Shown: positions 1 through 64,000 of the stretch, in pieces
How positions within the stretch are numbered: position 1 is the stretch's first letter
Layout of the letters: the number at the start of each line of letters is the position of its first letter
IMG/VR virus record: IMGVR_UViG_3300012208_000004
Coordinates: 556 to 64,555 of that record
Origin: a virus
Lineage: Duplodnaviria > Caudoviricetes
Strand: one strand, 5' to 3'
Length of the DNA: 64,000 nucleotides
Notes under the pieces: generated by a model
Told to the model about the DNA's origin: nothing
What the model saw: only the letters and a program-made list of their open reading frames with translations
Database searches by the model: none
Program-made: the position numbers and the translations under genes

Positions 1-208
1 TCTTGGGCGTGGTCACTGGCATAATTGTTGCACTGTTTGCAATTTGGTATTGGTGGATGGTTGGACATAGAATGCCATGGTAACCCCCCCCCTTGCATGG
101 GGAATACTGGAGCTTGGGTTTTGCAATCCGGCTCCTTTTTTGTGTTCAGATTTGGTGAGTATTTTCATAAATATTGCATACTGCTCGAAAGTGATGTATA
201 TTTTGTCT

Positions 209-874
209 ATGGACGCTGAATATAACACAAATGAAAAGCCATGGGATCAGCAGGATGGAGAGCCCTCACTTTGGTATGGTCGTTTTAGGTCATATTTGGA
301 GATGGGCTTTAAGCGCAATGTTAATGCTGTGTATGCAGAAGAAGCGAAAAATAGCGAAAATCAGCGAAATTTAGATGCTGGTGGTGAGTGGTATAGAATA
401 GAAAAAGTGTGGAATTGGAAAGAACGTGCAAAATTATATGATGATAATTGGATAAAAGAGCAAGATAAATTAATTGCACGAGAAAAAGAAATAGTTTTGA
501 GAACAGGTTATGCGTTAATGCATAATCGAATTAAATTATTGAATAAATTTGTAGAGAAGATGGAGCAATGGGCGGATGAGGATGATAAGATATGGTTAGT
601 GAAGACACAAGATGTTACAAGTGAAAATTTTAGTAAACATACTGAAGAGATGATATTTAATGCTCCAATGATGAGTGCGATATCTAAATATTTAGATGAT
701 ATTGCTAAAGAAAAAGGCGAACGTGTGAAGAAGCAGGAAATAGATGTAACAAATATAAATGATCAGGATATGCAGGATTTTTATAAAGCGATTGAGGAAG
801 CATTGGATCAGCATCCAGGGGCAAAGATTGCCCTTGCTGAGAAGTTGGCAGAAATAGATGGGCAATCTCGCTAG
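209..874 (+). CDS. Putative terminase small subunit
   Basis: Overlaps TerL start; PWDQQDGE...F..YL...W...W.ERA..YD pattern typical of phage TerS-like proteins; start probably ~203-209 rather than 77. Confidence 0.6.
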   Translation: MDAEYNTNEKPWDQQDGEPSLWYGRFRSYLEMGFKRNVNAVYAEEAKNSENQRNLDAGGEWYRIEKVWNWKERAKLYDDNWIKEQDKLIAREKEIVLRTGYALMHNRIKLLNKFVEKMEQWADEDDKIWLVKTQDVTSENFSKHTEEMIFNAPMMSAISKYLDDIAKEKGERVKKQEIDVTNINDQDMQDFYKAIEEALDQHPGAKIALAEKLAEIDGQSR

Positions 875-1685
875 TCTTGCATACCGTCTTGATCCGGCTC
901 AAATGGCACGTGGCGCAGGTATTGAGCTTGATCCTTGGCAATCAAAACTGGTACGAAGTCATTCGAGCCGGATCTTGATCAATTGTTCTCGGCAATCTGG
1001 CAAGTCAACAACCGTCTCGGTCATTGCTGACCATACAGCATTTTACCAGGATGACTCGCTGATACTGCTGCTTTCACCATCGCTTAGACAGAGCGGTGAA
1101 TTGTTCCGCAAATGCTTAGATGTGTACCGTGATTTGGGGAAACCTATCCCAGCTGACTCAGAAAACAAGTTGAGTCTCGAACTTGAGAATGGTTCTCGCA
1201 TTATATCGTTACCAGGGACAGAGGGCACGACACGCGGTTTCTCTGGAGTAAAGCTACTCATTATCGACGAGGCTAGCAAAGTCCCTGACGAGCTGTACAT
1301 GTCAGTACGGCCAATGCTAGCAGTGTCGGGCGGTCGGTTGATCGTTCTTAGCTCGCCATATGGAGCGCGTGGATTTTTTTATGAAGCATATAAGAGAATC
1401 CAAGAGGATAAAAAAGCAATGAGATTAATAGATAATAATGATACATTTTATGATCTTGTAAATAATAAAAATAAAAGTGAATCTAACTGGGAATATTATG
1501 AAGTACCTGCTACAGAATGCCCTAGAATTACACCTGAATTCCTAGCAGAAGAACAGGAAGACATGGGAGATTGGTGGTTTCAGCAGGAGTATATGTGTAA
1601 GTTCAATGATATGCAAACAGCAGCATTTAGAAGTGAAGATATTGAGCAAATAGTAAAACCCGGTCTTGAGGTTTGGGATATATGA
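858..1685 (+). CDS. Terminase large subunit, ATPase domain
   Basis: Walker A SRQSGKST, Walker B LLIIDEA, SSP coupling motif, QEYMCKF motif. Confidence 0.9.
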   Translation: MGNLASLAYRLDPAQMARGAGIELDPWQSKLVRSHSSRILINCSRQSGKSTTVSVIADHTAFYQDDSLILLLSPSLRQSGELFRKCLDVYRDLGKPIPADSENKLSLELENGSRIISLPGTEGTTRGFSGVKLLIIDEASKVPDELYMSVRPMLAVSGGRLIVLSSPYGARGFFYEAYKRIQEDKKAMRLIDNNDTFYDLVNNKNKSESNWEYYEVPATECPRITPEFLAEEQEDMGDWWFQQEYMCKFNDMQTAAFRSEDIEQIVKPGLEVWDI

Positions 1686-2461
1686 TAGTTACACAAGAGG
1701 CAAAAACTGAAGAATTGCTTCCAATAAATATTGGTGTAGACGTTGGCCAGATAAGGGACAATACAGCCGTGTGTGTAACCGAAGTTGCACAAGTGGATAC
1801 GGGCAAGGTTCGCTACACAGGTCCTCAAACCATTGGCTATCATGACGAATACGGCGCTTGGGTACCTCCTACTGGCCGAGAGCCCGTGATGAGATCTGAA
1901 TACACAGTGAAGCAGATTAGACGTTTACCACTCAACACGAGCTATCCAGATGTGGCAATCCACCTTGCAGACATGCTAGGTAAGGATGTATTTAAGAATA
2001 GAAAAGTACGATTATTAATTGACGTGACTGGAGTTGGCAGACCTGTATATGACGCATTAAAACTTGAAATGTTTTTACGTTTAAATAATGCAGAAATCAA
2101 ACACCAATTAAGTGGTGGAATTGAATTTAAAATGTCGGAAAGGCACGTCTTGCAACTTAAACCGATTAGTTTTGTGCATGGTGAGATATATAATCGCTCT
2201 AAAGGCACGCTCGGGAAAGCTTTTCTGGTGTCGAGATTGCAGACGTTATTTCAATGGAAACGCTTTCATGCACCTAATACAAAAGAAGTGAAAGCTATGA
2301 TTGATGAGCTGTTAGTATATGAGATTAAGGTGGATGATAAAGGAAAAGATACGTATGGAGCATCTACCGGAAAACATGACGATCTTGCAACTGCTGCTGG
2401 TCTTTCGTGTTTAGAAGATCCATACAACGAAAAAGTAACATATAGTGAAAGAGTGTACTAG
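1682..2461 (+). CDS. Terminase large subunit, RNase H-like nuclease domain (separate ORF)
   Basis: IGVDVGQ..D, IDVTGVG and HDDL acidic motifs; ATGA overlap with the ATPase ORF stop. Confidence 0.8.
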   Translation: MIVTQEAKTEELLPINIGVDVGQIRDNTAVCVTEVAQVDTGKVRYTGPQTIGYHDEYGAWVPPTGREPVMRSEYTVKQIRRLPLNTSYPDVAIHLADMLGKDVFKNRKVRLLIDVTGVGRPVYDALKLEMFLRLNNAEIKHQLSGGIEFKMSERHVLQLKPISFVHGEIYNRSKGTLGKAFLVSRLQTLFQWKRFHAPNTKEVKAMIDELLVYEIKVDDKGKDTYGASTGKHDDLATAAGLSCLEDPYNEKVTYSERVY

Positions 2462-2755
2462 ATGGCAAAGAAGAGAAAAGTATTTAAGGGGTATATGACC
2501 GTAGAAGGTTTACATGTTGAACTTCAAGGTATTAATCTTGAAACTGGAGAGTCTAGCGATTTAGTGTCTTTATCATTTCCTCCTGAGTACATGGATGATT
2601 TTGTAAAGAGATGGCAGGAATGTAGAGATGGAACAAATGAACAACACTGTTTGATGTATAGGACTTATTTTGATGATCATCCTGATATGGATTGGCAAAA
2701 GTATCTTTCTATGGAATTTAAGAGGTTAGAAGAGAAGAAAAAGGATCAAGAATAA
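2462..2755 (+). CDS. Hypothetical protein
   Basis: ORF abutting neighbours on both sides (TAG|ATG, TAA|ATG). Confidence 0.6.
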   Translation: MAKKRKVFKGYMTVEGLHVELQGINLETGESSDLVSLSFPPEYMDDFVKRWQECRDGTNEQHCLMYRTYFDDHPDMDWQKYLSMEFKRLEEKKKDQE

Positions 2756-2998
2756 ATGGACGTTACCCAAGACTCGACTATCATGCTCCCGTCAGGTGAT
2801 TTTGAAAAATTGGACAAGCGTGAGAAGGAATCATTTCACGCATTGCAAGAGGAAATGATTGCAATGCTCGTAAACAAAAGCAACCATTTCAAGCTTCAAT
2901 ATCCAGGCTTACGTATTGAATGGCGTTTTCAAGCAGAAGTGTATCAAAGCGTTGTGAATGCGCCTAGTAGCGTGAAATATAGTGATAGGATTTATTGA
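2756..2998 (+). CDS. Hypothetical protein with TerL-like C-terminal motif
   Basis: Abutting ORF; ends VKYSDRIY. Confidence 0.6.
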   Translation: MDVTQDSTIMLPSGDFEKLDKREKESFHALQEEMIAMLVNKSNHFKLQYPGLRIEWRFQAEVYQSVVNAPSSVKYSDRIY

Positions 2999-3255
2999 GT
3001 ATGAGAGTAAATGGTTATCAATGTGATGCATGTTGCACTGTGAAAAGTGGGGAGAATTCTTTAAAAGATTGGTTTGCTGTATATGATTTTAGAAAAGGTG
3101 TTGAAAGTGATGAACAGCATTTCTGCTCGCTGCATTGTTTGCATGAGTGGGTAGAGAAGCAAATCCCAGTAGTTGGTCAAGTTTTCCCTTCATTCCGTAA
3201 TTCTAAAACAGAAGAGGAAAAGCAAGAAGATCGTGAGTACTGGAGGGATAATTAA
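2995..3255 (+). CDS. Hypothetical Cys-rich (Zn-binding) protein
   Basis: CDAC and HFCSLHC motifs; TAATG coupling to portal. Confidence 0.55.
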   Translation: MSMRVNGYQCDACCTVKSGENSLKDWFAVYDFRKGVESDEQHFCSLHCLHEWVEKQIPVVGQVFPSFRNSKTEEEKQEDREYWRDN

Positions 3256-4481
3256 TGAACACACTCCAATCTCCACCTGAGACACAGCCAAAGTATAAAA
3301 TCACCGATGATGATAGGGCACGCGCTACACGTATCCAAGATGCATGGGATGCTTATGAGGATAATTTTGTAAATCATTTTAAAAAGATGCCCGATGAGCC
3401 TGACATGAATGTTTTAAGCAATAGAGTTATTGAAATAGTGAATGCAAGCAATGACTTTTTGTTTGCTAAAGAGTTACAAATAACTGTTCCTGAAGGGAGT
3501 CCCAAGGAAGCGCAAGCTTTCTTGGATGATACATTTGGAAGGAAAGAAACCCGCATTCCATTTCTACTCCGTCTAGGGCTCAACGGGTCTATGGCAGGGA
3601 GTGCGTTTATTCGTATTGTTCCAGGTCGCAAAAAAGGCAAGTTCAGACTTATTGAAGTCGATCCAAGTACTATCAACGTTAAAACAGCTCCACAGGACTG
3701 TCAGACGGTCCTCCTGTACTGCATTGAGTATTGTGAGGATGAAGAGGACGCAAGCGGTAAGCCGCAACGTGTGTACTATCGTGAAGAGATTTCGCGCATT
3801 GATCCAACTGGCAACCAGCCATTTACTTACGAAGACATGGATGCAGACGGCATAGATTCCGATGTTATATGGAGCATTCAGCATTGGACACAAATAGCGC
3901 AAGCTGGCATGGCACCGAAGAATGGAAACTGGGTACCAGCTGGGGAGCCTTATGATTGGCCCTATCCATTCAGTCCGATATTTTCGTGTCAAAATCTTCC
4001 AAGACCCAACAGTTTTTGGGGATACCCTGACGTGACCAAAGGGCTCATAGGGTTAAACGACTCACTGAACCTTGTGCAATCAGGTATCAATGTGGAACGT
4101 AAGATTAAACGAATGCTGTATGCACCTGGTACAGGTGAGGGTACGTTGCGCATGCAGTCGGGCACGATTATGCAGTTGCCTAATGCTGACCAGAAAATTG
4201 AAGCTGTACAAGTGGCAAGCGAAACTGCAAGTGACCTCACCTTTGCCGCTAACCTCCGAAGTGACATGGATGAACAGTCAAGCGTTCCAGGAGTCGCAAC
4301 CGGGCGTATCGATATTCTCCCTCGTGGTATTACTGGAATTGCAGTGGAGCTTTTGTATGGGCCACTCCTCAAGAAGACAGACAAGAAACGTTGTACCTAT
4401 GGTGAAATGATTATAGAAGTTTCAAAGGCGTTGTTAGTATTGAATAACATGAAAAGCAGTGTGAGTGAGGATGCAGCATGA
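3255..4481 (+). CDS. Portal protein (SPP1/Gp6-like), N-terminal part
   Basis: Position after TerL; N.V..IVN....FLF, NLP.PNSFWG.PD and TGIAVELLY.PL..K motifs; usual C-terminal segment missing. Confidence 0.85.
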   Translation: MNTLQSPPETQPKYKITDDDRARATRIQDAWDAYEDNFVNHFKKMPDEPDMNVLSNRVIEIVNASNDFLFAKELQITVPEGSPKEAQAFLDDTFGRKETRIPFLLRLGLNGSMAGSAFIRIVPGRKKGKFRLIEVDPSTINVKTAPQDCQTVLLYCIEYCEDEEDASGKPQRVYYREEISRIDPTGNQPFTYEDMDADGIDSDVIWSIQHWTQIAQAGMAPKNGNWVPAGEPYDWPYPFSPIFSCQNLPRPNSFWGYPDVTKGLIGLNDSLNLVQSGINVERKIKRMLYAPGTGEGTLRMQSGTIMQLPNADQKIEAVQVASETASDLTFAANLRSDMDEQSSVPGVATGRIDILPRGITGIAVELLYGPLLKKTDKKRCTYGEMIIEVSKALLVLNNMKSSVSEDAA

Positions 4482-4735
4482 GTACACGTGATACAAAGTT
4501 TCAATGCTTTGCTAATTCGTTGTGGGAAGAGCTTTGCAGGAATTTTGGCAGTTGGTATGAATTTGATAATGACAATACTCACAACGAGTCGAGGGATATA
4601 ATAGCGCGTCGGGCTTATGATTTATTGGAACATGCAATAGGAGAGATTGACACAAGAGATTTAGACAGTCTTGATATGCATGAATTCATAGCGCGTATTC
4701 CTGATATGACTGAATTGCCCAAGGAGACACCATGA
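4478..4735 (+). CDS. Hypothetical protein (between portal halves)
   Basis: ATGA-coupled ORF. Confidence 0.55.
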   Translation: MSTRDTKFQCFANSLWEELCRNFGSWYEFDNDNTHNESRDIIARRAYDLLEHAIGEIDTRDLDSLDMHEFIARIPDMTELPKETP

Positions 4736-4953
4736 GCAAGAATCGCTATCTTTATGAAGATTTACAGGATCTACGATATGCATATGATCAGTTAGGGCAC
4801 GCATTAATCGATGCATTGAAGCCGTTGATTATTGCACTTATTTGGTTTTTAGATAGATTAACGACACAAAAATGTGCTCGGGTATGTTTGTTGATATCGT
4901 TTTCTTCTCTTTTGATTGTCTTAATGATTTTAGCGTTAATGCAGGGAGTGTAG
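4732..4953 (+). CDS. Hypothetical membrane protein (between portal halves)
   Basis: AGGAG SD; two hydrophobic stretches. Confidence 0.55.
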   Translation: MSKNRYLYEDLQDLRYAYDQLGHALIDALKPLIIALIWFLDRLTTQKCARVCLLISFSSLLIVLMILALMQGV

Positions 4954-4954
4954 T

Positions 4955-5293
4955 ATGAGCACCGACATTGATATAACACTAGAGTGGCAAAGCCCACTTC
5001 CTGTAGATGACTTACAAACAGTACAGGCATATGTGTTGTTGAAAAGTCTTGGGATATCTAACACTTCGATAATGAGGAAACTCGGCTATGATCCAGATGA
5101 GGAAGCAGCATTGTCAGCGGCGGAAGATGCGCAAGCCCTTGCTAACAATCCACTCATGCAACAACAGGACGTGTTGCCAGATTCCATTCCAGGAGTAGCG
5201 CCACTACCAGGTCAACCACCAGCAGTCGCACCTGGTGCGCAACCATCCCCATTGCAAGGTGGAAGTCCACAAGGAGTACAGCAGAATGGATAA
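4955..5293 (+). CDS. Portal protein, C-terminal part
   Basis: DITLEWQSPLPVD...GISNTSIMRKLGYDPDEE resembles the C-terminal region of SPP1-like portals; Pro/Gln-rich tail; GGGAG SD. Confidence 0.75.
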   Translation: MSTDIDITLEWQSPLPVDDLQTVQAYVLLKSLGISNTSIMRKLGYDPDEEAALSAAEDAQALANNPLMQQQDVLPDSIPGVAPLPGQPPAVAPGAQPSPLQGGSPQGVQQNG

Positions 5294-5582
5294 AGAATAT
5301 AAAGGTGAAATACATATAAATGGTAAAATATTGCCTATAACAAGTTTTATCTTTGCCTTTAGTCCTCCTCCTGAACCACATCTTATGTACAACAGGCAAT
5401 TTTTACCAGCTAATCAAGTTCCAGAGTGTGAAACGTCATTATGTGAAGAAAAAGCAACGCAGGATTGTGTTTTGTGTCTTACTCCTATTTGCAATGGACA
5501 TGCAAGTATGGCGGTGAAAGAGCATATATGTCATGCGTGTAGACTTGCGACCTGGATATATGTGAATAGAGCGAAAGGATAG
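5286..5582 (+). CDS. Hypothetical Zn-finger protein
   Basis: Multiple CxxC/CxxH pairs. Confidence 0.55.
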   Translation: MDKEYKGEIHINGKILPITSFIFAFSPPPEPHLMYNRQFLPANQVPECETSLCEEKATQDCVLCLTPICNGHASMAVKEHICHACRLATWIYVNRAKG

Positions 5583-5585
5583 AGT

Positions 5586-5870
5586 ATGAGCAGTGAGCCA
5601 ATTTCACAAACAGCGTTTGACACGCTTCCTAAAGCTATTCGTAACTGGATAGCTGGAATTGGATGGAAGCGAGAGGACATAACAAGTTGCCATATCCGTT
5701 GTTGTAGACCTTTGATTTTTACTTTTACCAAAGGGCAAGAGAAACGTTTTGTGCGATTGAATGTGCTAGAAAATGGAGAATATGCTAAAAATGTCATTGA
5801 AGAAGATCAAGAAGCATTAGTTCAACATGTTACACAAGTAAATATTGATACAGCTAAGCATGGATTGTGA
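5586..5870 (+). CDS. Hypothetical protein
   Basis: ORF with SD, in operon. Confidence 0.5.
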   Translation: MSSEPISQTAFDTLPKAIRNWIAGIGWKREDITSCHIRCCRPLIFTFTKGQEKRFVRLNVLENGEYAKNVIEEDQEALVQHVTQVNIDTAKHGL

Positions 5871-5879
5871 AAGGAAAAT

Positions 5880-6248
5880 ATGTTTACAATTGGGCTACAT
5901 GCCACATCGATTTTAGCGTGGGGAATAGCCGTTCACCTGTTTTGTGATTGGTTACTTCAAAATGACTATATGGCTAAATATAAGGTTTCGCTCTTGCATC
6001 CAGCCGCTTGGATACATAGCGGAATCCACCTGCTAGGCTTGCTGTTTATCTTCCCCTGGTGGGCGGCTTTGCTCATCGCTATTATTCATCTTTTGATCGA
6101 TACACGCGTGCCTCTTGTGTGGTGGAGGAAGTTCTACAGGCAAACAACCGAGGGACCTGTAGCCATAGATGTTGCAATATGGGGTGATCAAGTTGCCCAT
6201 ATTACAGTACTTGCAATATTTGCATTAATTATTGGAGGAGTATCATAA
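5880..6248 (+). CDS. DUF3307-like membrane protein
   Basis: HLFCDWLLQ, H...H, HLLID and DQVAH motifs within hydrophobic helices. Confidence 0.7.
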   Translation: MFTIGLHATSILAWGIAVHLFCDWLLQNDYMAKYKVSLLHPAAWIHSGIHLLGLLFIFPWWAALLIAIIHLLIDTRVPLVWWRKFYRQTTEGPVAIDVAIWGDQVAHITVLAIFALIIGGVS

Positions 6249-6524
6249 ATGGCAATAGTTCCAGATTTTGCAAATCAACCGACATCATTTCAACCATCAA
6301 TGAACGCTGAAGTACAACCTAATAGCGTGCATTTCAAACTTCAAAAAGATCCATTTACAGCCGATACACTAATTGTTCCTGATGGTCTCATGATACAAGT
6401 GGTAACGTTGTGGTTACAAGCGCATCCACAAGAATCAATTGAAATTATGCGTGCACTTAAAAATAAGCAACGTAACGAACTTGATATTATTCGTACGGTT
6501 AATAGTACGAAGAATAGGAGTTGA
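6249..6524 (+). CDS. Hypothetical protein
   Basis: GGAGGAG SD, abuts upstream stop. Confidence 0.6.
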   Translation: MAIVPDFANQPTSFQPSMNAEVQPNSVHFKLQKDPFTADTLIVPDGLMIQVVTLWLQAHPQESIEIMRALKNKQRNELDIIRTVNSTKNRS

Positions 6525-6525
6525 C

Positions 6526-6660
6526 ATGGCAAAGAAACAAAAGTATGTGATGACGTACAAGATGAAAGATGGTAGCACAGCTCCGTCAGGAGGTGTTGTT
6601 AAGACAGATAGCAAGGGCAAACCCATAAAGCGTGATGATGCTAAAAAGAAAGGAAAGTGA
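6526..6660 (+). CDS. Small Lys-rich protein
   Basis: AGGAG SD then MAKKQK...KKKGK. Confidence 0.5.
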   Translation: MAKKQKYVMTYKMKDGSTAPSGGVVKTDSKGKPIKRDDAKKKGK

Positions 6661-6661
6661 C

Positions 6662-6841
6662 ATGGCAGGTAGCAAGCACCCGGGGTTCAAGAAAGCGGCA
6701 TCATCGATTGCAGCAAAGCAAGGAATCTCAAAAGGAGCGGCCAGTGCTATTCTTGCCTCTAGCACGCGAAAAGCTAGTCCAGCAGCTAAGCGGAAAAATC
6801 CTAATTTGAAGAATGTACCATCCAAAAAGAAAGGGAAATAA
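6662..6841 (+). CDS. Small basic Ala/Lys-rich protein (possible DNA-condensing virion protein)
   Basis: MAGSKHPGFKKAA...AILASSTRKASPAAKRKNPNL; no acidic residues. Confidence 0.6.
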   Translation: MAGSKHPGFKKAASSIAAKQGISKGAASAILASSTRKASPAAKRKNPNLKNVPSKKKGK

Positions 6842-6842
6842 C

Positions 6843-7094
6843 ATGACAAAAAATACAAGTAGTGATACTGATCCTCAGTTGCAAGCGGTGAAACCCGATG
6901 ATATAAAGCCTGAAACTGATCCTGTAGCAGTTCCAAGCTTTGCTGATAAGGTTGAAGATCTCATGAACCATGCTATCGAGCAATCCATTCCTGCTCCAAA
7001 TCAACCTGCTACCGAGCATCATCAAAAGTTTGCAGCATGGGCAAATGCGCTAGGCGATTTGTTACGTGAGGTAAAGCAGCATGCTAAATCCTGA
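6843..7094 (+). CDS. Hypothetical protein
   Basis: SD + ATG just after upstream stop. Confidence 0.5.
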   Translation: MTKNTSSDTDPQLQAVKPDDIKPETDPVAVPSFADKVEDLMNHAIEQSIPAPNQPATEHHQKFAAWANALGDLLREVKQHAKS

Positions 7095-7326
7095 GCAGTT
7101 ACAATCTCATGAAACAAGTCCATTCCCCGTATCTGGCATATGGTTGCGTCGTATAGGTGACGAAGTGCATGTGCTTTTTGAACATGATGGGCACTGGTAT
7201 ATGGGCATTAATGAATTTGTGGAAGGGAACTTTAGTCACATTATGGAACCTTTAGGCATGAGGGCACGGGTTGAAAGAAAACAATTTGATCCGGTAACAG
7301 AAAAAGAGGTTGTAAATGCCCAATGA
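7081..7326 (+). CDS. Hypothetical protein
   Basis: GAGG SD, overlapping operon. Confidence 0.55.
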   Translation: MLNPEQLQSHETSPFPVSGIWLRRIGDEVHVLFEHDGHWYMGINEFVEGNFSHIMEPLGMRARVERKQFDPVTEKEVVNAQ

Positions 7327-7543
7327 TGAACTTAAACCAAACAAAGTAGAGCGGCCTGACTGTCATCACATGCAAACGATCATGGCTCGTCCCTCTCTCA
7401 ATCTTTCAGACTATAGCCAGCGGCTTGTTCCTGAACTGCAAGAGGCAATCAAAGAGCCATGCGCGGAGTGCGCAAAGGAAAAAGCCGAATTTGCCAAGCA
7501 AAAGCTTGTGCAAGAAATGGATGAAAAAGCAGGAAAGAAATGA
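7316..7543 (+). CDS. Hypothetical protein
   Basis: GAGG SD, overlapping operon. Confidence 0.5.
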   Translation: MPNDELKPNKVERPDCHHMQTIMARPSLNLSDYSQRLVPELQEAIKEPCAECAKEKAEFAKQKLVQEMDEKAGKK

Positions 7544-7872
7544 GTGAGCAAAAAAGCCGCGCTAGGTTGCTTGTAGACCATCAAATGATGGATTATGCTC
7601 CATCTAAAATTGAGATGCCAAAGTATGGTCAAATTGTTTGGCATGTGATGGAAGTGCAGGGACTTTTTGACTTATTCAAATCGTTTCTTTTACTTCCTGC
7701 CCAATACGAGATTATTGGAGTGTATTTTGATGTAGCGCATGCAATGTGGACACTTCTTCTTGAAAGTGAGGATATTCCCTTGCCTGAAAAAGGAATGGAG
7801 CTTCCTCTTGCTGTATCAACATATTATTATGAAGATGGCAAGATAAGCATTCATGAACTGAAGTTTGTGTAA
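7540..7872 (+). CDS. Hypothetical protein
   Basis: ATGA coupling. Confidence 0.55.
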   Translation: MSEQKSRARLLVDHQMMDYAPSKIEMPKYGQIVWHVMEVQGLFDLFKSFLLLPAQYEIIGVYFDVAHAMWTLLLESEDIPLPEKGMELPLAVSTYYYEDGKISIHELKFV

Positions 7873-7882
7873 AGGAGAAACC

Positions 7883-8212
7883 ATGACAAAAGATGAATTG
7901 ATTGAGAAGTTGGCAGAAAAAGAGCATGCATCATGGGCACGGTGGATGGCCTATCTCTTCTCGAAGTGTGAGGATAATCCAGATGGCTCACTTACTATCC
8001 CGTCTGCTTACGTAACATCGCTACAATCACAGATAGATGCATCATATGCAGATCTATCAGAGCAGGAAAAGCAGTATGACAAGGATGAGGTAGCTCATAT
8101 CTTGCCCATCATTGAAAAGTACACAGATGAAAAGCTGCAAAATGCAGTTGTGAAAACAATAAGCCGCGGAGGATTAGTCAATCCTATTGGCAACCCCTTG
8201 CACGGTGATTAG
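7883..8212 (+). CDS. RyR-domain-like hypothetical protein
   Basis: LAEKEHASW...YADLSEQEKQYD pattern; AAGGAG SD. Confidence 0.55.
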   Translation: MTKDELIEKLAEKEHASWARWMAYLFSKCEDNPDGSLTIPSAYVTSLQSQIDASYADLSEQEKQYDKDEVAHILPIIEKYTDEKLQNAVVKTISRGGLVNPIGNPLHGD

Positions 8213-8266
8213 TATTGTGCATTTTGCAAAATGTCTTGACTTTTTGAGAAAGAAGGATTTATACTA

Positions 8267-8968
8267 ATGTCAGAACAAGAAACTCCACCAGCTCCCGCGA
8301 CGGGAACTCCTGGAACATTACCCGCGACGGGTACTCCGACTTCACAAGGTGCGACACCTGCGAAGCCAAGCGTTGAAGAGTTACAAGTACGTATTGCAGA
8401 ACTTGAAAGACATTCAACGAATAAAACTGAAGAAGCTTCACGCCATGGTAAAAATCTCTCTGAAGCTCAAAAGAAGCTTGCAGAATACGAAGAAAAAGAG
8501 AGATTAGCGCAAGAGGCAAATCTTTCTGAGATTGAAAAGTCAAAGAAAGTCGTTGAAGCAGAAAAAGCAGCAAGAGCACAGGCAGAGCAGCAAATTCAGC
8601 AATTAAAACAAGAACTTATATCGAAGATGGTGCAACTCATGGCGAAAGAAAAAGGCATTATTGATACAGAGCTTGCATCATTGGCTATTGCTGGAAAGCT
8701 TGAATTAGGGGACGATGGCATGCCAACTAATGTAGACAAAGCGCTTGACGATCTCATCAAGAATAAGCCATACCTTGCGCCTAAACCTGCTGAAACGACA
8801 CAAGAACAGCAAACAACACCTGCTCAAACTGCAAATAATCAAAGACCACCTGCAACACCTGCAATGAATCCAGGTCGGTCAAGTATCACCCAACAAACAA
8901 CATTGCAACCAGGGAAAAAAGTGACATTTAACGAGGCATATGGCCCTCGTCCTGGCAGAACTTCATAA
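8267..8968 (+). CDS. Head scaffolding protein
   Basis: Coiled-coil, Glu/Lys-rich, L...KPYL motif, directly upstream of capsid gene. Confidence 0.8.
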   Translation: MSEQETPPAPATGTPGTLPATGTPTSQGATPAKPSVEELQVRIAELERHSTNKTEEASRHGKNLSEAQKKLAEYEEKERLAQEANLSEIEKSKKVVEAEKAARAQAEQQIQQLKQELISKMVQLMAKEKGIIDTELASLAIAGKLELGDDGMPTNVDKALDDLIKNKPYLAPKPAETTQEQQTTPAQTANNQRPPATPAMNPGRSSITQQTTLQPGKKVTFNEAYGPRPGRTS

Positions 8969-9081
8969 ATTTTTTCATGAATACCTGCGATGGGTATAAG
9001 TGAAAGCCTGCGATAGGCACTCATTAACTTCAGGTAGCGCGATGCTCCCAGAAGCATACACCACTTGAAAATAATGGGAGC
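8293..9081 (+). promoter_or_regulatory. Two clusters of three GCGAY-pentaloop hairpins (scaffold 5' coding region and scaffold-capsid spacer)
   Basis: Stems at 8293-8305, 8319-8333, 8347-8359, 8981-8997, 9006-9018 and 9036-9046; different stems, same loop. Confidence 0.7.
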
Positions 9082-9089
9082 CTTTTTCT

Positions 9090-10109
9090 ATGGCAATTGA
9101 CTCCAATGCGTATAGTCTAGCAGACTACGCATTAAACTCTAATAATCCCATGGTGAGGGCAATATCATATTCCCTCATTGAAGCTGATAATATTCTCCAG
9201 GATATACCAATTCTGACGCAAGCAACTATGATTGCTAATGGTGTCAGGTTTGAAGGCAATCTTCCAACCGTCAATTGGTCCCCTCTGAATGCTGAAGGCG
9301 TGACGACAAAAGGTACACCTACTCCATATGCAGAGCAAGTTTTCGTTGTTCGTAACTACATAGATGTTGATCAGCTCTATGTAGAGGATGTAAACAGCAT
9401 TGTTGATCCACGTGCAGCTCAAACAGAAGCATGGATGAAAGCGTTTTCCTATGACATGAATGATCGTTTTTTCAACAATGATCACATCACAGGAAATGCA
9501 AATGCTCCGGTTGGTTTGAAGTACAGAATTAATAATGGTAGTCAGTTTGGGGTAAGACCCGAAAACATCATCAACAGTGGCGGATTAGATCTCACACAAG
9601 CAACCCTCATTACTCCAGCTACTCAGCAAAATGGTAACAAGCTTCTCGAATTCCTTGACCAACTCTTGTGGTCTGTGAACTCTCCAACGGGCGCGGGCGT
9701 CGTGCTTTACATGAATGAGGTAGCCCGTCGTCGTGTTGCATTTGCCATCAGAGCATTAGGCACTGGTGGTGGTTTTGATGTCTCAAAAGACCAATTTGAT
9801 CGCACAATTGAGATGTATAAAAATGCAGTGGTTAGAGATCCGGGTTATAAAGCGGATCAAACCACGAGGATTATCCCTGTTACTGAAGCCTCAGATGGAA
9901 CCGCAGGACCTTCTACTTACACCTCAATTTACGCTGTGAACTATAGTGCAGATCACATGCACGCATGGCAATTTAAGGAAATGCAAGCACGTGACCTTGG
10001 TCTTTTGAACAATGATGTAATTTATCGAACGAGCATCAATTGGGCGGTGGGCGTGATGAATAATAGTACGCGTAGTTTGGCTAGATTGTTCGGACTGAAG
10101 ATGTCCTAA
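9090..10109 (+). CDS. Major capsid protein
   Basis: 339 aa after scaffold; ILQDIP, LPTVNW..LN.EG and YRT.I.W.VG motifs of HK97-fold capsids. Confidence 0.85.
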   Translation: MAIDSNAYSLADYALNSNNPMVRAISYSLIEADNILQDIPILTQATMIANGVRFEGNLPTVNWSPLNAEGVTTKGTPTPYAEQVFVVRNYIDVDQLYVEDVNSIVDPRAAQTEAWMKAFSYDMNDRFFNNDHITGNANAPVGLKYRINNGSQFGVRPENIINSGGLDLTQATLITPATQQNGNKLLEFLDQLLWSVNSPTGAGVVLYMNEVARRRVAFAIRALGTGGGFDVSKDQFDRTIEMYKNAVVRDPGYKADQTTRIIPVTEASDGTAGPSTYTSIYAVNYSADHMHAWQFKEMQARDLGLLNNDVIYRTSINWAVGVMNNSTRSLARLFGLKMS

Positions 10110-10129
10110 TTGCCTGAAAGGAGAAAACA

Positions 10130-10525
10130 ATGCCATCAGATGCAAATGTTGCCTTACAGGCATCAGTAACAAAAACTGCAACCTTCAACGGTGCTGCATT
10201 AATACTTCCAGGTGGTACACCTCGTAGAGGGTTGAATGCCCGTATCATCTATTCCGCTGCTCAACAAGCATCTGGATCAGGAGTGTGGACTTTTTCCATT
10301 GACGTTTGTTACGACGGTGTACCTACTACGTGGAATGTCGATTTTGTTGCTCCACCTATCACGCTTACTGCTTCTGCTCAGTCAGGAGAAATCTTTATAC
10401 CATTCTCAATCAGTCCTACCAGTGTGGCAAATGGAACGCAAATCAGATTGACGGCTACGCTCTCTGGTAGTCCAACTACTCCAACTATCACGTATCGTGG
10501 GGATTTGGTAGCAGGACGACCATAG
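10130..10525 (+). CDS. Putative capsid decoration/minor structural protein
   Basis: Beta-rich, follows capsid gene, AGGAG SD. Confidence 0.5.
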   Translation: MPSDANVALQASVTKTATFNGAALILPGGTPRRGLNARIIYSAAQQASGSGVWTFSIDVCYDGVPTTWNVDFVAPPITLTASAQSGEIFIPFSISPTSVANGTQIRLTATLSGSPTTPTITYRGDLVAGRP

Positions 10526-10538
10526 GAGCATAAATAAT

Positions 10539-11159
10539 ATGGCAGCAAGATCAACGATGTTACCGCTAATAGCAAGTGTTCGCGTGCTCATTAATGACTT
10601 GTTGCCATCGGGAAATGGGCAGATTTTTACCGATCAACAAATTCAGGATGTATTGGATGAGGGAAGAGAAGACATAACAAATAGGGCATTAACTCCACGT
10701 CCAACATATGTAGGCAGTGGATTGCAATACTTGGACTACTACAGTGATCTAGGTGGATGGGAGGATGGGATGGTACTCAAGCAGTATCTAACAGTTGTAG
10801 TTACTCCAAGCGCAATTGAACCTATTGCTGGTCATTTTCAATTTTCTGCAAATGTATATCCCCCGGTGTACATAACTGGACTTTTGCACGACCGTTACAG
10901 AGCAGCATCAGACCTATTGGAGCGGCTAGCAGCTCAATGGGTTTTGTCCTACAGCATGACCGTTGACGGTCAGAGCTTACAGCGTGGGCAACCTGTACGC
11001 GCCTTGCTGTTACTAGCAAAAGAGTACAAGAGAAAGCAGAGACCTCGCGCAATCACAATGAAACGCGGTGACTTTGCGGGATCAGGTGGAGAGGATGATG
11101 CTTTGTCACTTGCTCCAAGAAACATTGATTATTACAGTTCAGGATCAAAACAAGGATAA
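10539..11159 (+). CDS. Putative head-tail adaptor
   Basis: VR.LIND...FTD..I pattern and synteny. Confidence 0.6.
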   Translation: MAARSTMLPLIASVRVLINDLLPSGNGQIFTDQQIQDVLDEGREDITNRALTPRPTYVGSGLQYLDYYSDLGGWEDGMVLKQYLTVVVTPSAIEPIAGHFQFSANVYPPVYITGLLHDRYRAASDLLERLAAQWVLSYSMTVDGQSLQRGQPVRALLLLAKEYKRKQRPRAITMKRGDFAGSGGEDDALSLAPRNIDYYSSGSKQG

Positions 11160-11168
11160 AGGATAACA

Positions 11169-11393
11169 ATGAGTATTAGCGATAAGCAGAAACAAGACAT
11201 TGAAAATAGGTTTTCCTATCACGCGCCCAAAGGTGATCAAACAGAACGGTATGCCAAAATCACTGAAGCGTACAAGCAGTTTGCCTTGACCATTGCAGAC
11301 TTGACTCCTGAGTCAAGAGAGCAGTCGATTGCCCTTACTCATTTGTGGGAATCTCGTATGGCGGCTAACGGTTCCATTGCGGTAAATGAATAG
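11169..11393 (+). CDS. Acb2/Tad1-like helical hairpin protein
   Basis: F.YHAP...SREQSIALTHL.E..M.AN resembles the Tad1 C-terminal helix (SRE.A.ALT..EEA.MW), from recall. Confidence 0.6.
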   Translation: MSISDKQKQDIENRFSYHAPKGDQTERYAKITEAYKQFALTIADLTPESREQSIALTHLWESRMAANGSIAVNE

Positions 11394-11405
11394 GAGCTTG
11401 GCATT

Positions 11406-11732
11406 ATGGCAATTGTAAATAATCAAGAGACAAAAGAAGGTGATAGCGTTTTTTACGTAGATGATGACAAGCAAATATATGACGCGATTGTCAAGAGCAT
11501 CTATGAAAAAGACGGCAATCACTATGCAGAATTGAAGGTTGACAGAGATGGTCAGCACTCAAATGTAGAAGACGTGCCTCACAACACTAGTCCTGAGAAG
11601 CATTCCTGGAATCATCCACGCTCTAAAGAAGAAGTTGCATTGCATTATGCTCCTGATATGTATGGAGAACTTTCGCGTGAAATGCCACATCTTGAAAAAG
11701 GTGATGAATCTGAAGATGTGGAAGAAGAATGA
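11406..11732 (+). CDS. Hypothetical protein
   Basis: AGGAG SD, acidic. Confidence 0.55.
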   Translation: MAIVNNQETKEGDSVFYVDDDKQIYDAIVKSIYEKDGNHYAELKVDRDGQHSNVEDVPHNTSPEKHSWNHPRSKEEVALHYAPDMYGELSREMPHLEKGDESEDVEEE

Positions 11733-12103
11733 ATCTGATATCGCCTCTTGAGCTTGCAAAAATTAGAGCAGATGCCTATAGGGATGTTTTTGACAAGACA
11801 TGCACTATTAGGCAAGAAGATCAAGCATTCGACTCTAAAGGTGGCAGTCCTGATAACCTTATTGATATTGCGGACAATATCCCTTGTGCCATGGTTGGAC
11901 TGTCAATGCCGACTCAGCAAATGTTAGCGGGGCAAGATGTGGGGATTAGCTCTAGGACGCTTCTCACGCCGTTCGGAACGGACATTAAAACGGACGACAT
12001 GATCACGATTGATGGCATTGACTACAAGGTCCTGAGCCCTTCTGGAGAGAAGACCATTCAAATTTTTACCAGTGTGGTGATACTTCGAAAAACACCACTA
12101 TAA
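11729..12103 (+). CDS. Head closure/head-tail joining protein
   Basis: PFGTDI...D.I.IDG..Y.V motif; synteny. Confidence 0.7.
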   Translation: MNLISPLELAKIRADAYRDVFDKTCTIRQEDQAFDSKGGSPDNLIDIADNIPCAMVGLSMPTQQMLAGQDVGISSRTLLTPFGTDIKTDDMITIDGIDYKVLSPSGEKTIQIFTSVVILRKTPL

Positions 12104-12122
12104 CCCCCTTGCAAGGTGAGAT

Positions 12123-12473
12123 ATGGCAGATGGTATCACAATCCGCATCACTGGCCCTGATTTGGGCGTCAAGGTTGAACAACTAAATGCTGAAATCCAA
12201 GCTCAAATTGAGGAGGAACTTGACCGCGTTGCAGACCAAACACAAAGCGATGCTAAGGATAACTGTCCTGTGGATACAGGCGCTTTGCAGGATGATATCA
12301 AAGTGTACGCTACTCCATTTAAGAGGCAAATAGGCAATTTAAATACACCATATGCAATTTATGTGCATAATGGCACGTGGAAAATGAAGGCTCGTCCATA
12401 TTTGTTTAATGCTGCTGAAACAAATAAGCAAAGTTTTATTGATCATATGCAAGATATAAAGTTGAGTATATAA
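12123..12473 (+). CDS. HK97 gp10-like neck protein
   Basis: PVDTGAL, YAIYVHNGT.KM.ARPYL motifs. Confidence 0.85.
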   Translation: MADGITIRITGPDLGVKVEQLNAEIQAQIEEELDRVADQTQSDAKDNCPVDTGALQDDIKVYATPFKRQIGNLNTPYAIYVHNGTWKMKARPYLFNAAETNKQSFIDHMQDIKLSI

Positions 12474-12474
12474 G

Positions 12475-12930
12475 ATGTCAACCTCTGAGTCTGAAGTGTG
12501 GGATGCAATCTATGCAGCATTGCGTAACGACGCGGGAATGATTGCACTTTTACCTTACTCAGATGGAAAGGCATCAGTATTTGATGGAAATAATATCCCT
12601 AATGGTCTTACACCTCCATATATAGAACTTGGTGAAACAGTATCAACTCCTGCTAATGTGTTTGGGAAGAAAGGTCAAGATGTTGTTGCGACAATACATG
12701 GATGGAGTGAATTTAAAGGAAAGGATGAAATATTAAAAATGCGTGATGCGGTATTTAATGCGTTAGATGATGGTTTAGGTGATAATCCACCTAAACTGAC
12801 ACTTTTAGGAGGTGTATTTCGATCAATTGATTGCTCATATGATAATGGTCAAATTATTCAGGACAGTACGACAAATATTAACAAATGGCATATGACTGAT
12901 CGTTACAGAGTCCTAACGGAGGCAATTTAA
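12475..12930 (+). CDS. Tail terminator (DUF3168-like)
   Basis: PPYIELGE and TIHGWS motifs; synteny. Confidence 0.7.
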   Translation: MSTSESEVWDAIYAALRNDAGMIALLPYSDGKASVFDGNNIPNGLTPPYIELGETVSTPANVFGKKGQDVVATIHGWSEFKGKDEILKMRDAVFNALDDGLGDNPPKLTLLGGVFRSIDCSYDNGQIIQDSTTNINKWHMTDRYRVLTEAI

Positions 12931-13323
12931 ATGCCAGCTTTACACGGTAAAGGCGGGAATGTCCTAGTCGTTGCTGCAACAGTTGCAGAAATTGATGAAT
13001 GGCAATTGGACATTGACCGCAAGACCCATGCTACAACCAAGTTTGGCGCGGGGAGTCTTCCTTGGGAAACGTTTGCAGTCGGTCTTGTGGGTGCAAAAGT
13101 GAAATTTCAAGGGCGTCTTGACATGACCGATACGAACGGTCAAGTTGTCCTGTTCAATTCACTCACAACTGATACTGCAATTGCAATAGTACTGAACTTG
13201 AGCGCAACGCATAACTTTGGTTTTAATGCGTTTGTTGAGAAGTTTGGAGCAAAATCACCATTGAAAGATATGGAAACCGTATCATGGGACATGATCGTAA
13301 CGGGCGCGGTTACCTATACATGA
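12931..13323 (+). CDS. Tail tube protein
   Basis: EW.LDI...TT.FG...WETF..GL pattern; synteny. Confidence 0.7.
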   Translation: MPALHGKGGNVLVVAATVAEIDEWQLDIDRKTHATTKFGAGSLPWETFAVGLVGAKVKFQGRLDMTDTNGQVVLFNSLTTDTAIAIVLNLSATHNFGFNAFVEKFGAKSPLKDMETVSWDMIVTGAVTYT

Positions 13324-13338
13324 TCGGAGCTTAAATTT

Positions 13339-14307
13339 ATGACAGCTACTCATGGAAATAGAGCTCAACTGCTCCTGACATCAACGCCCAATGTCGCCTT
13401 GACCAATCAGGCGTTGACCGATCCTGGTGATCACCAGAACTTTAATAGCTCGGCCATTCCAACGAAACGCTATTGGGATAGGACGGCATCTTGGACTGTC
13501 CAAGCTGAATATGATGAAGTGCAGACGCTTACGATCACGGGAAGTCCTACCGGAGGGACGTATACTCTCACCTTTGGAGGTCAAACCACATCGGCGATTA
13601 ACTGGAATGATCCTGCTAGCACCGTTCAGACACGTCTACAAGCTCTCTCAAGCATCGGAGCAGGTAAGGCTTTAGTGACAGGTGGTCCTGGTCCTGGAAC
13701 GCCTTACACAGTTGAATTTGTATCTACACTTGGTTTTGCTTCACAGGCTTTGATCACACGTACCACAAACAGCTTGACAGGCGGTTCAAGTCCTGATGCG
13801 GTTATCACACGGGCGCAAGGTGGGAATACTTGGACTACACAAGTTGCTACCACTTACACAATCCAGTATGTGGGCGGGAAAGTCATCTTCAGTGCTCCAT
13901 TCCTCGGAACATCGGTAGGTTGTCGTGTGACAGGCGCGTACTTCAATTTCACAGCCATAGGCGATGTGTTGGAATGGGCTCCAGACATCTCACGAAAAAC
14001 GCATCCGACAACCTGTATGACCACAAACAACGTTCCGACACGATGGGAAACATTCTTGCCTGGTCTTGCTGGAGGAACAATCAAGATTAACCGTTTCTTG
14101 GTAGATAACACGTATGTTGGCTTATTCACAGTTTTTACTGATGATACGTTGATTTTGTCGCTCGTGATGGATGCCACAACCGGACTACCGCGCTTAGAGT
14201 CATACGGGAAATTAACCAAGGATGGAATGAAGGTTCCTCTGAAAGACTTGGAAATGGAGGACTTAGACTTTGTGATTGATGGTCAAATGGTCCTTACAAC
14301 GAGCTAA
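13339..14307 (+). CDS. Second tail-tube-like protein with extra beta-sandwich domain
   Basis: C-terminal third paralogous to 12931..13323; EVQTLTITG.PTGGTYTLTFGGQTT domain. Confidence 0.65.
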   Translation: MTATHGNRAQLLLTSTPNVALTNQALTDPGDHQNFNSSAIPTKRYWDRTASWTVQAEYDEVQTLTITGSPTGGTYTLTFGGQTTSAINWNDPASTVQTRLQALSSIGAGKALVTGGPGPGTPYTVEFVSTLGFASQALITRTTNSLTGGSSPDAVITRAQGGNTWTTQVATTYTIQYVGGKVIFSAPFLGTSVGCRVTGAYFNFTAIGDVLEWAPDISRKTHPTTCMTTNNVPTRWETFLPGLAGGTIKINRFLVDNTYVGLFTVFTDDTLILSLVMDATTGLPRLESYGKLTKDGMKVPLKDLEMEDLDFVIDGQMVLTTS

Positions 14308-14867
14308 TGATGTTTTACGCATTCATAACAGTTATATTAACTGTATTTGTTACTTTAGTAGTTAGAAAGTTCATAGAGATGTACGAAGATTTTGAAGATT
14401 ATCGGCAATTAGCATTAGAAACCCCATTAGAACATCGAGCATTTTGGGTAGAAAAATGGAACAGATGGGTAACTATCAGGGAGTTGACAGGAGAGGAAAG
14501 AGGCGATTTGCTTGATAAATGCACGGAGATGGTAGGCAAAAAGGCCAAAGTAAATATTAAACGCTTGTATCCTATGATGGTGATTTTGTCAGTTCGCTAT
14601 CCAGATGCTAATTTCCTTCCTCCGGTAGATGATCCTCATTTTTATGAATTCCCAGGGGCAAATGGGAAACCTGTACATCCCAAAGCAGGACAGCCAATTT
14701 TTACCATGCGTGATATTGGACTTCTTAATCAGAAATCTGGTGGGATATTAGAACTTCTGAATAAGCCAGCGGCGGAAATGTCAGGACTTAGAGAGGAAGA
14801 TTTAGAGGAAAAAAAAGATACTTCAGATCCGAACATAGTGGAGAGCGAAAGTTATACCATAGAATAG
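14307..14867 (+). CDS. Tail assembly chaperone (gpG-like)
   Basis: W...V.IRELTG.ER motif; directly before tape measure; alternative start 14379. Confidence 0.75.
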   Translation: MMFYAFITVILTVFVTLVVRKFIEMYEDFEDYRQLALETPLEHRAFWVEKWNRWVTIRELTGEERGDLLDKCTEMVGKKAKVNIKRLYPMMVILSVRYPDANFLPPVDDPHFYEFPGANGKPVHPKAGQPIFTMRDIGLLNQKSGGILELLNKPAAEMSGLREEDLEEKKDTSDPNIVESESYTIE

Positions 14868-15082
14868 CACGTGAAATAGGCGCTCCTTGGGGAGTGAGAG
14901 TTATGCTTAGAAGGATAGGCAGTTCAGAGATAACCGACTGGGCTGCTATTTTTTCGATAGAAGACGAGGAAATAGATAAACAAAACAATAAGATAAAAAA
15001 TGGTCAAGAAGATGATGATGAAGATATAACAGATGAATTGATTGCAGCAATTGAAGCTGATAAAGCAGAACAGGGGAATTAG
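14810..15082 (+). CDS. Tail assembly chaperone extension (gpT-like), reached by -1 frameshift
   Basis: A8 run 14809-14816; the -1 frame reads RYFRSEHSGERKLYHRIAREIG...SSEITDWAA, open to 15082. Confidence 0.75.
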   Translation, partial: KKRYFRSEHSGERKLYHRIAREIGAPWGVRVMLRRIGSSEITDWAAIFSIEDEEIDKQNNKIKNGQEDDDEDITDELIAAIEADKAEQGN

Positions 15083-17593
15083 TTGCTTCTAGCCCAAATG
15101 GTTGTCGAATACATTGCAGATACGAGCAAGCTCGTTAGTAGCGTGGCAAATGTCAAGAACGCTGCTAATGAGGGGGCGGAATCTTTGCGCAATATGGCAA
15201 CGGCGGGCGCGGCTGTAGCAACGGCGGCTCTCATTGGGGTAGGTGTAGCCTCAACCAAGATGGCAGCCGACTTTCAACAAGGCATGACCAGACTTGTAAC
15301 GGGCGCGGGTGATGTTACTGACAATATGGCAATGATGAGTAAGAGCGTTTTAGCAACATCTGTTGCAACTGGTGTTTTGGCTACTGGTACAGATGGCTTG
15401 GTTGCTGCTATGTATCCTATCATTTCATCGGGTCAACGCGGAGCTGAAGCCCTTGACACTCTCTCAGTGGCCGCAAAAGGTGCTCAGATTGAACAAGCAG
15501 GTGTGGTAGAAGTAGCAAATACGCTATCTGGCGTTATGACGAACTATGGGACAAAAAATTTTACTGCTACACAATACATGAATGGGCTAATTGCTGCTGT
15601 AAAACAAGGTAAAATCACTCTTCAAGACCTTGCGATCGCGATGGGTCCTGTTGATCCAATTGCTCAACAATTAGGTATTTCTTTCAATGATATGGCAGCT
15701 GCCATGACAACGCAAACCAACGCTATGATACCTGCTGATCGAGCAGCTACGGGTTTGCGCTTTATGATGATGGCACTTGAAAATCCTACAAGTAAAGCTA
15801 AAGATGCCATGAAGTCAATGGGACTGAGCAGTATTGATGTTGCCAATGAGATGAAAATCAGCCTGCCAGGCGCATTGAATATGATTTATGATGCTGCAAA
15901 AAACGCAGGTCCAGAGGGCAGTGTACCGTTTAGTCGGGCGGTTGCTGATATGGTAGGGGGAATACGGTCCCTGTCAACATTTTCAGCATTGACAGGAGAA
16001 CACATGAAAGATTTTACTAAAAACTCAGCAGGTGTTCTTACTGCCATGCAGCAAAATAAAAATGCCGTGGTTGGTTGGGATGTAGTACAGGGTAATTTTA
16101 ATATCAAAATGGATCAAGCAAAAGCTACTCTTGCATCTCTTGCTATTTCAATTGGAACCGCTCTTTTGCCCGTCCTTGGCAAGGCTGTTGATGCATTCAA
16201 TTCACCTGCTTTCCAGCAATTTGCAACAACAGTAGCCGGTGTTTTGACATCTGCCTTGCTTGGCTTAATCAATGGGATATCAACCGTTGTGGGATGGGTC
16301 ACTCAGCTTGTGACCTACTTCCAACATAACCAAGCGGCGGCTATGGCTCTTGCGGTGGGCGCGGCAATCCTAGCAGGTGCTATCGGAGGTGCTTTAGTTG
16401 TAGCGTTTGCTATGGCCACGGCGGCGGCGGCAACTACTGCCATAGCATTTCTGTCAGTTGCATGGCCTGTGATTGCAATTGTAGCGGCTATAGCAGGGTT
16501 GGTGGTAGGTATTATTCTGCTCTATCAGCATTTTCAACCTGTACGAACAGTAGTAGATGCGGTAGGAAAAGTATTTCAACAGGTATGGAGTGTTCTTGTT
16601 GCAAATTTTATGCCAGCTTGGGCAAAGTTAGTAGCAGCATTTCAAGAGGCGATGCCTGCTATTCAATTAATTGGTGAAATATTGCTAGGAGTGCTTGTTG
16701 TGGCAATCGGCATTGTTATAGCGGTAGTCGTGGCGTTAGCAATGGGAATAGCAGGTGCTATAGGTGGAATTGTTCAAATATTTACTGGTTTTGTGCAGAT
16801 TGTAACAGGGGTATTTAATGTTATCGGCGGATTGGTAATGTTTTTTGTGGATTTGTTCACAGGGCATTTTGACAAGCTTGGAAGTGATTTAGGCAGAATA
16901 TGGCAAGGCATTATTCAAATATTTCAAGGTGCGTGGAATGTGATAGCAGGTGTATTTAATGCAGCAGTTGGTCTTGTAGGTGGTATAGTTGTTGGGTTTA
17001 TACAAGGTATTATTGGATTTTTCACAGGATTGTGGGATGCACTTGTAGGTCATTCTATCATTCCTGATATGGTAAATGGGATTGTGACATGGTTTGAGCA
17101 GCTTCCAGGTAGAGCTGGCGCGGCTATTCAGTCAATGATCACAAATGTTCTAAATCTCTTAAACGGGCTTGTGACAAGCGCTATGAATGCAGGTTCAAAT
17201 ATCGTCAAGGGTATAGCCACAGGTATAACAAATGCAATAGGAGCAGTAGGCAACGCGATAAGTACAGTTACCAGCTTTATTTCTGCCCACCTCCCTCATT
17301 CACCTGCTAAGATGGGTCCTCTGATGGATTTAGAAAACCAAGGCATGGAGATATCCAACCAGATATCTAAGGGCATGATAAACGGCGTACCACTCATCTC
17401 ATCTGCCATGAATAACCTAGCCAAGCCTGTAACGGTAGGATTGAAGGGAGTCGCAAGTGCTAGTGGCGTATCCCCCTTGCAAGGTGGTACTCAGGACAAT
17501 AGCATACATGTCTACATTGATGGCAAAGAAGTTACTGGGACAGTTATGAAGCGTGTACAGCGTGAATTGAGAGGGCATGGTCTAAAGAAATGA
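15083..17593 (+). CDS. Tape measure protein
   Basis: 836 aa, Ala/Gly-rich helical, TP901-type core, Trp/Phe-periodic repeats, hydrophobic segments. Confidence 0.92.
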   Translation: MLLAQMVVEYIADTSKLVSSVANVKNAANEGAESLRNMATAGAAVATAALIGVGVASTKMAADFQQGMTRLVTGAGDVTDNMAMMSKSVLATSVATGVLATGTDGLVAAMYPIISSGQRGAEALDTLSVAAKGAQIEQAGVVEVANTLSGVMTNYGTKNFTATQYMNGLIAAVKQGKITLQDLAIAMGPVDPIAQQLGISFNDMAAAMTTQTNAMIPADRAATGLRFMMMALENPTSKAKDAMKSMGLSSIDVANEMKISLPGALNMIYDAAKNAGPEGSVPFSRAVADMVGGIRSLSTFSALTGEHMKDFTKNSAGVLTAMQQNKNAVVGWDVVQGNFNIKMDQAKATLASLAISIGTALLPVLGKAVDAFNSPAFQQFATTVAGVLTSALLGLINGISTVVGWVTQLVTYFQHNQAAAMALAVGAAILAGAIGGALVVAFAMATAAAATTAIAFLSVAWPVIAIVAAIAGLVVGIILLYQHFQPVRTVVDAVGKVFQQVWSVLVANFMPAWAKLVAAFQEAMPAIQLIGEILLGVLVVAIGIVIAVVVALAMGIAGAIGGIVQIFTGFVQIVTGVFNVIGGLVMFFVDLFTGHFDKLGSDLGRIWQGIIQIFQGAWNVIAGVFNAAVGLVGGIVVGFIQGIIGFFTGLWDALVGHSIIPDMVNGIVTWFEQLPGRAGAAIQSMITNVLNLLNGLVTSAMNAGSNIVKGIATGITNAIGAVGNAISTVTSFISAHLPHSPAKMGPLMDLENQGMEISNQISKGMINGVPLISSAMNNLAKPVTVGLKGVASASGVSPLQGGTQDNSIHVYIDGKEVTGTVMKRVQRELRGHGLKK

Positions 17594-20500
17594 CATTACC
17601 TCTCACATTTACAATTCAGATAGCTGGTACCACCTACGACACTAAAGAAGGTTCATTTGATTTTAATCCACAAATCGAGCAAAGATCGAAGCTTACATTT
17701 ACGGTATTAGATCCAAATAATGCGTTTAATTTTGTCAAAGGACAGCAAATAACTCTCACTGATTCAGCTTCAACAATTCAGTTCACAGGGACAGTACACA
17801 CTTCTGTCAAGTACCGCGTAGGGGATGGGAATTATCGTCAGCACGATATTGATTGTAACGACTTGCATCAGGTGGCAGACGAACGCTCTACAAATCGGAT
17901 CTATACGGGCCAGTATGCAGGGGTGATTTTCGCAGGAATGACCAATGATGTGTTGTCAGGTGATGGAATCACCGCCAATTATGCAATCAGAGAGGACAAT
18001 ACACAAGCCGAATTTGCGCAAGGTACGCTGGCAGGAACGGTTTCAACCTCCAATCTTGGAGGGGATCTTGAGCTTTCCTTAGCAGGTAACGCTGTCACTA
18101 TCACAGAAAATATCACTTCGGATTTCAGCGCGGGTACCCTCACGAATATGACAGCGGCTAATAATGCAGTTGGCCCGTCTGCTACCAGCGCGATGAAAAT
18201 TCAAGCGACACAAAGCGTAGCCGCTGTTACAAACTCCTACACGTATATGCAGTTCTGGACAGGCTCTATCACCGTTGTTTCAGGCAGATACTTTACCTAT
18301 GACATCTGGATATCTTCAAGTTCTCCAGAGGCAAAAATAGCCGTTGACTTGATCTTTACTGATGGCTCATCTGTTCGTGATAATGCCATTTCTAACAATG
18401 GGCAGTATTTTGATAGTCAAAATAAAGGGCCTCATCCAGGTGTTGATCTCTCGGGTTTAGCAGTTGATCAGTGGTACCATCGTAGTTTTCTTATGGATAC
18501 ATTTGTAGGCAAAACTATTGCCTACGCGATGATTGCGATTGAGGGCGATAAATTTGGAGAATATACAGGATATGTCAAAAACGTAGTGTGGCTTGACTCA
18601 GGCGGTGGCAATCACGGGACATTCTTCTCAGGATCACTGGGCGTTAATCCACCCAAGCCAATGCTTCGACAAGGGTATGGCACAACGTCAGTAACGGTTG
18701 TGGGCACGTATGATTGCAGCACTGCCCAACGTGTATCACCTGCCTACAATATTGATCCAGTAAAGATCATGAAAAGTTCTTTCTTAAATTTCAATACAAC
18801 ACTACCAACTGGATACACTTTTTCTACTTCCTATAGCATTGACGGCGGGAATAGCTATACTTCTTGTGTAAATAATGCTGTACTACTTGGTCTATTAGCA
18901 GGTTTATCTGTCTCTGGAAAGACTATTCAGTTTCTTCAGAGCTTCGATCAAGGCGCGGGCGCTTCACCAGAACAACAACCTACACTTAATTCTGTACAGT
19001 TAATTCTCCAGCCAAGTTACAGCGCTACAAAATCAGATGTGAACGCGGAATTCACAACTAATGGGCAGTGGAACACGTCCGGTACATCATTTACCGGATG
19101 TCAAGCGCCTTCTAACATCTTAGAGCCATTCGGTGCTGTACGAGGGTGGGATGATGGCGTGATCACTAATCAAACGTTGTATGGCGGCGGCGCACTTGGT
19201 CCAAATCAACCAAATTCCTGCTTCCAATACGTTGATTCCAAACAATTCCGAATGGAAGTTCATCAGTCAACCGAGGGCAAGTCTCGGATGGATTTTGCAG
19301 GTACATGGCAAAACTTCCAAATGGAATTTGATGTCAGTGTAGACAATACATTTATGAAGGTTGGATGTTTTTATCTAACAACTGGATTATCACACTATGA
19401 CGGCACGTATGCCTATGCGGTAGAAGTTATTGGTACAAGCATTAAGCTATTTAGAGGTTCAAACAATGCAGGTGCTACTTCTAACTTTGGTCCAACTCAG
19501 GTAGGGCCAACTGCAACTGTTGCTCTTACGTCACAATCAATGCATCGCATTAAAATTGTTAAAAACGGATCAACACATAATATTTACTTTGACGATACAT
19601 TGGCTATTTCAACTACAGACTCAACATATTCGGCGGCTGGCTATGTTGGATTTAGAATAAGCAATACTTCTACAACAGACGGTTATATCGGAACATTCGA
19701 CAATTTTGGAATATCCCCAACCAGTATTGCATCTGGCAATACTTGGACAAGTCAATCTGTAAGCTTGACGGGCGCGTCAACCTATCTCAACAGTATTGTC
19801 CAGTGGCTGGATGTGAGTACTGATCCAAGTCAAGTTGCGAACACAGTTCAAAGTTCAATTAACGGTGGCTCCACTTGGCAGTTGTGTACCAATGGCGGTC
19901 CTATTCCAAACTTGACACAAGGTCAATCACTATCTGGAATTAGCGTTTTATTCCAAGTCAATTTCAGTGCCAATTCCTCAACAGTTTTACCTATGATCCA
20001 ATATTTGACGGCCTATGTGTTGGGCGGGTTTTCAAGCTCCGGCACACGTATCTCGCCCGCGCTATCCCTTGCCAATGCCCTTATTGCTGGCAACACGGTA
20101 ACAAACTGGAGTGCGATAACCCCACCTGGTACAAGCGTAACTGTAGCCACAAGTCCAACGGGTACAGGATCTTGGACTAATGTCAATAATGGATCTGCAA
20201 TCGCCGGAATCACCGGACAACCTTTGCCTTTGCTCGACACATTTGACGCGGATGACCATCTCAACTATGTTCATCTCCAGAGGACAGGTGGGGTTGCGGG
20301 TACTTGGACGTGGGATACTGCCAGCTCAAGAGTTACTGCTAGCGGCGGGACCAATGACATGCAACTCTCAAGTCCCGTGTGGTTCTCGACAGGCTATGGA
20401 TATAAAAAGAAATTGACAATTGACCATACTCAGGTTGTGGGCGGATCTGACTTATCAAGTTTTCCAGTTCTTGTTCACATCATAGATCCAAACTTGGCAA

Positions 20501-22872
20501 ATGTGGCCAATCGTGGGCTTGTCAATAATATCAATGGCTTTGACATTATTTTTGTAAATAGTGCAGAGTCAGGATCACTCTCTTTTGAGATAGAAAGTTA
20601 CGATCCTGTCTTAGGCGAGATTGTGATGTGGGTAAACATCGCAACGGTATCTCACACGGTTGACACTGTATTTTACATGTACTTTGGGAATGCATCAATA
20701 AGCACATCGCAAGAAGCTGTTACAAGCGTATGGGATAGCAATTTCAAGCTTGTCATGCATGCCTATGACAATGCAGCAAGCACACTTGTCAACGATAGCA
20801 CTTCTAATGCAAATGATGGGGCGTCGCAACAAAACACCAATGCTTTAACTGTGAGTGGGCAGATTGGGCGCTCTCTTTCCTATAATGGGACTTCGGATTA
20901 TGTGAATGTGCCCAACGCGGCCTCACTTGATACGGTGACCACACTTACCTATAGTTTCTGGATTAATCCCTCGGCCTTTAACCAAGCGTCGTTTGCTAGT
21001 GCCTTTGGTAGCTATGGAGCTACTATCATCGACCGCAATGAAGACGGAGGAATGAACGGCTATATCATAGGTATAGACACCACAGGTCGGTTATGGTGGT
21101 GGCCTGCGGGATCACAAGACAAGTTTTCAACTGCAACGATACCGCTTAACCAGTGGACCCACGTTGCCGTAACCTATAGCTCGAGCACTGTTATCATGTA
21201 CATCAACGGCGTGCAGGACTCCTCGCAAAGTAGCGTCACACCACAGGCCGTAACGAATCCACTCAGGATAGGTGGGAAAGCTTGGATAACCGGATTCTTT
21301 CAAGGGGATATCGATGAGGTGCATTATTCTAATATTGTTCGCACTCCTGGATGGTTGGGAACTGAGTACAACAATCAATCAAATCCGAATAGCTTCTACT
21401 CTGTAGGACCATTGATAGCCCAACCCATTAACTCCAATAAAGATATCGATCTCATTGTGGACACGGACCAGCTTGATCGCGGCGGTCTTGTTTGGAGACA
21501 ACAGGACGCTTCTAATTTCTATGGACTGGACATTTATGATAGCTCGAGCAACGCTGGTTTAACGAATGTCATTCAGCTTTACAAAGTCGTCGCGAATGTC
21601 AAAACACAGATCGGTTCGAATGTTGCAATCTCATTTATAAGAGGAACGCTTCATAGATTTCATGTGCTGATGGTGGGGACAAGCATAAAAGTGTACATGG
21701 ATGACAATATCAATACCTTGATCAATACGACTGATAGCAGCTTAGCTGGACCAGGAAAAGCAGGGCTCATTGAAGCGTCCGGTACTGCCCATTTCTACAA
21801 CATCCGCATTCAACCGCAAGGGCAAAGTTTGTCAGGAGTCAACGCTTTTACACGAATAACTCTCAATTCAATTGACCCAATATCAACTCCGCAAGTAACA
21901 AATCTGACGCTCGCGGCACTGCATCCAAATATTGGACTAGGCGCATATATTCCAACTGCTGACTACAGACGGACGCTTTTCTCTTCTAATGCAGATGATT
22001 TGAGCAAGAAATCGGACTACTATTGGCAAATTGACCCAAACAAAAAAGCGCTCTTCGGGGCGCGTGTAGCACAACCCGCCCCTTGGATACTTACATCGAA
22101 TGACATTCTTTTTACTGACGATGCAAGCCCTAGCACGCTTTCAGTCGAGAATTCAGGGGATTTATACCGTAACCGGATGATACTCAAAGGGGTGATCAAC
22201 ACCCAACTCGTCCAGGAGAAGCATCCTGGTGACGGAAGTTCTACCTCCTGGTCCCTTGAATTCCCTGTTGCAAGCGGTATCCCAACTATCACGGTCAATA
22301 ACCAACCAAGAACTATTGGGCAAAAGGGCATTGATAGCGGAAAGGACTTCTACTTTGCTTATGGCTCAACATCTCTTGCACAAGACGCATCAGGGACACT
22401 TTTACAGCCATTCGTGGACAGCTTCACAATTGGCTATGTGGGCCAAGGGACTACTGAGGTCGTTCGCAACAATACGGGCGGTTTTCCAGGGACCACCACA
22501 CAGGCGGGGTACGCGGCACTCACCGGAGGCGCGGGCATTGTGGAGGTTGTGGAGGACGTGTCATCTCAAAATCTTACTGTAGCGGCGGCGCAATCTTATG
22601 GGGATGGCTTGCTCCAAAGATTTGGAGTGATAGGCCGAACGTTCCTCTGCATGACCAATCGAACCGGATTATCAGTCGGCCAATACATTCCTGTTTTTGT
22701 CCCTGAACTGGGAATCAATGATGCATCCATGCTCATCACTGCAATGGATTTAAAGCCTGAAATAACCCTTGTAGGAAATCAAGTGTCTATGCTCTACTAT
22801 TGGTCTTTAACACTTTTAGAAGGGCCATCGCTCGGAAGTTGGCAAAAGACACTTTTACAATCATTCAGTTAA
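17590..22872 (+). CDS. Large tail tip/receptor-binding protein with DUF2341-like and LamG-like domains
   Basis: 1760 aa after TMP; YKKKLTID..FPVLV..FEIE..WV..YMYFGN segment and QWTHVAVTY...YING...F.G.IDEV LamG motif. Confidence 0.8.
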   Translation: MTLPLTFTIQIAGTTYDTKEGSFDFNPQIEQRSKLTFTVLDPNNAFNFVKGQQITLTDSASTIQFTGTVHTSVKYRVGDGNYRQHDIDCNDLHQVADERSTNRIYTGQYAGVIFAGMTNDVLSGDGITANYAIREDNTQAEFAQGTLAGTVSTSNLGGDLELSLAGNAVTITENITSDFSAGTLTNMTAANNAVGPSATSAMKIQATQSVAAVTNSYTYMQFWTGSITVVSGRYFTYDIWISSSSPEAKIAVDLIFTDGSSVRDNAISNNGQYFDSQNKGPHPGVDLSGLAVDQWYHRSFLMDTFVGKTIAYAMIAIEGDKFGEYTGYVKNVVWLDSGGGNHGTFFSGSLGVNPPKPMLRQGYGTTSVTVVGTYDCSTAQRVSPAYNIDPVKIMKSSFLNFNTTLPTGYTFSTSYSIDGGNSYTSCVNNAVLLGLLAGLSVSGKTIQFLQSFDQGAGASPEQQPTLNSVQLILQPSYSATKSDVNAEFTTNGQWNTSGTSFTGCQAPSNILEPFGAVRGWDDGVITNQTLYGGGALGPNQPNSCFQYVDSKQFRMEVHQSTEGKSRMDFAGTWQNFQMEFDVSVDNTFMKVGCFYLTTGLSHYDGTYAYAVEVIGTSIKLFRGSNNAGATSNFGPTQVGPTATVALTSQSMHRIKIVKNGSTHNIYFDDTLAISTTDSTYSAAGYVGFRISNTSTTDGYIGTFDNFGISPTSIASGNTWTSQSVSLTGASTYLNSIVQWLDVSTDPSQVANTVQSSINGGSTWQLCTNGGPIPNLTQGQSLSGISVLFQVNFSANSSTVLPMIQYLTAYVLGGFSSSGTRISPALSLANALIAGNTVTNWSAITPPGTSVTVATSPTGTGSWTNVNNGSAIAGITGQPLPLLDTFDADDHLNYVHLQRTGGVAGTWTWDTASSRVTASGGTNDMQLSSPVWFSTGYGYKKKLTIDHTQVVGGSDLSSFPVLVHIIDPNLANVANRGLVNNINGFDIIFVNSAESGSLSFEIESYDPVLGEIVMWVNIATVSHTVDTVFYMYFGNASISTSQEAVTSVWDSNFKLVMHAYDNAASTLVNDSTSNANDGASQQNTNALTVSGQIGRSLSYNGTSDYVNVPNAASLDTVTTLTYSFWINPSAFNQASFASAFGSYGATIIDRNEDGGMNGYIIGIDTTGRLWWWPAGSQDKFSTATIPLNQWTHVAVTYSSSTVIMYINGVQDSSQSSVTPQAVTNPLRIGGKAWITGFFQGDIDEVHYSNIVRTPGWLGTEYNNQSNPNSFYSVGPLIAQPINSNKDIDLIVDTDQLDRGGLVWRQQDASNFYGLDIYDSSSNAGLTNVIQLYKVVANVKTQIGSNVAISFIRGTLHRFHVLMVGTSIKVYMDDNINTLINTTDSSLAGPGKAGLIEASGTAHFYNIRIQPQGQSLSGVNAFTRITLNSIDPISTPQVTNLTLAALHPNIGLGAYIPTADYRRTLFSSNADDLSKKSDYYWQIDPNKKALFGARVAQPAPWILTSNDILFTDDASPSTLSVENSGDLYRNRMILKGVINTQLVQEKHPGDGSSTSWSLEFPVASGIPTITVNNQPRTIGQKGIDSGKDFYFAYGSTSLAQDASGTLLQPFVDSFTIGYVGQGTTEVVRNNTGGFPGTTTQAGYAALTGGAGIVEVVEDVSSQNLTVAAAQSYGDGLLQRFGVIGRTFLCMTNRTGLSVGQYIPVFVPELGINDASMLITAMDLKPEITLVGNQVSMLYYWSLTLLEGPSLGSWQKTLLQSFS

Positions 22873-22905
22873 TTCCCCCTTGCAAGGGGAGAAAGAAGAC
22901 ATTCA

Positions 22906-23781
22906 ATGGCAAATATCATTTTACCTAGTGAGATCGCTGACGATAGGCGGAAATTAGAAGAGTGGAAGGCGAAAACGCTTCGAGCAGGGCGTCATCTTCC
23001 AGAGTACAAATATATCGCGGTCCCAGGATATTGGCGCAACAAAAGGAAGCCCATAACACTTGATGAAGTCATCTATCGTGCTGCTCCACACCAGTGTATC
23101 TGGCAACTTGAGAACTGGGACGCGAACACAGGCGAACTTTACGAGCGTTCATGTCATCACAACGTTATAACAGACAACGGCGGCATATCGATGCTCAAGA
23201 ACCTGTGGAATAGTGCAGGTTCAGCTATTGCCATCATGAGTCACATTGTCGTTTCACCCAATGGATTCGCGGCGAAACTTTCCGTTGCATCAGGTACGTC
23301 TGCTACCACATCACTCTCTGTCCAAGCGCTTGTCAATGGGCTTGCAAATGGTAGCACGATGACATTGGGTTACAACGGCGCTAATCCAACAACGATAACA
23401 CTGAATGCAACAGCTAGTGCAGGAAATACAACCTTGACGGTTGTGAGCTTTACCCCCGCTGTTAACTTCCCAATTGGGACTGACATTTGCGCTATTCCCA
23501 GTGTCACTGACAACCCCTCCTCGGTTTCTGGTACGGTTGACTCCGGGGCATTATCAGCAGGTGCTTTCACCTACAATGCCACAACTGGATTAGGCAATAG
23601 AAATGTAGTAATTGTAGGCACGATAACGGGCACATCGGGCAATGCAGGTACATACACAGAAGCGTACACATCAAATAACGCAACAATCGGTACAGGTACA
23701 ACCGCATCGCATATAGTTATACCTGGATTTGTCTTGAATTCGAGCACAAATGAAACTTTGACGCTTACAGAGAAATCTTAG
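22906..23781 (+). CDS. Putative tail structural protein
   Basis: Thr/Ser/Gly-rich, HNVIT motif, tail module. Confidence 0.55.
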   Translation: MANIILPSEIADDRRKLEEWKAKTLRAGRHLPEYKYIAVPGYWRNKRKPITLDEVIYRAAPHQCIWQLENWDANTGELYERSCHHNVITDNGGISMLKNLWNSAGSAIAIMSHIVVSPNGFAAKLSVASGTSATTSLSVQALVNGLANGSTMTLGYNGANPTTITLNATASAGNTTLTVVSFTPAVNFPIGTDICAIPSVTDNPSSVSGTVDSGALSAGAFTYNATTGLGNRNVVIVGTITGTSGNAGTYTEAYTSNNATIGTGTTASHIVIPGFVLNSSTNETLTLTEKS

Positions 23782-23811
23782 TACTTTAGTACTATACAGG
23801 AGAAATAAAAG

Positions 23812-24096
23812 ATGGCATTTATTCCAATTGATCAAACACATTTGACTGTTTCGCTTCAGAATGATTTACAGCAGTGGAGGACAACCATTGCGTGGGCGAA
23901 ACAGAGGTATCAAGCCTATAACCAGCAGCTCACGCCCGCTGTGATGACAGGCCTCGGGATCACAGCGGCAGACCAGACAGCTATCACCGCTTTTGTAAAC
24001 GACCTTGGGAGGTTTAGCCAACTATCAGGCGGAACTCTTCCGGCTAATGCTACTGACATGATCACAAACATTCAAAATGTGCTTGGAGTGATGTAG
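23812..24096 (+). CDS. Hypothetical protein
   Basis: AGGAG SD, tail module. Confidence 0.55.
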   Translation: MAFIPIDQTHLTVSLQNDLQQWRTTIAWAKQRYQAYNQQLTPAVMTGLGITAADQTAITAFVNDLGRFSQLSGGTLPANATDMITNIQNVLGVM

Positions 24097-24097
24097 C

Positions 24098-26245
24098 TTG
24101 ACTGTTTATTATGGGAGTTCCGTCGCCAATGGTACAATCTCTACCGCCTGTACAATGTCGTCAGCCACAGGCGGTACTGAAACCAGCAAAACAACGACAC
24201 CGACAGGGACAAATGCCTTTAATGAGATCTTGTCACAAGGTGGCACTATCGCAACAGTTACGGCAATCCCTGCAACTCCTAGTAGTAAAGGTTGGGTTAC
24301 ATCGGCTCCTGGGAGTGGTTCGTTTGCAACTGGCAACTGGTCAGCCAGTGTCACATTCACAGGTGACAATACGTCAACACTTACCATACGTTTTTTTCGC
24401 TATTCAAGTGGAACCTATACATCTATCGGGACTATAAACGCTAGTGTTACAAGTAATTCTAAAACAACGTATAGTTTTGCTTCTACATCTATGGCAACAA
24501 TTACATTTGCATCATCTGATTTATTATATGTTGATCTATGGCTAAATGATACCGTTCAAGCTATATTGCCTATCATTTTTGAGTCGAATAGCGCAACAGC
24601 AGGTGTTGCCAGTGACATGCAGGTTACCACATCAACGTTTACCGCTGGTGTGACCAATACATTTACCGCTCCTTCTGAGTCAGTGTCACTTTCAGAAGTA
24701 TTTTCAATCGTCAATCTGTGGTCAGGGAATGAGTCAAGTTCTCTTTCAGAGGTGACAACGTCAATGGTAGGTAAGCCATCAACGATTGACTCTGTATCAG
24801 TACTTGATCTAAGTTCATTGGTAGGAAAAGCGACAATAGCATCTGAGAATGTGAGCTTGGGAGAGTTAACATTGCCATCAGGCTTACCCATGTCTACCGA
24901 TAACGTGTCGGTATCCGAGGTGCTCAATTCAATGCTAGGAGCTTTCCAGAATACCGATAGCGTGAGCTTGATTGACCAAACAAGTTTGTTAGGGATAACT
25001 ACCATAGCATCTGAAAGTGCTCAACCTGGAGAGAATACACCTGCACTTACAGGCAAGCCATCGTCTACTGATAGTGTATCTCTAACAGATCTAAATGCGC
25101 TGTCCGGCGCGACGACGATAGCATCTGAGAATGTGTCGCTGGGGGAAAGTACACCTACATTCATAGGGCAATCGTCGTCCGTTGATAGCGTTTCGGTAAT
25201 CGAACAATACACCTTGCAAGGGGGTAGCACACAAGCTCCGGAGTCTGCAAGTTTGGGCGAGTCAACACTTATCACGGGTAAGCCATCGATTATAGACGCG
25301 ACGGTACAACCAGGAGAAAATGTTACTGCAGTTTTGGGCAGTTTGTCATCCACCGATCTTGCCCAAATCTCAGATCAAACAAACCTGTTAGGAATCACTT
25401 CAGTAGCATCTGAAAATGCCCTTCCATCCGATCAAGCCACCTTGCAAGGGGGAATGCAGAGCATTGATAGCGCGTCTATTTCCGATCTTATAAAACTTGC
25501 GGGCACAACTCAAATAGCATCTGAGAATGTTTTACCAGGAGATACTAATTCTCAGACGGGCCAACCTGCCAATGTTGAGAGCGTTCAAATAAGTGAGAAT
25601 GATTCTCATATTGGACAAGTCAAAAGCTCCGACTCCGTATCGCTAGGAGAGACGGTTTCTTATCTTACTGCTACCGTTTTCATTGCGCCACCTGATAGCG
25701 TGTCGCTATCTGAACAATACGCCGTGTCTGGATCAACACAATCAACAGAGAGCACCCAACTCTCTGACCTATCCACCTTGCAAGGGGGAATGGTGATTGT
25801 AGCCGATCAAGTATCGCTTTCTGAACTTCTCCAGTTAGTCGGCGCGGTTCAATCGCAAGATCTTGCCCAACTCTTCGAACAATCATCCTTGCAAGGAAGA
25901 TTGCAAGCGACTGATAGCGTGTTGCTCTCCGAACTTGTACAGCTTGAAGCGGGTGGAGCGCACATTTTTATTGCACCTCCTGATAGCGTGCTCTTGTCGG
26001 AGTCGGTCTCGCTAGTTGGGTCAACTAAGATCACTGAAAGCGTTCAGCTCGCGGACATCGGTACAGTATCAGTCTTTCCCTCCACAAATATTGTGCTGTA
26101 TGCGCGAGGTGGGAATGTGGAAGTCTTTACCAGGCAAGGCAACACGAACGTGTTCACACGTTCAGGCAATGTTGAAGTAAACACAAGAGAAGGAAATGTA
26201 GAAATATTTACACGTTCAGGCAATATAACACTACATGAGGAGTAA
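24098..26245 (+). CDS. Ser/Thr-rich repetitive tail fibre-like protein
   Basis: Recurrent (D/E)(S/N)VSL(S/G)(E/D) units about every 19-20 aa; five C-terminal (T/A)RxGN repeats. Confidence 0.65.
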   Translation: MTVYYGSSVANGTISTACTMSSATGGTETSKTTTPTGTNAFNEILSQGGTIATVTAIPATPSSKGWVTSAPGSGSFATGNWSASVTFTGDNTSTLTIRFFRYSSGTYTSIGTINASVTSNSKTTYSFASTSMATITFASSDLLYVDLWLNDTVQAILPIIFESNSATAGVASDMQVTTSTFTAGVTNTFTAPSESVSLSEVFSIVNLWSGNESSSLSEVTTSMVGKPSTIDSVSVLDLSSLVGKATIASENVSLGELTLPSGLPMSTDNVSVSEVLNSMLGAFQNTDSVSLIDQTSLLGITTIASESAQPGENTPALTGKPSSTDSVSLTDLNALSGATTIASENVSLGESTPTFIGQSSSVDSVSVIEQYTLQGGSTQAPESASLGESTLITGKPSIIDATVQPGENVTAVLGSLSSTDLAQISDQTNLLGITSVASENALPSDQATLQGGMQSIDSASISDLIKLAGTTQIASENVLPGDTNSQTGQPANVESVQISENDSHIGQVKSSDSVSLGETVSYLTATVFIAPPDSVSLSEQYAVSGSTQSTESTQLSDLSTLQGGMVIVADQVSLSELLQLVGAVQSQDLAQLFEQSSLQGRLQATDSVLLSELVQLEAGGAHIFIAPPDSVLLSESVSLVGSTKITESVQLADIGTVSVFPSTNIVLYARGGNVEVFTRQGNTNVFTRSGNVEVNTREGNVEIFTRSGNITLHEE

Positions 26246-26250
26246 ATAAA

Positions 26251-26607
26251 ATGGCAACAGTGATACCTGTAGACGATTTTAGCCCTATTTTTGTGGGTGA
26301 TACTGGAAATCCTTTTAGTATCTATGTTGCGCATAAAAATGGATTTATGCAGATACTAGGCGCTACTATCACTATGAAATTGTTTAATGCTGTTACCAAT
26401 ACCATAAAGACATGTAACGGCGCTTGGATAATAGACTCTAACAATAACGGAAAAGCTTCTTATGCATTCCAATCTGGAGATGTGGATACGGCGGGCTCGT
26501 GGGAAATTTGGATCACAATAACAAAAAATGGGTTACCAGTGCATGTAGACGACTCTACTGGCAACCCGAAGGTTCTGGTTATCCTACCTTTACCTGCTGG
26601 AGTTTAA
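26251..26607 (+). CDS. BppU N-terminal-like tail/baseplate protein
   Basis: VGDT, G.ASY.F...DVD.AG.W.I motif. Confidence 0.55.
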   Translation: MATVIPVDDFSPIFVGDTGNPFSIYVAHKNGFMQILGATITMKLFNAVTNTIKTCNGAWIIDSNNNGKASYAFQSGDVDTAGSWEIWITITKNGLPVHVDDSTGNPKVLVILPLPAGV

Positions 26608-26620
26608 TGTATGATGAACT

Positions 26621-27343
26621 TTAGAGAAGCCTACCGCTTTCAGCCCATTCATGTACAAGCTTGGCACCTTTTTTTAAATTGCATGAAGGGCACGCTATCA
26701 CAATATTATCAATGGAGTTATTCCCGCATTTTGAAAGAGGTACAATATGATCTGCGTGCCATGATCCTTTGCCCTTCATTAACTTTTTGCGACACCAATA
26801 ACATCTTGACTTTTGACGTTTTAGCTGATCTTGAAGCTGTTGAGCAGTATAAAAACCTCCAACAGCTTTCTTTTGTGACCTCCGTCTATGTTGATGAGCT
26901 TTGTCTACTATCCTACCCTTCTCAGTTTGGAAATATGCTCTATTCCGTTTGTTTACTCTTTCCTTGTTCTGGCTATAGTATTCTTTATCATATTCACTTT
27001 TTTCATTCTTATGTTCTTCTGTATATCCTTTTCTTTGCTTTCTTATTTGTTCTTTTTTTTCTTTTTGCCACTTTTTTTTATACTCAGTTATTTGTTTTTT
27101 GTGATCTTGATAGTATTGACTTCTCTCATTTGCGCGGGCGGCATTGGATATTTTTGCATCTGCTCTTGTGCATACTTTGCATGCTGGCCGAAGCCCATCT
27201 TTCGCTCTGCTCTGCCTGGAAAAATATTCAGTGGTGGCAGGATAGGAATTTGGGCATTGGGAACACTTTTTTAAGATGGGGTTGTTGTCTTGAGGAAAAG
27301 GTGGTAAGGTATTCACGGTACATCTCCTATAAGGTGTATCCAT
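26621..27343 (-). CDS. HNH endonuclease (free-standing, homing-type)
   Basis: N-terminal CxxC..CxxC; CYWC...HADHIVPLSK.G.N...N....C..CN. Confidence 0.9.
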   Translation of the reverse strand: MDTPYRRCTVNTLPPFPQDNNPILKKCSQCPNSYPATTEYFSRQSRAKDGLRPACKVCTRADAKISNAARANERSQYYQDHKKQITEYKKKWQKEKKEQIRKQRKGYTEEHKNEKSEYDKEYYSQNKERVNKRNRAYFQTEKGRIVDKAHQHRRRSQKKAVGGFYTAQQLQDQLKRQKSRCYWCRKKLMKGKGSWHADHIVPLSKCGNNSIDNIVIACPSCNLKKGAKLVHEWAESGRLL

Positions 27344-27510
27344 GCCTCCGGTTGTTTCAGCAACGCGGGGGCAAAACCATGTTTAGGAGCTTATTGTACC
27401 ATACTATCGTGTATTTTGCAACATATCGGATACTATTCACCAAGATATTTTGCCCTTACCATCGGGCGTGTGAGTATTTACAAAAATAGGCTATACTATT
27501 CACCAAGGAG

Positions 27511-27843
27511 GTGAAAGCGATGATAGAGAAAGAATTAATGATTGCTTACAGAGAGTCTCGTATCGATTTCGAGAATGCCAAGAATGTGTTGCAAAAATCT
27601 TGTGATAGTATGAGGCTAACAAAATTGCCTCTTATGCAAGCATTGCTTGACGAATGTTATCCTGATCTTCATTTAAAAATCGAAGATACATCATCATCAG
27701 AGTTTTCAATGGATTGCGTGATTTGTATCCCGATTGAAAATTCAATGAGCAAAAAGAAGGAAATGGCCCTTCATGAGAAGATTTATGAAAAGATAATGGA
27801 AAGTTTAGCCTACATTGAAAATATGGAGGAAAACGAATTATGA
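27511..27843 (+). CDS. Hypothetical protein
   Basis: AAGGAGG SD; TATACT upstream. Confidence 0.55.
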   Translation: MKAMIEKELMIAYRESRIDFENAKNVLQKSCDSMRLTKLPLMQALLDECYPDLHLKIEDTSSSEFSMDCVICIPIENSMSKKKEMALHEKIYEKIMESLAYIENMEENEL

Positions 27844-28982
27844 CAACACCGCAATTTGTCGACATATCGGTCTATCAAGGCAACATCGATTTTATTGCTT
27901 ATGTCAATTGGGCAAGGCAATGGGATGGAATTGCAAGGGTTGCAATAAAGTCGAGTGAAGGAACTGGGTTTACCGATCCTCTCTTTCACACGAATCGAGC
28001 GAAGGCTTTAGCGGCAGGTATCAATGAAATTTACTACTATCACTTTGGTCGGCCTGACCTTGGCAATAGTGCCGATGCTGAAGCCAACTGGCAACGGAGT
28101 GTTGTGGGCAACGTTCGACCCAATGATCGGATCATACTTGATCTTGAAGTAAACGCTGTCCAAGCAACAGGAGCCTGGGCCTACGCGTGGCTTGCTCAGC
28201 AAGAAAGCAATTATAGCGGTAATCTTCCAGGGATCTATGCAAGTAGCGCCTACATTCTTGCGAGATTACAGGATACACGACTCAAGAAATATCGGCTATG
28301 GGTAGCAAACTGGCAATTTACACCAGATGAACGTCCGCCAGTTCCGGCTCCCTGGTCGCAATATGATTTCGTGCAGTACACCGATAAGGCTAGCATTCCT
28401 GGGATACCAGGGGTAGTTGACGCAAACATTTTTTTAGGAAAAGAACCATCACCGGAGGAAACTATCGTGACAATTGATTTAACTAATGGCACTGTTGCCA
28501 GTCACTTCGAAGGTTCAGATACCATTTGGAAATGCAAAGGTAACGGATTCCTCGTTGGGTTTGCCATCCTCAACTTCTACCGGAGCTTTGGGGGGCGAGG
28601 CCTGTGTGGGTTAGAATTCTTGGGCTTGCCCACATCAAATGAAACATCAGTCCCAAATCGTCCTGGTGTTGTCTATCAACGGTTCGAGCGCGGAGTTGTC
28701 TGCTACGATCCCAATCTTCCCCACACGATTGACAATCCACCTGGCGCGGAGAAAGATAATGTGTACTTGCTCCACATTGACGAGGGGCTTGGGATGGACA
28801 TTCGAGTTGCTCAGTTGGCAGTTGAAAACGCTGGGCTTACAAACCAGATATCCACCTTGCAAGGGGAGATAACAGCCTTAAAAGCTCTCCTAGCATCTTC
28901 AAATCTAGGGAAGATTGGAGCATTAACAAAGCAAATCCAAGACGATGTTGACTTGATTATGAAATTAGTTCAAGTTCAATAA
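27840..28982 (+). CDS. Endolysin, GH25 muramidase with C-terminal binding domain
   Basis: DISVYQG, KSSEG, YYHF, LDLE, QYT..VDAN motifs; LGLP.SNE..QRFERG segment; coiled-coil tail. Confidence 0.9.
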   Translation: MTTPQFVDISVYQGNIDFIAYVNWARQWDGIARVAIKSSEGTGFTDPLFHTNRAKALAAGINEIYYYHFGRPDLGNSADAEANWQRSVVGNVRPNDRIILDLEVNAVQATGAWAYAWLAQQESNYSGNLPGIYASSAYILARLQDTRLKKYRLWVANWQFTPDERPPVPAPWSQYDFVQYTDKASIPGIPGVVDANIFLGKEPSPEETIVTIDLTNGTVASHFEGSDTIWKCKGNGFLVGFAILNFYRSFGGRGLCGLEFLGLPTSNETSVPNRPGVVYQRFERGVVCYDPNLPHTIDNPPGAEKDNVYLLHIDEGLGMDIRVAQLAVENAGLTNQISTLQGEITALKALLASSNLGKIGALTKQIQDDVDLIMKLVQVQ

Positions 28983-28992
28983 GGAGATTGAA

Positions 28993-29178
28993 ATGAGCTT
29001 ACCGCATGGATTTGGAATTGCCTTAATTGATTTTGCATTTTTTGTGATATTCGCCATCTATAGCGATAGCACATTTCGTCCATCTAATGCTTATAGATGG
29101 CTTTTCTTTGTGCTTTGTGTCATTATTGCCTTGTTTTTCTTTTTTGCATGGCTTATTGACTTAGGAGCAAGAATATGA
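28993..29178 (+). CDS. Small two-TM protein (holin/antiholin candidate)
   Basis: Two hydrophobic helices, in lysis cassette. Confidence 0.5.
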   Translation: MSLPHGFGIALIDFAFFVIFAIYSDSTFRPSNAYRWLFFVLCVIIALFFFFAWLIDLGARI

Positions 29179-29477
29179 ATTGGGCACAAACCATCATGCA
29201 ATTTGTTACTACAGTTGTGTTTGTAGGGGGAATGTGGCTCATATTCGATAGGAAGCGGATACAGAAGATCCCTGAGAATCCGGCGGATAGGCTTGAAACA
29301 TCTGCAAGGATAGCGGTGCGAGCTGCGGAAAAACGCTACAAAGATAACCCTGGGAAACGGGACCTCGCTGTAAATCACGTTGTTGACCTATACAAAGAAT
29401 GGCATTTAGCAGTTCCTTCAAAAGAGTCAATAGAGTTGGCAGTTGACTCATGTTTGTTGCCAACTCAAAGTGAGTAG
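29175..29477 (+). CDS. LL-H-type holin-like protein
   Basis: N-terminal TM; AVRAAE...K...A...IELAV. Confidence 0.55.
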   Translation: MNWAQTIMQFVTTVVFVGGMWLIFDRKRIQKIPENPADRLETSARIAVRAAEKRYKDNPGKRDLAVNHVVDLYKEWHLAVPSKESIELAVDSCLLPTQSE

Positions 29478-29479
29478 TC

Positions 29480-29842
29480 ATGGATATATTCAAGGACCTT
29501 CCAGGAATATCAGGATGGCCCGGGACAATCCTTACTTTATTCGGTATCATTGCTTACGGTTGGTACATCACAAGAAGTGCAAAAGGAAAAGCGGAGAAAA
29601 TAGCGAGCCAAGCCAAGGATGACGCTATTGATGCCATGAATACCTATTTAGATGTTCTTAAAGAAAGGATAAAGGATACAGAAGAAGAAAACACAAAAAT
29701 GAAACACATAGTCGAAACGATATATAACGCTCTTAAAGCAAGAGGTATATATATCACGATAGACGGAGATATGATCCATATCTCTGAAGGAAAGAATAGT
29801 ACAACAGCACGCATTCATCACAAGAAAGAAGAAACATCATGA
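29480..29842 (+). CDS. Membrane-anchored coiled-coil protein
   Basis: One TM plus coiled coil. Confidence 0.5.
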   Translation: MDIFKDLPGISGWPGTILTLFGIIAYGWYITRSAKGKAEKIASQAKDDAIDAMNTYLDVLKERIKDTEEENTKMKHIVETIYNALKARGIYITIDGDMIHISEGKNSTTARIHHKKEETS

Positions 29843-30237
29843 ATACCGCTATTATCGTTGCCCTAATCCCATACCTTGTACCAGAGATTATTGTTGTTCT
29901 TGTGTACGTTTATCACATTGTCGCTGTCCATATTCCTGCTCAACAACGCACATACGTCGAACGTTGGGCGACAGTTGCCGTTGCCTATGTAGAACAAAAA
30001 TCAGCAGGAATATCAGATGAGGAAAAGAAGCAGTTAGCTATGGTCAAAATAAAGGGCTTTTTCAAAGCTTTTAATCTTCCTATCCCTCCTGATGATGTCC
30101 TTAGCTCGTTTATTGAAGCTGCTGTACAGGCGCTCGACAAAGCCACGCCCGTTACTGTTGTGCGTCAGTCCGCCTTGCAAGGGGGAAGCATCGATCCTGG
30201 ATTTACTAAAGATCCATTCAGAGGACAATCCAAATGA
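29839..30237 (+). CDS. LL-H-type holin
   Basis: N-terminal TM; AVAYVEQ...EKKQLA...IEAAV. Confidence 0.7.
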   Translation: MNTAIIVALIPYLVPEIIVVLVYVYHIVAVHIPAQQRTYVERWATVAVAYVEQKSAGISDEEKKQLAMVKIKGFFKAFNLPIPPDDVLSSFIEAAVQALDKATPVTVVRQSALQGGSIDPGFTKDPFRGQSK

Positions 30238-30581
30238 GCTTACAGCAAGATCAACAGGACATAGCCGACGCGGAAGCCGCGCTAGCAACGCTCGGCCTTT
30301 CGCCTGCTAACTTTGGGGCAGCTCTCCAACAACTGGTGAAACGTCGCAATGCCCAACAGGATATTCAAAAAATCCAGCAAAATCAGTTTGCGCCGGATGG
30401 GTTTAATCTCATCAATCAAGTGCAAAATGCTAACGCTCAAACTGACAAGGTTGTAGTCATCTCGCAATTTTTACGAGCGTTTGCAGAGTACATTGCAACA
30501 CAGACACAAGCACTTGAGGCAACACATTCAACAGTAAAAAGTATTGTAGACGCTATTGCGCCTATGGGAGGTTCAAATTGA
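30234..30581 (+). CDS. Hypothetical Gln/Ala-rich helical protein
   Basis: ATGA coupling. Confidence 0.55.
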   Translation: MSLQQDQQDIADAEAALATLGLSPANFGAALQQLVKRRNAQQDIQKIQQNQFAPDGFNLINQVQNANAQTDKVVVISQFLRAFAEYIATQTQALEATHSTVKSIVDAIAPMGGSN

Positions 30582-31327
30582 CTAAACACGGATATGGATA
30601 CAATCCTGACTTACGCGATCAGAGAGATCATAGATTTAAACTTCTTGAGGGAATTGTCCTACCCTCATCGGTAGACTTGCGCCCGCAAGACTCTCCAATA
30701 GAGGACCAGGGAGAACTGGGATCATGTACCTCATTTGCTAGTGGAGCTGCTTTCCGCTTTGATCTGAGAAAGCAAGGGCTATCAGACTTTGTGATTAGTC
30801 ACTTGTTTGAATACTTCAATAGCAGATCAAAAAATCAAAAGCTTGTTGACAGTGGAGCAACGATCCGCGATGCAATCAAAGCTATCAACACGTATGGCCT
30901 ATGTCCAGAGTCGGAATGGCCCTATGATCTTAGCAAATTCACGGTGAGGCCCTCAGTTAAAGCCTACAAGGATGCTCTAAAGGATAGGGCACTTACCTAC
31001 CAACGTGTAAGTCAAAACTTGACTCAAATGAAAAACTGCTTAGCACAGGGACTTCCATTCGTTATAGGAATATCAGTATATCAAAGCTTCGAAAGTCAAG
31101 AGGTAGCCAGTACTGGAATTGTACCTATGCCATCTCAGAATGAACAGTTGTTAGGTGGACACGCGTTATTAGTCGTTGGCTACGATGATAGCACACAACG
31201 GTTCACAGTGAGGAATTCATGGGGAAGTGGTTTCGGTGACAAAGGATATGTCTATCTGCCCTATCAATACCTCGAGGATAGTAATCTCGCTTCTGACTTT
31301 TGGGTAGTGCAGACTGTAGGGAAATAG
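30578..31327 (+). CDS. Papain-like C1A cysteine peptidase
   Basis: LPSSVDLR, DQGELGSCT, GGHALLVVGY, RNSWG..FG.KGY. Confidence 0.92.
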   Translation: MTKHGYGYNPDLRDQRDHRFKLLEGIVLPSSVDLRPQDSPIEDQGELGSCTSFASGAAFRFDLRKQGLSDFVISHLFEYFNSRSKNQKLVDSGATIRDAIKAINTYGLCPESEWPYDLSKFTVRPSVKAYKDALKDRALTYQRVSQNLTQMKNCLAQGLPFVIGISVYQSFESQEVASTGIVPMPSQNEQLLGGHALLVVGYDDSTQRFTVRNSWGSGFGDKGYVYLPYQYLEDSNLASDFWVVQTVGK

Positions 31328-31400
31328 TCCATTCTTGTGTAACTAATTGAACATTTGTACCCCACCCCTTGCAAGGGGGATATCCTTTCTGGTATATTGA

Positions 31401-31428
31401 ATGCAGAATAAGACGAATTATCTTGCGT
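31401..31428. promoter_or_regulatory. dif-like 11-6-11 recombination site
   Basis: ATGCAGAATAA-GACGAA-TTATCTTGCGT, 25 bp upstream of the Xer-like gene. Confidence 0.55.
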
Positions 31429-31453
31429 TCAAGACATCAGAAAGGATAGGTTT

Positions 31454-32350
31454 ATGCAGTTGGTTATCAGCTATCATGAGGTTAGACTCATGCAAGAAAC
31501 AGGTGAAACACTTGTTATTCACATACCGTACGATGCAGATTTTATAAAGTTATGGTTGCATGGAAAGAGCGATAATACTCAAACGGCATATCTATTAGAT
31601 ATCCATAGATTATATGATTTAATTGGTAAATCTTTGCGTGAATTAACGCTTGACGATTTCCAAGGTTTTACTGATAATCTTTATCATTTAAAGCGCTCTT
31701 CGCGTGCTCGTATTATGGCTAGTGTTAAAAGTGCTTTATCATTTGGCCTAAAGATAGGATATCTACAAGTAAATGTAGGATCTGCTGTAGAACTGCCCAA
31801 ACTGGAAAACAAACTAGCTGAACGGATACTTAGTGAGCAACAGATAGCAAAAATGTTTGCGCTGGAGAATAACCCGCGTAACCATGCTATTTTGATACTG
31901 CTCTATCGGGCAGGATTAAGAGTATCAGAATTGTGTGATCTGACATGGCGTAATCTGCAAGAACGAGATGAAGCTGGTCAAATAGCCGTGTTTGGGAAGG
32001 GCAAGAAAACAAGGCATGTGTTACTTGATCCTGCTACTTGGCAAGAGGTTACAAATCTGAAGACTGAGAAAGCTGGTCCTGATGATTATGTGTTTCAGTC
32101 TAGAAAGGGCAAGTCTCGACTAGATGAGAGCGCTATCCATCGGATTGTAGCTAGTGCTGCAAAGCGGGCGGGAATTAATGATAAGGTTTCGCCTCACTGG
32201 ATGAGGCATGCCCACGCTACCCATGCCCTAGAAAGGGGCGCTCCAATAACCCTAGTACAGGACACGCTAGGGCACAAATCCATGGAGACAACAGCTAAAT
32301 ACACTCACGTCCGACCTAATGCCAGTAGCTCTCAATATTTGGGAATTTAG
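31454..32350 (+). CDS. XerC/D-like tyrosine recombinase
   Basis: GLRVSE, GKGKK, HWMRH, LGH...T.KY. Confidence 0.93.
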   Translation: MQLVISYHEVRLMQETGETLVIHIPYDADFIKLWLHGKSDNTQTAYLLDIHRLYDLIGKSLRELTLDDFQGFTDNLYHLKRSSRARIMASVKSALSFGLKIGYLQVNVGSAVELPKLENKLAERILSEQQIAKMFALENNPRNHAILILLYRAGLRVSELCDLTWRNLQERDEAGQIAVFGKGKKTRHVLLDPATWQEVTNLKTEKAGPDDYVFQSRKGKSRLDESAIHRIVASAAKRAGINDKVSPHWMRHAHATHALERGAPITLVQDTLGHKSMETTAKYTHVRPNASSSQYLGI

Positions 32351-32360
32351 ACAAAAAGAA

Positions 32361-32382
32361 AGGGCAGTTGTGGAACTGCCCT
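32361..32382. terminator. Hairpin terminator between convergent genes
   Basis: AGGGCAGTT-GTGG-AACTGCCCT with T-rich tail on the minus strand. Confidence 0.65.
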
Positions 32383-32388
32383 AGATAC

Positions 32389-32670
32389 TTATTGGTTTCG
32401 TTCTTCCAATTTTGCAATGGTTTCTTTGCGAATTGCCTCAAGATCTCCCGGATACACATTTCCATCTGCCATTTCACACCATTCCACTAAGAGATCTTCA
32501 AGAACTTTTATGCGGTCATTCTCTGCTATCCCCATTGCGAGGATATCGTTTACAAACTTGCTTCTTTCCCCGTCAGGAAGATTTTTGATGTACTCAGCAA
32601 CATTCCGACTCAAGGAAAAGGAAAGCCACACCTTGTCTTGAGATGGGCGTCCCTTTTTCTTTGGTTCCAT
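32389..32670 (-). CDS. Ribbon-helix-helix-like DNA-binding protein
   Basis: KKGRP..LSFSLS..V...I......RSKFVN. Confidence 0.55.
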   Translation of the reverse strand: MEPKKKGRPSQDKVWLSFSLSRNVAEYIKNLPDGERSKFVNDILAMGIAENDRIKVLEDLLVEWCEMADGNVYPGDLEAIRKETIAKLEERNQ

Positions 32671-32671
32671 G

Positions 32672-32878
32672 CTAGGACTCCTTTTCTAAGATTGCTATAA
32701 CCTCACGCATATTTTCAACTTTCCCTACAATCCGCTCTGTTTCCTTTTTAAGCTTACCTAAGTTATCGAGCATCTCTAAATCTAGAAGCTCATCAGGAAC
32801 TTCATGAAATCTCTGCCACTGCTTTAGCAATCTTTCAAGCGTCTTAATGCGATCATCCTTGTTTTCCATTGTTTCCAT
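32672..32878 (-). CDS. Hypothetical protein
   Basis: AAGGA SD. Confidence 0.55.
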   Translation of the reverse strand: METMENKDDRIKTLERLLKQWQRFHEVPDELLDLEMLDNLGKLKKETERIVGKVENMREVIAILEKES

Positions 32879-32917
32879 CCTTTCGACTAGGGGAGGGATA
32901 TCCCTCCCCTTTACTAA

Positions 32918-33244
32918 CTACACTAAATAATCAGATCCGTGAAGCTTTCCACCACAGCTACAATCGCAATTGTCACCCTTTGCGCTAGAGCAACGCTTGT
33001 TGCATTTATGCCCTGCATTATAAGTCCCATGAACTTTAGTGCCATTTGGGAGAGTGCAGGTACACTTTGGGCAACGAAGTTCATTCATGTGATCACTGGA
33101 GAGATAGCGCTTTGAACCGTCTTCAAGAATACGATACTCATCATTTCTGCTATCAAGCTGATAATCATATGCCCATACATGCTTGCATTTTGTATATCTG
33201 CATTTCCAAATAACCCGTACTGTTTTCTCTGTAGTAGTTTCCAT
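32918..33244 (-). CDS. Cys-rich Zn-binding protein
   Basis: CPKC and C...C..A.G..CDCSCGG..HG motifs. Confidence 0.65.
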   Translation of the reverse strand: METTTEKTVRVIWKCRYTKCKHVWAYDYQLDSRNDEYRILEDGSKRYLSSDHMNELRCPKCTCTLPNGTKVHGTYNAGHKCNKRCSSAKGDNCDCSCGGKLHGSDYLV

Positions 33245-33285
33245 TTCCTTTTTCCCTTTCGGCTAACGTTTTCTCATCTACAAGT

Positions 33286-33314
33286 ATCATAACATTTACT
33301 GACATTAATGTCAA
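33286..33314 (-). promoter_or_regulatory. Sigma70-like promoter with palindromic operator
   Basis: Minus strand TTGACA-17-TATGAT; palindrome TGACATTAATGTCA (33300-33313) overlaps the -35. Confidence 0.65.
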
Positions 33315-33653
33315 GGAGTTATTGAGGCAATTTATGTCCAATTTCAAAACTGATAAATATTGCACACTCAATTTCCAATTTGCCCAATACTTTCCACCGT
33401 TACAAGCTATTTCTGTCGCTCTGAGAAGGCCGAGAACGGCCCTTGATAGGAAAAGACATAGGATTTTACCTCTCTCTAAAAAATTGGAGAAATGCCTCTA
33501 TTTGCGACTCAGAAGCAAATTTAAAAATGGACATAAAAAATCCTAACAACTGTGGCTTGCAAGCGTGTCCTCCATGCTCACATATGGATAATTGCCACAG
33601 TCACCAGGACTTCTTGTAGAAAAATGGTAAGAAAAGTATAACACAATAAAAAA

Positions 33654-33681
33654 GAGGGCAGTCGTTGATGTGACTGCCCTC
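33654..33681 (-). terminator. Intrinsic terminator
   Basis: GAGGGCAGTC/GACTGCCCTC stem plus T-run on minus. Confidence 0.65.
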
Positions 33682-33701
33682 AAGTATCCCCTTGCGAGGG
33701 G

Positions 33702-33896
33702 TTATTCCTTTGCTTTTAGTGTTTCGGGAATACATGCTTCTAGTGTTCTCTTGAATGCTTCTACCACATCTAACCGATATCCTTCGCCTCTATACAGATT
33801 ATAGAGTGCAAGTGCTGACTCTGGATAACCTTCCAACCACTTCATAGCATCTTCATCTGTTTGGGAACTTGGATCACCAATCTCATATGAGTACAT
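33702..33896 (-). CDS. Hypothetical protein
   Basis: Operon ORF. Confidence 0.5.
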   Translation of the reverse strand: MYSYEIGDPSSQTDEDAMKWLEGYPESALALYNLYRGEGYRLDVVEAFKRTLEACIPETLKAKE

Positions 33897-34194
33897 TCTT
33901 TTGTTCCCTCCGTTCGGTGATGAGATGCTTCCATTCCTGTGTCAACTCTGGATAATTCCGCCCATCCTCAGTTGCAAATCCATATGCAATTGATGTATCA
34001 ATAACCTCATCGGTACGATCCTCAAGTAAATCCATCAATGCCCATAGATACGATTTATCAGGACAAGCTTGACCTACAATACAATTGCATGTATCACTCA
34101 AATCAAGCTTTTCAAGATCTTGTCTTTCCAACCATACAGGACCAATTTTATCTTCTAGCAGTTTTGCACCTGCTTCAATTTGATCTTTAAACAT
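33883..34194 (-). CDS. Hypothetical protein
   Basis: AGGAGG SD; GA.LL...P.W......LDL....CIVGQ. Confidence 0.6.
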   Translation of the reverse strand: MFKDQIEAGAKLLEDKIGPVWLERQDLEKLDLSDTCNCIVGQACPDKSYLWALMDLLEDRTDEVIDTSIAYGFATEDGRNYPELTQEWKHLITERREQKNVLI

Positions 34195-34360
34195 TGACTT
34201 CCTCCTGATACTGATCTGCTATCTCCTCACGAACAATATGCACATCATCAGGTGCTTCAATCCCAAGCTTAACTCTCCCATCAATGATTGCAAAGATGGT
34301 AACTTTGATGTCACCATCGATGATAAAAGCCTCACCAACTTTGCGTTTTAAGATTAACAT
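34187..34360 (-). CDS. csrA: CsrA/RsmA-family translational regulator (57 aa, not in ORF track)
   Basis: Hand translation MLILKRKVGEAFIIDGDIKVTIFAIIDGRVKLGIEAPDDVHIVREEI matches the CsrA pattern; AAGGA SD. Confidence 0.9.
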   Translation of the reverse strand: MLILKRKVGEAFIIDGDIKVTIFAIIDGRVKLGIEAPDDVHIVREEIADQYQEEVNV

Positions 34361-34825
34361 TGTGATTCCTTTCCTGTTGTCACTACTTTATATAGTGGTG
34401 TATACTAGCCATAAATGCCCACCGGAGCAAGCTATGGCACTACAAATTAAAAGCGCTCTACCATTCGATAAACAAACCGTATCCACCGCCTTGTCTAAGA
34501 TGGACACTGAAGTTGTTCCAATTGTCACATTGCCATCTGTGCCGGAAGCTCCACAGCCTACCCCCTTGCAAGGGATGAGGCTACCGCGATTGAATGTACA
34601 CTCTTCATGGATGCCACTTCTGATATCCATGTCTGCACTTTGTATCATTATCGTCGGATCCATGGCGTTTTATACCTTTATGATCATTTCCATACTGCTT
34701 GGGAGTCTGCTAGGGCATGTTGGGCAGATCCTACGGTAGCCTGTCCTGCATCCATACTCCAATAGCAGCCAACAAAACGACAACAATACACAGTCCAACT
34801 ATCACAATGTACACGTTACTGGCAT

Positions 34826-35326
34826 TTACAATATCCATGACACACCTCCTCCTAATCCCTTACACAACACATCATAGTCAACGTGATGTGTTGTGTCATA
34901 CTGATAAGGAATGCGTATTCCGCTCTTGTGATAGTAGTGACTCAAACGTGATTCAGGCACTCTGAAGGGAGAGAGCACAATATCCACAGGATAGGCCTGT
35001 GTATGTTGGTAGAACAACTCCACAGCCTCTTCTATAAGATCTGCGGTTGAGGCGTAGATGTCTGAGATCTTCAAACACATCCGCCCGTTCTCGTCCTTCC
35101 AGAAGAAAGGCGGGGACTTCTCAATTGGATCAGGCTTTACAATCGGAATCAAGGTAGTCCTTTGATTGCTCAGATTGATTTTCCGTTGTTCTCTTCTTTT
35201 CATTTCCTCCTCACGTTTAATGTCACTCAATAACAAGCTCCCTGTATTTACTCTGTGCATGTACATCAAAAACTGGTGAGGATTCCAACCTTGCTGAACG
35301 GCGTGGTAGAGATCTTGAGGGTTCAT
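34826..35326 (-). CDS. Hypothetical protein
   Basis: GGAGAGGAG SD, coupled. Confidence 0.55.
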   Translation of the reverse strand: MNPQDLYHAVQQGWNPHQFLMYMHRVNTGSLLLSDIKREEEMKRREQRKINLSNQRTTLIPIVKPDPIEKSPPFFWKDENGRMCLKISDIYASTADLIEEAVELFYQHTQAYPVDIVLSPFRVPESRLSHYYHKSGIRIPYQYDTTHHVDYDVLCKGLGGGVSWIL

Positions 35327-35766
35327 GGTTGGGACTCCTCTCCTAAAAGTTGGGCGGTTTGCTCTTGAAGACCCTGAAATTCATTTTCACCAACAGTTGT
35401 TAACCACTCCCTCACCAGATTTTGAAGTGCTTCAATGCGCTTATTTTGTGCTTCAATGATATCTAAAACGCGTTTAGCAGAAGCTTTGGCAATCGCGTTA
35501 ATTCTCTCCTCCTCCCCTTGCAAGGGGGACTCTGTAGCAGGTTCGAGCGTGCCCGTCTCTGCAAAAGCTTGCAAGTAGGGCAGAAGAGATTTCATGTCTT
35601 CTTGCAAGAGTTTAAAGTAGTCGCTATCAGTATCAAGGTATAAAAGTTTTATACCCTTTCCTAGTACTGAATGATCTTCTACCCATAAACGTAAATCACT
35701 TCTTGTCTGATCAGAAAATTTAAGAAGTGGTGTTTCACCAGGTGCTTCATGTTTTTCAATCTCCAT
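35323..35766 (-). CDS. Hypothetical protein
   Basis: TAATG coupling. Confidence 0.6.
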   Translation of the reverse strand: MEIEKHEAPGETPLLKFSDQTRSDLRLWVEDHSVLGKGIKLLYLDTDSDYFKLLQEDMKSLLPYLQAFAETGTLEPATESPLQGEEERINAIAKASAKRVLDIIEAQNKRIEALQNLVREWLTTVGENEFQGLQEQTAQLLGEESQP

Positions 35767-36197
35767 TATTCCTTCTCTCCTGCTTGCTTCAAAACGTCTA
35801 CCTGTTCTGGTAAAAGTGGAATACGAGCTAGTGTTGGCATGCCCTCTTCAATAGTAAAGCAAACCGCTTTAAATGTTGTTCCAAGTGGCATGAGATGACA
35901 TTCAACATGAGACTCGGGATCACCAATCACCACAAACGTGTGTGTGATTTCTCTGAGCTTTAAGTCACTTGGAAGCTTAAAACCTTCAAATTCACCAGGA
36001 ATATACTCACGGATAAACGCACATGTACTCTTTTCAATAATTGAACGTAAATCCTCTATAAGGATAGAATAACCCTTGTGTTGATGATCAGAAACAATCA
36101 AACGTCCGTTGTCCAACGTTGGCATATCATTATCCTGCTTCACTATCGCTTTAATCTCCAGTTTTCCACCTTTGCGTACAAATGATCTTCTAGGCAT
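35766..36197 (-). CDS. Hypothetical protein
   Basis: AAGGA SD. Confidence 0.6.
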   Translation of the reverse strand: MPRRSFVRKGGKLEIKAIVKQDNDMPTLDNGRLIVSDHQHKGYSILIEDLRSIIEKSTCAFIREYIPGEFEGFKLPSDLKLREITHTFVVIGDPESHVECHLMPLGTTFKAVCFTIEEGMPTLARIPLLPEQVDVLKQAGEKE

Positions 36198-36212
36198 TGT
36201 GTTCTATCCTTT

Positions 36213-36524
36213 CTATTGATGCTTCTGAAGTACTTCCAAGATATCTTTATACAACTCAGATTCAACAATCAAGTGAGTATTAACTCTAACGCCTTTTGCC
36301 TCTGTTTCGCCATCTGGAAGATCCAAGAAAGCAATCTGCTCATCAGGTTCAAAATCACGACGTTCCAATGTTTGAAGGGCACTTCTGTTAATAATTTTCC
36401 CAGCTTGTACGCTAGCAAGCCGCCCTCCTTTACGATCTCCCTTGGCATACAAAGCTTTTGCCCATGTTGTACATGCTTCAATTGAAGCGTAATCCTCTTC
36501 AGAGAAATGAATACCGTCTAGCAT
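36213..36524 (-). CDS. Hypothetical protein
   Basis: AAGGA SD. Confidence 0.6.
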   Translation of the reverse strand: MLDGIHFSEEDYASIEACTTWAKALYAKGDRKGGRLASVQAGKIINRSALQTLERRDFEPDEQIAFLDLPDGETEAKGVRVNTHLIVESELYKDILEVLQKHQ

Positions 36525-36530
36525 CTCGTT

Positions 36531-37277
36531 CTATCCTTTCTTACTAAAGCAACATTGACAACTCAGGCATTTTTCAGCATTTCTATCTCGCTCTGTCTTA
36601 CATATCCGCTTAGGCAATTCTTGCTTTGTCTCCAGTTTGTGGAGCGCTACGCGAAACTGTCTAATCCTATCCAGATAGGGCTGTACAAGCTCTTTATCAT
36701 ACTCCACACACCATACCTTAATCTTCTGGTTATCCTTGTTTTCTACCAGGATCAAGCCGTGCTTCAATCCCAATAAATGCATGTACAAGTTGACTTGGTT
36801 GTGTGCATCTGAAGGAGCTTCATCAGCTTCATTAAAAGCTGCAAAAGTTGAGTCTTTGTAGCCCTTTATCTCGACTACCATCTGCTCACCGCAGACCTCG
36901 AGGATTGCGTCCGGTGAAAACCAAAGAAGTCTCGTTTCGTCAAAATGAGAGTAATCTAATTCAGGAGTGTCATGGTTATTGTTGAAATACACGACTTTCC
37001 CGTACTTTAAAAAAAGATCCTGGTACTTTTCGTGGAGTACCCATCCGTGCTTAAAACGGGCATTAACTTCTGTATCCCAGTTCTTGGTAGCTGGCCGCGT
37101 CATTTCATCAGGGTAGTGAGCGGCAAGGACCAATTGCCTCATGCAAAAACTGTGATCCGGGGCTAGAATGTTCGATGCGTGAGGAAAACCAGTGCGGAGC
37201 GGCTTGTCCTCATTCCATCGGTTGAACATTTGGAGAACATCCTCTTTGAAAAGCGCGGCGACAGTGCGTAGATTCAT
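36531..37277 (-). CDS. Cas4-like PD-(D/E)XK exonuclease
   Basis: HAS....C.R, G..LH, PD..VEIKG, Q.NLYM, C-terminal Cys cluster. Confidence 0.85.
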   Translation of the reverse strand: MNLRTVAALFKEDVLQMFNRWNEDKPLRTGFPHASNILAPDHSFCMRQLVLAAHYPDEMTRPATKNWDTEVNARFKHGWVLHEKYQDLFLKYGKVVYFNNNHDTPELDYSHFDETRLLWFSPDAILEVCGEQMVVEIKGYKDSTFAAFNEADEAPSDAHNQVNLYMHLLGLKHGLILVENKDNQKIKVWCVEYDKELVQPYLDRIRQFRVALHKLETKQELPKRICKTERDRNAEKCLSCQCCFSKKG

Positions 37278-37491
37278 GAGTTCTCCTTTTTCTTTTTCAG
37301 AAGCTCTTTCTTTCTCTCAATTAATTCATCTCGAGATCGATAGGAGAATTTTTTCTCCGTACTCCAACTTGATTCTCTATTCGTTCTTGATGCACCGCCA
37401 ACTTTTGACGTTTTAAATTTTGCCATGATCTATCCCTTCTTAAAAAGAAAGGGCAAGAAGTTATTCTCTCTTCTTGCCCAAACTACAAAAA

Positions 37492-38331
37492 CTACCACGT
37501 TTCGATTGTGTCGTCATCTTCTACTACTTGTCCGTTTTCCACACCTTGCACAACAGCCGCTATAGCTGGATCAGTCTTCTTTGGGGTATCTCCAAACGGA
37601 TCTGAATTATCTTCAGCAACTTTGGGAGGGCAAAATGCAACGATCCGATTGAACATTTCCTCTTCAGTCACCTGAGTAGCTATAGCCTTGATCCGATCAT
37701 GCATAGGCTTAGGGTTTTTATGCATGGTTATGAATTTTTTACCCTGTCCCTCTCCAACCTGTTCTATGGAGAAGTCGCATTCATTGATTTGGCAATTGTC
37801 AGGATCAAGTGGAAATTTCCAGAAGTACTGTAACACATCACCGATAATCCCAAATGCAGATAACTCTAGAAGTCGCACGGTATTCTTGACTTCTTTTATT
37901 ATCTTGGATTTATCCTCCTGAGTCTCTTCATACGTAACAATTTTTCCATCCTCATCAGTGATCTGATAGACAAACACAGGCAAGTAAATTGTCGCGTTAG
38001 GTTTGAGCTTCTTGTCCTCTTTTGCCATTTCGCAATAAAGGCAAGGCTTGTTGATCTCAGATGCGCAAATGGCATTGATGTTTAAATCTCTGTCCTTATT
38101 CCACTTGGAATGCCTAGACAAAGTAATTGTGTTTTGCATCTGATAGAGTGGCCGGATTAACGCTTTGTGTCCTGGTTTGAGCCACAGGAACAAAGGTTTC
38201 TTGTTGCCACCTTCCTTTGCTTTCTTAGCATTTTCAGCGGCTTCTTTTGCCCGTCTCATTTCACTTGCGATAACATCCATTGAATTAGCAGTTCGTAACA
38301 TGTAAAAATCCTCTTTCTTTTGCCTAGACAT
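37492..38331 (-). CDS. Putative single-stranded DNA-binding protein (gp32-like)
   Basis: H...C...C..C Zn motif, acidic C-terminal tail, next to exonuclease. Confidence 0.6.
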   Translation of the reverse strand: MSRQKKEDFYMLRTANSMDVIASEMRRAKEAAENAKKAKEGGNKKPLFLWLKPGHKALIRPLYQMQNTITLSRHSKWNKDRDLNINAICASEINKPCLYCEMAKEDKKLKPNATIYLPVFVYQITDEDGKIVTYEETQEDKSKIIKEVKNTVRLLELSAFGIIGDVLQYFWKFPLDPDNCQINECDFSIEQVGEGQGKKFITMHKNPKPMHDRIKAIATQVTEEEMFNRIVAFCPPKVAEDNSDPFGDTPKKTDPAIAAVVQGVENGQVVEDDDTIETW

Positions 38332-38577
38332 GGCTAGGTCTTTTAAATTAGTGGGTGCGAGGGAGAAGGAACACTATGCGCTTTCAAAAATCCCCCGCAC
38401 AACCTTCACTGGTGGATAGTATAGATCATTGTGGAAAGCTTGTCAAGAGTATTGGACATGTTTGAAAATATTGGTAAATTATTGACTATTCATAATAAGT
38501 ATGGTACAGTATTGGAAGTGGTGACCATGTATGCCCTATCCCCCTTGCAAGGTGGTATGGGCGAAAGGAGAGAGAAC

Positions 38578-38796
38578 TTGAATACTACTGTAGAAGATAA
38601 ATTGACAGTGAAACAGATGAGAGAGCAACTCGGATATAAGAATGATATATCCGTACTCCGTTTGATTAGGAACGGAGAAATAAGTGCCTCATTTATTAAA
38701 AACAGATACACCGTAGAAAATAGCGAATTTGATCGGTTCCTCGAATCGAGAAAAGGAGCAAAAGCAAACGACGTAAGACAAAAAAGAAAAAACTAA
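38578..38796 (+). CDS. Excisionase-like HTH (HTH_17) protein
   Basis: LTVKQ....LG......RLIRNGEI.A....RY.V; TTG start after AAGGAG. Confidence 0.7.
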   Translation: MNTTVEDKLTVKQMREQLGYKNDISVLRLIRNGEISASFIKNRYTVENSEFDRFLESRKGAKANDVRQKRKN

Positions 38797-38845
38797 GCAG
38801 AGGCAGATCTTGATACTTTCTCCCTTCTGCTATAAGGAGATTTAA

Positions 38846-40504
38846 ATGATAGAGTTAAGACCTTATCAAGAAGAGTGCGTGAGGCTCGTTCTTGAAGCAT
38901 TTGAGAAAGATAGAAGCGGATTTGAATTTCTTGTCTTAGCTACGGGCGCGGGTAAGACAATAATATTCAGTCATATCGGGCACAAGTTAAATAAGAAATA
39001 TGGGATGAATATCCTGATCGTAGCTCACAGAGACGAGTTATTATCGCAAGCTGCGGACAAGTATCACATGATAGATCCAACTGCCATCATTGGAAAGGTT
39101 GGGAGTGGAGTACATGAATATGGCGGACAGGTTACAGTAGCTAGTGTTGCTACCATCTGTAGACCTGAGCATCTCAAAAAGTTGCAAGAGATCGGCTATG
39201 GGCTTGTTGTTATAGACGAAGCGCATCATATGGCGAGTCGATCTTATCAAGAAGTTTTAAAAGTCCTTCCTAATGCTTTCAAGTTGGGCGTAACGGCGAC
39301 TCCTGATAGGCTCGACAAGAAAGATATCACCAACGGGAAAAAGCCGCTCTATCAGGCCGGAATCATTGATCTTGTGGAGCAAGGTTATCTCTGCAATTTT
39401 AAAGCCGTTGCCATTCAAACCCACATCAGTCTCGACAACGTAAAATCTTCGATGGGAGATTTTAACGAGGGAGAATTGAACGATGCGGTTAACACTCCGG
39501 CCCGTAACAATCTTATCGTTCAGAAATATCAGGAGCATGTTGACGGGAAAAGGGCAGTTGCTTTTTGTGTGACTGTTGCCCACGCTGAAGCGCTTGCCCA
39601 AACGTTCAATGAGGCTGAAATACCAGCTGCCATTATTGAAGGGAACACGCCGCTCGACAAACGAAAACAAATCTACCATGACTTTGAAACTGGGAAGATA
39701 AAAATCCTCACAAACGTCATGGTGCTCACAGAAGGATGGGATAGTCCAAGATGTGAAGTAGCAATCATGGCCCGACCTACACAGTCAAGAAGTCTGTATG
39801 TTCAGCAGTTTGGGCGCATCTTGCGCAAGTCACCAGGGAAGCAGCACGCCACATTGATAGACGTGACTGACAACTGCCTCAATCACAGATTATCCCCTCA
39901 AAACTTGCGCAAGGCCATTGTCAAGCACATCAATGATCAAGAGACACTGCTAGAAGCTCTCGAACGTGAGAAGCTCGAATCTGAAGAGAGAGAAATCCAA
40001 GTCAGGAAATTAAAGGAGAAAAGATTAAAAGATATTCACATTGATCTTTTTGAGAAGCTGGAGTGGAAGGAACTTCCAAACGGTGTCTATCTTCTGGAGA
40101 TAGGGCCAGAGAAACATAAGATAGCCCTTACACCTTCTACTAACCAACCCGATAGCTATTATGTCCAGCTCAAACGAGCGCCTTACAATGGTCCTCACGA
40201 CAAAGCGCAGAAGCTTATTGATAGTCCACTCCCAATCGACTGGGCACAGCAAGAGGCAGAGAAAGCCGCGCGTAAAATAATGTCTGAACCTCGAGGTATT
40301 TCCCTAGTCGATCCCTCGTCGCCTTGGAGAAATAAACCCATTTCTGAAAGTCAAATAAAGATGATGAAACGGAAGAAAATTACCTTCAATTTAGAGATGA
40401 AACGAGGGGAAGCTTCAGATTTAATCGACAAGCACAAAGCTGAAATAGAAAAGAGAAAAGCCGCTAAGCAAGCCCGCAAAGACGCTAAGGCAATTGAGGC
40501 ATAG
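38846..40504 (+). CDS. SF2 DEAD/DEAH-box helicase
   Basis: LRPYQ, ATGAGKT, DEAHH, TATP, Q..GR. Confidence 0.92.
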   Translation: MIELRPYQEECVRLVLEAFEKDRSGFEFLVLATGAGKTIIFSHIGHKLNKKYGMNILIVAHRDELLSQAADKYHMIDPTAIIGKVGSGVHEYGGQVTVASVATICRPEHLKKLQEIGYGLVVIDEAHHMASRSYQEVLKVLPNAFKLGVTATPDRLDKKDITNGKKPLYQAGIIDLVEQGYLCNFKAVAIQTHISLDNVKSSMGDFNEGELNDAVNTPARNNLIVQKYQEHVDGKRAVAFCVTVAHAEALAQTFNEAEIPAAIIEGNTPLDKRKQIYHDFETGKIKILTNVMVLTEGWDSPRCEVAIMARPTQSRSLYVQQFGRILRKSPGKQHATLIDVTDNCLNHRLSPQNLRKAIVKHINDQETLLEALEREKLESEEREIQVRKLKEKRLKDIHIDLFEKLEWKELPNGVYLLEIGPEKHKIALTPSTNQPDSYYVQLKRAPYNGPHDKAQKLIDSPLPIDWAQQEAEKAARKIMSEPRGISLVDPSSPWRNKPISESQIKMMKRKKITFNLEMKRGEASDLIDKHKAEIEKRKAAKQARKDAKAIEA

Positions 40505-40512
40505 ATCAATGC

Positions 40513-40582
40513 ACAAACAAAACATGTCTTTGTGTATACACATTGTGAAACATTGACATGTTTTGTTTGTACAAAGTATACT
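40513..40582 (+). promoter_or_regulatory. Promoter overlapped by a 16-bp inverted repeat
   Basis: ACAAACAAAACATGTC (40513-28) / GACATGTTTTGTTTGT (40555-70); TTGACA-18-TATACT. Confidence 0.65.
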
Positions 40583-40672
40583 TTCGGCATACTTCAATTA
40601 CTACTATTTATTCATAGTAAATGGCTATTTACACAAACAAAAGTCATTTACATTACAGATCGGAGCGTTACT

Positions 40673-40891
40673 ATGACATCTCCTCAATTTGTAACAAATG
40701 GTACCGAGAAAACATTTGTCTACGAGAAAGACGGCTTGCGAACCAACCTATCCGACCTTGTAAGCGCTGGCAATAATGACCCAGCTTGTATTTGTTATGC
40801 ACAATACAAAGATGGGCAAGATGCCCCTGTTGTAGAAATAAAATTTAATGAAGAGGAGCAAGAAATGCTCCGAAAATTACTCACCCGCTAA
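40673..40891 (+). CDS. Hypothetical protein
   Basis: GGAG SD before MTSPQ. Confidence 0.55.
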   Translation: MTSPQFVTNGTEKTFVYEKDGLRTNLSDLVSAGNNDPACICYAQYKDGQDAPVVEIKFNEEEQEMLRKLLTR

Positions 40892-40897
40892 TTGAAA

Positions 40898-40919
40898 AAC
40901 CCTCCCAATTGGGAGGGTT
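40898..40919. terminator. Bidirectional terminator
   Basis: Perfect palindrome AACCCTCCCAATTGGGAGGGTT between convergent genes. Confidence 0.7.
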
Positions 40920-40925
40920 CATTTT

Positions 40926-41225
40926 TTATTCTTCCGAATTAACTTCAGCAATCACGCGTTTTAACTCATCTTCCCACTCCCGTTCTTGCCCTATCCTAAC
41001 AGACTTCCTAAAGATATCTAGTACTCTTTTATCGTGATATACATTTAGTTGATTTATAGGCAACTTGATAAGCGGAATAGCTATTCCGCTTTCTGCTTTC
41101 AGCTTTTTTACCCTTCTTCTAAATCCAGTATCAGTCATACCAACGTACTTTGCGCCGTTGGTCCAGTTGTAGTACTCCCTTCCATTATGAAGAGCGTACT
41201 CAATACCTCTTTCGTCTTCTGGCAT
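40926..41225 (-). CDS. Hypothetical HTH-like protein
   Basis: GAKYVGM...GFRRRV. Confidence 0.5.
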   Translation of the reverse strand: MPEDERGIEYALHNGREYYNWTNGAKYVGMTDTGFRRRVKKLKAESGIAIPLIKLPINQLNVYHDKRVLDIFRKSVRIGQEREWEDELKRVIAEVNSEE

Positions 41226-41451
41226 GAAATTTTTCCTTTCGAACTTGTCTCAAACTGCACCAAAATAATCCAAACAATACCACTACTCTCTTGTATTATA
41301 CAGCACTTTGATAAGTGCTCACTAGTCGGAAAGAGGGACAAATAGTATTGTTCAGTTATGAATACGATTGAGTAATATGAAATATCACGGACAAAGTACT
41401 ATATTGCCCGTGATTTTCATCTTGTATTATTTTGTTCCACAGGAACATCTT

Positions 41452-42744
41452 TTATCTAAATCGTCCACATCCACATGGACATTTTGAATTGAGAAAAGCC
41501 ATAGGCGTAAAACTGTTGTGAAGCTGCTCTTTTATCGTGAGAGCATTCAGATCAACATCCGGCCCGTGCCATTGTGTTCTAGAGAGGTCAATTTCAACGC
41601 CGCGCCCATACTTTTGCACTGGCTCGTTACCCCTTGCAAGGGGGATAGGAGGTTCAGGCGTGGGCACGTCAATTTTCCTCATAGACATCAGTCCAGCTTC
41701 AATCCATTCCCTCAGTGTATGCGGTCCCCTATCTGGGAAGAACTTTTGCATAAGGATATCATTGGGATCTTTTGCGATAAGCGGGCTCCAACGTTGGCAT
41801 TTTTCCTCGAGATGTTCGAGCCAATATTCCGCGCCGGAGTCGCCCGAGTCGTCCTCATCGAACGATTGCAGGATGCAAGAGGCTAGGTTCAACTCTGATA
41901 CCCAACGCGCTAACCGCCCGCGAGTCGTGCTTCCTGTGGCCACACAGGCTATCAGGTCTCCTGCCTCTTGCTCCACAGACAAACAGCAGATCTCACCTTC
42001 AACAATCATGACAGGAAATTCATACTGGACTGTGTTGACGTTGTAAAGTCCTTCACCGGAGCCAAGTACTTGCCCATAGGATTGTTCTTTACCAGGACGT
42101 TTGATGGCCAATCTCCAAAGTTCACTACCGTAAAACCAGGGGATGAGAATGCCATCGGGAATACGCACTTTATCCTTACTCGAATTTCCAGGGTCAAGTC
42201 CCCAATCTTTCAATTCAGATTCGAAGTAGCTTCCATTGGATAGCTTCGGAACATATCCCAGCTTCTTTTTCTTGATAATTTCATCACCTAAACCACGCCC
42301 GTGCAAGTAGTCAAGCATATCCTTTCCTGCAGGACTCCAGAGAACGCTAGCAGCACGTTCGACTAAATCCTTTCCAATGTCCTGCCACGCCTTGCAAGGG
42401 GGTTGTTCCTTGCCACTGGGAATGTTTTGAGATGGTTTAGAAGGAACATAGTCACCGTTAACCTCAAGTCCTAAGACATCGCAAGCTTCACTATGACTCA
42501 TGTTGCAATAGTCACGTAAAAAATCCTTACAATCGCCATGCCATCCACATCCAGACGCGCGGGTAGCACAGGTAAACTGCCCTGTTTCTGGTCTTGTTAT
42601 GAAGCGGTCATGCCCTCCACATCGTGGGCAGTTGCTATGGTACTCAAGCACGCCGTGTACAGTCGCAGGACGTCCAACAACGTCAATGAGAGCGTAATGC
42701 TCTATGAGAGATTTTATATCGTAAAGCGGGCTTAGTGTCGGCAT
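41452..42744 (-). CDS. DNA primase (Zn finger + TOPRIM)
   Basis: CPRCGGHDRF..C..GD, YLHGRGL, VEGE, FDEDDSG, KDPND. Confidence 0.88.
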   Translation of the reverse strand: MPTLSPLYDIKSLIEHYALIDVVGRPATVHGVLEYHSNCPRCGGHDRFITRPETGQFTCATRASGCGWHGDCKDFLRDYCNMSHSEACDVLGLEVNGDYVPSKPSQNIPSGKEQPPCKAWQDIGKDLVERAASVLWSPAGKDMLDYLHGRGLGDEIIKKKKLGYVPKLSNGSYFESELKDWGLDPGNSSKDKVRIPDGILIPWFYGSELWRLAIKRPGKEQSYGQVLGSGEGLYNVNTVQYEFPVMIVEGEICCLSVEQEAGDLIACVATGSTTRGRLARWVSELNLASCILQSFDEDDSGDSGAEYWLEHLEEKCQRWSPLIAKDPNDILMQKFFPDRGPHTLREWIEAGLMSMRKIDVPTPEPPIPLARGNEPVQKYGRGVEIDLSRTQWHGPDVDLNALTIKEQLHNSFTPMAFLNSKCPCGCGRFR

Positions 42745-42748
42745 GATG

Positions 42749-43444
42749 TCAAGATATCCTTTCCATTTCAAGTACATTAATCAACTGCAAGCCTATCCAA
42801 TGGGTATAAGATGGAGGAATAGCCTGACTCAACTCTTTCAAATTCATCCAAGGAATACCCATAGCCTTTTGCCCTATAACAAGTTTGTAATTCCCCTCAC
42901 GACGCTGTATCTGCCCATTTGAACATTGATACAAGGTATCGCTTGCAAAATCCCCATATCCAAAGACCTTACCTCCAACGGGATTATAAAAACCACTAGA
43001 GTGTCGACATGCACATGGAGCAAACAGGAAGTGAGAACAGGAAAACCAACGATGGCGTCTAACCTCTAAACCAAACATCGAACCGCAAAGAATAAGAGCA
43101 TCTGGCATTTCCTTACTTCTTGCCACGTTTTCGATAACCCAAGGAAGTCCCGATGCTTCCAATCGTTCCCTCACTGGTAAGATCAATTTGGGCGACGGAT
43201 CAAGGTTTGCATTTTTAAAATGCTGAGTAGCGCTATAGCTCTGACATGGCGGTGAAGCATGGATTGCTGAAAATTGAGATAGGTCTACAGAGTCAAGGTA
43301 CTCCAGTGCGTCGGCCTGGTGAAATTCATAGGGATAATGTGGTTGTGGAGCAATATCCACTCCGACTATCTCAAATCCAGCATCAGCATACCCACGAGCA
43401 CATCCTCCGGCCCCTGAGAAGAGATCAAGTAATTTGGGCATCAT
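42749..43444 (-). CDS. C5-cytosine DNA methyltransferase
   Basis: LLDLFSGAGG, SPPCQ, IENV, R.R.F. Confidence 0.88.
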   Translation of the reverse strand: MMPKLLDLFSGAGGCARGYADAGFEIVGVDIAPQPHYPYEFHQADALEYLDSVDLSQFSAIHASPPCQSYSATQHFKNANLDPSPKLILPVRERLEASGLPWVIENVARSKEMPDALILCGSMFGLEVRRHRWFSCSHFLFAPCACRHSSGFYNPVGGKVFGYGDFASDTLYQCSNGQIQRREGNYKLVIGQKAMGIPWMNLKELSQAIPPSYTHWIGLQLINVLEMERIS

Positions 43445-45672
43445 CCCACCTCGGCAAAGTCGAATAAGGTACCTTGTGATCTTACTTTTATCATGTCGTC
43501 AAGGTTATTTTGAGCCGTCTTAAAGTAGCTGGGCTTTAATTCTATACCATAATACTTTCTGTAAAACTCTAACGCTTTAACACCAGTTGAGCCAATTCCA
43601 TTGAATGGGTCTAAAATTGTTTCTCCTGAATTGCTATACAGCTTGATAAGCCTTTCAATTAACCCAAGCTGCAAAGGGCATACATGCCTTTCGTCTTTTG
43701 CCTCTCTTGCTTCCTTAACGTTTAAAGTGTCCCATTGATCGATATCATACCAGATAGCGCTTGCCCATAATATCCATTCCTCACGGGTAAGCTGCTGCTT
43801 GACGGGAATTGCATTCTTTCCTGGTTTTTTGAAGACAAGAACATAATCCGCAAAGGTAGAACGCATTTCAGATGTATCTTTCTCCAATTGCTGAAATGCT
43901 AGCCCCTTTGCATGGGAACGAATAGAAGCTGTCTGTGGATTTTTATCTATCGTAATATCGGAATGATATATCCATCCCCTTTCCACAAATGCCCAAATCA
44001 CATCACCACGAAAATCATGAATACCAATCACTCCATCATTAACAAGTGTCAAGGGAATTTGGGAAACGTGTACACAAATGTTTCTTCCGGGTTTCACTAC
44101 TCTCATCAACTCATCAATGATGTACCTGAAATGCTGAAAAAATTCCTGCCTATTTCTGTTATTTCCTAAATCACGCTCTGTAGGTGAATAAGTGTACAGA
44201 CTAGCAAAAGGAGGTGAAAAGATTGACAAGTCAACAGAATTGCTTGCAAACTCTTTCAACCGTTCACAAGAGTCCCCAAGAATAAGCGTATAATCATCAG
44301 TTTGAATTATATCTTCTCCATACTCAAACTTTTCTTCTTGCTTGTGTTCAATCTCAGCTCTTTCAAATGATTGAACATTCTTGATTAATTCGTCTGACAT
44401 CTTTTTTGCCTCTTCTTCCTTTCGTAGGACATTCTGAAAAATCTCTTCTTCAATGTCACTCAACACGATGTACACGTATACAGGGGATTGTTGCCCAAAT
44501 CGCAATGACCGTCTGACTCCCTGGTAGTAAATCTCGAATGAGTCATTTAGTCCCAGCCATATCTGGTTATGGCAGTTCTGAAGGTTAATGCCCATGCCAG
44601 CGATCTTGGCTTTTGTCACGAGAACGCGGATTTTTCCTGACTGGAAATCTTCAATGGTTTGAATTTTCTTATCCGGTGAGTCCTTCCCTGCAAGCTCAAC
44701 TGCTCCTGGAATGGACTTCGTACAAACTGACGACTCATCATTCAATCCACACCACACAATCCATTGCTCATCTTTTTTGCTCTGAACAAGCTTCACAGCC
44801 TCAACTAATCGATCTTCAATTGTCCCCTTCCTCACCTTGGCACGGTCTGACACACCCTTTAATCCAGAGAAAAAGAGTTGTCCTTCTGGGACGTAGTTGC
44901 ACGTGACTATGGCCCTCTCAACATATAATGGAGGAAGATTATAACCCTCATCAGAAAAGTTGGGACTGAGATCCGATGGCTTTTTAACCGACATAGACCA
45001 GGACGCAAGCCACTGATAAAAAGCGTTGGTAGCGTGCCCTTTGAGTCTCCATCCACCATGTGCTGACGTATTTGAGTCATGCGTCATGAACATAGCTTTC
45101 ATTTCCTGAGTTGTCATAATCCCCAAGAATTCCGCGTGATTGCCTAGCTCTACATGGTCATTTGGCGCTGGCGTCGCCGTACATGCCAACCGATAAGGAA
45201 CATTTCTAGCTTTCTCAATAAGCTTTTGACAAGTCGCACCTGTCAAGTTCTTGAGGATTGAACTTTCATCCAAGACAATGCATCCAAAGTCATCAAAATT
45301 AAAATGGTCAATCATCTCATAGTTAGTGATGTTTATCCCGTCAACAATATCTGAACCAGAACGAGTATAGTGAACTTCTACATCAATTTTCTTTGCTTCG
45401 TTTACCGTCTGACGGGCTACTGACAACGGAGCAATGATTAATGTACGCATTTTTGTCAAACGAGCATACTCTACAGACATAAACGTCTTTCCCATACCCG
45501 TGTCGACAAATAAAGCAGCTCTACCCTTGCGCAATGCCCACTGGACAAGTATTTTCTGGAATGGGAACAATTGAGGATGGATAGCATCCAAAGGAATATC
45601 TATTCCTGATGTTTGGGCAACCGTTCGCTTACTTGCGAGAAACGATGCATAGTCCTGCATTGTTTCAATCAT
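43441..45672 (-). CDS. SNF2-like helicase fused to amino (N4/N6) DNA methyltransferase
   Basis: TGMGKT, DESS, TATP, then FSPPF and DPFNGIGST. Confidence 0.88.
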   Translation of the reverse strand: MIETMQDYASFLASKRTVAQTSGIDIPLDAIHPQLFPFQKILVQWALRKGRAALFVDTGMGKTFMSVEYARLTKMRTLIIAPLSVARQTVNEAKKIDVEVHYTRSGSDIVDGINITNYEMIDHFNFDDFGCIVLDESSILKNLTGATCQKLIEKARNVPYRLACTATPAPNDHVELGNHAEFLGIMTTQEMKAMFMTHDSNTSAHGGWRLKGHATNAFYQWLASWSMSVKKPSDLSPNFSDEGYNLPPLYVERAIVTCNYVPEGQLFFSGLKGVSDRAKVRKGTIEDRLVEAVKLVQSKKDEQWIVWCGLNDESSVCTKSIPGAVELAGKDSPDKKIQTIEDFQSGKIRVLVTKAKIAGMGINLQNCHNQIWLGLNDSFEIYYQGVRRSLRFGQQSPVYVYIVLSDIEEEIFQNVLRKEEEAKKMSDELIKNVQSFERAEIEHKQEEKFEYGEDIIQTDDYTLILGDSCERLKEFASNSVDLSIFSPPFASLYTYSPTERDLGNNRNRQEFFQHFRYIIDELMRVVKPGRNICVHVSQIPLTLVNDGVIGIHDFRGDVIWAFVERGWIYHSDITIDKNPQTASIRSHAKGLAFQQLEKDTSEMRSTFADYVLVFKKPGKNAIPVKQQLTREEWILWASAIWYDIDQWDTLNVKEAREAKDERHVCPLQLGLIERLIKLYSNSGETILDPFNGIGSTGVKALEFYRKYYGIELKPSYFKTAQNNLDDMIKVRSQGTLFDFAEVG

Positions 45673-45995
45673 TTCTTTCTCCTAGTGTCGTATCTGCCCC
45701 TTGCAAGGGGCATAACAGGAACAGGATGTACAGGTCTCATATCCTCCTGCTGATATTTATTTGTTGTAGTTTTCTTCTCATCAATGCGATAACTAAATCT
45801 ACCAGGATGAAATTTTTCACTATTTTTCACATACTCCTCACACTCTTTACGTGTATCAAACTCCACTATCGAAGCATCACTCGTAACAAAATCATACATG
45901 GATATGTTCCCAATAATAACTCTCATAGTTGTCATATCCTTTCTATGCACACACTTAACGAGATCTCGCAACGTGGGTTTTCTGCATCTGCCCAT
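45669..45995 (-). CDS. Hypothetical protein (start probably internal, MTTMRV)
   Basis: Fills the operon gap, coupled to next gene. Confidence 0.45.
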   Translation of the reverse strand: MGRCRKPTLRDLVKCVHRKDMTTMRVIIGNISMYDFVTSDASIVEFDTRKECEEYVKNSEKFHPGRFSYRIDEKKTTTNKYQQEDMRPVHPVPVMPLARGRYDTRRKK

Positions 45996-46444
45996 TTTCG
46001 TGTTCGCTTATCGACTATGGTATTGTCATTGATGGGGACACCGCCTAACTTCAAGAACTTCCCAAGGGAGTCTGTTATGTGCTTCTCGCATCCATCTAAG
46101 TCTCGTAACCACAATGTGCGGAAATAAAACTTGATGTCTGCCACAAGAGGAACCTTATCCTTGCCCGTGCTAATCTCACTAATGATCTTGATCCAATCCC
46201 AATCCGCTATTACTATCCCCTGATTTAAGTCCAAGTATTGAGCAACATTTTCTTTAAATTCTCTTGCTTCATCAGAATCCATAAGCGTGTGTGCCCATTT
46301 CCCCTTCTTGGTTTTCATCTTGCGAATAGTGTATGAATGGTTGATTCCAGGGGGAAGAAAGGGCACAACAATCTTGCAGAATGGATCTAGGGGCCATGCT
46401 ACCCCTTGCAAGGGGGATGGTTTGGGTTTAGCTCGTGTGGGCAT
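45932..46444 (-). CDS. RusA-like Holliday junction resolvase
   Basis: PPGINHSY, RDLDG..K...D.L....IND, NPRCEI. Confidence 0.8.
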   Translation of the reverse strand: MPTRAKPKPSPLQGVAWPLDPFCKIVVPFLPPGINHSYTIRKMKTKKGKWAHTLMDSDEAREFKENVAQYLDLNQGIVIADWDWIKIISEISTGKDKVPLVADIKFYFRTLWLRDLDGCEKHITDSLGKFLKLGGVPINDNTIVDKRTRKWADAENPRCEISLSVCIERI

Positions 46445-46772
46445 GGGTTTCCTCCTTTTTCTTTTCTGGAGGAAAGAGAAATTTTTCCTCTAATTCCTTG
46501 CCAATTTTTAATGCTGATATTACTCTTGGATCAATCTTAATCTGTTTAACCGAACAATTCCAATCCATCATATCAGAAGCAGCATTAAACCATTCTTCTG
46601 CCATCTTAGCGGTCATACTCCATATTTTCAGTGTCCAACCACTTTGGACATGAATAAGAGCGTACAAATCTTTATTGCACTTCTGAAGAGCTAAACCATC
46701 CTTGCATAACACAGGATCTATTTCTCGCAATAATTCACTTCCATCCTTTTCAAAACAAAGAACTTTTATCAT
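46428..46772 (-). CDS. Hypothetical protein
   Basis: GGAGG SD. Confidence 0.6.
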   Translation of the reverse strand: MIKVLCFEKDGSELLREIDPVLCKDGLALQKCNKDLYALIHVQSGWTLKIWSMTAKMAEEWFNAASDMMDWNCSVKQIKIDPRVISALKIGKELEEKFLFPPEKKKEETHAHTS

Positions 46773-46782
46773 ATTTCACCTC

Positions 46783-47025
46783 CTAAGAAATACATCTCGA
46801 ACAAATTGCTAGCCCGTTTCTCATTGGAGCAAGCTGATTGCAGAAGAAACAGCGTCCTGGTTTCTGTTTCTGGTTATTGAGCTGAAAGTTTTCTTCCAAT
46901 TGCTCAGCTAGTTTTGAGTGCGTACAAATACGACTAACACAAGAACTACATTTCATGTACCCTCTGAATTGTTCTACTACAAATATGTTGCTTGTATGCA
47001 GTTCCCACCGGATCACGACTCCCAA
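46783..47025 (-). CDS. Zn-finger protein
   Basis: CSSC...CTH and CFFC...CSRC; start uncertain. Confidence 0.5.
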   Translation of the reverse strand: MGVVIRWELHTSNIFVVEQFRGYMKCSSCVSRICTHSKLAEQLEENFQLNNQKQKPGRCFFCNQLAPMRNGLAICSRCIS

Positions 47026-47202
47026 GTCGTGTCTTTTGTGCTCGGTAGATGGTTGGATTGGATCATTTGCTCTCTCCTTTTTGTTTGACCTTGTGTGAAT
47101 AGTATAGACTATTTACGATATTTAGTCAATAGTATTGTATATTCTTAATCAGTATGGTACAGTATTGAAAGTGATAGTAGTTTTTAATGAAAGGATAAAT
47201 TC

Positions 47203-47394
47203 ATGCCACAAAGAAAAGGACTAGCCATGGTCAGCATTGAAAGAAGAAAAGAAATTAGTCGAGCAGGTGGAAAAGCCGCGCACGCACTCGGCACTGCCCA
47301 CAAATGGGATAGTGAAGAGGCTAGTAAAGCTGGAAAAATCGGCGGGACCATTAGTAGAAGAGGACCATCAAGAAAGAAAGAGGTTTCAGAATGA
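47203..47394 (+). CDS. KGG-repeat stress-induced protein (YciG/GsiB-like)
   Basis: RKEISRAGGKAAH...H.W..EEA.KAGKIGG. Confidence 0.8.
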   Translation: MPQRKGLAMVSIERRKEISRAGGKAAHALGTAHKWDSEEASKAGKIGGTISRRGPSRKKEVSE

Positions 47395-47837
47395 TTTACC
47401 AACAAAAATTGATCATACTGCCCACTCGTGCCTATGGAGAAGATATCACCATCAATATCACCGCACACGAAGCTGAGGGACTTGCCTATCACGGCGTAGG
47501 AGGTGATGAAAGAGAAGGGTGGGTGATAACTCACTTGGCAAGCAAGAAAGCCCTTTGCTCACCAATTGGAACGGAGCATGAAGTTAAATTGCTTATGGAA
47601 AGGGTAGCAGAAATTACTGATTGGAATCAATCTGGAGAGGAACTTATCAAGCAACCAAAGATTGCAACCGAATTCAAGAAATACCAAACAAGTGTAAGGC
47701 AAGGACTCAACATGGAGCTTGAAGCGGCCATGAAGCAATCAAATATACCAGAGCACCTGGTAGAGACAGTGATGTACAGTTTAGAGGACGATATTCTCAG
47801 GAGTGCACTCCTGTATGCTTTCAAAATTGTTCATTGA
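47391..47837 (+). CDS. Hypothetical protein
   Basis: ATGA coupling. Confidence 0.6.
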   Translation: MIYQQKLIILPTRAYGEDITINITAHEAEGLAYHGVGGDEREGWVITHLASKKALCSPIGTEHEVKLLMERVAEITDWNQSGEELIKQPKIATEFKKYQTSVRQGLNMELEAAMKQSNIPEHLVETVMYSLEDDILRSALLYAFKIVH

Positions 47838-48077
47838 CAGTTGAACACTTGTCTTGTATAGTTTCACCAGTATCAAGATCTGCTCAGAAGAAAAGAAGAA
47901 ACCTATCCGATTCGCCCTCGGGTAGATTTCTTTATTGGTTGGAAGTATGATATACTTTAGAGACTACACAATAATTATCACACTATGAGATTACCACGCA
48001 TCTATCCTTTCGGAATACTGCACGAACGAAAATAGACCTGGATGAAATGGGCATCCAGGTCTATTGCTATTCTAACG

Positions 48078-48311
48078 CTATTCAGGAGGATTGTCTATCT
48101 TCTCCATTGCTTCTACAACCAATCTGCCCGCCGCGTCTTCTCCTATCAGAGGAGCAAGCTGTCCTTGTATCTCTCCCATTCGTTCCATTCGAGCAGTAAT
48201 GAACTGGTGTTTAGAAACGTTCGATGCAAGCCCAGTGAGCGCCCACTCTGCGGATTGCCTTTCAGCTTCGAACTGGGCCATAAGAAAAGCTACTTCAGAT
48301 TTATTATCCAT
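48078..48311 (-). CDS. Hypothetical protein
   Basis: AGGAG SD. Confidence 0.55.
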   Translation of the reverse strand: MDNKSEVAFLMAQFEAERQSAEWALTGLASNVSKHQFITARMERMGEIQGQLAPLIGEDAAGRLVVEAMEKIDNPPE

Positions 48312-48819
48312 GATGAGCTCCTGTGATGATGTCTATGTACGTCCGTGTCTGTTGAGGTAGGCAATAATAATAGTTGGTACAATTTTGCTCTGCCCATACA
48401 AGTGTTGAACAGCCAGCATTATAGCAAGCTAACGCCTTATTAAAGCTCCCATACTTGTTTTGATACCAAGCCATGGCCTTAGAAGCAGCTTGCAAGCTAG
48501 CAACCGGATCATGTGGGTCAACACCCCAACCATGTGCAGTTGAAGGAAGGATTTGCGCAATACCAATTGCGCCCGCGCTACTCACAGCGTTAGGGTTGAA
48601 TCCTGACTCCTCATTAATTTGTCTTTCAAAGTAGTCAGGATTGATACCTGCATTCGTTGCGTCTTGTCTGGCTATGCATCGGTAGTCTTGAGACGTGCAA
48701 GTGGAAACCTGCACGGGATGATTGCCAAATGGGTTACCACCTTGCGACTCAATGTACACACAGGCCCCCACCAGGAGGACAAGCGCAATGGCGAAAAAGC
48801 TTCCTGCTTCTCTAAACAT
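48304..48819 (-). CDS. Membrane-anchored lytic transglycosylase (SLT)
   Basis: EESGFNPNAVSSAGAIGIAQILPSTA, ALACYNAG, TRTY; N-terminal TM. Confidence 0.9.
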   Translation of the reverse strand: MFREAGSFFAIALVLLVGACVYIESQGGNPFGNHPVQVSTCTSQDYRCIARQDATNAGINPDYFERQINEESGFNPNAVSSAGAIGIAQILPSTAHGWGVDPHDPVASLQAASKAMAWYQNKYGSFNKALACYNAGCSTLVWAEQNCTNYYYCLPQQTRTYIDIITGAHHG

Positions 48820-48832
48820 GTTGGTTCCTTCC

Positions 48833-49015
48833 TTAACGCGTAAAGCTAACGCCTGTACCACTCATAAGCGACCACAGGATGGCTATCCCAACGATCAAAA
48901 TGAAAAACCATCCCCAAAAGCTGAGATGAATTTTGCTTTCTCTTGCGCCGGCTTGCGTGGCGAATATAATGAATCCAACGACGACAATAATCACGAATAG
49001 GGCTCCACTAGACAT
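48833..49015 (-). CDS. Small two-TM protein
   Basis: GAGGAG SD, hydrophobic. Confidence 0.55.
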   Translation of the reverse strand: MSSGALFVIIVVVGFIIFATQAGARESKIHLSFWGWFFILIVGIAILWSLMSGTGVSFTR

Positions 49016-49399
49016 GGGTTACTCCTCATAAAAGAAGCCCGAAGAGTATGCTATACTGATATCAGATAGTCCCCTTCGGGCGGATGTTTTCAAAGGTGAT
49101 GGGCATCAAAGTGTCTGGGGAGACGGGAGATGCCCTCCACTGACAACTACTTTAACTTGCATACTATTTCAAATGCACGACAATTAGGATTATGGCAACA
49201 ACTACAGTAACTACATTCGTAGTATCCACATCTTCCACATTGACTAGAAAGCTTGTTCACAAGCCATCTCCAAAGGTTCATGAAAACCTCCTAAAATTAG
49301 TCATCAGCGGTCATCATTGCCCAGATAAACCAAATGATGAAGATAACAACTAAATCAATAGCAATAGCGACTGCATAATCGCCTATCATACATTCCCTC

Positions 49400-49582
49400 C
49401 TAACAACTATGTGTTCTTGACTCACGATAAGGGAACCATTTTCTACATTTAGGACAACACCAGTACTTCTCATGTGATGAACCGCAGTGATGACTATTCC
49501 ACTGCTCCACAGGTATCATTTTCTTGCAAGGAGTGCACCAAACAGCTACAATAGCTGAACGATCTGACAATCTCCTAGGCAT
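49400..49582 (-). CDS. Small Cys/His-rich protein
   Basis: GGAGG SD, CxxC motifs. Confidence 0.5.
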   Translation of the reverse strand: MPRRLSDRSAIVAVWCTPCKKMIPVEQWNSHHCGSSHEKYWCCPKCRKWFPYRESRTHSC

Positions 49583-49817
49583 TTTTACCTCCTAAAATTT
49601 TCATCACTTCTGGATCATTCAAATGCTGCTTCAAGACTTCTAGCTCTTCTAGCGATAATGCTACCTCTTCCACGTGTACTTCATCCTCATTGACAACTGC
49701 AATGACTAACACTTTGTCTTTGCGAAATGCGCAAATATCTAACCTCATATCGTTTTCACGTGTGATTGTACGAGAATACTCCTCATGATTATTGATTAAT
49801 TTAACGGTACTACTCAT
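49575..49817 (-). CDS. Hypothetical protein
   Basis: Coupled operon ORF. Confidence 0.55.
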   Translation of the reverse strand: MSSTVKLINNHEEYSRTITRENDMRLDICAFRKDKVLVIAVVNEDEVHVEEVALSLEELEVLKQHLNDPEVMKILGGKNA

Positions 49818-50011
49818 CTAGACTTCCTTTCCTTGTACTGTTCAAACTGTTCTTTTTCGCTGATGTAAGACGGTACATCCTTAAAATGTCGTGCATCAGA
49901 TTGGTCTTGCAACTGTTGAGCATGCTCAGGACAAATTCCGTGCGATTGTCCCTCCTGTGGTGTCTCTTCTGAAAGAGGACACCATGCGCACGGATTTTTC
50001 AATCCAAACAT
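49814..50011 (-). CDS. Small Zn-binding protein
   Basis: CAWC...SHGICPEH. Confidence 0.55.
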   Translation of the reverse strand: MFGLKNPCAWCPLSEETPQEGQSHGICPEHAQQLQDQSDARHFKDVPSYISEKEQFEQYKERKSR

Positions 50012-50015
50012 TTAC

Positions 50016-50237
50016 CTACCTCACAACCCACTTCTTGGTATCATCATCCCAAAGAAGATTATCTTCTCCAATCAATTCTTGAGCCAAACCAATGTCACGA
50101 TACTGACCTTCACGCCACTGAGCATATGGACTAGCTGGATCAAGTTTATGTCCTGGTGACGCCTGACCTTCCAAGGGAGGATCACTAGACCAATGCTCAT
50201 TCATATGGTCAATCATACGCTGCTTTAAATCACTCAT
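50016..50237 (-). CDS. Hypothetical protein
   Basis: GAGG SD. Confidence 0.5.
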   Translation of the reverse strand: MSDLKQRMIDHMNEHWSSDPPLEGQASPGHKLDPASPYAQWREGQYRDIGLAQELIGEDNLLWDDDTKKWVVR

Positions 50238-50417
50238 TTACCGAAACCTCTCAGGTAACCTGTATTTATGCTTGGGTTGAATACCAAGCGACATTTCCAT
50301 GAAACTACACTCCTTACACAATTTACGTGTTCTGCCATTTACAAGGTACTGGCGCGTATCACTACGATACTGCTTACAACGATGGCAAAGTTCACGTGTG
50401 CTAATTGATATCACCTC

Positions 50418-50639
50418 CTATTTGAAATCTTCCCAAACGGAATTCCATCCCTTGACGAAAAGATCTCGAGACTTAACAGAACGCGCATCAATTTGTGCTG
50501 TATGGGCACCATGTCGTTCGTAGTTCTCTTTTGAGAGAGGATTATTGCGACCTCGCTGTATACGCTGATATGATTGCCCGCTAGCACGTCCTACCATCTC
50601 TGCATTCTTCTGGTTCATATTCCCTAATCCTTTGACCAC
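50418..50639 (-). CDS. Hypothetical protein
   Basis: Operon ORF. Confidence 0.45.
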   Translation of the reverse strand: MVKGLGNMNQKNAEMVGRASGQSYQRIQRGRNNPLSKENYERHGAHTAQIDARSVKSRDLFVKGWNSVWEDFK

Positions 50640-50878
50640 TCATCACAATGGGACTCATACCCATGATTGAGAAGTGGAACGTTTACAGCACACGCACCAT
50701 TAGGGTGATAACTCACACAATGACTTGTGTAGTACGTATATGGCACGTCGTGTGCATGTATGCACTGCTGACAACCTGTTAAGGTTAACAAACTAAGAGA
50801 TAGCGATACAGTGACAATAAGAAATGCTAGAAATCTTTTCAGCATATAGCCCTTTCTAGGGGCTACTAAGAGCCCCAC
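50624..50878 (-). CDS. Small lipoprotein
   Basis: Signal peptide ending LTGC lipobox; start probably MLKRF. Confidence 0.55.
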   Translation of the reverse strand: MGLLVAPRKGYMLKRFLAFLIVTVSLSLSLLTLTGCQQCIHAHDVPYTYYTSHCVSYHPNGACAVNVPLLNHGYESHCDEWSKD

Positions 50879-50887
50879 TACTACACA

Positions 50888-51061
50888 TTAATTCAAGATA
50901 GCGTCTACATCCGATTGACGTACACGATGAGCAACACGCTTGCCCTTGTGAGGTAACGCAACGGCTGTAAGTATTCCCGCTTTAATCCAGCGGCGTACCG
51001 TTGTGTCATCTACGCGTAAACGCTTTGCTACCTCATGAACGGGTAATAATGTTTCATCCAT
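50888..51061 (-). CDS. Excisionase-like HTH_17 protein (57 aa, not in ORF track)
   Basis: MDETLLPVHEVAKRLRVDDTTVRRWIKAGILTAV...RVRQSDV; GAGGAGG SD. Confidence 0.85.
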   Translation of the reverse strand: MDETLLPVHEVAKRLRVDDTTVRRWIKAGILTAVALPHKGKRVAHRVRQSDVDAILN

Positions 51062-51083
51062 AAAAAATGTCCTCCTCTACCCG

Positions 51084-51572
51084 CTAAGCTGCGGGTTTCT
51101 TTTGTCTTGATGGCAATCCTTCAAAAAATGTCAGTGTACGAGCACTCTGTCCATCCATACGCTTTACAAGCTTGTTGCCACGCTTCATAAGAACTGGAGC
51201 AACCGGAGTCGAGACAACTGGAATAGCTACAATTTGGTCTGCAATTTCGGCTATGGCGTACCGCTCTTCCTGTGCATCTGCAATGTCCATCGCTTGCTCA
51301 AGAGCTTTCTCAGAAGCTTTGATGATGTTTGTACGGTACATTTTGGACCAATAATCCTGGACAATTGTACAATGTTTGCAATGCCCGTGATATCGAAAAC
51401 CCTTGCAGTTACAGGAGCTAACAATTGGGCAAACACCAGACTCATCAACCTGCACTATGTAACTCTCTCCATTGCTTTCGCTAGGAACTTGACAATAAAG
51501 ACCGTTTTCGTTCATGTCGATTGCCATGAAAGTTGTTACGTAGGATGCATAAAAGCTGTTTACATTAGTCAT
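51084..51572 (-). CDS. SWIM Zn-finger protein
   Basis: VPSES...Y.V...CNCKGF....CKH. Confidence 0.75.
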   Translation of the reverse strand: MTNVNSFYASYVTTFMAIDMNENGLYCQVPSESNGESYIVQVDESGVCPIVSSCNCKGFRYHGHCKHCTIVQDYWSKMYRTNIIKASEKALEQAMDIADAQEERYAIAEIADQIVAIPVVSTPVAPVLMKRGNKLVKRMDGQSARTLTFFEGLPSRQKKPAA

Positions 51573-51628
51573 GGTGTTTGCCCTTCCTTGATTTAAGTGT
51601 TTCCCCCGCTCACTCAGGGGACAATAGT

Positions 51629-51732
51629 ATCTTAACACGCTAGTGTAACAATGTCAATATGTTTACGTACCAATTTCTACGCTAGCGTAAATATTCGTTT
51701 ATGTTGACACCACTATAGCTATATGGTATTAT
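51629..51732. promoter_or_regulatory. Divergent promoter pair with palindromic operators (probable lysis/lysogeny switch)
   Basis: Minus TTGACA-17-TAAGAT; plus TTGACA(51704)-17-TATTAT; operators ACGCTAGTGT (51637-46) and TACGCTAGCGTA (51678-89). Confidence 0.7.
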
Positions 51733-51773
51733 TGTTCTAGGAAAGATAACCAACATAGGAGGATAAAAAGTAC

Positions 51774-52103
51774 GTGGCGAAATTAATAGTTAAACACGTT
51801 GCAACTGCAAAAGGGATCAAACAATCCCATTTGCAAATATCAGCAGCAGTTACCCCGCCACTGTTGTATAGGTATTGGCACAACAAATCCAACACAGTAG
51901 ATTTAACAGAACTTGAAAAAATTGCAGAAGCTTTAGGGGTAAGCCCTGGGGAATTAATAATTCCTGATGGGGAATTAGCACGCTTTGACCGAAATCTGGA
52001 AAAGGCTGAAAAAGTTGAAAATCACATTGGACCTTGGATAGCTCTATTTGATGAAGAAAAATCAGAGTCAGCAAAGGAGTCTACAGAAGACCCTGCTGCT
52101 TAG
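51774..52103 (+). CDS. Cro/C1-type HTH repressor
   Basis: KGIKQSHL...LEKIAEALGVSPGELI. Confidence 0.8.
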   Translation: MAKLIVKHVATAKGIKQSHLQISAAVTPPLLYRYWHNKSNTVDLTELEKIAEALGVSPGELIIPDGELARFDRNLEKAEKVENHIGPWIALFDEEKSESAKESTEDPAA

Positions 52104-52301
52104 GCGGCGGGCAGTGAACAGCCTGAGAAACTAAACCCACTGCCCGCAAACAACCCTACTCAAATTCTAACTCGAATAGACAGAATGATCAATCATTTTG
52201 AGATTGACGTCCCATTAACGTGCCAATACTCACCTTGCAAGGGGGGATGGGCAGTTTTTTTACCTTGTTCCGGTGAATAATATAGGGCATTTATGAAAGT
52301 A

Positions 52302-52330
52302 TTGACAAATGTTCTATATTAAATTATAAT
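52302..52330 (+). promoter_or_regulatory. Consensus sigma70 promoter
   Basis: TTGACA-17-TATAAT upstream of Arc/Bro-N genes. Confidence 0.8.
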
Positions 52331-52355
52331 AGTTCTGTTCATAAGGAGGTGCGTT

Positions 52356-52553
52356 ATGAGAAAAGGCAGTGGAGCAGACTACTACCAAATCTCTATTCGC
52401 TTTTCACCTGATGAAAGCCAACTCATACAACAGTTGGCAGAAAAAAATGGAAGATCCTTCAATAAAGAAGTCCTCCATTTAGTCAAAGCTCAATTGAGCC
52501 TTGAACAAACAACAAAAAAAGAGCCGTTGCAATCGGCTCTTCCAGAAAGGTAA
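52356..52553 (+). CDS. Arc-family RHH DNA-binding protein
   Basis: ISIRF.......I.QLAEKNGRSFNKEV. Confidence 0.8.
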   Translation: MRKGSGADYYQISIRFSPDESQLIQQLAEKNGRSFNKEVLHLVKAQLSLEQTTKKEPLQSALPER

Positions 52554-52555
52554 AA

Positions 52556-53245
52556 ATGGTAAACAACAATCAAGAACAGTCTAACACAGGATTGCAACTT
52601 TTTAGCTTTGAAGGACAAGATGTCCGCGCTATATGGATCAATGCAGAAGCGTGGTACGTTCTTACTGACGTTTGCAAGATTTTAGGATTAGGCAATCCTG
52701 CCCAAGTTGCTACCCGATTAAAGAAAGAGGGTTGTATCACGCGAAATGATATAACCGACGCATTGGGCAGACCAAGAGAGACTCTTTGCGTTAACCTTCC
52801 CAACTACCTACGAGCTATTATGCGATCCGACAAACCAGACGCATTAAGATTTCAAGATTGGGTTTGCGAGGAAGTCGTTCCCACTATCCTCAAAACTGGA
52901 AGCTATTCAATGGATAACAGAAGTCCTAAAGAACAGCTTCAAGACCAGCTTGGAATGCTTCAATTTGTACACAAGATTGTGAGAGGCGTTTTTAGATCAC
53001 TCTCGCAACGCTGGATTGTAGAAAATAAACAATTTGCACTTTATGGAAAAGTTGCTTTTGATTACTTTCGATTAGAGGTAATGCGTGCAAATAGAGAATA
53101 TTCAGCAGTAGTAAAATACTTTCACGGCGACAATGTTTTTGATGGATTAAACCTCAAAGGTGACATTGTCAAGATGCGGTCTGAAATAAGGAATGGAGAG
53201 ATATCAGTACAGTTACAATTCCCATTCATAGAAGACGCAAGATAA
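52556..53245 (+). CDS. Bro-N domain antirepressor
   Basis: F.FEGQDVR..EAWYV..DVCKILGL...RSDKP.A..FQDWV.EEV.PTI.KTGSY. Confidence 0.9.
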   Translation: MVNNNQEQSNTGLQLFSFEGQDVRAIWINAEAWYVLTDVCKILGLGNPAQVATRLKKEGCITRNDITDALGRPRETLCVNLPNYLRAIMRSDKPDALRFQDWVCEEVVPTILKTGSYSMDNRSPKEQLQDQLGMLQFVHKIVRGVFRSLSQRWIVENKQFALYGKVAFDYFRLEVMRANREYSAVVKYFHGDNVFDGLNLKGDIVKMRSEIRNGEISVQLQFPFIEDAR

Positions 53246-53374
53246 CATCGTCAATTGTAGTTAGTCAGGGACCTAGAAACGGGTCCCTTTTCTTTTGCCC
53301 AAATATTGACATCGCGAGTTATACTTTATGCAGTAAAAAGTGCAATCGTTATTTTGAAAGGATGTTACACAATC

Positions 53375-53806
53375 ATGAAGCGCAAACTTATTTTTCTCTT
53401 TGGAATCGTCATTCTCGCGGGTACAATGCTGGCATGTGGGGAAAGCACCACAAACAGTACGCCAACAAACAACAATACCCAACAACAGGCACCATCCAAA
53501 CCACAAACCTGGACAACAACTCATACATATAATGGCACCGGAATCAAGAAAACTGAAACTATCACCGTGCCCAATGATTGGAAGATCCAATGGAGCTGTA
53601 CGCCTAGCTCGTTTATGGGAAATTCCTACAATGTCATCATCGGTGTCTACAACTCAGACGGCACAATAGCCGATCCAGCTGCTATCAATGCTATGTGTAA
53701 AGATGGAAATACATCAGGAGAAACCGAAGAAAGAACCGCCGGCAACGTCTACCTTGATGTCAACTCAGAAGGAGATTGGGCCATAAACGTTCAAGAATTG
53801 AAATAA
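53375..53806 (+). CDS. Lipoprotein (possible superinfection exclusion)
   Basis: Signal peptide with LAC lipobox, Thr/Asn/Gln linker, beta domain. Confidence 0.7.
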   Translation: MKRKLIFLFGIVILAGTMLACGESTTNSTPTNNNTQQQAPSKPQTWTTTHTYNGTGIKKTETITVPNDWKIQWSCTPSSFMGNSYNVIIGVYNSDGTIADPAAINAMCKDGNTSGETEERTAGNVYLDVNSEGDWAINVQELK

Positions 53807-53823
53807 GCCTTACACAAGAATTG

Positions 53824-53849
53824 AGCCCTTGTCTGAATTGACAAGGGCT
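53824..53849 (+). terminator. Intrinsic terminator
   Basis: AGCCCTTGTC/GACAAGGGCT stem plus T-run. Confidence 0.6.
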
Positions 53850-53863
53850 TTTATAATGCTCAC

Positions 53864-54346
53864 ATGGATGCAACAACACAACGCTATCACCTCATGCTAC
53901 TAGCGCTTGAAACAGGTACCATAAAGACACTGGAGAAACTATTTAACCAGCAGTCATACCCGCATCTTGCTCAAAAGAAAATCCACACGGCTCAGGTGCA
54001 AGCATCCATCATAGGATCACAGTTAGGCCATGCACAATTAGAAGACATGACGACTGACGAACACCTCCCAACCATACAAGGCTACACCCACATTGCGCCA
54101 GTCGCCATAGCTGCAGGTATCACGCTAGGCATGCTCACGGTTACGGCCAGGACTGCCATCATTGACGCCTATCGGAAGTCGGCCATATCCGTGTACGCGG
54201 CCAACGATGCTACAGGCTGGATTTGGGATGTAGAGGGAGATGACCCATGTGACTGGTGTTTGAGCATGAATGGGACTGTGCATCCCCTTACAGAAAAATT
54301 TGAAAGTCACAATAATTGCAGATGTGGGGCAGTACCGATCATATGA
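53864..54346 (+). CDS. MuF/SPP1 gp7-like minor head protein
   Basis: ART...AY...W.W......C..C..MNG.......HNNCRC. Confidence 0.75.
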   Translation: MDATTQRYHLMLLALETGTIKTLEKLFNQQSYPHLAQKKIHTAQVQASIIGSQLGHAQLEDMTTDEHLPTIQGYTHIAPVAIAAGITLGMLTVTARTAIIDAYRKSAISVYAANDATGWIWDVEGDDPCDWCLSMNGTVHPLTEKFESHNNCRCGAVPII

Positions 54347-54810
54347 AAAACATTGCACTACTCCTACTCTTGCTCTCCTTTGCTGGATGCACCACATCAT
54401 CATCCTTACAGGTAGCGGCACACTGTATGGCGTACAACGGACTACCGGACAAACATTGTACGCCAGGAGCAGTATTCCCCAACGTGACAGCTACCCAAGT
54501 CTGCACTCCAGGATACGCTAACTCAGTTCGCAATGTGCCACAAAGCGAGAAAAACAAGGTGTATCAGGAGTACGGCATTGCACATCACAGCACGGGTCAG
54601 TATGAGATCGACCACTTGATATCGCTCGAGTTGGGAGGTTCAAATGATCTCAAGAACCTCTGGCCCGAATCAGCACTGCCCAAACCAGGCTTTCACGAAA
54701 AAGACAAGATAGAAGACTACCTGCATAAACAAGTATGTAGCGGTAAAATGACACTCAAGCAGGCGCAAATTGAGATTGCAGATAATTGGGAGTTGGTCGT
54801 TATTCAATAA
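54343..54810 (+). CDS. Lipoprotein with HNH-like nuclease domain
   Basis: FAGC lipobox; TPGA, YEIDHLISLELGGSN..NLWPE. Confidence 0.8.
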   Translation: MKNIALLLLLLSFAGCTTSSSLQVAAHCMAYNGLPDKHCTPGAVFPNVTATQVCTPGYANSVRNVPQSEKNKVYQEYGIAHHSTGQYEIDHLISLELGGSNDLKNLWPESALPKPGFHEKDKIEDYLHKQVCSGKMTLKQAQIEIADNWELVVIQ

Positions 54811-55463
54811 AAAAAGAGAAGCCTAGACGCAAAAGAAAAGAGTCATTTCTATGGCTATGAAACGGAAGAAAACCATTGTCTATCAGGTAAAAGTGATAGG
54901 CAAACCAGGTCACGGACTCAGGACACCCATCTACGATGACGCACTCCGCGCCCAAAGAATACTTGAGAAGCTATACCCAAAGGTCAAAATTATCAAAAAT
55001 TGGGTATAGTGCCCACACACAAAAGAGCAGCTCCGGTTATCCTTGTCCGGTTGCTGCTCTTTTGTTTTTCGGAGATTGTCAATACTAATGGCTTCAAGTA
55101 CTCTCTAGAGATATGAGAAGTATAACACAAAAGAAAACCACCACTCCTCGGCTCGATAAAAAAGAGTGATGGCTTCCCTAGTTGATCTAAAACTATCACC
55201 AGTATATCACACTTTCATACTTGCTCCACAATGACCATATTTGCTCACCAGAACGTCAACACGTAGCTTTGCCCACAGACAATGAGTATTTGGATATCTC
55301 CCTTTTCAATCCTCACAAAAGCGATTGTAGCGACACGACTTCCCCATGCAAGGGGTGACATCCCACTATAGAATGGTGACTTGTATACAGTAATTTGCAA
55401 AGTGGTCAATACTGTGTTATATTGTGACTATCAGTGTTGCAAATATTAGAAAGGATAGAGACA

Positions 55464-55649
55464 ATGGCTAGAACAAAAAATCCAGCTACAGAACAGACAG
55501 TAACACGATCCATCCGACTCCCTGTAAATCTTATTGTGCAAATAGAACAACTGGCATCAAATGATGATCGATCAGTTAATTGGAAAGTTGTCCACATGCT
55601 TCGAAATCAACTGGAGCAAGAAAAGAAAGTGCAAGTCAAGAAAGGATAG
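55464..55649 (+). CDS. Arc/RHH DNA-binding protein
   Basis: SIRLP..L...IEQLA..DDRSVN. Confidence 0.75.
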   Translation: MARTKNPATEQTVTRSIRLPVNLIVQIEQLASNDDRSVNWKVVHMLRNQLEQEKKVQVKKG

Positions 55650-55656
55650 ATCCATC

Positions 55657-57693
55657 ATGAATTATGATGATAGTCAGGCAGTTCAAGATTTTAAAATGGG
55701 AGGGGTATTTTCCCGTCTCAAAATTGGATATCAAGAAAGACCTTCTCAAATTGATATGGTTAGAGTCGTAGTAGAATGCATTCGAGAGGGCAGAAGTGCA
55801 GTTATAGAAGCCCCAACAGGTACAGGCAAAAGTTTTGCATACCTTGATCCTATAGTACACGAAGCGTCAAAAGCAGAAAAAGTAACTGTTATCAGCACAT
55901 CTAACAAAGCACTACAAGCACAGATATTCGATAAGGATATCCCATTCATCCAGACAAACGTGCATGATTTTAAAGCGGCATTGCTCAAAGGGATGAATAA
56001 CTTTCTGTGTCTGGAAAGACTAGAAGAATTCAAGCAAGAATGGCCTATGCTCATTGATGCAGACTTCCAACGGCTTGAAATAGAGCTTAGAAACAAGAGC
56101 GGCGATTTTGAAAAGCTCTCAAGACAACACGACGTTCAACTAAAGATCAATGGGCATACAGATGAATGCATTGGGAAAGACTGCTCTCAATATGCAGACT
56201 GCTTCTACTACAAAATGAAAGAAGCAGCAAAAAATGCAAGTGTTATTGTCACAAATCACACCATCCTCCTAATGGATATTGCCCTTGGAGGCAGACTACT
56301 GCCAGCATACGACGTTCTCGTCATTGACGAATCCCACAATCTCGAAAAGGAAGCGCAAGAAGTCTTTTCAGCAAAAATAACTGTAGGACGTTTTTTGTCA
56401 CTGGCAAATAATCAGCTTGTAAAAGACGTAACAAATCCCAGTGATCTTGATGAAGTAAAAGCAGAAACCTCTGAACTATTCGAGAATGTCAGTGATCTCT
56501 TCAGTCATTCCCCTAAAGACAAAATAACACTGAGTAACGCATTTCTTGAAAGTATCGAGGAAACAAGCTCAAATCTTGCAGGACTCATCAAAGGTCTTTC
56601 GTACGCATTCGATGAAGAAGTAAAAAACTTGACCGGACTCTTCATAGACGATGAAGATTTTGAAAGCACACTCAAAAGTCTTGGGAAAGCAACAAGAGAA
56701 AAAGCAGCTAAATACAGAAAGCTCCATGATCGAGCTTTAAAATTAGCTCGTGACGTTCGTGATGTCTGCACAATTGAGTCAAACGAATACGCCTACTACG
56801 CATCCAGAAAGAAAAACAAACAAGGGAAAGATGTATTTGAACTTGCATGCACACCCCTAAATGTAAGTCAAATCCTTGGAGAACGTTTGTTTAATGGGGG
56901 AAAGATAATAATCTGCACATCAGCTACTATCACATCAGCCAACAGTAAAAGCATTGACACGTTCAATTCTTTCACCGATCGGGTAGGAATGGAACCGGAC
57001 ATCTCAAAAGCACTTCCATCTGTTTTTGACTACCAAAAAAATGCCCTTTTCTACTTTCCCACTGACATTGCCCAACCAATCTGGAACAAGGAAGAAAGCC
57101 AAATCCGCTATGAAAAAGAAATAGCGGCACGCATGCAACAACTTGTAGAATATTCAGGAGGACGCGCTTTTCTCTTGTTCACTAGCAACAAGATGATGAA
57201 TGCAGTCCACCGTCAATTAAGAGTGCCATACCCAGTACTCAAACAAGGCGACTTGCCCAAATCTGAAATGATTAGACGGTTCAAACAAGAGCCAAGCGTA
57301 CTGCTAGGTGTAGCATCGTTCTGGGAAGGCGTTGATATAGCTGGAGAAGCTCTTTCACTCCTGGTTATTGACAAGCTTCCCTTTGAACCCCCTGACGATC
57401 CTATCGGACAAGGAACAGTCAACCTTATCAAACAACGCATGGGAAATGAGTGGGAAGAATATATTATCCCACGGGTAATCATCAAACTGAAGCAGGGAGT
57501 TGGAAGACTCATTCGTACCAATACAGATCGTGGTGTTGTAGCCATACTTGATGAAAGACTCTACAAAAAACGGTATGGCAAGCAAATACGAGCATCGCTA
57601 CCTCCTGCTCCAATCACTAGTGATATAAATAATGTAGCAAACTTCTTTGGAATAGAAGTTGAGCAAGAATGGGATGAAGCTATTGGATGGTAA
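55657..57693 (+). CDS. dinG: DinG/YoaA-family helicase
   Basis: RPSQ, EAPTGTGKS, Fe-S cysteines, DESH, TSAT, EGVD, QGVGRLIR. Confidence 0.92.
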   Translation: MNYDDSQAVQDFKMGGVFSRLKIGYQERPSQIDMVRVVVECIREGRSAVIEAPTGTGKSFAYLDPIVHEASKAEKVTVISTSNKALQAQIFDKDIPFIQTNVHDFKAALLKGMNNFLCLERLEEFKQEWPMLIDADFQRLEIELRNKSGDFEKLSRQHDVQLKINGHTDECIGKDCSQYADCFYYKMKEAAKNASVIVTNHTILLMDIALGGRLLPAYDVLVIDESHNLEKEAQEVFSAKITVGRFLSLANNQLVKDVTNPSDLDEVKAETSELFENVSDLFSHSPKDKITLSNAFLESIEETSSNLAGLIKGLSYAFDEEVKNLTGLFIDDEDFESTLKSLGKATREKAAKYRKLHDRALKLARDVRDVCTIESNEYAYYASRKKNKQGKDVFELACTPLNVSQILGERLFNGGKIIICTSATITSANSKSIDTFNSFTDRVGMEPDISKALPSVFDYQKNALFYFPTDIAQPIWNKEESQIRYEKEIAARMQQLVEYSGGRAFLLFTSNKMMNAVHRQLRVPYPVLKQGDLPKSEMIRRFKQEPSVLLGVASFWEGVDIAGEALSLLVIDKLPFEPPDDPIGQGTVNLIKQRMGNEWEEYIIPRVIIKLKQGVGRLIRTNTDRGVVAILDERLYKKRYGKQIRASLPPAPITSDINNVANFFGIEVEQEWDEAIGW

Positions 57694-57917
57694 AAATTTT
57701 TACCTGAGAACGGTGTGTATTATTGTGTAGTATGGATCATTTTTGAAAGTTGACAAAAAGAAGGGCTAGCGACAATCCTGTTAAAATTAGCGCTAGCCTC
57801 TTTTTATTCTTAGTAGCATCAGTTAGAAGTAGTATAGCAAACAATCACAACACTGTCAACAAGACGGGTATTTTGTCTCTTTTTGTATCACTTCTAACTG
57901 GAGTAGGAAATAGAGCG

Positions 57918-59627
57918 ATGGCAATAATGATAGAGCAGGAAACAACAGTAGATTATGACTCGCTAGCAAAAACCTGTATCCTTGGACTGAGAAATGGAAA
58001 AATACCAGAATGGCCGGAAAGTGGATTTGGAGATTTCTGGGAACCAATCATCGCTGAAATTGAACGCTACTCACGCAAATGCAAAAGCAATACAGGGCTC
58101 GTCACTGGCAAAATTGAGAGCATGTATGATACCTATCCTGAGCTCAAAAAATTGCTTGCGCCTAGAATCCCCGTGCAAGGGGGAATGCCACAACAGGAGG
58201 AACTTCCAACGTGTCCGCCGTTACCTGATCATCTCCAGTATCCACCAGAACTAGCTGCTAGTGCGTGCAAATGGCTAGATGACTACATTGCATTTTCCAA
58301 GAAATGGAGCCCAAGGGCACATGATAGCTATCATGAGTGTGTCGCCATGGCATTACTCTCAACGGTAGCTGGACGCCGTGTGTCACTCTCTTACGGCGAT
58401 ATGGAGTACACTCCACTTTTCATAGCGCTTGTTGGCCCCACCACACTATTCGTGAAAAGTACCACACTCAAACTTTACAATGGATTACTTCATGCCGCCG
58501 GACTTGATTGGTTATTGGGCGCGAACATCATCACTCCGCAAAAGCTCCTCTCCAATATGTCAGGTCGGACACTGCCATCGAACTGGGAAGAATTAGACGA
58601 GGATCAACAAACACGCATTAAAAAGCGACTAGCCATGGCCGCGCAAGTGGGATGGTGCTATGACGAATTTGGTATGCAGCTCGATTCCATGGTCAAGGAA
58701 AATGGCATTATGGCCGAATTTAAAGGTTTGCTTCGACTCCTGCACGACTGTAAACCAGTATTTGAATATGACACGCATAGACGCGGGCTCGAACGCATTG
58801 AAAAACCATACCTATCTCTCGTTGCCAGTTTAACACTAGCTGATATTCGGCCATACGCGGAAAAGGGTAATAAGTTTTACCGAGATGGACTATTCGCTCG
58901 TTTCCTCTTTTCTTGTCCTCCCAAAGGGACCAAATCCAAACGGGACCAGTTCCCAAAGGAAAAGCTTACCTACCCAACTGATCTCATTAGTCCCCTTGCA
59001 AGGTGGCATTATTGGCTAGGAGAACCTGAAGTCACCATTGATGATGATTATGGGAAGGACAACAAAACAGTTATCAAGCGAACTATTCGCGTTCTCAAAG
59101 AACTGCCAGAACAAGAATGCATCCTACCCGATGAAATTAGAGACCATATCATTGCCTATGAAAACGCTTTGAAAGATATGATGGAAGCTGAAAATAATCC
59201 CGTGCCGGAAGATCTCTTTGGAAGCTATGGACGCTTCCATATGCAGGCTATCCACATTTGCATGCTACTAGCAAGCTTCGATAACCAGGGACACATCGAA
59301 TTAAGACACTGGGCACGCGCTAGGCAATTCATCGAAAGTCGGCGGGAAGAATTACACGGCATGTACATACAAACCAATACAGCCGATGATGACAAAGAAT
59401 CCTATGAAGATAAAGAAGGAAAGCTGGAGGATTTCATCCTCCAAAAAATGACAGAACTTGCCGACAAAGGGAATGAATGGGTAACTGCTTCTGTTCTCTA
59501 CGCTTACATGAAAAAATCCTCAAGAGAGAAAATAGAGGACAAACTAAAACGATTAACCAAACAAGGAATACTTGAAATAGAACAAACAAAACGAGCTGCA
59601 AAGTTTAAACTCTCATTTGAAGAGTAA
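57918..59627 (+). CDS. DUF3987/YfjI-like replication ATPase with C-terminal winged helix
   Basis: LFIALVG....KST, YDEF, DGLFARFLF; wHTH-like C-terminus. Confidence 0.75.
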   Translation: MAIMIEQETTVDYDSLAKTCILGLRNGKIPEWPESGFGDFWEPIIAEIERYSRKCKSNTGLVTGKIESMYDTYPELKKLLAPRIPVQGGMPQQEELPTCPPLPDHLQYPPELAASACKWLDDYIAFSKKWSPRAHDSYHECVAMALLSTVAGRRVSLSYGDMEYTPLFIALVGPTTLFVKSTTLKLYNGLLHAAGLDWLLGANIITPQKLLSNMSGRTLPSNWEELDEDQQTRIKKRLAMAAQVGWCYDEFGMQLDSMVKENGIMAEFKGLLRLLHDCKPVFEYDTHRRGLERIEKPYLSLVASLTLADIRPYAEKGNKFYRDGLFARFLFSCPPKGTKSKRDQFPKEKLTYPTDLISPLARWHYWLGEPEVTIDDDYGKDNKTVIKRTIRVLKELPEQECILPDEIRDHIIAYENALKDMMEAENNPVPEDLFGSYGRFHMQAIHICMLLASFDNQGHIELRHWARARQFIESRREELHGMYIQTNTADDDKESYEDKEGKLEDFILQKMTELADKGNEWVTASVLYAYMKKSSREKIEDKLKRLTKQGILEIEQTKRAAKFKLSFEE

Positions 59628-59631
59628 AAGT

Positions 59632-60010
59632 AAACTTAGAAAACTTAGAAGAAGTATAGAAACATTCATAGCCTCTGAAGCGGCTTCAGAGGCTATTTTA
59701 TGAGTAACTTAGAAACTTAGAACTTAGAAAAAACCTTAGAGTTACAAAATTTCACCCTGCAAGGGGGGTATGAGATGGCTTGTGTCCTTGTTCTAAGACT
59801 TTCTAAGTTCTTTCTAAGATAGAGTGATCGTGTTGTCCTTACAAATATAGCTATATAACAACTTAGAAATATTTGAGCTTAGTTTTAAAAAAATAAATAT
59901 TTTCTAAGTTCTAAGTTTCTAAGTTACTATAGGGATACCCTACCCCCCTGCATGGGGTATGCATGCATTAGATACATTGACGATTTCTAAATTTTCTAAG
60001 TTATTCTAGG
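59632..60010. repeat. Iteron array (AACTTAGA/TCTAAGTT), putative replication origin
   Basis: About a dozen copies in both orientations; perfect 29-bp inverted repeat 59703-59731 / 59900-59928; AT-rich; directly after Rep-like gene. Confidence 0.75.
59668..59696 (+). terminator. Intrinsic terminator
   Basis: ATAGCCTCTGAAGC/GCTTCAGAGGCTAT palindrome plus T-run. Confidence 0.65.
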
Positions 60011-60071
60011 TTTTTTATTGTTTATGAATACTATCCGACATTTTGCAAAATGCTCAATACAGGTAGAACAG

Positions 60072-60100
60072 TTGCAACATATTTATTGATGTGCTACGTT
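60072..60100 (+). promoter_or_regulatory. Promoter-like element for the tRNA 5' half
   Basis: TTGCAA-17-TACGTT with TG extension, 9 bp before tRNA position 1. Confidence 0.5.
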
Positions 60101-60109
60101 TTCACTATC

Positions 60110-60149
60110 GTTCCCGTAGCTCAGTGGATAGAGCACCGGTCTCCGGAAC
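60110..60149 (+). tRNA. tRNA-Arg(CCG), 5' half
   Basis: GTTCCCG TA GCTC AGTGGATA GAGC A CCGGT CTCCGGA AC: acceptor strand, D arm, anticodon loop; then non-tRNA sequence. Confidence 0.88.
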
Positions 60150-60227
60150 TTCGGGCAACCTAATATGTGTGTCTGGCAAACAAATATCCAAGATTTAGGG
60201 CTTGTAAACACTGCTTTTGAGCTCAAG

Positions 60228-60272
60228 TGTTCCCGACTGGAATCGAACCAGCGCACCCGGTTCCGGAGACCG
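60228..60272 (-). tRNA. tRNA-Arg(CCG), 3' half (attP-like), inverted
   Basis: Minus strand CGGT CTCCGGA ACCGG GTGC GCTGG TTCGATT CCAGT CGGGAAC A; acceptor strand pairs 7/7 with the 5' half. Confidence 0.88.
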
Positions 60273-60350
60273 CGAAAATATTTGTACAGCTTCACAAGCT
60301 GATCTACCCCCTTGCAAGGTGACGCTCAAACAAATGAAAGGTGACCATGG

Positions 60351-61451
60351 ATGGCAAAGAATGTCAGGAAGATAAAAAAGCGTGAGGAGTCAGATGGTTT
60401 CTTAGTCCAGGAGGTCATTCAAGAATATTTAGTATCTCCTCACGTCAAAAATCTTAGTTCTCGTACTCAGGATGAATATCAACAGGAGTTAGGCGTCTTT
60501 TCTGATTGGTGTAAATGCCGTCAGATTGTCAATGAGAAGGGCAAGAGAACGGCTGTATTTGGTGAAGGTCTTATGCTTCACCAGATTGATCAATATAGCA
60601 TTCAGCTCTTCTGTGAGCATCTTCAGGCTACCCACAAGCCGACAAAGAAAAGCCGATCTGAGATATCCAGTTACACGCTGGCTGGGTATGTCCGTGTGAT
60701 TAAATCTTTCCTCAACTGGTGTCTGCTTGATCCTCAATATGGAAATTACACAAGCTCGGCTGTTATCCAGCGAATTGAAAATCCGAAAGTGATAGAGACT
60801 ATCATCGAAACCTTCTCTCCTGAGCAGATCCAGGCTTTATTTAAAGCGTGCGAGAAAGAAGAAAGCGAACATCTCCAGCTACGCGATAAAGCTATCCTTG
60901 CTATCCTGCTCGATTGTGGATTACGCGCGACTGAATGTATCACGCTAACCATAGGAAATGTGTCATTAGATACAAAAGATGCATACGTTCGTGTTTTAGG
61001 CAAAGGCAATAAGTGGGGAGAAGTTGGACTTGGGGAGCAAGCACGTAAATATGTGCAGAAGTATATTCGCGTGTTTCGCATTCCAACAATAGAATACGCG
61101 GTACAACAAAAGCATAAAAACCTATCAGATCGTCAATGCAAACAAATAAGCTTAGAGGTTGTACAGTCGTCTCTGGTGTTTGTGAATAGGTATGGAGAGC
61201 AGTTAACAAAATCAGGACTTTGGAGAATTATCACGCGTTTGTCAGATTGGGCAAGGATTGAAGGTGTACGGTGCTCACCTCACACATTTCGTCATACGTA
61301 CGCGAAAATGTTTATGCAGAATGGAGGTGATATTTACACGCTTTCAAAGCTCCTTAGACACAATTCAATTAAAACAACCGAAGACTATCTTAAATCTCTC
61401 CAGCAAAGTGAAGCAAGGAAAGGGGCCAAGTCAGTACTGGATAATTTGTAG
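60351..61451 (+). CDS. Tyrosine integrase
   Basis: GLRATE, GKGNK, HTFRH, LRH...TTEDY; next to tRNA-derived att core. Confidence 0.92.
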   Translation: MAKNVRKIKKREESDGFLVQEVIQEYLVSPHVKNLSSRTQDEYQQELGVFSDWCKCRQIVNEKGKRTAVFGEGLMLHQIDQYSIQLFCEHLQATHKPTKKSRSEISSYTLAGYVRVIKSFLNWCLLDPQYGNYTSSAVIQRIENPKVIETIIETFSPEQIQALFKACEKEESEHLQLRDKAILAILLDCGLRATECITLTIGNVSLDTKDAYVRVLGKGNKWGEVGLGEQARKYVQKYIRVFRIPTIEYAVQQKHKNLSDRQCKQISLEVVQSSLVFVNRYGEQLTKSGLWRIITRLSDWARIEGVRCSPHTFRHTYAKMFMQNGGDIYTLSKLLRHNSIKTTEDYLKSLQQSEARKGAKSVLDNL

Positions 61452-61516
61452 CACTATTGTGTATTTACCATAAAAGTGGTATACTTTCAAAAGTATTCAT
61501 AAGGATGGTGTTACGC

Positions 61517-61699
61517 ATGCCTGATGCATCTAATGTTTCGTGTTTCATGACAGTGAAGGAAGTATCTCAGCATTTACGGTTGACTGAGAGGACGATTTAC
61601 ACCATGCTTGAAAATGGTGTCATTCCAGGTGTTCAGATTGGGCGCGTGTGGCGTATTGATCGTGAGCAGTTGGATCAAAAGTTGAGAGGGCAAAAGTAG
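61517..61699 (+). CDS. Excisionase-like HTH_17 protein
   Basis: MTVKEVSQHLRL..RTIY....G.IPG.QIGRVWRI. Confidence 0.85.
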   Translation: MPDASNVSCFMTVKEVSQHLRLTERTIYTMLENGVIPGVQIGRVWRIDREQLDQKLRGQK

Positions 61700-61838
61700 T
61701 TTTGTTTGAGCGTCCCCCTACTAGGTCTCAAACACCTTGCAAGGGGACTGACCACGTACATGAGTGAGCATGCACGGGCTAAAGCTAATTGTAGCCTAGT
61801 TCCTGCATGTTTTCAAGTGAAAGGAATTAGGTTTTTTC

Positions 61839-63044
61839 ATGTCTAGTAAGTATCGATACAAACAAGATGATCTGGAGAAGGATGCACATGACATGCATGG
61901 TGCATTTGTGTGGATTATTATTCTCCTCGGAGTGGGTTTCAGTGATGTGATCTACTTTATGATGGTTTCTACTATGTTTCCTGATGCTGGAATGATGCAG
62001 GGGATTGCATTTGCGGGCGCTATCACCACGGCTCTTAGTGTACTACTTCTTTACCATGGTAAGAAAAAGATCTTCCGGCCAGGCAAACAAGTGTGGACCG
62101 CGTGGGCATTTACAGGGGTTGAGATATTGGTCATGATCTCAAATGATATCCTGTACTTTGCAAAAATGAATGGCGGGAGTCTTGATGCTTTCATGTCTTT
62201 CTGGAGAGTCTTTTGTCCAGCGGCTCCTGTCATTTCAGTCCTCGGATGGTTGCTTATTAGTTACTTTGATCCTTCAAGGACGCTTTTGCATGTGAAGATG
62301 TCAAAGGCTGATTCATTGGCTAGATCTGAAGTGACAATGCATGCAGAGATTGAGCAATCTGAGATTGACTTTAAATTGGCTATGCACCGCATGCGGATGG
62401 ATGCAAAGTATGCAGCTGCTGATGATATGCAGAGACATCTGGCAAAATCTATCCAGTATGAGGTTCAGGAAGACTTGAGACTAGGCGCGGGTGATATGGG
62501 ACGCGACATTGCTAGTTCACTTACCAATACTCCAATCTCGCAGCTCTCGCAGCCAAGAAAGCCAAAGGTCGTTGACGCTGATCCTCCTGTTGTGGCTCCT
62601 GCTATTGCAGCTCACAAAGTGCAACAGGTTGATCCTCACAAAGTAAAACCGGAAGTTGACTCTGAAAAGAAACCTTTGGAGGAAAAGAAGGGGTTAAGAG
62701 CATGGATAGATGAAAAGGTGTTCAAAGTTGAGGATGATGGCAGGAATGGTGAATTAGTTTCACCAGTTAGTCAGCAGAAACGACCAAACAGTGATTTTTT
62801 TGAGGAAAAGGCAGGAATACCACCGCAAAAAGTTGTTAAGGAAGAAAAGCCAAAGCTTCCCATTAATCCAGCAAAGTGGAATAAAAATCATTGGAAGTTG
62901 GCACAAGAGATTTATCCCAAGGATGAATATGACGAATTGTTTGATGAGTATCTCGGTGACAAACCTGATGAAGATCACGTAAGAGATTCTCACGAAGACG
63001 CAAAAAAAACACAGGCTCTACCGGACGACTGGTCCAACCTGTAG
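61839..63044 (+). CDS. Multi-TM membrane protein with coiled coil and charged tail
   Basis: About four N-terminal hydrophobic helices. Confidence 0.7.
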   Translation: MSSKYRYKQDDLEKDAHDMHGAFVWIIILLGVGFSDVIYFMMVSTMFPDAGMMQGIAFAGAITTALSVLLLYHGKKKIFRPGKQVWTAWAFTGVEILVMISNDILYFAKMNGGSLDAFMSFWRVFCPAAPVISVLGWLLISYFDPSRTLLHVKMSKADSLARSEVTMHAEIEQSEIDFKLAMHRMRMDAKYAAADDMQRHLAKSIQYEVQEDLRLGAGDMGRDIASSLTNTPISQLSQPRKPKVVDADPPVVAPAIAAHKVQQVDPHKVKPEVDSEKKPLEEKKGLRAWIDEKVFKVEDDGRNGELVSPVSQQKRPNSDFFEEKAGIPPQKVVKEEKPKLPINPAKWNKNHWKLAQEIYPKDEYDELFDEYLGDKPDEDHVRDSHEDAKKTQALPDDWSNL

Positions 63045-63052
63045 AGCAAGAA

Positions 63053-63652
63053 GTGGATGCGCAAGAGATGATTGACACTCAACCGTCTCTTCGTTTGGTC
63101 GATACGCAGCCATCTATCCGAATGGATAAGATCAAGCCAAATACAGACCAAGTGAAATTAGGACCTGAAGTAGATCCCCCAATGCATTTAAACAGTGTGT
63201 TGGGGGATTCGGAAGAAGATCCGAACACATTCCGAACACATTCCGAACACATTCCATCAGAGAATGTCTTTACGGGTGTTGAGTCGGTTCTCCAAGCGGA
63301 TGTAGTGCCATTTGATAATGATGAAGATACAAATAAGAGCAAAAAGCATTTGGCACGCTTGAGAAGGTATGAGGAAGTGGGTCTTCAGGGAGATATACCA
63401 GTACGTGACGTTGTACGCTTTCGATATGTTTATAATCGTCATATTGAGGGCATGTCTCAAAAAATGCAAGATGAGTACAATTACTGGTATTTTACCAAAC
63501 CGCATAAAATGAAGGATGGGAACAAATATGAAAGACATGTCAAGTCCTGGAACCGTCGTAAAAAGTGGATTGCAGACATTCAAGCGTCTAGAAGCTCTCC
63601 AAATACTTCCATTACCAATTTGTCTCAGGAACGGAAAAATCGTAGACGTTGA
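63053..63652 (+). CDS. Hypothetical protein (possibly a frameshift extension of the upstream gene)
   Basis: Weak SD; frame is open from the A8 run at 63002. Confidence 0.5.
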   Translation: MDAQEMIDTQPSLRLVDTQPSIRMDKIKPNTDQVKLGPEVDPPMHLNSVLGDSEEDPNTFRTHSEHIPSENVFTGVESVLQADVVPFDNDEDTNKSKKHLARLRRYEEVGLQGDIPVRDVVRFRYVYNRHIEGMSQKMQDEYNYWYFTKPHKMKDGNKYERHVKSWNRRKKWIADIQASRSSPNTSITNLSQERKNRRR

Positions 63653-63846
63653 ACATGCATCTAATGCAGAATTCACTGATTGGGTGCGATGGAACGAGAT
63701 ACCGTTTATTGGTTCTGAGATATGGAGCTTTGATAGCAAGTGTGGGATCATTAATCATGCTCTCAGGTTTGGGTTTAAGCTACGGTTAATTGCCTCTCCT
63801 GGGAATGTGTTTGGAATGTCTTCAGAATGTCTTTTGAATGTCTTTG
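63220..63846. repeat. Two inversely oriented arrays of an 11-bp repeat
   Basis: (TCCGAACACAT)x3 at 63220-63255; GAATGTSTTNN x4 at 63803-63846. Confidence 0.7.
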
Positions 63847-64000
63847 AGTGGCCTAAATCATCTTCTCATGCGGATTAAGGCAAGCGTCAAGTTGAGCGTG
63901 GGTTAAGTTGACAGTTTGGGGAAAGTGGCAAAGATCCCCGCTTTCAGAGGTAAGGTAAAGAAAAACGACCAGCCGCATCAAAGGAGGACCCAATGCATCA

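What the first reader, a model, noticed from the sequence alone, without database searches (positions are those of the whole stretch)
89..61746. Genome-wide palindrome CCCCTTGCAAGGGG (~28 copies) written into genes in all three frames
Seen, start positions. Perfect: 22876, 31365, 35514, 41630, 45697, 46402. One mismatch: 89, 12105, 17473, 25210, 25438, 25774, 28853, 30171, 33688, 34562, 38541, 42388, 52231, 55342, 58169, 58992, 60308, 61733. Two mismatches: 5248, 8194, 59753, 59944. A given 14-mer is expected about 0.0002 times in 64 kb at equal base frequencies, and less for a GC-rich motif in this AT-rich DNA. In genes it is read as PLQG/TLQG, PLAR and PCK, so the constraint is on DNA, not protein. 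The commonest variant is symmetric (CACC.../...GGTG), as expected for a dimeric binder. No gap exceeds ~6 kb. About a dozen copies are intergenic, including upstream of both recombinases and twice in the putative origin. Inference: a genome-coating binding-site system. Possible analogies are mycobacteriophage stoperators, parS/matS/Noc-type organiser sites, HIP1-like methylase-linked repeats, or a self mark borrowed from the host. I do not recognise this motif.
Basis: partly seen in the sequence, partly recalled or inferred. Interest (0 to 1): 0.88.

Follow-up and report, generated by a model that had tools for sequence, protein, structure and literature searches.

The report
Phage-only dispersed 14-base palindrome array
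A soil phage of Ktedonobacteria and its relatives scatter one 14-letter DNA palindrome about every 2 kb through genes and gaps, a word their hosts lack, so some still unidentified protein probably reads it, as in a similar unexplained repeat of certain mycobacteriophages.

Summary
The window has 6 perfect copies of CCCCTTGCAAGGGG, 24 with at most 1 mismatch and 28 with at most 2, all at the listed coordinates. Shuffles give 0.01 to 0.11. Shuffles of synonymous codons that keep every protein give 0.15 copies with at most 1 mismatch in genes, against 15 seen.

The window is nearly all of a complete 64.5-kb temperate long-tailed phage. Integrase relatives place its hosts in the class Ktedonobacteria. 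Related phages and prophages carry the same core at similar density, some at the same codon in proteins only 26-44% identical.

Host chromosomes lack it. In complete host genomes the 12-base core occurs almost only inside prophages of this family. This rules out a HIP1-like or host-borrowed repeat, and also Chi-like or uptake-type signals.

The two halves vary independently with no compensatory changes, so it is read as duplex DNA and not as a hairpin. It avoids the strong promoters. The lysis-lysogeny switch has other operators, and no ParB/KorB domain is present.

Best reading: docking sites for an unidentified symmetric DNA-binding protein. Closest known: the unexplained 17-bp palindromes of Cluster O mycobacteriophages. 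This scan had already found arrays of this kind on other phage DNA.

The parts
89..102 (.). motif copy, 1 mismatch (CCCCTTGCATGGGG), 12 nt into the terminase small subunit-like gene 77-874, read PLAW
5248..5261 (.). motif copy, 2 mismatches, in the overlap of ORFs 4955-5293 and 5235-5582. A relative (G003) has a copy at the same place.
8194..8207 (.). motif copy, 2 mismatches, 5 nt before the end of ORF 7865-8212. G005 has a copy at the same place.
12105..12118 (.). motif copy, 1 mismatch, fills the 19-nt gap between head-tail genes 11729-12103 and 12123-12473
17473..17486 (.). motif copy, 1 mismatch, in the tape measure gene 15083-17593, read SPLQGG
22876..22889 (.). perfect copy, in the gap between tail genes 17590-22872 and 22906-23781. 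Homology with 6 relatives ends here.
25210..25223 (.). motif copy, 1 mismatch (CACC form), first of three in ORF 24098-26245, read TLQG
25438..25451 (.). motif copy, 1 mismatch (CACC form), second of three in ORF 24098-26245
25774..25787 (.). motif copy, 1 mismatch (CACC form), third of three in ORF 24098-26245
28853..28866 (.). motif copy, 1 mismatch, in the endolysin gene 27840-28982. At the same place G005 spells the same Leu-Gln with other codons.
30171..30184 (.). motif copy, 1 mismatch, in the holin-like gene 29839-30237. G005 has a copy at the same place.
31365..31378 (.). perfect copy, intergenic, 76 nt upstream of the Xer-like recombinase gene 31454-32350. Its TTGCAA with TATATT 18 nt on gives a 9-of-12 promoter-like match.
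33688..33701 (.). motif copy, 1 mismatch, between convergent genes, next to a terminator-like hairpin at 33654-33681
34562..34575 (.). motif copy, 1 mismatch, in ORF 34284-34739. G005 has a copy at the same place.
35514..35527 (.). perfect copy in ORF 35323-35766 (minus strand). G005 has a copy at the same place.
38541..38554 (.). motif copy, 1 mismatch, in the HTH_17 gene 38431-38796, about 95 nt from a strong divergent promoter pair
41630..41643 (.). perfect copy in the Toprim primase gene 41452-42777 (minus strand), read PLARG. It is kept at the same place in G001, G004 and G005 (37-72% protein identity), at the edge of the conserved domain.
42388..42401 (.). motif copy, 1 mismatch, in the primase gene, read PPCK. 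G001 has a copy at the same place.
45697..45710 (.). perfect copy, intergenic, 25 nt upstream of the start of the helicase-methyltransferase gene 43441-45672 (minus strand)
46402..46415 (.). perfect copy, 29 nt into the RusA-like gene 45932-46444 (minus strand)
52231..52244 (.). motif copy, 1 mismatch, intergenic, 128 nt after the HTH_26 gene and about 58 nt before the -35 hexamer of the 12-of-12 promoter at 52302-52330
55342..55355 (.). motif copy, 1 mismatch, intergenic, upstream of the DEAD_2 helicase gene 55561-57693
58169..58182 (.). motif copy, 1 mismatch, in the DUF3987/DnaD_N replication gene 57750-59627. It is kept at the same place in G003 and G004 (28-33% protein identity).
58992..59005 (.). 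motif copy, 1 mismatch, in the DUF3987 gene. The relatives have no copy at this place.
59753..59766 (.). motif copy, 2 mismatches, in the iteron (AACTTAGAA) origin-like region, 21 nt after the left 29-nt inverted arm
59944..59957 (.). motif copy, 2 mismatches, in the origin-like region, 15 nt after the right 29-nt inverted arm
60308..60321 (.). motif copy, 1 mismatch, between the tRNA-like attachment core (about 60228-60272) and the integrase start at 60351. This placement recurs in 12 of 14 elements.
61733..61746 (.). motif copy, 1 mismatch, intergenic, 34 nt after the excisionase-like HTH_17 gene 61457-61699
60351..61451 (+). tyrosine integrase. It is the protein that led to the hosts, and it is the gene that a motif copy most consistently accompanies.
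51632..51692 (.). switch-region operator-like repeats (ACGCTAGYGTAA, twice, part of TTAACAC-N4-GTGTAAC). These are a different word from the dispersed motif.

Best explanation
The copies are docking sites on double-stranded DNA for a symmetric (dimeric) sequence-specific protein. The array belongs to one family of temperate long-tailed phages of Ktedonobacteria and not to their hosts. Selection keeps about one site per 2-2.5 kb. It does this by placing sites in gaps where it can, and otherwise by bending codon choice and a few residues in tolerant stretches of proteins.

I infer that the phage family encodes it. It is neither the HTH_26 switch regulator nor a ParB/KorB-type protein.

The most likely effect is genome-wide rather than promoter by promoter: marking or holding the phage or prophage DNA. 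One fixed site sits between the attachment core and the integrase gene.

Shown here: the array, selection at the DNA level, conservation across the family, absence from hosts, and reading as duplex DNA. Inferred: that a protein binds it, who encodes that protein, and what binding does.
For: 1. Enrichment and DNA-level selection.

2. The two halves vary independently. Over 152 sites in 8 genomes or fragments, pair 2/13 has 98 consensus, 0 compensatory, 8 G-T and 46 broken cases. Pairs 3 to 7 are nearly invariant. As single-stranded DNA the hairpin is weak: -4.3, -2.2 and -0.3 kcal/mol for a perfect copy and the two common variants.

3. The same core is present at similar density in relatives whose shared proteins are 24-94% identical. 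Five records hold 5-17 copies with at most 1 mismatch, and controls hold 0. The brp13 prophage holds 21 sites in about 50 kb. G162 holds 17 and G163 holds 12 core copies. Of the 117 viral stretches fetched, 25 hold 2 or more core copies.

4. Some sites sit at the same place in orthologues of 26-44% identity (primase, DUF3987 protein), while others are gained or lost.

5. Hosts lack it. The perfect word is found in 10 of 151 genomes of the class, at most 3 per genome, and those 3 lie on one 8.3-kb phage-like contig. For the 12-base core:
- K. racemifer: 4 of 4 copies lie in one element beside the integrase.
- brp13: 17 of 19 lie in one prophage, and 2 lie in a remnant of a related immunity module.
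- G168: 8 of 9 lie beside an integrase gene.
- G172: 13 of 13 lie in two clusters, each beside an integrase homologue.
Outside these clusters the 10-base core is at the level of the control word.

6. The two lineages differ in which outer position is free. In G000, G005, G002 and G003 position 1 is fixed and position 2 varies. In G001, G004, brp13 and G013c it is the reverse. This fits a reader that evolves with the phages.

7. A copy lies within 140 nt upstream of the integrase start in 12 of 14 elements, although the tRNA-like attachment cores differ.

8. Spacing tends to be more even than random. The coefficient of variation of the gaps is 0.51-0.93 against about 0.95 in simulations, with P between 0.02 and 0.5 per genome.
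Against: - No reader was found. No recognisable DNA-binding protein is both shared by all array-bearing genomes and missing from the two motif-free relatives.
- The only unknown protein with nearly that pattern is the 166-residue product of 34826-35326. It is missing from G004, which has the most sites, and it folded poorly, with mean pLDDT 58.
- Conservation of one word across phages with different switch regulators is unusual for phage regulators.
- The evenness of spacing is weak, and the genomes are related and so not independent.
- My gene calls are crude.
- Nothing here shows binding.
Confidence: 0.5

Rival explanations
1. Stoperator-like silencing. The sites are bound by the phage's own immunity repressor, which blocks transcription through the prophage at many points.
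For: - All array-bearing elements are temperate or are prophages.
- The largest motif-free stretch of the window (46402-52231) contains the HTH_26 gene and its neighbours.
- A remnant in brp13 that keeps an HTH_26 homologue and its neighbour also keeps 3 sites in 3.6 kb.
- There is precedent in Cluster A mycobacteriophages (PMC6550527 passages; PMC9283540 abstract in the listing).
Against: - The site is a palindrome, so it cannot be oriented with transcription, which is a defining feature of stoperators.
- The HTH_26 recognition helix differs strongly between lineages.
- Each HTH_26 variant has its own palindrome beside its gene: TTAACAC-N4-GTGTAAC in the window, TTAACACGAATGTGTTAA in G004 and another in G005.
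- No motif copy lies in the 135-bp switch region.
- One operator shared by the whole family would make all members homoimmune.
- In G001 the repressor gene does not lie in a motif-free gap.
Confidence: 0.12
2. Recombination joints. The shared word serves as a short patch of identity, or as the target of a recombination enzyme, at which members of the family exchange genes and domains.
For: - Ends of protein-level homology with 10 relatives lie within 60 nt of a site 51 times against 26.4 in the null (P = 0.007, 426 boundaries).
- The integrase gene, the best conserved gene across the family, has a copy within 140 nt of one or both ends in 13 of 14 elements.
- In G005 a 376-bp gene is bracketed by two copies, and its order relative to its neighbour is swapped compared with the window.
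- The family encodes a Cas4-like exonuclease, a probable partner protein and RusA.
- Cresawn et al. report insertions and deletions between Cluster O repeats (PMC4351075, section 8).
Against: - At 15 nt the excess is not significant (12 against 7.7, P = 0.18).
- The boundaries are shared among related genomes, so they are not independent.
- Sites may simply sit in low-constraint linkers and gene ends, which is also where homology stops.
- The window shows no motif remnant at the swapped gene's borders.
- Fourteen bases is short for homologous exchange (from general knowledge), and selection for evolvability is weak.
- The motif-free relatives G159 and G160 have the same recombination genes.
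Confidence: 0.14
3. Host reader. A protein conserved in Ktedonobacteria binds the word, and the phages collect sites to recruit or titrate it.
For: - The core is constant across phages whose own regulators differ.
- Every element with a known host lies in this class.
- No universal phage-encoded candidate was found.
Against: - Host chromosomes carry the 12-base core at chance level or not at all outside prophages. A host reader would therefore have no good site of its own.
- The difference between lineages in the outer positions fits a reader that evolves with the phage.
- G160 lacks the array. Its recombinase has homologues in 118 of 169 genomes of the class (at most 53% identical), which weakly suggests the same host class.
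Confidence: 0.12
4. Methylation-linked word (HIP1-like). The sites are targets of a phage DNA methyltransferase.
For: - The window encodes a helicase fused to an N6/N4 methyltransferase (43441-45672) and a fragment of a C5 methyltransferase (42749-43444).
- One perfect copy lies 25 nt upstream of the fused gene.
Against: - The fused methyltransferase gene has homologues only in G005, G162, G163 and in the motif-free G159. It has none in G001, G004 or brp13, which have full arrays.
- Hosts lack the word, unlike HIP1 hosts.
- Fourteen specified bases is long for a methyltransferase target (general knowledge).
Confidence: 0.04
5. Structure in RNA or single-stranded DNA. The palindrome acts as a hairpin, for example as a terminator, a processing site or a priming signal.
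For: - A perfect palindrome can fold.
- Three copies score as weak terminator-like hairpins in the scan (31365, 33688, 59753).
- The spacing is close to the length of an Okazaki fragment (general knowledge).
Against: - There are 0 compensatory changes at pair 2/13 against 46 broken pairs.
- Folding energies are -4.3 to -0.3 kcal/mol, no better than shuffles.
- The relatives G159 and G160 share the primase, helicase and DUF3987 protein and have no array.
Confidence: 0.03

Closest known systems
17-bp dispersed palindromes of Cluster O mycobacteriophages (TGTTCGG-N3-CCGAACA; Cresawn et al. 2015, PMC4351075; section 8 and discussion passages read)
   Same: - Tens of copies of a phage-specific palindrome (34 in Corndog) spread over the genome.
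- Part lie in short gaps and about a third lie in genes.
- Mostly not at promoters, and absent from the host genome.
- Sites are mostly at the same places in relatives, with single-base losses.
- The authors suggest a dimeric binding protein and leave the function open.
   Different: - A different word, with no spacer.
- A host of another phylum (Chloroflexota, not Actinomycetota).
- Cluster O phages have no integrase and give no lysogens, whereas this family is temperate and keeps one site between the attachment core and the integrase gene.
- Here the core survives down to 26-40% protein identity, whereas the five Cluster O phages are close relatives.
- No homology of any reader can be tested, because none is known in either case.
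Stoperators of Cluster A mycobacteriophages (L5, Bxb1; PMC6550527 passages read; PMC9283540 abstract in the listing)
   Same: - 20 to 30 sites over a temperate phage genome, most not in promoters.
- Syntenic sites between relatives.
- The motif varies slightly between lineages.
   Different: - Stoperators are 13-bp asymmetric sites oriented with transcription.
- They are read by a monomeric immunity repressor and differ between heteroimmune subclusters.
- Here the site is a perfect palindrome shared by phages with different switch regulators and operators.
KorB and its OB operators on IncP plasmid RK2 (PMC11790492, passages read)
   Same: - A palindromic operator repeated over a mobile element of about 60 kb.
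- It acts at a distance from promoters, so sites need not overlap promoters.
   Different: - KorB is a ParB-family CTP-dependent clamp. No ParB_N or KorB domain is found in six frames of this phage.
- The number of OB sites on RK2 is recalled, not read.
HIP1 of cyanobacteria and their phages
   Same: A short palindrome written into genes in several frames at high density.
   Different: HIP1 is abundant in the host chromosome. Here the hosts lack the word, and the window holds 1 copy of GCGATCGC.
Other dispersed palindrome arrays found earlier in this scan on other phage DNA (notes e1-6024120, e1-6024115, e1-5865459, e1-4079863, e1-6052420, e1-6007703, e1-5886345)
   Same: - Evenly spread, DNA-level selected palindromes of 12 to 18 bases in tailed phages.
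- Several also contain TTGCAA or GCAA...TTGC.
   Different: - Different words and different phage groups.
- Some of those notes propose a ParB/KorB-like reader, which is absent here.
- Those notes are unchecked by me.

Membership tests
Cluster O-type dispersed phage palindromes (descriptive class, reader unknown) | Tens of near-identical copies of one palindrome spread over the whole phage genome | tested here: met
   28 copies in 64 kb, largest gap 5.8 kb
Cluster O-type dispersed phage palindromes (descriptive class, reader unknown) | Absent from the host genome | tested here: met
   10 of 151 genomes of the class hold any perfect copy. The 12-base core lies almost only inside prophages.
Cluster O-type dispersed phage palindromes (descriptive class, reader unknown) | Mixed placement in gaps and in genes, mostly not at promoters, with syntenic sites in relatives | tested here: met
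   11 of 28 copies are intergenic. None overlaps a promoter-like site scoring 10 or more of 12. Some sites are syntenic. The last 4 kb of the window was not scanned for promoters.
Stoperators (Cluster A mycobacteriophages) | [quoted passage not shown] | tested here: not met
   The site is a perfect palindrome. The one-sided variants CACC and GGTG both occur in plus-strand genes.
Stoperators (Cluster A mycobacteriophages) | Read by the immunity repressor, with a consensus that differs between heteroimmune groups | tested here: inconclusive
The switch regulators and their nearby palindromes differ between members while the dispersed core does not, which argues against this feature.
ParB/KorB with parS or OB sites | A ParB-family protein encoded by the element | tested here: not met
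   PF02195 and PF08535 give no match at E <= 0.1 in six frames, while controls give matches. None was found among the 70 window proteins scanned against Pfam.
HIP1-like host iterated palindromes | High density in the host chromosome | tested here: not met
HIP1-like host iterated palindromes | Linked methyltransferase that acts on the word | tested here: inconclusive
   Methyltransferase genes are present in the window but not in G001, G004 or brp13. Methylation itself cannot be tested here.
Chi-like or uptake-type host signals | The word or its half is over-represented in the host genome | tested here: not met
   The half-site GCAAGGGG occurs 650 times in 13.7 Mb against 499 for the control word, and 32 times in the 64.5-kb phage.
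REP or MITE-like mobile repeats | A longer conserved unit around the palindrome, mainly intergenic | tested here: not met
   Flanks carry 0.4 bits or less per position beyond the 14 bases. 17 of 28 copies lie in genes.

The most novel reading that the evidence does not exclude
The array is a family-wide identity tag read by a protein of no known DNA-binding family, distinct from the immunity repressor. Through it, a whole clade of heteroimmune temperate phages shares one system. That system might silence or organise the genome, or it might direct recombination that exchanges modules at the tagged points, including the integrase cassette. It could be the same unexplained system as the Cluster O repeats and the other arrays found by this scan, which would make it a widespread and undescribed layer of phage genome biology.
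Probability: 0.25. Interest if true: 0.85.

Novelty: new member of a known kind. Interest (0 to 1): 0.6.

Why it matters
Dispersed phage-specific palindromes have been in print since 2015 without a reader or a function. This case adds three things.

1. It has a cultured, fully sequenced lysogen. Ktedonobacteria strain brp13 carries a prophage of about 50 kb with 21 sites and a chromosome that otherwise lacks the word. Pull-down, ChIP and recoding experiments are therefore feasible.
2. It shows conservation deep enough to rule out immunity operators.
3. It has one fixed site between the attachment core and the integrase gene, which gives a first place to look for an effect.

It also offers a practical marker. 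In Ktedonobacteria genomes the 12-base core alone pinpoints prophages of this family.

Tried and rejected
- **Host repeat, HIP1-like or borrowed self mark:** rejected by the host counts.
- **Chi-like half-site:** rejected.
- **Hairpin:** rejected on lack of covariation and on folding energy.
- **Promoter element:** only 31365 and 55342 show a plausible -10 hexamer at the right distance. The promoter-like sites scoring 10 to 12 of 12 do not overlap any copy. The last 4 kb was not scanned.
- **Shine-Dalgarno or translation role:** only 12105 sits at the right distance from a start codon.
- **HTH_26 as reader:** set aside on the variable recognition helix and on its own operators.
- **Replication proteins as readers:** the helicase, primase, DUF3987 protein, Cas4-like exonuclease, the 279-residue protein and RusA are also present in the motif-free G159 and G160.
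- **The 279-residue protein 37492-38331:** no Pfam or PHROG match. The Atlas gave only unnamed viral clusters and a weak gp32 lead.
- **The 166-residue protein 34826-35326:** the phyletic pattern is suggestive, but it is absent from G004. AlphaFold2 gave mean pLDDT 58, so no fold search was run.
- **Small HTH_17 protein at 50888-51061:** present in all members, including the motif-free relatives.
- **Integrase scan of viral contigs:** gave only 7 loci and no wider sample.
- **Cultured relatives:** capsid and helicase searches in GenBank phages gave nothing above 29% identity.
- **Literature:** the 10-base core occurs in 30 papers. None of the 20 listed concerns a repeat, judging by title and abstract start. 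The terms 'Ktedonobacteria' plus 'phage' gave 34 papers, and none of the 15 listed describes such a motif. I found no paper on this word with these two searches.
- **Sequencing runs:** no RNA holder listed, and two soil DNA runs kept as contigs hold the stretch. Read laying was not used, because contigs cannot show molecule ends.
- **ARAGORN:** found no complete tRNA in the window. The tRNA-like attachment cores were recognised by eye only.
- **Supplements:** supplementary files of PMC6550527 (stoperator counts and orientation, Fig. S1) were not seen.

Full report
**Observation.** Dinucleotide-preserving shuffles give means of 0.01 and 0.11. The window is bases 556-64555 of a 64,555-base viral record that CheckV rates as complete, and the missing 555 bases hold no copy. 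The family is sharply bounded, with 6, 18, 4, 5 and 11 sites at exactly 0, 1, 2, 3 and 4 mismatches. Information content is high over the 14 bases and at most 0.4 bits per position in the flanks. It is by far the most over-represented palindrome in the genome. The only other excess is TTGCAA, with 77 copies against 19.6 expected, of which 26 lie in the CTTGCAAG core.

**What the DNA is.** PHROG and Pfam scans show a temperate long-tailed phage:
- Structure and lysis: terminase, portal, major head protein, tape measure, endolysin and holin.
- Replication and recombination: a Cas4-like exonuclease, helicase, Toprim primase, RusA and a DUF3987/DnaD_N protein next to an iteron-rich origin-like region.
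- Lysogeny: an HTH_26 regulator in a divergent-promoter switch, a tyrosine integrase with an excisionase-like neighbour, and a second Xer-like recombinase.
- Others: a CsrA homologue and a helicase fused to a methyltransferase.

No cultured phage is close; capsid and helicase identities are at most 29%.

**Selection acts on DNA.** With my own rough gene calls, 17 copies lie in genes and 11 lie in the roughly 8% of the window that is non-coding. Of the 17, 13 are read (P/T/A)(L/V)QG, 3 are read PLA(R/W) and 1 is read PCK. Over seven genomes of the family, 35 of 120 core copies are intergenic. The 85 in genes use the three frames 48, 30 and 7 times, and the frame that would give cysteine is the rare one. 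Shuffling synonymous codons while keeping every protein gives 0.146 copies with at most one mismatch in genes, against 15 seen. Where a relative lacks a site, it sometimes spells the same Leu-Gln with other codons. The word is therefore written into tolerant protein stretches by codon choice and a few substitutions.

**A family trait.** Several contigs appeared repeatedly, and 25 of the 117 stretches hold two or more core copies. Five records hold 5-17 copies with at most one mismatch, and the control word gives 0. They are relatives of the window; shared proteins are 24-94% identical, and G+C ranges from 43% to 51%. Some sites sit at the same place in orthologues that are only 26-44% identical. 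In the primase gene this holds in four genomes, and in the DUF3987 gene in three. Other sites are specific to one lineage. Two lineages differ in which outer position is free:
- G000, G005, G002 and G003: C(C/A)CCTTGCAAGG(G/T)G
- G001, G004, brp13 and G013c: (C/A/T)CCCTTGCAAGGG(G/T/A)

**Host, and absence from the host.** An alignment of five integrases found relatives in a Ktedonobacteraceae genome (84% identity), in Ktedonobacter racemifer DSM 44963 (57%) and in Ktedonobacteria bacterium brp13 (54%).
- Perfect copies per genome are 0, 1 and 1 in 5.5, 13.7 and 8.9 Mb.
- Of 151 genomes sampled from the class, 10 hold any perfect copy. The maximum is 3, all on one 8.3-kb contig that carries 9 core copies.
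- The 12-base core occurs 4 times in K. racemifer, all in one element beside the integrase.
- It occurs 19 times in brp13. Seventeen lie in one prophage of about 50 kb, and 2 lie in a remnant that keeps an HTH_26 homologue and its neighbour.
- In G168, 8 of 9 copies lie beside an integrase homologue. In G172, 13 of 13 lie in two clusters, each beside one.
- Outside these clusters the 10-base core matches the control word.
- The half-site is not enriched in hosts.

The host-repeat, HIP1-like, Chi-like and uptake-type readings therefore fail.

**How it is read.** Over 152 sites, the variable pair 2/13 shows 0 compensatory changes, 8 G-T pairs and 46 broken pairs. Pair 1/14 shows 8, 13 and 45. 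In the window the pair is C-G 12 times, C-T 7 times, A-G 7 times, G-G twice and never A-T. As single-stranded DNA a perfect copy folds at -4.3 kcal/mol and the common variants at -2.2 and -0.3, no better than shuffles. This fits two half-sites on duplex DNA read by a symmetric protein, and it does not fit a hairpin.

**What it is not tied to.**
- Strong sigma-70-like promoters exist, for example 12 of 12 matches at 52302-52330 and 11 of 12 at 51704, 47834, 40553, 38446, 33314 and 57859. None overlaps a copy (the last 4 kb was not scanned).
- The 135-bp switch region has no copy. It has its own repeats, ACGCTAGYGTAA, found there and almost nowhere else.
- The 78%-identical HTH_26 of G004 sits beside a similar TTAACAC...GTGTTAA palindrome, and G005 has yet another. 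The recognition helix differs strongly in G001 and brp13. These regulators therefore look like ordinary lineage-specific switch proteins, not readers of a word that the whole family shares.
- No ParB_N or KorB domain is found in six frames.
- The methyltransferase genes are missing from G001, G004 and brp13.

**Relatives without the array.** A primase alignment found 12 viral loci. Eight carry the core, with 1 to 10 copies per 8-21 kb. Four, from records G159, G160 and two near copies, carry none. G159 (64 kb) has 0 core copies and G160 (43.5 kb, complete) has 1. Neither has another comparable palindrome, although CTTGCAAG occurs 7 times in G159 against 0.9 expected. Both share the helicase, primase, DUF3987 protein, Cas4-like exonuclease, the 279-residue protein and RusA, which argues against these proteins as readers.

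An iterative profile search over ten relatives gave four families present in at least 4 of 5 array-bearing genomes and in neither motif-free one: two structural proteins, the endolysin and an unknown 166-residue protein (34826-35326). That protein is absent from G004 and folded with low confidence.

**The integrase junction.** A copy lies within 140 nt upstream of the integrase start in 12 of 14 elements and just after the stop in 3 of 14. G006 has neither. By eye, the upstream copies lie between a tRNA-like attachment core and the gene, although the cores derive from at least four different tRNA-like sequences. This is the most constant site of the array and the best place to look for an effect.

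**Spacing and mosaic joints.** Gaps tend to be more even than random. The coefficient of variation is 0.51-0.93 against about 0.95, with P from 0.02 to 0.5 per genome, and the genomes are related. Ends of protein-level homology lie near sites about twice as often as matched random positions at 60 nt (51 against 26.4, P = 0.007), but not significantly at 15 nt. This could reflect exchange at the sites. It could equally mean that sites are tolerated in linkers and gene ends.

**Comparison with what is known.** The nearest precedent is the 17-bp palindrome of Cluster O mycobacteriophages:
- 34 copies in Corndog, absent from the host.
- Partly in genes, mostly not at promoters, and syntenic in relatives.
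- Some insertions and deletions lie between copies.
- The function is unknown, and a dimeric binder has been suggested (PMC4351075, section 8 and discussion).

Stoperators differ in being asymmetric, oriented and tied to the immunity repressor (PMC6550527). KorB acts from distal palindromic operators but is a ParB-family clamp (PMC11790492). Earlier notes of this scan describe similar arrays in other phages; I did not check them. I tested only their ParB/KorB lead on this phage, with a negative result.

**Verdict.** The array is real and strongly selected. It is specific to a family of temperate Ktedonobacteria phages and is read as duplex DNA. The mechanism is not established. I put 0.5 on a dimeric protein docking array with an unidentified, probably phage-encoded reader. 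The rest is spread over recombination joints, a host reader, an immunity-repressor array, methylation and hairpin structure. It is a new member of a known but unexplained kind.

Noticed in passing
window 51632-51692: Two copies of ACGCTAGYGTAA lie in the 135-bp divergent-promoter region beside the HTH_26 gene. They form part of a TTAACAC-N4-GTGTAAC inverted repeat. The 78%-identical regulator of relative G004 has TTAACACGAATGTGTTAA at the matching place. These are likely the true switch operators.
   Followed up: partly
window 59630-60005: Origin-like region directly after the DUF3987/DnaD_N gene. It has at least 12 AACTTAGAA iterons in both orientations, including a perfect 29-nt inverted pair (59703-59731 and 59900-59928).
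   Followed up: partly
window 60110-60272 and loci: tRNA-like attachment cores precede the integrase gene. By eye, relatives with 53-79% identical integrases carry cores from at least four different tRNA-like sequences. ARAGORN finds no complete tRNA in the window.
   Followed up: partly
window 7540-8212 versus G005 11794-12487: Two small adjacent genes are in the opposite order in the relative G005, where the second one is bracketed by two motif copies. The window shows no motif remnant at the matching borders.
   Followed up: partly
window 34187-34360 (minus strand): A 57-residue CsrA homologue (Pfam CsrA, E = 2.9e-20), also present in G001 and G005 but not in G004 or brp13.
   Followed up: partly
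window 43441-45672 and 42749-43444 (minus strand): A helicase (DEAD/SNF2-type) fused to an N6/N4 DNA methyltransferase, followed by a 231-residue ORF that matches only the first third of C5 cytosine methyltransferases.
   Followed up: no
window 30578-31327: A papain-family cysteine peptidase (Peptidase_C1, E = 1.3e-17) at the end of the lysis block, 51-73% identical in G001, G005 and G163.
   Followed up: no
window 50888-51061 (minus strand): A 57-residue HTH_17-like ORF that my gene caller missed. Its helix TTVRRWIK is nearly invariant in G005, G163, G162, G002 and the motif-free G160.
   Followed up: partly
G009:C1:2538900-2543000 (loci L152, L154): In strain brp13, far from the prophage, a remnant keeps an HTH_26 homologue, a 77-residue ORF and a 235-residue neighbour (77-79% identical to the prophage's copy), with three motif-core copies in 3.6 kb. 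It may be a retained immunity module.
   Followed up: partly
L136 (contig of a genome labelled Patescibacteria group): A 17.8-kb contig carries a 79%-identical integrase and four motif copies. A second contig of the same genome holds three perfect copies. These look like phage contigs of this family binned into an unrelated genome.
   Followed up: no
G159 (loci L167-L170): This motif-free relative still has CTTGCAAG as its most enriched 8-base palindrome (7 copies against 0.9 expected) with unrelated flanks. In the window, TTGCAA outside the motif is also about 2.6 times over expectation.
   Followed up: no
G160 recombinase L171:3053-4195: Its tyrosine recombinase family is found in 118 of 169 Ktedonobacteria genomes, with up to 11 or more matches per genome. 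This suggests a multiplied mobile-element recombinase in this class.
   Followed up: no

Follow-up and report, generated by a model that had tools for sequence, protein, structure and literature searches.

Loop-conserved hairpins at the start of a phage scaffolding gene and ahead of its capsid gene, a candidate set of mRNA operators

The scaffold-capsid locus and its hairpins

How does a tailed phage keep the making of scaffolding protein in proportion to that of capsid protein? Control of the scaffold:capsid ratio in tailed phages is poorly understood, and the question is raised afresh by a locus, within 64,000 nucleotides of viral DNA (the whole stretch analysed, below called the window), where three small hairpins early in the scaffolding gene and three more in the spacer ahead of the capsid gene display what is nearly one and the same loop. 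The features are as follows.

8236-8265, plus strand: sigma70-type promoter-like site, TTGACT-18 nt-TATACT, its -10 ending 1 nt before the scaffold ATG
8267-8968, plus strand: scaffolding protein gene, 233 aa, the N-terminus rich in Pro, Ala, Thr and Gly
8284-8314, plus strand: hairpin 1, core TCCC-GCGAC-GGGA at 8293-8305, loop 8297-8301 in codons 11-12, with an outer stem
8319-8333, plus strand: hairpin 2, TACCC-GCGAC-GGGTA, loop 8324-8328, -6.6 kcal/mol
8347-8359, plus strand: hairpin 3, AGGT-GCGAC-ACCT, loop 8351-8355, -3.8 kcal/mol
8974-9004, plus strand: hairpin 4, core ATACCT-GCGAT-GGGTAT at 8981-8997, loop 8987-8991, with an outer stem
9006-9018, plus strand: hairpin 5, GCCT-GCGAT-AGGC, loop 9010-9014
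9028-9054, plus strand: hairpin 6 in its long imperfect form, CUUCAGGUAGC-GCGAU-GCUCCCAGAAG, -7.9 kcal/mol in the comparative fold
9090-10109, plus strand: major capsid protein gene, 339 aa

The phage is siphovirus-like, temperate and unrelated to P22. Its scaffold gene product matches phrog_194 (head scaffolding protein) and, at an E value of 1.3e-6 that is under the curated cutoff, PF06810, and its capsid protein matches PF20911 GP7 (2.7e-11) and phrog_212 (6.1e-36). With positions 8000-10200 as a DNA query there was no match among GenBank phages, the closest cultured relatives there being, by capsid protein, 26-29% identical at best, and at the scaffold 5′ end of Streptomyces phage Rowa and Gordonia phage Ewald no hairpin array with the same loop was found. 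Comparison with relatives shows the genes 5′ of the scaffold gene to be mosaic, without co-conservation, and the hairpin region to be the boundary of this mosaic segment with the conserved head module.

All six GCGAY-loop hairpins of the preliminary description proved to lie where it had placed them, and the scaffold-capsid spacer is the 121 nt that it had given (8969-9089). With their outer stems hairpin 1 reaches -11.6 kcal/mol (8284-8314; at its position in relatives there are stems of 7 and 13 bp) and hairpin 4 -10.5 kcal/mol (8974-9004), a value equalled by none of 200 shuffles. Hairpin 6 is present, but the 3-bp form first described for it, AGC-GCGAT-GCT (9036-9046, loop 9039-9043), is unstable alone (-0.8 kcal/mol, a value reached by 63 of 200 shuffles); the long form encloses GCTCCCA (9044-9050). 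As ViennaRNA adds a closing G-C pair, the GCGAC loops appear in its output as CGA triloops. When the window was scanned for stems of 4 or more pairs, with G-U counted as a pair, the plus strand gave six GCGAY hairpins, five of them inside 8293-9018, and the minus strand one; since mononucleotide shuffles give 1.94 +/- 1.35 per strand, with a maximum of 6, it is the clustering that is unusual and not the count. Rfam release 15 yielded no match at gathering score anywhere in the 64 kb, and for 8150-9200 on both strands, with E values up to 10 admitted, only six chance-level matches far under their thresholds, mir-553 for example scoring 20.8 against 82 bits.

Selection on the scaffold-gene hairpins

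Are these hairpins maintained as such? In 57 non-redundant relative loci the first 130 nt of scaffold genes hold 92 GCGAY sites, 50 of them within a stem of at least 3 pairs and 41 within one of at least 4; elsewhere, 3 or more pairs flank 32 of 568 sites on the plus strand and 19 of 376 on the minus strand. Covariation was sought in all 98 distinct in-frame GNGAY sites of 47 scaffold genes, and the stems do covary, the score of 0.415 against 0.152 in shuffles being reached by none of 500, for an alignment of related sequences that has several rows per gene and mixes paralogous with orthologous hairpin sites. In every slid register of that alignment the score was lower. Pairing was observed in 63.6% of cells (43.3% in shuffles), changes on both sides in 133 (61 in shuffles), and Watson-Crick pairing beside the loop stands at 79-84% over a background of 23-24%. 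The combination of constant loop and varying stems, from which selection on structure had been argued for the window, is thus encountered among relatives too, and in both clusters. The hairpins are selected, not a product of chance: they are best read as sense-strand mRNA elements under purifying selection, with a G+C-rich stem of 3-6 bp, sometimes longer, and a G-N-G-A-Y pentaloop.

The constraint acts on nucleotides rather than on protein. The loop is constant across sites that encode PATG, GATP, GAMP, DAMS, TATV, SATL, VATT and PAIG, and the third base of the threonine codon follows its pairing partner. Could the array nonetheless have arisen by chance, or simply follow from a repeated Pro-Ala-Thr-Gly peptide? 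Proline CCN and glycine GGN codons are self-complementary, hairpins 1 and 2 fall within a PATGTP repeat, and as a whole the scaffold 5′ region folds with an ordinary energy (z = -1.0, with 27% of synonymous resamples folding equally well). However, three GCGAY hairpins arose in none of 5000 synonymous resamples of the window's peptide (mean 0.08), alanine before Thr, Ile or Met is encoded by GCG in 76 of 100 cases within scaffold codons 1-45 and in 110 of 414 over the remaining scaffold and the capsid genes (76% versus 27%), and the one loop goes with eight different peptides and with non-coding DNA as well. The resampling, this GCG bias, the covariation and the pair changes in hairpin 4 given below already contradict such an origin, to which next to no probability can now be attached.

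Is it RNA that folds? In the coding hairpins internal A-C mismatches, mostly in GGNAGC-GCGAC-GCCNCC encoding GSATPP, occur at 31 sites and G-U at 21, so A-C is as frequent as G-U there, the pattern expected if transitions struck both arms of a DNA palindrome alike; the region borders a mosaic segment and the conserved head module. Both would suit hairpins forming in single-stranded or extruded DNA, for replication priming, recombination at module boundaries, packaging or a hairpin-type promoter. Because of that parity in coding copies the strand test is decisive only for the few non-coding ones, and these (in the window, L004/L016, L007, L022 and L083) have G-U pairs and zero A-C pairs. Moreover, every loop lies in the same orientation, that of the mRNA-sense strand, their position is fixed with respect to start codon and Shine-Dalgarno (SD) sequence, one copy overlaps the anti-SD strand, and none is close to terminase or replication genes, all of which makes a role in DNA very improbable.

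A second departure from the translational view starts from the promoter-like site that abuts the scaffold ATG, the scaffold SD, GAAGGA (8251-8256), being within its spacer. The window holds six copies of the promoter pattern where 0.47 are expected, the other five with ordinary leaders, and in 33 of 47 relatives the -10 of TTGACN-17/18-TAYACT ends no more than 2 nt from the ATG. A start about 7 nt past the -10 would put the hairpins about 20-90 nt from a transcript 5′ end, where, as short G+C-rich stems with purine-containing pentaloops resembling boxB, they might serve in nut- or put-like antitermination, stabilise the 5′ end, or act as a protein sponge on a transcript that would be unable to encode scaffold and would carry capsid and later genes. 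Against this, the high-GC relatives L083, L094 and L100 keep the distance of hairpin from ATG, in frame, though the promoter is not there. The phase of the hairpins is always frame 0, with a spacing of about +30, +57 and +84 from the scaffold ATG, which implies that the region is translated. Their loops end in C or U, where the GNRNA boxB family has A (PMC9830547). Neither a boxA-like element, looked for by reading near either cluster with the usual consensus in mind, nor an arginine-rich N-like protein was found, a search of the 457 ORFs of the window for at least 7 Arg in 20 residues giving only two antisense artefacts. A function at a transcript 5′ end thus appears distinctly improbable.

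The capsid leader

What, then, do hairpins 4-6 do in front of the capsid gene, whose SD, GGGAG (9076-9080), is 9 nt 5′ of the ATG at 9090? The elements of the alternative fold are these.

9016-9026, plus strand: anti-SD strand, GGC-A-CUCAUUA, the 3′ arm of hairpin 5 plus linker, pairing with 9072-9082
9029-9069, plus strand: inner long-range helix of the masked fold, UUCAGGU (9029-9035) with ACUUGAA (9063-9069)
9042-9057, plus strand: alternative hairpin AUGCU-CCCAGA-AGCAU, which forms in the SD-masked fold and is incompatible with hairpin 6
9072-9082, plus strand: SD strand, UAAUGGG-A-GCC

In all seven leaders the predicted minimum-energy fold hides the capsid SD behind the anti-SD strand formed by hairpin 5's 3′ arm and the linker, the probability of its Gs being unpaired is about 0, and the pair 9021-9077 has a probability of 0.997. 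The masking helix takes three sequences, CUCAUUA:UAAUGGG in five leaders, UUCCAUU:AAUGGGA in L022 and GCUCCUCAA:UUGAUGGAGC in L053, both strands changing in the latter two; it was judged by per-sequence folds, as MAFFT misaligns its indel-bearing 3′ strand. As modelled, the leader shares with generic SD-masking cis-regulatory mRNA structures an SD that is paired by default and a conserved helix with changes on both strands. Most of this conserved, predicted fold is unable to form together with hairpins 5 and 6. That a switch pits GCGAY hairpins against masking of the SD had been proposed with GCTCCCA (9044-9050) as the anti-SD, and this is indeed an exact complement of TGGGAGC (9075-9081). The incompatibility holds for the predicted fold, but not the assignment of the strand: with 9044-9050 enforced in that role the energy is -33.0 against a minimum of -42.9 kcal/mol, its ensemble probability is about 0, and it is absent in L053.

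The three leader hairpins differ in their standing. Hairpin 4 has GCGAY in all seven leaders, 5 of its 10 pairs are changed on both sides, and its closing pair has a probability of 0.95 in the free ensemble. Hairpin 5 (probability 0.005 there) is invariant in all seven and, as its sequence never varies, lacks covariation support of its own; hairpin 6 (probability about 0) has only one pair with changes on both sides. The 49-nt leader core with hairpins 5 and 6, which has to accommodate both folds, is 88-100% identical where the capsid genes are 69-74% identical. A 19-nt portion of the core, scanned as a pattern against genome contigs, gave two matches. One, L039, has the sequence of L004/L016, and its contig bears a Patescibacteria MAG label; the other, L040, is unrelated and matches by chance.

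How readily would these hairpins expose the SD? Enforcing hairpins 4, 5 and 6 costs about 10.4 kcal/mol above the minimum-energy fold, and the 7-bp CUCAUUA:UAAUGGG helix is then still predicted to stay, the SD Gs being unpaired with a probability of 0.03-0.11; with the short hairpins alone enforced, SD opening is incomplete and differs in extent from relative to relative. In many of the relatives that carry scaffold hairpins the capsid gene is preceded by another kind of leader (type 2) that lacks them, and as such leaders also hide the SD with no GCGAY hairpin, SD masking is independent of the motif. It may accordingly be asked whether structure by itself would suffice, the hairpins tuning ribosome loading and early elongation on scaffold mRNA, and hairpins 5 and 6, the first to form as the leader is transcribed, delaying the SD-masking helix and so giving capsid translation a kinetic window or timer. 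Local hairpins would fold before the SD strand exists, the masked fold would be the equilibrium state, and the type-2 leaders fit with such a scheme. It leaves unexplained, however, why a G-N-G-A-Y loop is kept across capsid identities of 56-84% and G+C contents of 44-67%, why it stays constant where stems are wholly replaced, non-coding hairpin 4 included, and why within a genome the loops of the two clusters match. For these reasons tuning by structure alone seems unlikely.

Loop types and a candidate operator function

The last of those points is illustrated by a distant relative, L083 (67% GC, capsid 56% identical), which has the same 3+3 layout with GAGAC three times in the scaffold 5′ end, and GAGAT twice and GTGAT once in the spacer, the spacer being 205 nt of unrelated sequence with loops that match its own scaffold cluster. 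Among 57 paired in-frame sites in relatives GCGAC accounts for 39, GTGAC for 7, GCGAT for 6, GAGAC for 4 and GTGAT for 1; position 5 is C or U, with A in a few copies only, loops ending in A (GCGAA or GTGAA) being known from five relatives (L053, L072/L073/L075, L076, L078). The same hairpin architecture is seen in other scaffold-gene lineages with a second loop type, CNGGY. Loop type follows the scaffold gene rather than the capsid, on whose tree the types are interspersed with 7 and 6 changes, and its moving with the scaffold gene fits a self-contained module.

The reading that we favour, and hold to be evenly poised between right and wrong, is that the hairpins are sense-strand mRNA operator sites for one loop-specific, trans-acting factor, of which free scaffolding protein is possibly the most economical candidate. 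Binding as such, the identity of the binder and the sign of each effect are our inference. The scaffold hairpins, at about +25 to +95 after the AUG, are just past the footprint of an initiating ribosome, and a factor bound there would reduce scaffold translation or stability. Ahead of the capsid gene the default fold would hide the SD by pairing 9016-9026 with 9072-9082 and 9029-9035 with 9063-9069, and a factor that holds hairpins 5 and 6 would free it and turn capsid translation on. The product of a co-conserved upstream gene was considered as the binder and rejected, the upstream genes being mosaic.

A more far-reaching form of the operator reading, doubtful as it must be called, has the scaffold gene as a self-contained autoregulatory cassette whose protein reads its own hairpin array, the code having been recruited into the capsid leader. 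The first 30 codons of scaffold would be written to fold as loop-coded hairpins, in at least two 'dialects', G-N-G-A-Y and C-N-G-G-Y, that would travel with the scaffold gene between phages, and the RNA code would set the N-terminal peptide, not the reverse. The same code would have been recruited into a riboswitch-like capsid leader in the lineage of the window and, independently, in L083. Excess free scaffold would then switch off its own synthesis and switch on that of capsid, and so the ratio would be held.

The open-access literature searched gave no account of hairpins like these within a scaffold gene. The element, which Rfam lacks, is a candidate for a new RNA motif and is known so far only from uncultured soil phages. 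It is a clear case of RNA structure constraining protein sequence. Since this scaffold-capsid hairpin family provides explicit, comparatively supported cis elements, it makes the ratio question directly testable: on offer are three in-frame hairpins past the scaffold AUG, a counterpart set within a capsid leader predicted to mask the SD, and natural variants that differ in loop type and in leader.

Comparison with known systems

Autoregulation of the P22 scaffolding gene was reportedly described by Casjens and Adams, and by Wyckoff and Casjens, in 1985, and we know of no definition of its RNA operator or target. A preprint has it as post-transcriptional, with the 5′ or N-terminal part of the gene implicated (bioRxiv 10.1101/2022.12.13.520362). 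The likeness is that of a scaffold gene whose output, in P22, is set after transcription; the difference is that here it is the cis elements that are visible, and the regulation that is proposed. With the N-boxB (nut) system of lambda and P22 there are shared a short G+C-rich stem, a five-base purine-containing loop that varies between phage lineages, and, in GNGA, a sequence of GNRA type. BoxB is found in untranslated RNA, once in each early operon and together with boxA, whereas the present hairpins come in sets of three within the reading frame of a late gene, without boxA. The boxB loops are a GNRNA pentaloop family with a closing A (PMC9830547), and the loops of the window are GCGAC three times and GCGAT three times.

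Arrays of sites for CsrA/RsmA and for ANTAR proteins likewise have several small hairpins with conserved loop positions and free stems, and one copy that competes with an alternative helix controlling expression. CsrA/RsmA sites carry GGA in a hairpin loop, and GGA is absent from the type I loops GCGAY, GTGAC and GAGAC; an ANTAR substrate consists of two hairpins with hexaloops having A at position 1 and G at position 4, and the loops here have five bases, with G first and third and A fourth. In the RNA phages MS2 and PP7 a single coat-protein operator hairpin contains the replicase start codon. There, as could be so here, a structural protein represses translation via a hairpin recognised by its loop, but the present hairpins are arrays, 3′ of one start codon and 5′ of another, and their bearer is a DNA phage.

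Hairpins and gene setting

The preliminary description placed six GCGAY hairpins in the start of the scaffold gene and in the 121-nt spacer before the capsid gene, with a 7-nt complement (GCTCCCA/TGGGAGC) that would mask the capsid SD. All are present as described, though a 3-bp stem gives the sixth hairpin only negligible stability (-0.8 kcal/mol); lengthened by the comparative fold to 9028-9054, it has -7.9 kcal/mol, and outer stems are present on hairpins 1 and 4 too. At a minimum stem length of 4 pairs, there are six GCGAY hairpins on the + strand of the window, five of them within 8293-9018, and one on the - strand, and since a shuffled window has about 2 per strand, it is the clustering that is the unusual feature.

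Features of the window
77-2461, terminase
3255-4481, portal
8236-8265, sigma70-type promoter-like TTGACT-18-TATACT; its -10 stops 1 nt short of the scaffold ATG and the scaffold SD lies within its spacer
8267-8968, scaffolding protein ORF (PF06810, below cutoff; phrog_194)
8284-8314, 8319-8333 and 8347-8359, + strand, hairpins 1-3 (GCGAC loops)
8974-9004, 9006-9018 and 9028-9054, + strand, hairpins 4-6 (GCGAT loops)
9090-10109, major capsid protein ORF (PF20911; phrog_212)
15083-17593, tape-measure protein
31454-32350 and 60351-61451, two tyrosine integrase genes, same phage genome

As the virus record (43% G+C) encodes, besides the tape measure and two integrases, a major tail protein, endolysin, helicases, primases and methyltransferases, the phage is temperate and long-tailed, with at least 64 kb. 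A DNA-level search of GenBank phages found no similar sequence, and the closest cultured-phage capsids have 26-29% identity. The terminase large-subunit match is confined to a 275-aa ORF (858-1685, phrog_7579), overlapped and followed by a 262-aa ORF (1673-2461) of no recognised family, and the region 858-2461 could be a split or unusual terminase. Ahead of the scaffold gene, the genes are mosaic among relatives, including a 3.3-kb run of small ORFs that separates it from the portal gene (4955-8212), where two small ORFs (6439-6660 and 6632-6841) are very basic and another (7865-8212) has a weak RyR-domain match.

Relatives came from capsid searches (11 IMG/VR and 21 metagenome loci, capsid identity 50-95% over matched segments) and from an alignment-query search (80 further IMG/VR loci, down to 39% identity). 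Counts were restricted to non-redundant loci containing the scaffold start, 57 for the enrichment count and 47 subsequently; from the latter set duplicates, scaffolds cut off by a contig end (L003, L004, L015, L022) and the remotest relatives (L096-L120) were excluded. The scaffold start was shifted by hand to a downstream ATG in six loci. One locus, L039, a 46.5-kb contig labelled as a Patescibacteria MAG, has a capsid leader identical to that of L004/L016; being probably phage sequence that was assigned to the MAG in binning, it is not evidence of host.

Selection on the scaffold-gene hairpins and their loop types

Does constancy of the loop while the stems differ reflect selection on structure, as had been proposed? 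Enrichment, covariation, codon bias and resampling support this. Scaffold genes have 92 GCGAY sites within their first 130 nt, 50 of them with 3 or more flanking pairs, against 32 of 568 (+ strand) and 19 of 376 (- strand) outside that region. Over all in-frame GNGAY sites of nt 15-125, paired or not (98 distinct sites), 63.6% of cells pair, against 43.3% in shuffles, and there are 133 both-side changes against 61, each excess being reached by 0 of 500 shuffles with all slid registers lower; covariation in homologues, an envisaged check, is thus found. At least 3 contiguous pairs are present at 57 of these sites, with 17 different 4-nt arms among them. The GCGAY loop is kept while the peptide varies (PATG, GATP, GAMP, DAMS, TATV, SATL, VATT, PAIG), GCG is the Ala codon before Thr, Ile or Met in 76 of 100 cases in the scaffold hairpin region against 110 of 414 elsewhere, and none of 5000 synonymous resamplings of the window's peptide gave three such hairpins. 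On the other side, the total folding energy of the scaffold 5′ region is ordinary. All scaffold-gene hairpins keep frame 0 relative to the ATG (positions about +30, +57 and +84); the region is hence translated, with its peptide shaped by the RNA element.

Where a GCGAT loop meets a 3′ arm beginning with G, an AUG stands at the loop-stem junction, as in the scaffold 5′ ends of relatives L051, L061, L068, L050, L016, L069, L072 and L078 and in the window at 8987-8992 and 9039-9044; in several relatives it is in frame (GAMP, DAMS).

The in-frame hairpin arrangement recurs in other scaffold lineages with CTGGC, CAGGC, CCGGC or CTTGC loops, or with CAGGT or CAGAT, or with the type I (GNGAY) variants GTGAC or GAGAC. 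Arrays of C-N-G-G-Y or CAGAT loops, with peptide repeats PLAG, TQAV, PQAG or GQMP, occur in the scaffold 5′ regions of L054, L057, L058, L060, L080, L089, L090, L028, L087 and L100; a C-N-G-G-Y loop with its closing C reads CCNGG. On the capsid tree of 45 loci (two of the 47 were dropped for capsid ORFs below 300 aa), 28 are type I, 12 type II (CNGRY), 4 weak and 1 none, and the types are clustered yet interspersed, 7 and 6 changes being needed, from which it is the scaffold gene, not the capsid, with which loop type appears to move. The initial observation holds, and it widens to a hairpin code of two types found across the family. In one relative of 67% G+C, L083, whose capsid is 56% identical to the window's, GAGAC occurs three times behind the scaffold ATG, and a 205-nt spacer unrelated to the window's has GAGAT twice and GTGAT once. 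Scaffold and spacer clusters match in loop type within the genome in both these separate lineages, as would be expected if one reader serves both clusters.

Masking of the capsid SD and the promoter at the scaffold ATG

For the seven distinct leaders of the window's type (its own and those of L001, L004, L005, L007, L022 and L053) the RNAalifold consensus comprises hairpins 4, 5 and long 6, with both-side changes in 5 of the 10 pairs of hairpin 4 and in one pair of hairpin 6, hairpin 5 being invariant. From hairpin 5 through the end of hairpin 6, 49 nt are 88-100% identical among six phages (L053 being the exception); five of the six were compared in their capsid genes, with 69-74% identity. 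Folding the leaders singly gives a different picture. Hairpin 4 is predicted in every leader, but in all seven 9016-9026 (hairpin 5 3′ arm and linker) is predicted to form a masking helix with UAAUGGG-A-GCC (9072-9082), which holds the SD, whose Gs have a probability of about 0 of being unpaired; inside it are a second helix (9029-9035/9063-9069) and a hairpin (9042-9057). There are three sequence versions of the masking helix, L022 and L053 being changed on both strands. The masked fold of the window leader has -42.9 kcal/mol, against -33.0 with the originally proposed helix (9044-9050/9075-9081) enforced, and -32.5 with hairpins 4, 5 and 6 enforced, when a 7-bp helix is still on the SD. The suggested fold switch linking hairpins and capsid SD is supported, while the anti-SD is 9016-9026 and not GCTCCCA. 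The masked state is predicted to be incompatible with hairpins 5 and 6, and nucleotides serving two folds would explain the invariance of the 49-nt stretch. The folding model alone does not open the capsid SD.

A different, unrelated leader, type 2 (...TTGTATCTCGT...GGATGATAGGAG; L003:577-682, L008:2917-3025, L009:2135-2253, L021:1407-1525), is predicted to form a long hairpin, whose inner stem covaries, and the capsid SD is masked here too; it is without a GCGAY hairpin and is found in many relatives that have scaffold hairpins.

The window has 6 copies of the promoter pattern where 0.47 would be expected, and the five other than the abutting one have ordinary leaders of 26-91 nt. In 33 of the 47 relatives the -10 ends at most 2 nt from the scaffold ATG, and L005, L049, L064, L085 and others have an abutting TTGACN-17/18-TAYACT at the corresponding position. 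Transcription from a normal start site, about 7 nt downstream (codon 2-3), would yield an RNA that lacks the scaffold AUG and is unable to encode scaffold, and the hairpins would stand close to its 5′ end. In high-GC relatives the hairpin-ATG distance is the same without the abutting promoter, so it is the start codon, and not the promoter's transcription start, to which the hairpins appear linked. Directly upstream of the -35 are palindromes (window 8190-8235; same place in L005, L007, L053, L076, L017 and L063), for instance CCCCTTGCAAGGGG at the upstream gene's end, GAGCACTTTGCAAAGTGCTC in L076 and, twice, TGAGTACTCA in L063, which could be terminators or operator sites.

Strand of action and a possible reader of the loops

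The non-coding hairpins have G-U pairs and no A-C, which points to action on the sense strand, most simply as RNA. For the coding hairpins the strand test fails to discriminate: A-C mismatches occur there as often as G-U, mostly in GGNAGC-GCGAC-GCCNCC, encoding GSATPP. The Rfam search that had been suggested matched no family, and none of the loops is a GGA loop. Nor does the loop sequence allow a boxB-type pentaloop, GNRNA according to PMC9830547, and an ORF scan of the window found no arginine-rich N-like protein.

We infer that a loop-binding protein exists. P22 scaffolding protein autoregulates post-transcriptionally, according to bioRxiv 10.1101/2022.12.13.520362, and with that precedent and the apparent movement of loop type with the scaffold gene, free scaffold protein would be the most economical candidate for reading the loops.

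Follow-up and report, generated by a model that had tools for sequence, protein, structure and literature searches.

tRNA genes are the commonest integration sites of phages and, to our knowledge, the ways in which an attP acquires tRNA sequence and switches its target are poorly understood. Sublocation classes for tRNA integration sites are said to have been set out by Williams (2002), and Zhao and Williams (2002) reportedly described integrative elements that have the target gene in reversed orientation and supply the 5' part of the tRNA. Invertible DNA switches, the fim switch, Hin/Gin and the shufflons among them, likewise work by site-specific recombination. In the account by Guerrero-Bustamante and Hatfull 2024 (PMC10865867), the mycobacteriophages Omega and Ximenita have a tRNA-restoring attP with crossover in the anticodon loop, and tRNA-dependent lysogeny is described for Fionnbharth, cluster L and Gaia, in which a short common core (~10 bp) fails to rebuild the tRNA and the phage encodes an intact cognate tRNA; the authors call the evolutionary link between these two lysogeny strategies unclear. 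For ICEclc, PMC5812530 recounts from Sentchilo et al. 2003 that an outward promoter, Pcirc, lies at the int-distal end of the tRNA-integrated element and that only circularization brings it in front of the integrase gene.

Here, we analyzed a 64,000-nucleotide stretch of viral DNA, which as a whole we call the window, and found two opposed pieces of one tRNA gene next to its integrase gene. By sequence reading and ARAGORN, nt 1-40 of a tRNA-Arg(CCG) lie on the + strand at 60110-60149; this 5' piece comprises the acceptor strand, the D arm, the 5' strand of the anticodon stem, the anticodon loop and 2 further nt, and formally it is the B-O half of an attB. The 3' piece, extending from the anticodon stem/loop to the discriminator, was recognized by sequence reading on the - strand at 60272-60228. 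A sequence-only reading of the same DNA had claimed these opposed halves, a shared 13-bp core in inverted orientation and recovery of the gene upon flipping of 60150-60259, and we confirmed all of these. Specifically, pattern and inverted-repeat scans place the core CGGTCTCCGGAAC exactly twice in the 64-kb window (0.01 matches expected; two matches in 0/100 shuffles), at 60137-60149 (+, left copy) and at 60260-60272 (-, right copy, the probable crossover region in the anticodon loop), and the two copies form a perfect 13-bp inverted repeat (I13 in the inverted-repeat list) with 110 nt between its arms. ARAGORN reported 0 tRNAs in the native window, in which no intact tRNA is encoded, and called a clean tRNA-Arg(CCG) of 73 nt with all four stems paired after in-silico inversion of 60150-60259. 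We also agree that simple excision does not generate this geometry. A split tRNA of the Nanoarchaeum type was considered and rejected: there is a 13-nt overlap between the halves, complementary extensions are lacking, and the fold of the leader is unremarkable (z -1.34).

The neighboring genes are as the earlier reading had described them, i.e. a tyrosine integrase 78 bp from the right core followed by an Xis-like gene. The integrase gene (60351-61451, +) encodes 366 aa with a match to PF00589 (E 2.4e-29) and a SAM-like N domain, and the next gene (61457-61699, +) encodes an excisionase-like HTH protein of 80 aa matching PF12728 HTH_17 (E 1.2e-12); homologues are also found 3' of int in two relatives (L085 and L080). 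Relatives of the Int protein, with identities up to 84%, occur in soil viral contigs, metagenomes and Ktedonobacteria genomes, and GenBank phages gave no DNA match to 59600-61700. The best explanation of the locus is that it holds the attP of a temperate soil phage whose hosts are Ktedonobacteria (Chloroflexota).

We examined five integrated relatives in Ktedonobacteria genomes (G105, G142, G106, G163 and G067:C2), the Int proteins of which are 56-59% identical to that of the window; junctions were read in relatives only. In 5/5, the 3' piece forms a direct repeat at the two prophage ends, by itself next to int and within a complete tRNA at the far end, and the tRNA is rebuilt through a block of 45 nt. 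The identity blocks of the relatives all start within or just before the anticodon loop, bearing out the earlier claim of a crossover in this loop. The 3' piece of the window (60228-60272) is 100% identical to the two copies in G105 over 45 nt, and the 5' piece is 100% identical over 40 nt to the 5' half of the host tRNA in the same genome. The int-proximal 3' piece is a classical tRNA-restoring attP in the relatives and probably also in this phage. In all five prophages, the inverted 5' piece lies inside the prophage and faces the rebuilt tRNA. In a further relative, L008 (Int 84% identical), only the 3' piece is seen, followed by transposase and HEPN/NTase genes; the MAG holding L008 contained no attL contig, and the nearest match to the 5' half in it is a different Arg tRNA at a contig end.

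The locus resembles a canonical tRNA-restoring attP in that int adjoins attP, an identity block of ~45 nt covers the anticodon loop through to the 3' end, integration restores the host tRNA at the int-distal junction and leaves a 3' fragment beside int, and an Xis-like gene is adjacent. It differs in that a putative promoter and the 5' part of the same tRNA are additionally present in inverted orientation, 80-200 bp past the 3' end, and in the main text of open-access papers we found no attP reported to contain an inverted 5' tRNA piece. Elements in which the target gene is reversed are said to carry likewise a promoter together with a 5' part of that tRNA that stops at the crossover; unlike in those elements, the 5' part is not used in the five prophages and coexists, inverted, with a normal 3' piece. 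As in tRNA-dependent lysogeny (PMC10865867), the isotype of the tRNA sequence in the phage is that of its attB; in contrast to that strategy, the native locus rebuilds the host tRNA and encodes no intact tRNA.

The same layout is present in 15/15 non-redundant free-phage relatives in addition to the 5/5 integrated ones. In each of the 15 free-phage-type loci, the 3' piece is preceded by an inverted 5' piece at a distance of 109-209 nt, and in the window, L085, L080, L002 and L009 a phage replication gene lies upstream of the 5' piece. Six tRNAs are involved (Arg-CCG, Arg-TCT, Arg-TCG, Arg-GCG, Thr-TGT and Gly-TCC), and within every locus the two pieces derive from one and the same tRNA, changing together across the family. 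Arg-TCT occupies three distinct positions in the Int tree, including one inside the starred, otherwise Arg-CCG clade that includes the window. A lack of the 5' half in related phages had been named in advance as evidence against the feature; because all relatives have the 5' piece, the feature is real and conserved. The whole integrase family thus carries both halves of its target tRNA, and their joint change when the target changes points to a route through a complete tRNA gene in cis that is split by the phage's own integrase. The sequence-only reading had overlooked that the arrangement is family-wide and covaries with the target tRNA.

Misassembly had likewise been named as a possible explanation; we considered it in the form of two contigs mis-joined via the conserved D-arm of a tRNA. 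Reads were tested as Logan contigs only, from four runs, two of which are probably from the source. In this independent assembly (runs X1 and X2, probably of the same reads), 60118-60700 is on one contig of 3,790 nt and the sequence up to 60139 is on a contig of 60,601 nt, so that the break falls within the 5' piece, where the two contigs share just 22 nt, located in the tRNA D-arm; moreover, local word depth is ~1,700 compared to ~18 for the flanks. Against a mis-join, the same layout with homologous flanks on both sides is found in assemblies of other samples and in finished chromosomes. Because relatives from other samples have the identical layout, the join within the 5' piece is secured, and on this evidence we reject misassembly, the probability of which we regard as negligible.

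Upstream of the 5' piece, sequence reading identified a promoter-like element (60072-60100, +) consisting of TTGCAA (60072-60077), a 17-nt spacer and TGC-TACGTT (60092-60100, extended -10 type). The element is oriented towards attP and then int-xis. That the promoter-like element before the 5' piece aims through attP into int had escaped the earlier reading. The motif TGnTAnnnT occurs at most 30 nt upstream of the 5' piece in 14/19 loci compared to 4.6% of control windows, although the motif-positive loci include close relatives and therefore represent only ~10 independent lineages; L007, L087, L089, L095 and G067 lack it. In L080, L085 and L009, which all have pieces of other tRNAs, ~60 nt around the element are conserved, and in L003, L009 and L078 mutations in the acceptor have turned its own bases into the -10 box. 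A strict consensus sigma-70 scan gave 0 sites in 59600-60500, and by reading the -10 box of the window has only 3/6 consensus bases. Of the promoter-like element proposed from sequence alone, an extended -10 type motif that recurs in relatives was thus retained, while a consensus sigma-70 promoter was not. No terminator-like sites were found on the + strand in 59600-60500. One relative, L006, has its own consensus-like promoter directly before int.

Because the 5' piece is preceded by a promoter-like element and terminates at, or close to, the crossover point, the two pieces look like reciprocal products. Judging from this anatomy, they may be the products of one Int-type crossover between a phage core and a complete tRNA unit inverted in cis. 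Our working model is that the locus is an attP in which the 5' piece serves as a promoter module for int expression in the non-integrated phage and in which the tRNA 5' sequence is mostly a passenger; from the sequence evidence, we give this reading about an even chance. In the model, Int would cross over in the anticodon loop of the host tRNA, the 3' piece of the phage would replace the displaced 3' half of the host, and the 5' piece would today provide a promoter module beyond attP. When the phage is infecting or circular, the predicted promoter would read via the spacer and core into int-xis; after integration, it would be severed from int and face outward across attL. Strong int expression would thereby be confined to the non-integrated state, by analogy to Pcirc of ICEclc. 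The geometry of Pcirc is present, i.e. an int-distal promoter-like motif that points outward when integrated and towards int when circular. Compared with ICEclc as described in PMC5812530, both loci have an outward-facing promoter or promoter-like element at the int-distal end and integrate in a tRNA gene, whereas here the putative promoter is fused to the 5' half of the target tRNA itself and belongs to a phage rather than an ICE.

Further considerations run counter to a promoter role. Antisense firing into a tRNA gene in lysogens would look costly, and a promoter does not explain why the tRNA 5' sequence is kept. Because the promoter role is silent on this point, gene conversion or selection is needed in addition. 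We suggest that the 5' sequence is probably kept host-like in lysogens by gene conversion with the facing host copy. The 5' piece of the window is identical to that of G105 at 31/31 and to that of G106 at 33/33 positions, while the spacers are unalignable by eye. Pointing to a host origin, the 5' copy in G067 includes the last 20 nt of the upstream tRNA-Pro, that in G106 shares 22 nt of the host upstream flank, and that in G142 shares the host-specific CATCGG variant. None of the combinations of Int-mediated integration, inversion and excision that we worked through on paper captures host arms, and we reason that conservative site-specific recombination alone is unable to do so. In most members the 5' piece stops at the anticodon loop; the pieces read end between ~nt 33 and 42, except in G067, in which clear identity extends to ~nt 18.

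These host-specific variants and flanks in lysogen copies would also fit with a 5' piece that has no present function and is a leftover, either the reciprocal product of a past Int-mediated inversion or part of an exchanged att cassette; in lysogens, gene conversion with the host 5' half that faces it would preserve its host likeness. Decay is compatible with such a neutral scar. The copy in this phage is perfect and fresh, but decay is visible elsewhere in the family, with a mutated acceptor in L003, L009, L078 and L089, a broken D stem in L006, L007 and L078, a 3-nt loop deletion in L005 and L006, and an inverted core that is missing or shortened in G105, G142, G106, L005 and L006 and measures 6-12 bp in the other relatives; in addition, L089 has two nested 5' remnants. 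However, the piece is present in 20/20 loci with a visible P' side, at Int identities down to ~43%, and deletion is seen in no lineage; the promoter motif preceding it is enriched, and the mutations in L003, L009 and L078 create a -10 box, which looks selected. We consider a purely neutral scar somewhat unlikely. A leftover combined with an integrase promoter is, in turn, more likely than the working ON/OFF tRNA switch that the sequence-only reading had proposed as one of two possibilities. Such a switch would require Int, probably with Xis, to flip 60150-60259 between the two 13-bp cores, alternating between a canonical attP and a complete promoter-to-trailer tRNA-Arg(CCG) gene with a short-core attP, and could supply tRNA or rescue lysogens in which the 5' half of the host and the 3' half of the phage are mismatched. 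The window itself speaks for it, with a perfect inverted core, a perfect cloverleaf after flipping, a putative promoter before and a trailer behind, and host acceptor stems do vary between species (G067 vs G105). Among the 15 non-redundant two-piece loci, 11 have an inverted core of 8-13 bp (window and L005 counted) and 11 yield an Arg tRNA upon virtual inversion, but because these flips were selected for tRNA yield and ARAGORN tolerates mismatches, the calls are no evidence of function. Flipped in silico, the locus would combine a short-core attP with a complete gene for the cognate tRNA and so match the architecture of tRNA-dependent lysogeny (PMC10865867).

Like invertible switches, this phage has a small segment bounded by short inverted repeats next to a recombinase gene; in contrast to them, a single orientation was observed throughout and the family does not conserve the inverted repeat, the core being lost or shortened in the five relatives listed above. 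No flipped isomer was detected in the 15 free-phage loci, the five prophages or the Logan contigs of two runs, including their loose ends, a search of limited power because contigs hide rare variants; the Logan contigs held no joints and no loose end that continues the left core with the phage's own 3' piece. By reading, the left core also has no recognizable forward 3'-type half-site on its right side. Finally, CGG is the rarest Arg codon in the phage (4.4 per 1000 codons, 11% of Arg codons; 65 ORFs), which argues against the flip and against the proposed control of CGG decoding or tRNA supply. Altogether, we regard an active flip as distinctly improbable. The other use suggested for the two cores, a double attP in which either core recombines with the host tRNA and the phage integrates in either orientation, would supply the 3' half one way and the promoter plus 5' half the other. 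In its favor, these hosts do contain elements providing the 5' side: for a different element, in G067:C1, the 5' half recurs as a direct repeat at 2003183 and the complete tRNA-Arg(CCG) is at 2011389, immediately downstream of an integrase that shares 38% identity with that of the window. All five subfamily prophages, however, used the int-proximal 3' core only, a host 5' fragment as direct repeat (5'-side integration) was not seen in any of them, the left core is degenerate or absent in many relatives, and the candidate accessory repeats are, by reading, wrongly oriented relative to the left core; a double attP is accordingly very improbable. Because no flipped form was found and many relatives have a decayed 5' piece or a lost core, neither a conserved tRNA switch nor a double attP is supported.

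Supply of tRNA for phage translation looks unlikely given the rarity of CGG. The promoter module would offer a simple candidate design for limiting integrase expression to the non-integrated state. The layout further suggests a possible route, via cis inversion, between canonical integration and tRNA-dependent lysogeny, which would link the two strategies set out in PMC10865867. If the flip were still active in phages with intact cores, this would be a recombinase-assembled tRNA gene, of which we found no description, and the genome would toggle between a tRNA-restoring attP and a configuration for tRNA-dependent lysogeny. An active flip would also allow lysogeny in hosts with an unfit tRNA 5' half, or tRNA supply after induction, and would explain how the two integration strategies evolve into each other.

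On either side of the 3' piece lie the presumptive arms of attP. The P arm together with the int leader (60273-60350, +) contains the palindrome CCCTTGCAAGG at 60309-60319. We rejected this palindrome as an arm-type site near int, since it is dispersed genome-wide and not att-specific, with ~30 sites across the window (58 matches on both strands vs 3.8 expected); L077, which was found through the palindrome pattern, proved to be a coding region with no att site. An exact 32-mer from the spacer, corresponding to the P' arm (60150-60227), matched no other viral contig. The spacer contains two direct 10-bp repeats, GCAACCTAAT at 60155-60164 and GCAAACAAAT at 60176-60185; the repeat has three exact matches in the window, two of them in the spacer, and a further copy with one mismatch lies in the int leader at 60326-60335. 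With one mismatch allowed, there is no window-wide enrichment (21 found vs 24 expected). We consider the repeats candidate accessory sites for integrase or Xis. By reading, the spacers of relatives hold two to three analogous direct repeats, and several of these relatives have a tRNA terminator after the 3' piece.

The virus record in IMG/VR is 64,555 bp long, classed as linear, and has a CheckV completeness of 100%; the window spans its bases 556-64555. By sequence reading, nucleotides 1-40 of a tRNA-Arg(CCG) (5' piece) lie on the + strand at 60110-60149, and the anticodon stem/loop through to the discriminator (3' piece) is on the - strand at 60272-60228. The two pieces have in common CGGTCTCCGGAAC as a perfect inverted repeat, of which the window holds only these two copies (0.01 expected). 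ARAGORN called no tRNA in the native window sequence, and in-script inversion of 60150-60259 gave a 73-nt tRNA-Arg(CCG) with every stem paired. A tyrosine integrase gene (int; PF00589; + strand) starts 78 bp to the right of the att core and is directly followed on the + strand by an excisionase-like ORF (HTH_17). These data bear out what the sequence-only reading described, i.e. opposed tRNA halves with a shared inverted core, a tRNA rebuilt by inversion, and a nearby integrase with an Xis-like gene; its interpretation held only in part, as neither the switch nor the double attP that it proposed was supported.

Integrase relatives were drawn from IMG/VR (6 loci), species genomes (L008 and L009; the distant L010, a 23% match, was left out), 169 Ktedonobacteria genomes (15 with an integrase match at E<=1e-40, six of these 56-84% identical), and JGI metagenomes (best 80 of 520 integrase relatives). 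Among loci with a tRNA 3' piece before int and enough upstream sequence, 15 of 15 non-redundant loci of the free-phage type carry the 5' part of that tRNA in inverted orientation, 109-209 nt upstream of the 3' piece (the window, L002, L003, L005, L006, L007, L009, L078, L080, L081, L082, L085, L087, L089, and L095; L079, L084, and L096 duplicate L003, L007, and L095, respectively, and L004 was left out because a contig end cuts the locus). In L085, L080, L002, and L009, as in the window, the region upstream of the 5' piece holds the phage replication gene; the 5' piece is therefore phage DNA. The L009 contig, which is binned in a 'Patescibacteria group' MAG and has the family's replication gene, att region, and an integrase with 79% identity, is probably a mis-binned phage contig. 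L008, L091, and L110 have a 3' piece without a 5' piece, and L008 has a transposase gene and a HEPN/NTase pair upstream; we read these three loci as int-proximal junctions of integrated copies. The possibility that related phages lack the 5' half was not borne out, as five of five prophages also carry it. We conclude that the split layout is real and common to the whole integrase family; that it is an assembly artefact is improbable to the point of being negligible.

In the chromosomes of three Ktedonobacteria (G105, G142, and G106), the 3' piece alone adjoins int, a complete tRNA-Arg(CCG) lies 39-62 kb from this 3' piece, and the inverted 5' piece lies inside the prophage, 100-170 bp from the 3' end of the full tRNA. 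The same layout was found in G163 at tRNA-Thr(TGT) and for an element in G067 (contig C2) at tRNA-Gly(TCC). Because all five integrated relatives have the 3' piece beside int and the full tRNA at the far end, they used the int-proximal core. We conclude that in these relatives the int-proximal 3' piece acts as a classical tRNA-restoring attP and that the 5' piece is carried along within the P' arm (the spacer side of attP). The right half of the window's locus is an unexceptional tRNA-restoring attP of the anticodon-loop class. An unoccupied host locus in G163 (contig C4) consists of promoter, tRNA, and terminator, and the inverted 5' piece is absent from it. Other arrangements at tRNA-Arg(CCG) were also seen. 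G105 (C1, 1384270-1433205; L049, L044, and L039) holds a tandem array with three 3' pieces, where a second integrase gene, read by eye from its C-terminal motif, ends just upstream of the middle one. In G067 (C1, 2003183-2017274; L051, L041, and L056), a different element, with an integrase 38% identical to that of the window, supplies the 5' side of the tRNA; its 5'-half direct repeat is located at 2003183, the full tRNA at 2011389 directly after int, and an additional 3'-half repeat at 2017231.

A double attP, in which either core could serve for integration, is highly improbable given that five of five integrated relatives used the int-proximal core and that no mirror layout (left-core use or a flipped phage) was present among the loci examined. 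An active flip of the segment between the inverted cores, i.e. a tRNA ON/OFF switch, is consistent with the perfect copy in the window and with virtual flips, which ARAGORN called as an Arg tRNA in 11 of the 15 non-redundant loci (the others gave one Gln call, two abnormal, and one none); these calls are not evidence of function, since ARAGORN accepts mismatches and the flips had been selected for giving a tRNA. However, the flipped form was absent from the 15 free-phage loci and five prophages, and in Logan contigs from four sequencing runs, two of them probably the source, no loose end joined the left core to the phage's own 3' piece. Moreover, the inverted core is absent or shortened in G105, G142, G106, L005, and L006; broken stems or a deleted or mutated anticodon loop occur in L002, L003, L005, L006, L007, L009, L078, and L089; L089 has two nested 5' remnants; and CGG is the rarest Arg codon of the phage. 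These findings argue against a conserved switch, and we consider an active flip unlikely.

The 5' and 3' pieces always derive from the same tRNA (Arg-CCG, Arg-TCT, Arg-TCG, Arg-GCG, Thr-TGT, or Gly-TCC). Because Arg-TCT occurs at three separate places in the Int tree, one of them inside the starred, otherwise Arg-CCG clade holding the window, both pieces either switched jointly on several occasions or were moved as one cassette. The 5' piece is host-derived: the copy in G067 includes the final 20 nt of the upstream tRNA-Pro and the intergenic bases, that in G106 has 22 nt of host upstream flank in common, and that in G142 a host-specific variant. In the copies read, the 5' piece has its inner end at ~nt 33-42, in or next to the anticodon loop, which is also where the 3' block starts, except in G067, where clear identity ends at ~nt 18. 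In form, the two pieces correspond to the reciprocal products that a single integrase crossover would give between the phage core and a complete tRNA gene lying inverted in cis, and the inversion geometry noted earlier matches this form. In several relatives the 3' piece is followed by a tRNA terminator, so that the virtual flip yields an entire transcription unit. By our own reasoning, conservative Int reactions never carry host arms into the phage. The P' arm of L089, at 260-130 nt before int, contains a nested pair of inverted Arg-tRNA 5' remnants in succession, as though from two rounds of remodelling of the site.

That the 5' piece is a pure scar is possible, if rather doubtful; the chances are about even that the locus is a canonical attP with a conserved inverted promoter/5'-piece module acting as int promoter when circular. 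In the window, the elements TTGCAA-17 nt-TGC-TACGTT end 9 nt short of the 5' piece. The motif TGnTAnnnT lies <=30 nt upstream of the 5' piece in 14 of 19 loci (~10 lineages after relatedness; five loci lack it) versus 4.6% of control windows, has the same form as host tRNA promoters in these bacteria, and sits within ~60 nt conserved between phages with different tRNA pieces; in L003, L009, and L078 it is the mutated acceptor bases that form the -10 box. A strict sigma-70 scan of 59600-60500 returned no promoter. Because the candidate promoter is aimed through spacer and core into int-xis, and our scan of the region found no terminator-like site on the + strand between it and int, int would be driven from there only in the circular genome; once integrated, the promoter would point outward across attL. 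The same logic is documented for the ICEclc Pcirc promoter (PMC5812530), which drives int in the circular form and which the promoter proposed here would resemble. This model does not explain retention of the tRNA 5' sequence, which is identical between the window and relatives at 31/31 (G105) and 33/33 (G106) positions, with spacers not alignable by eye; we therefore propose that, in lysogens, gene conversion with the host copy opposite may keep this sequence. L006, the relative with the most decayed 5' piece, has its own near-consensus promoter (TTGACA, 17 nt, TATAGT) inserted ~70-35 nt upstream of int, directly before the gene.

In the open-access literature we found no description of an attP that carries an inverted tRNA 5' piece. 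The virtual flipped form would correspond to a tRNA-dependent-lysogeny phage as described in PMC10865867, whose authors call the evolutionary relation of tRNA-restoring and tRNA-dependent strategies unclear. The phage family suggests a cis-inversion route between these two integration strategies.

The palindrome CCCTTGCAAGG occurs at ~30 sites in the whole window (e.g. 12106, 22877, 31366, 34563, 41631, 45698, 46403, 60309, and 61734), with 58 matches over both strands versus 3.8 expected, a count reached in 0 of 100 shuffles. Several of the sites compared with the ORF list fall between ORFs, and the palindrome is also found in L077, L080, and L085; possible roles are those of a genome-wide operator, a 'stoperator'-like site, or a hairpin motif in RNA. 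A second tyrosine recombinase of Xer-like size (PF00589) lies mid-genome at 31454-32350. Repeats of TTCTAAGTT / AACTTAGAA form a dense array at 59630-60020, close behind the DUF3987/DnaD-like replication gene on its downstream side; they occur in both orientations and include a 29-nt perfect inverted pair. This array is probably an iteron-type origin, and relatives have analogous arrays built from different repeat units.
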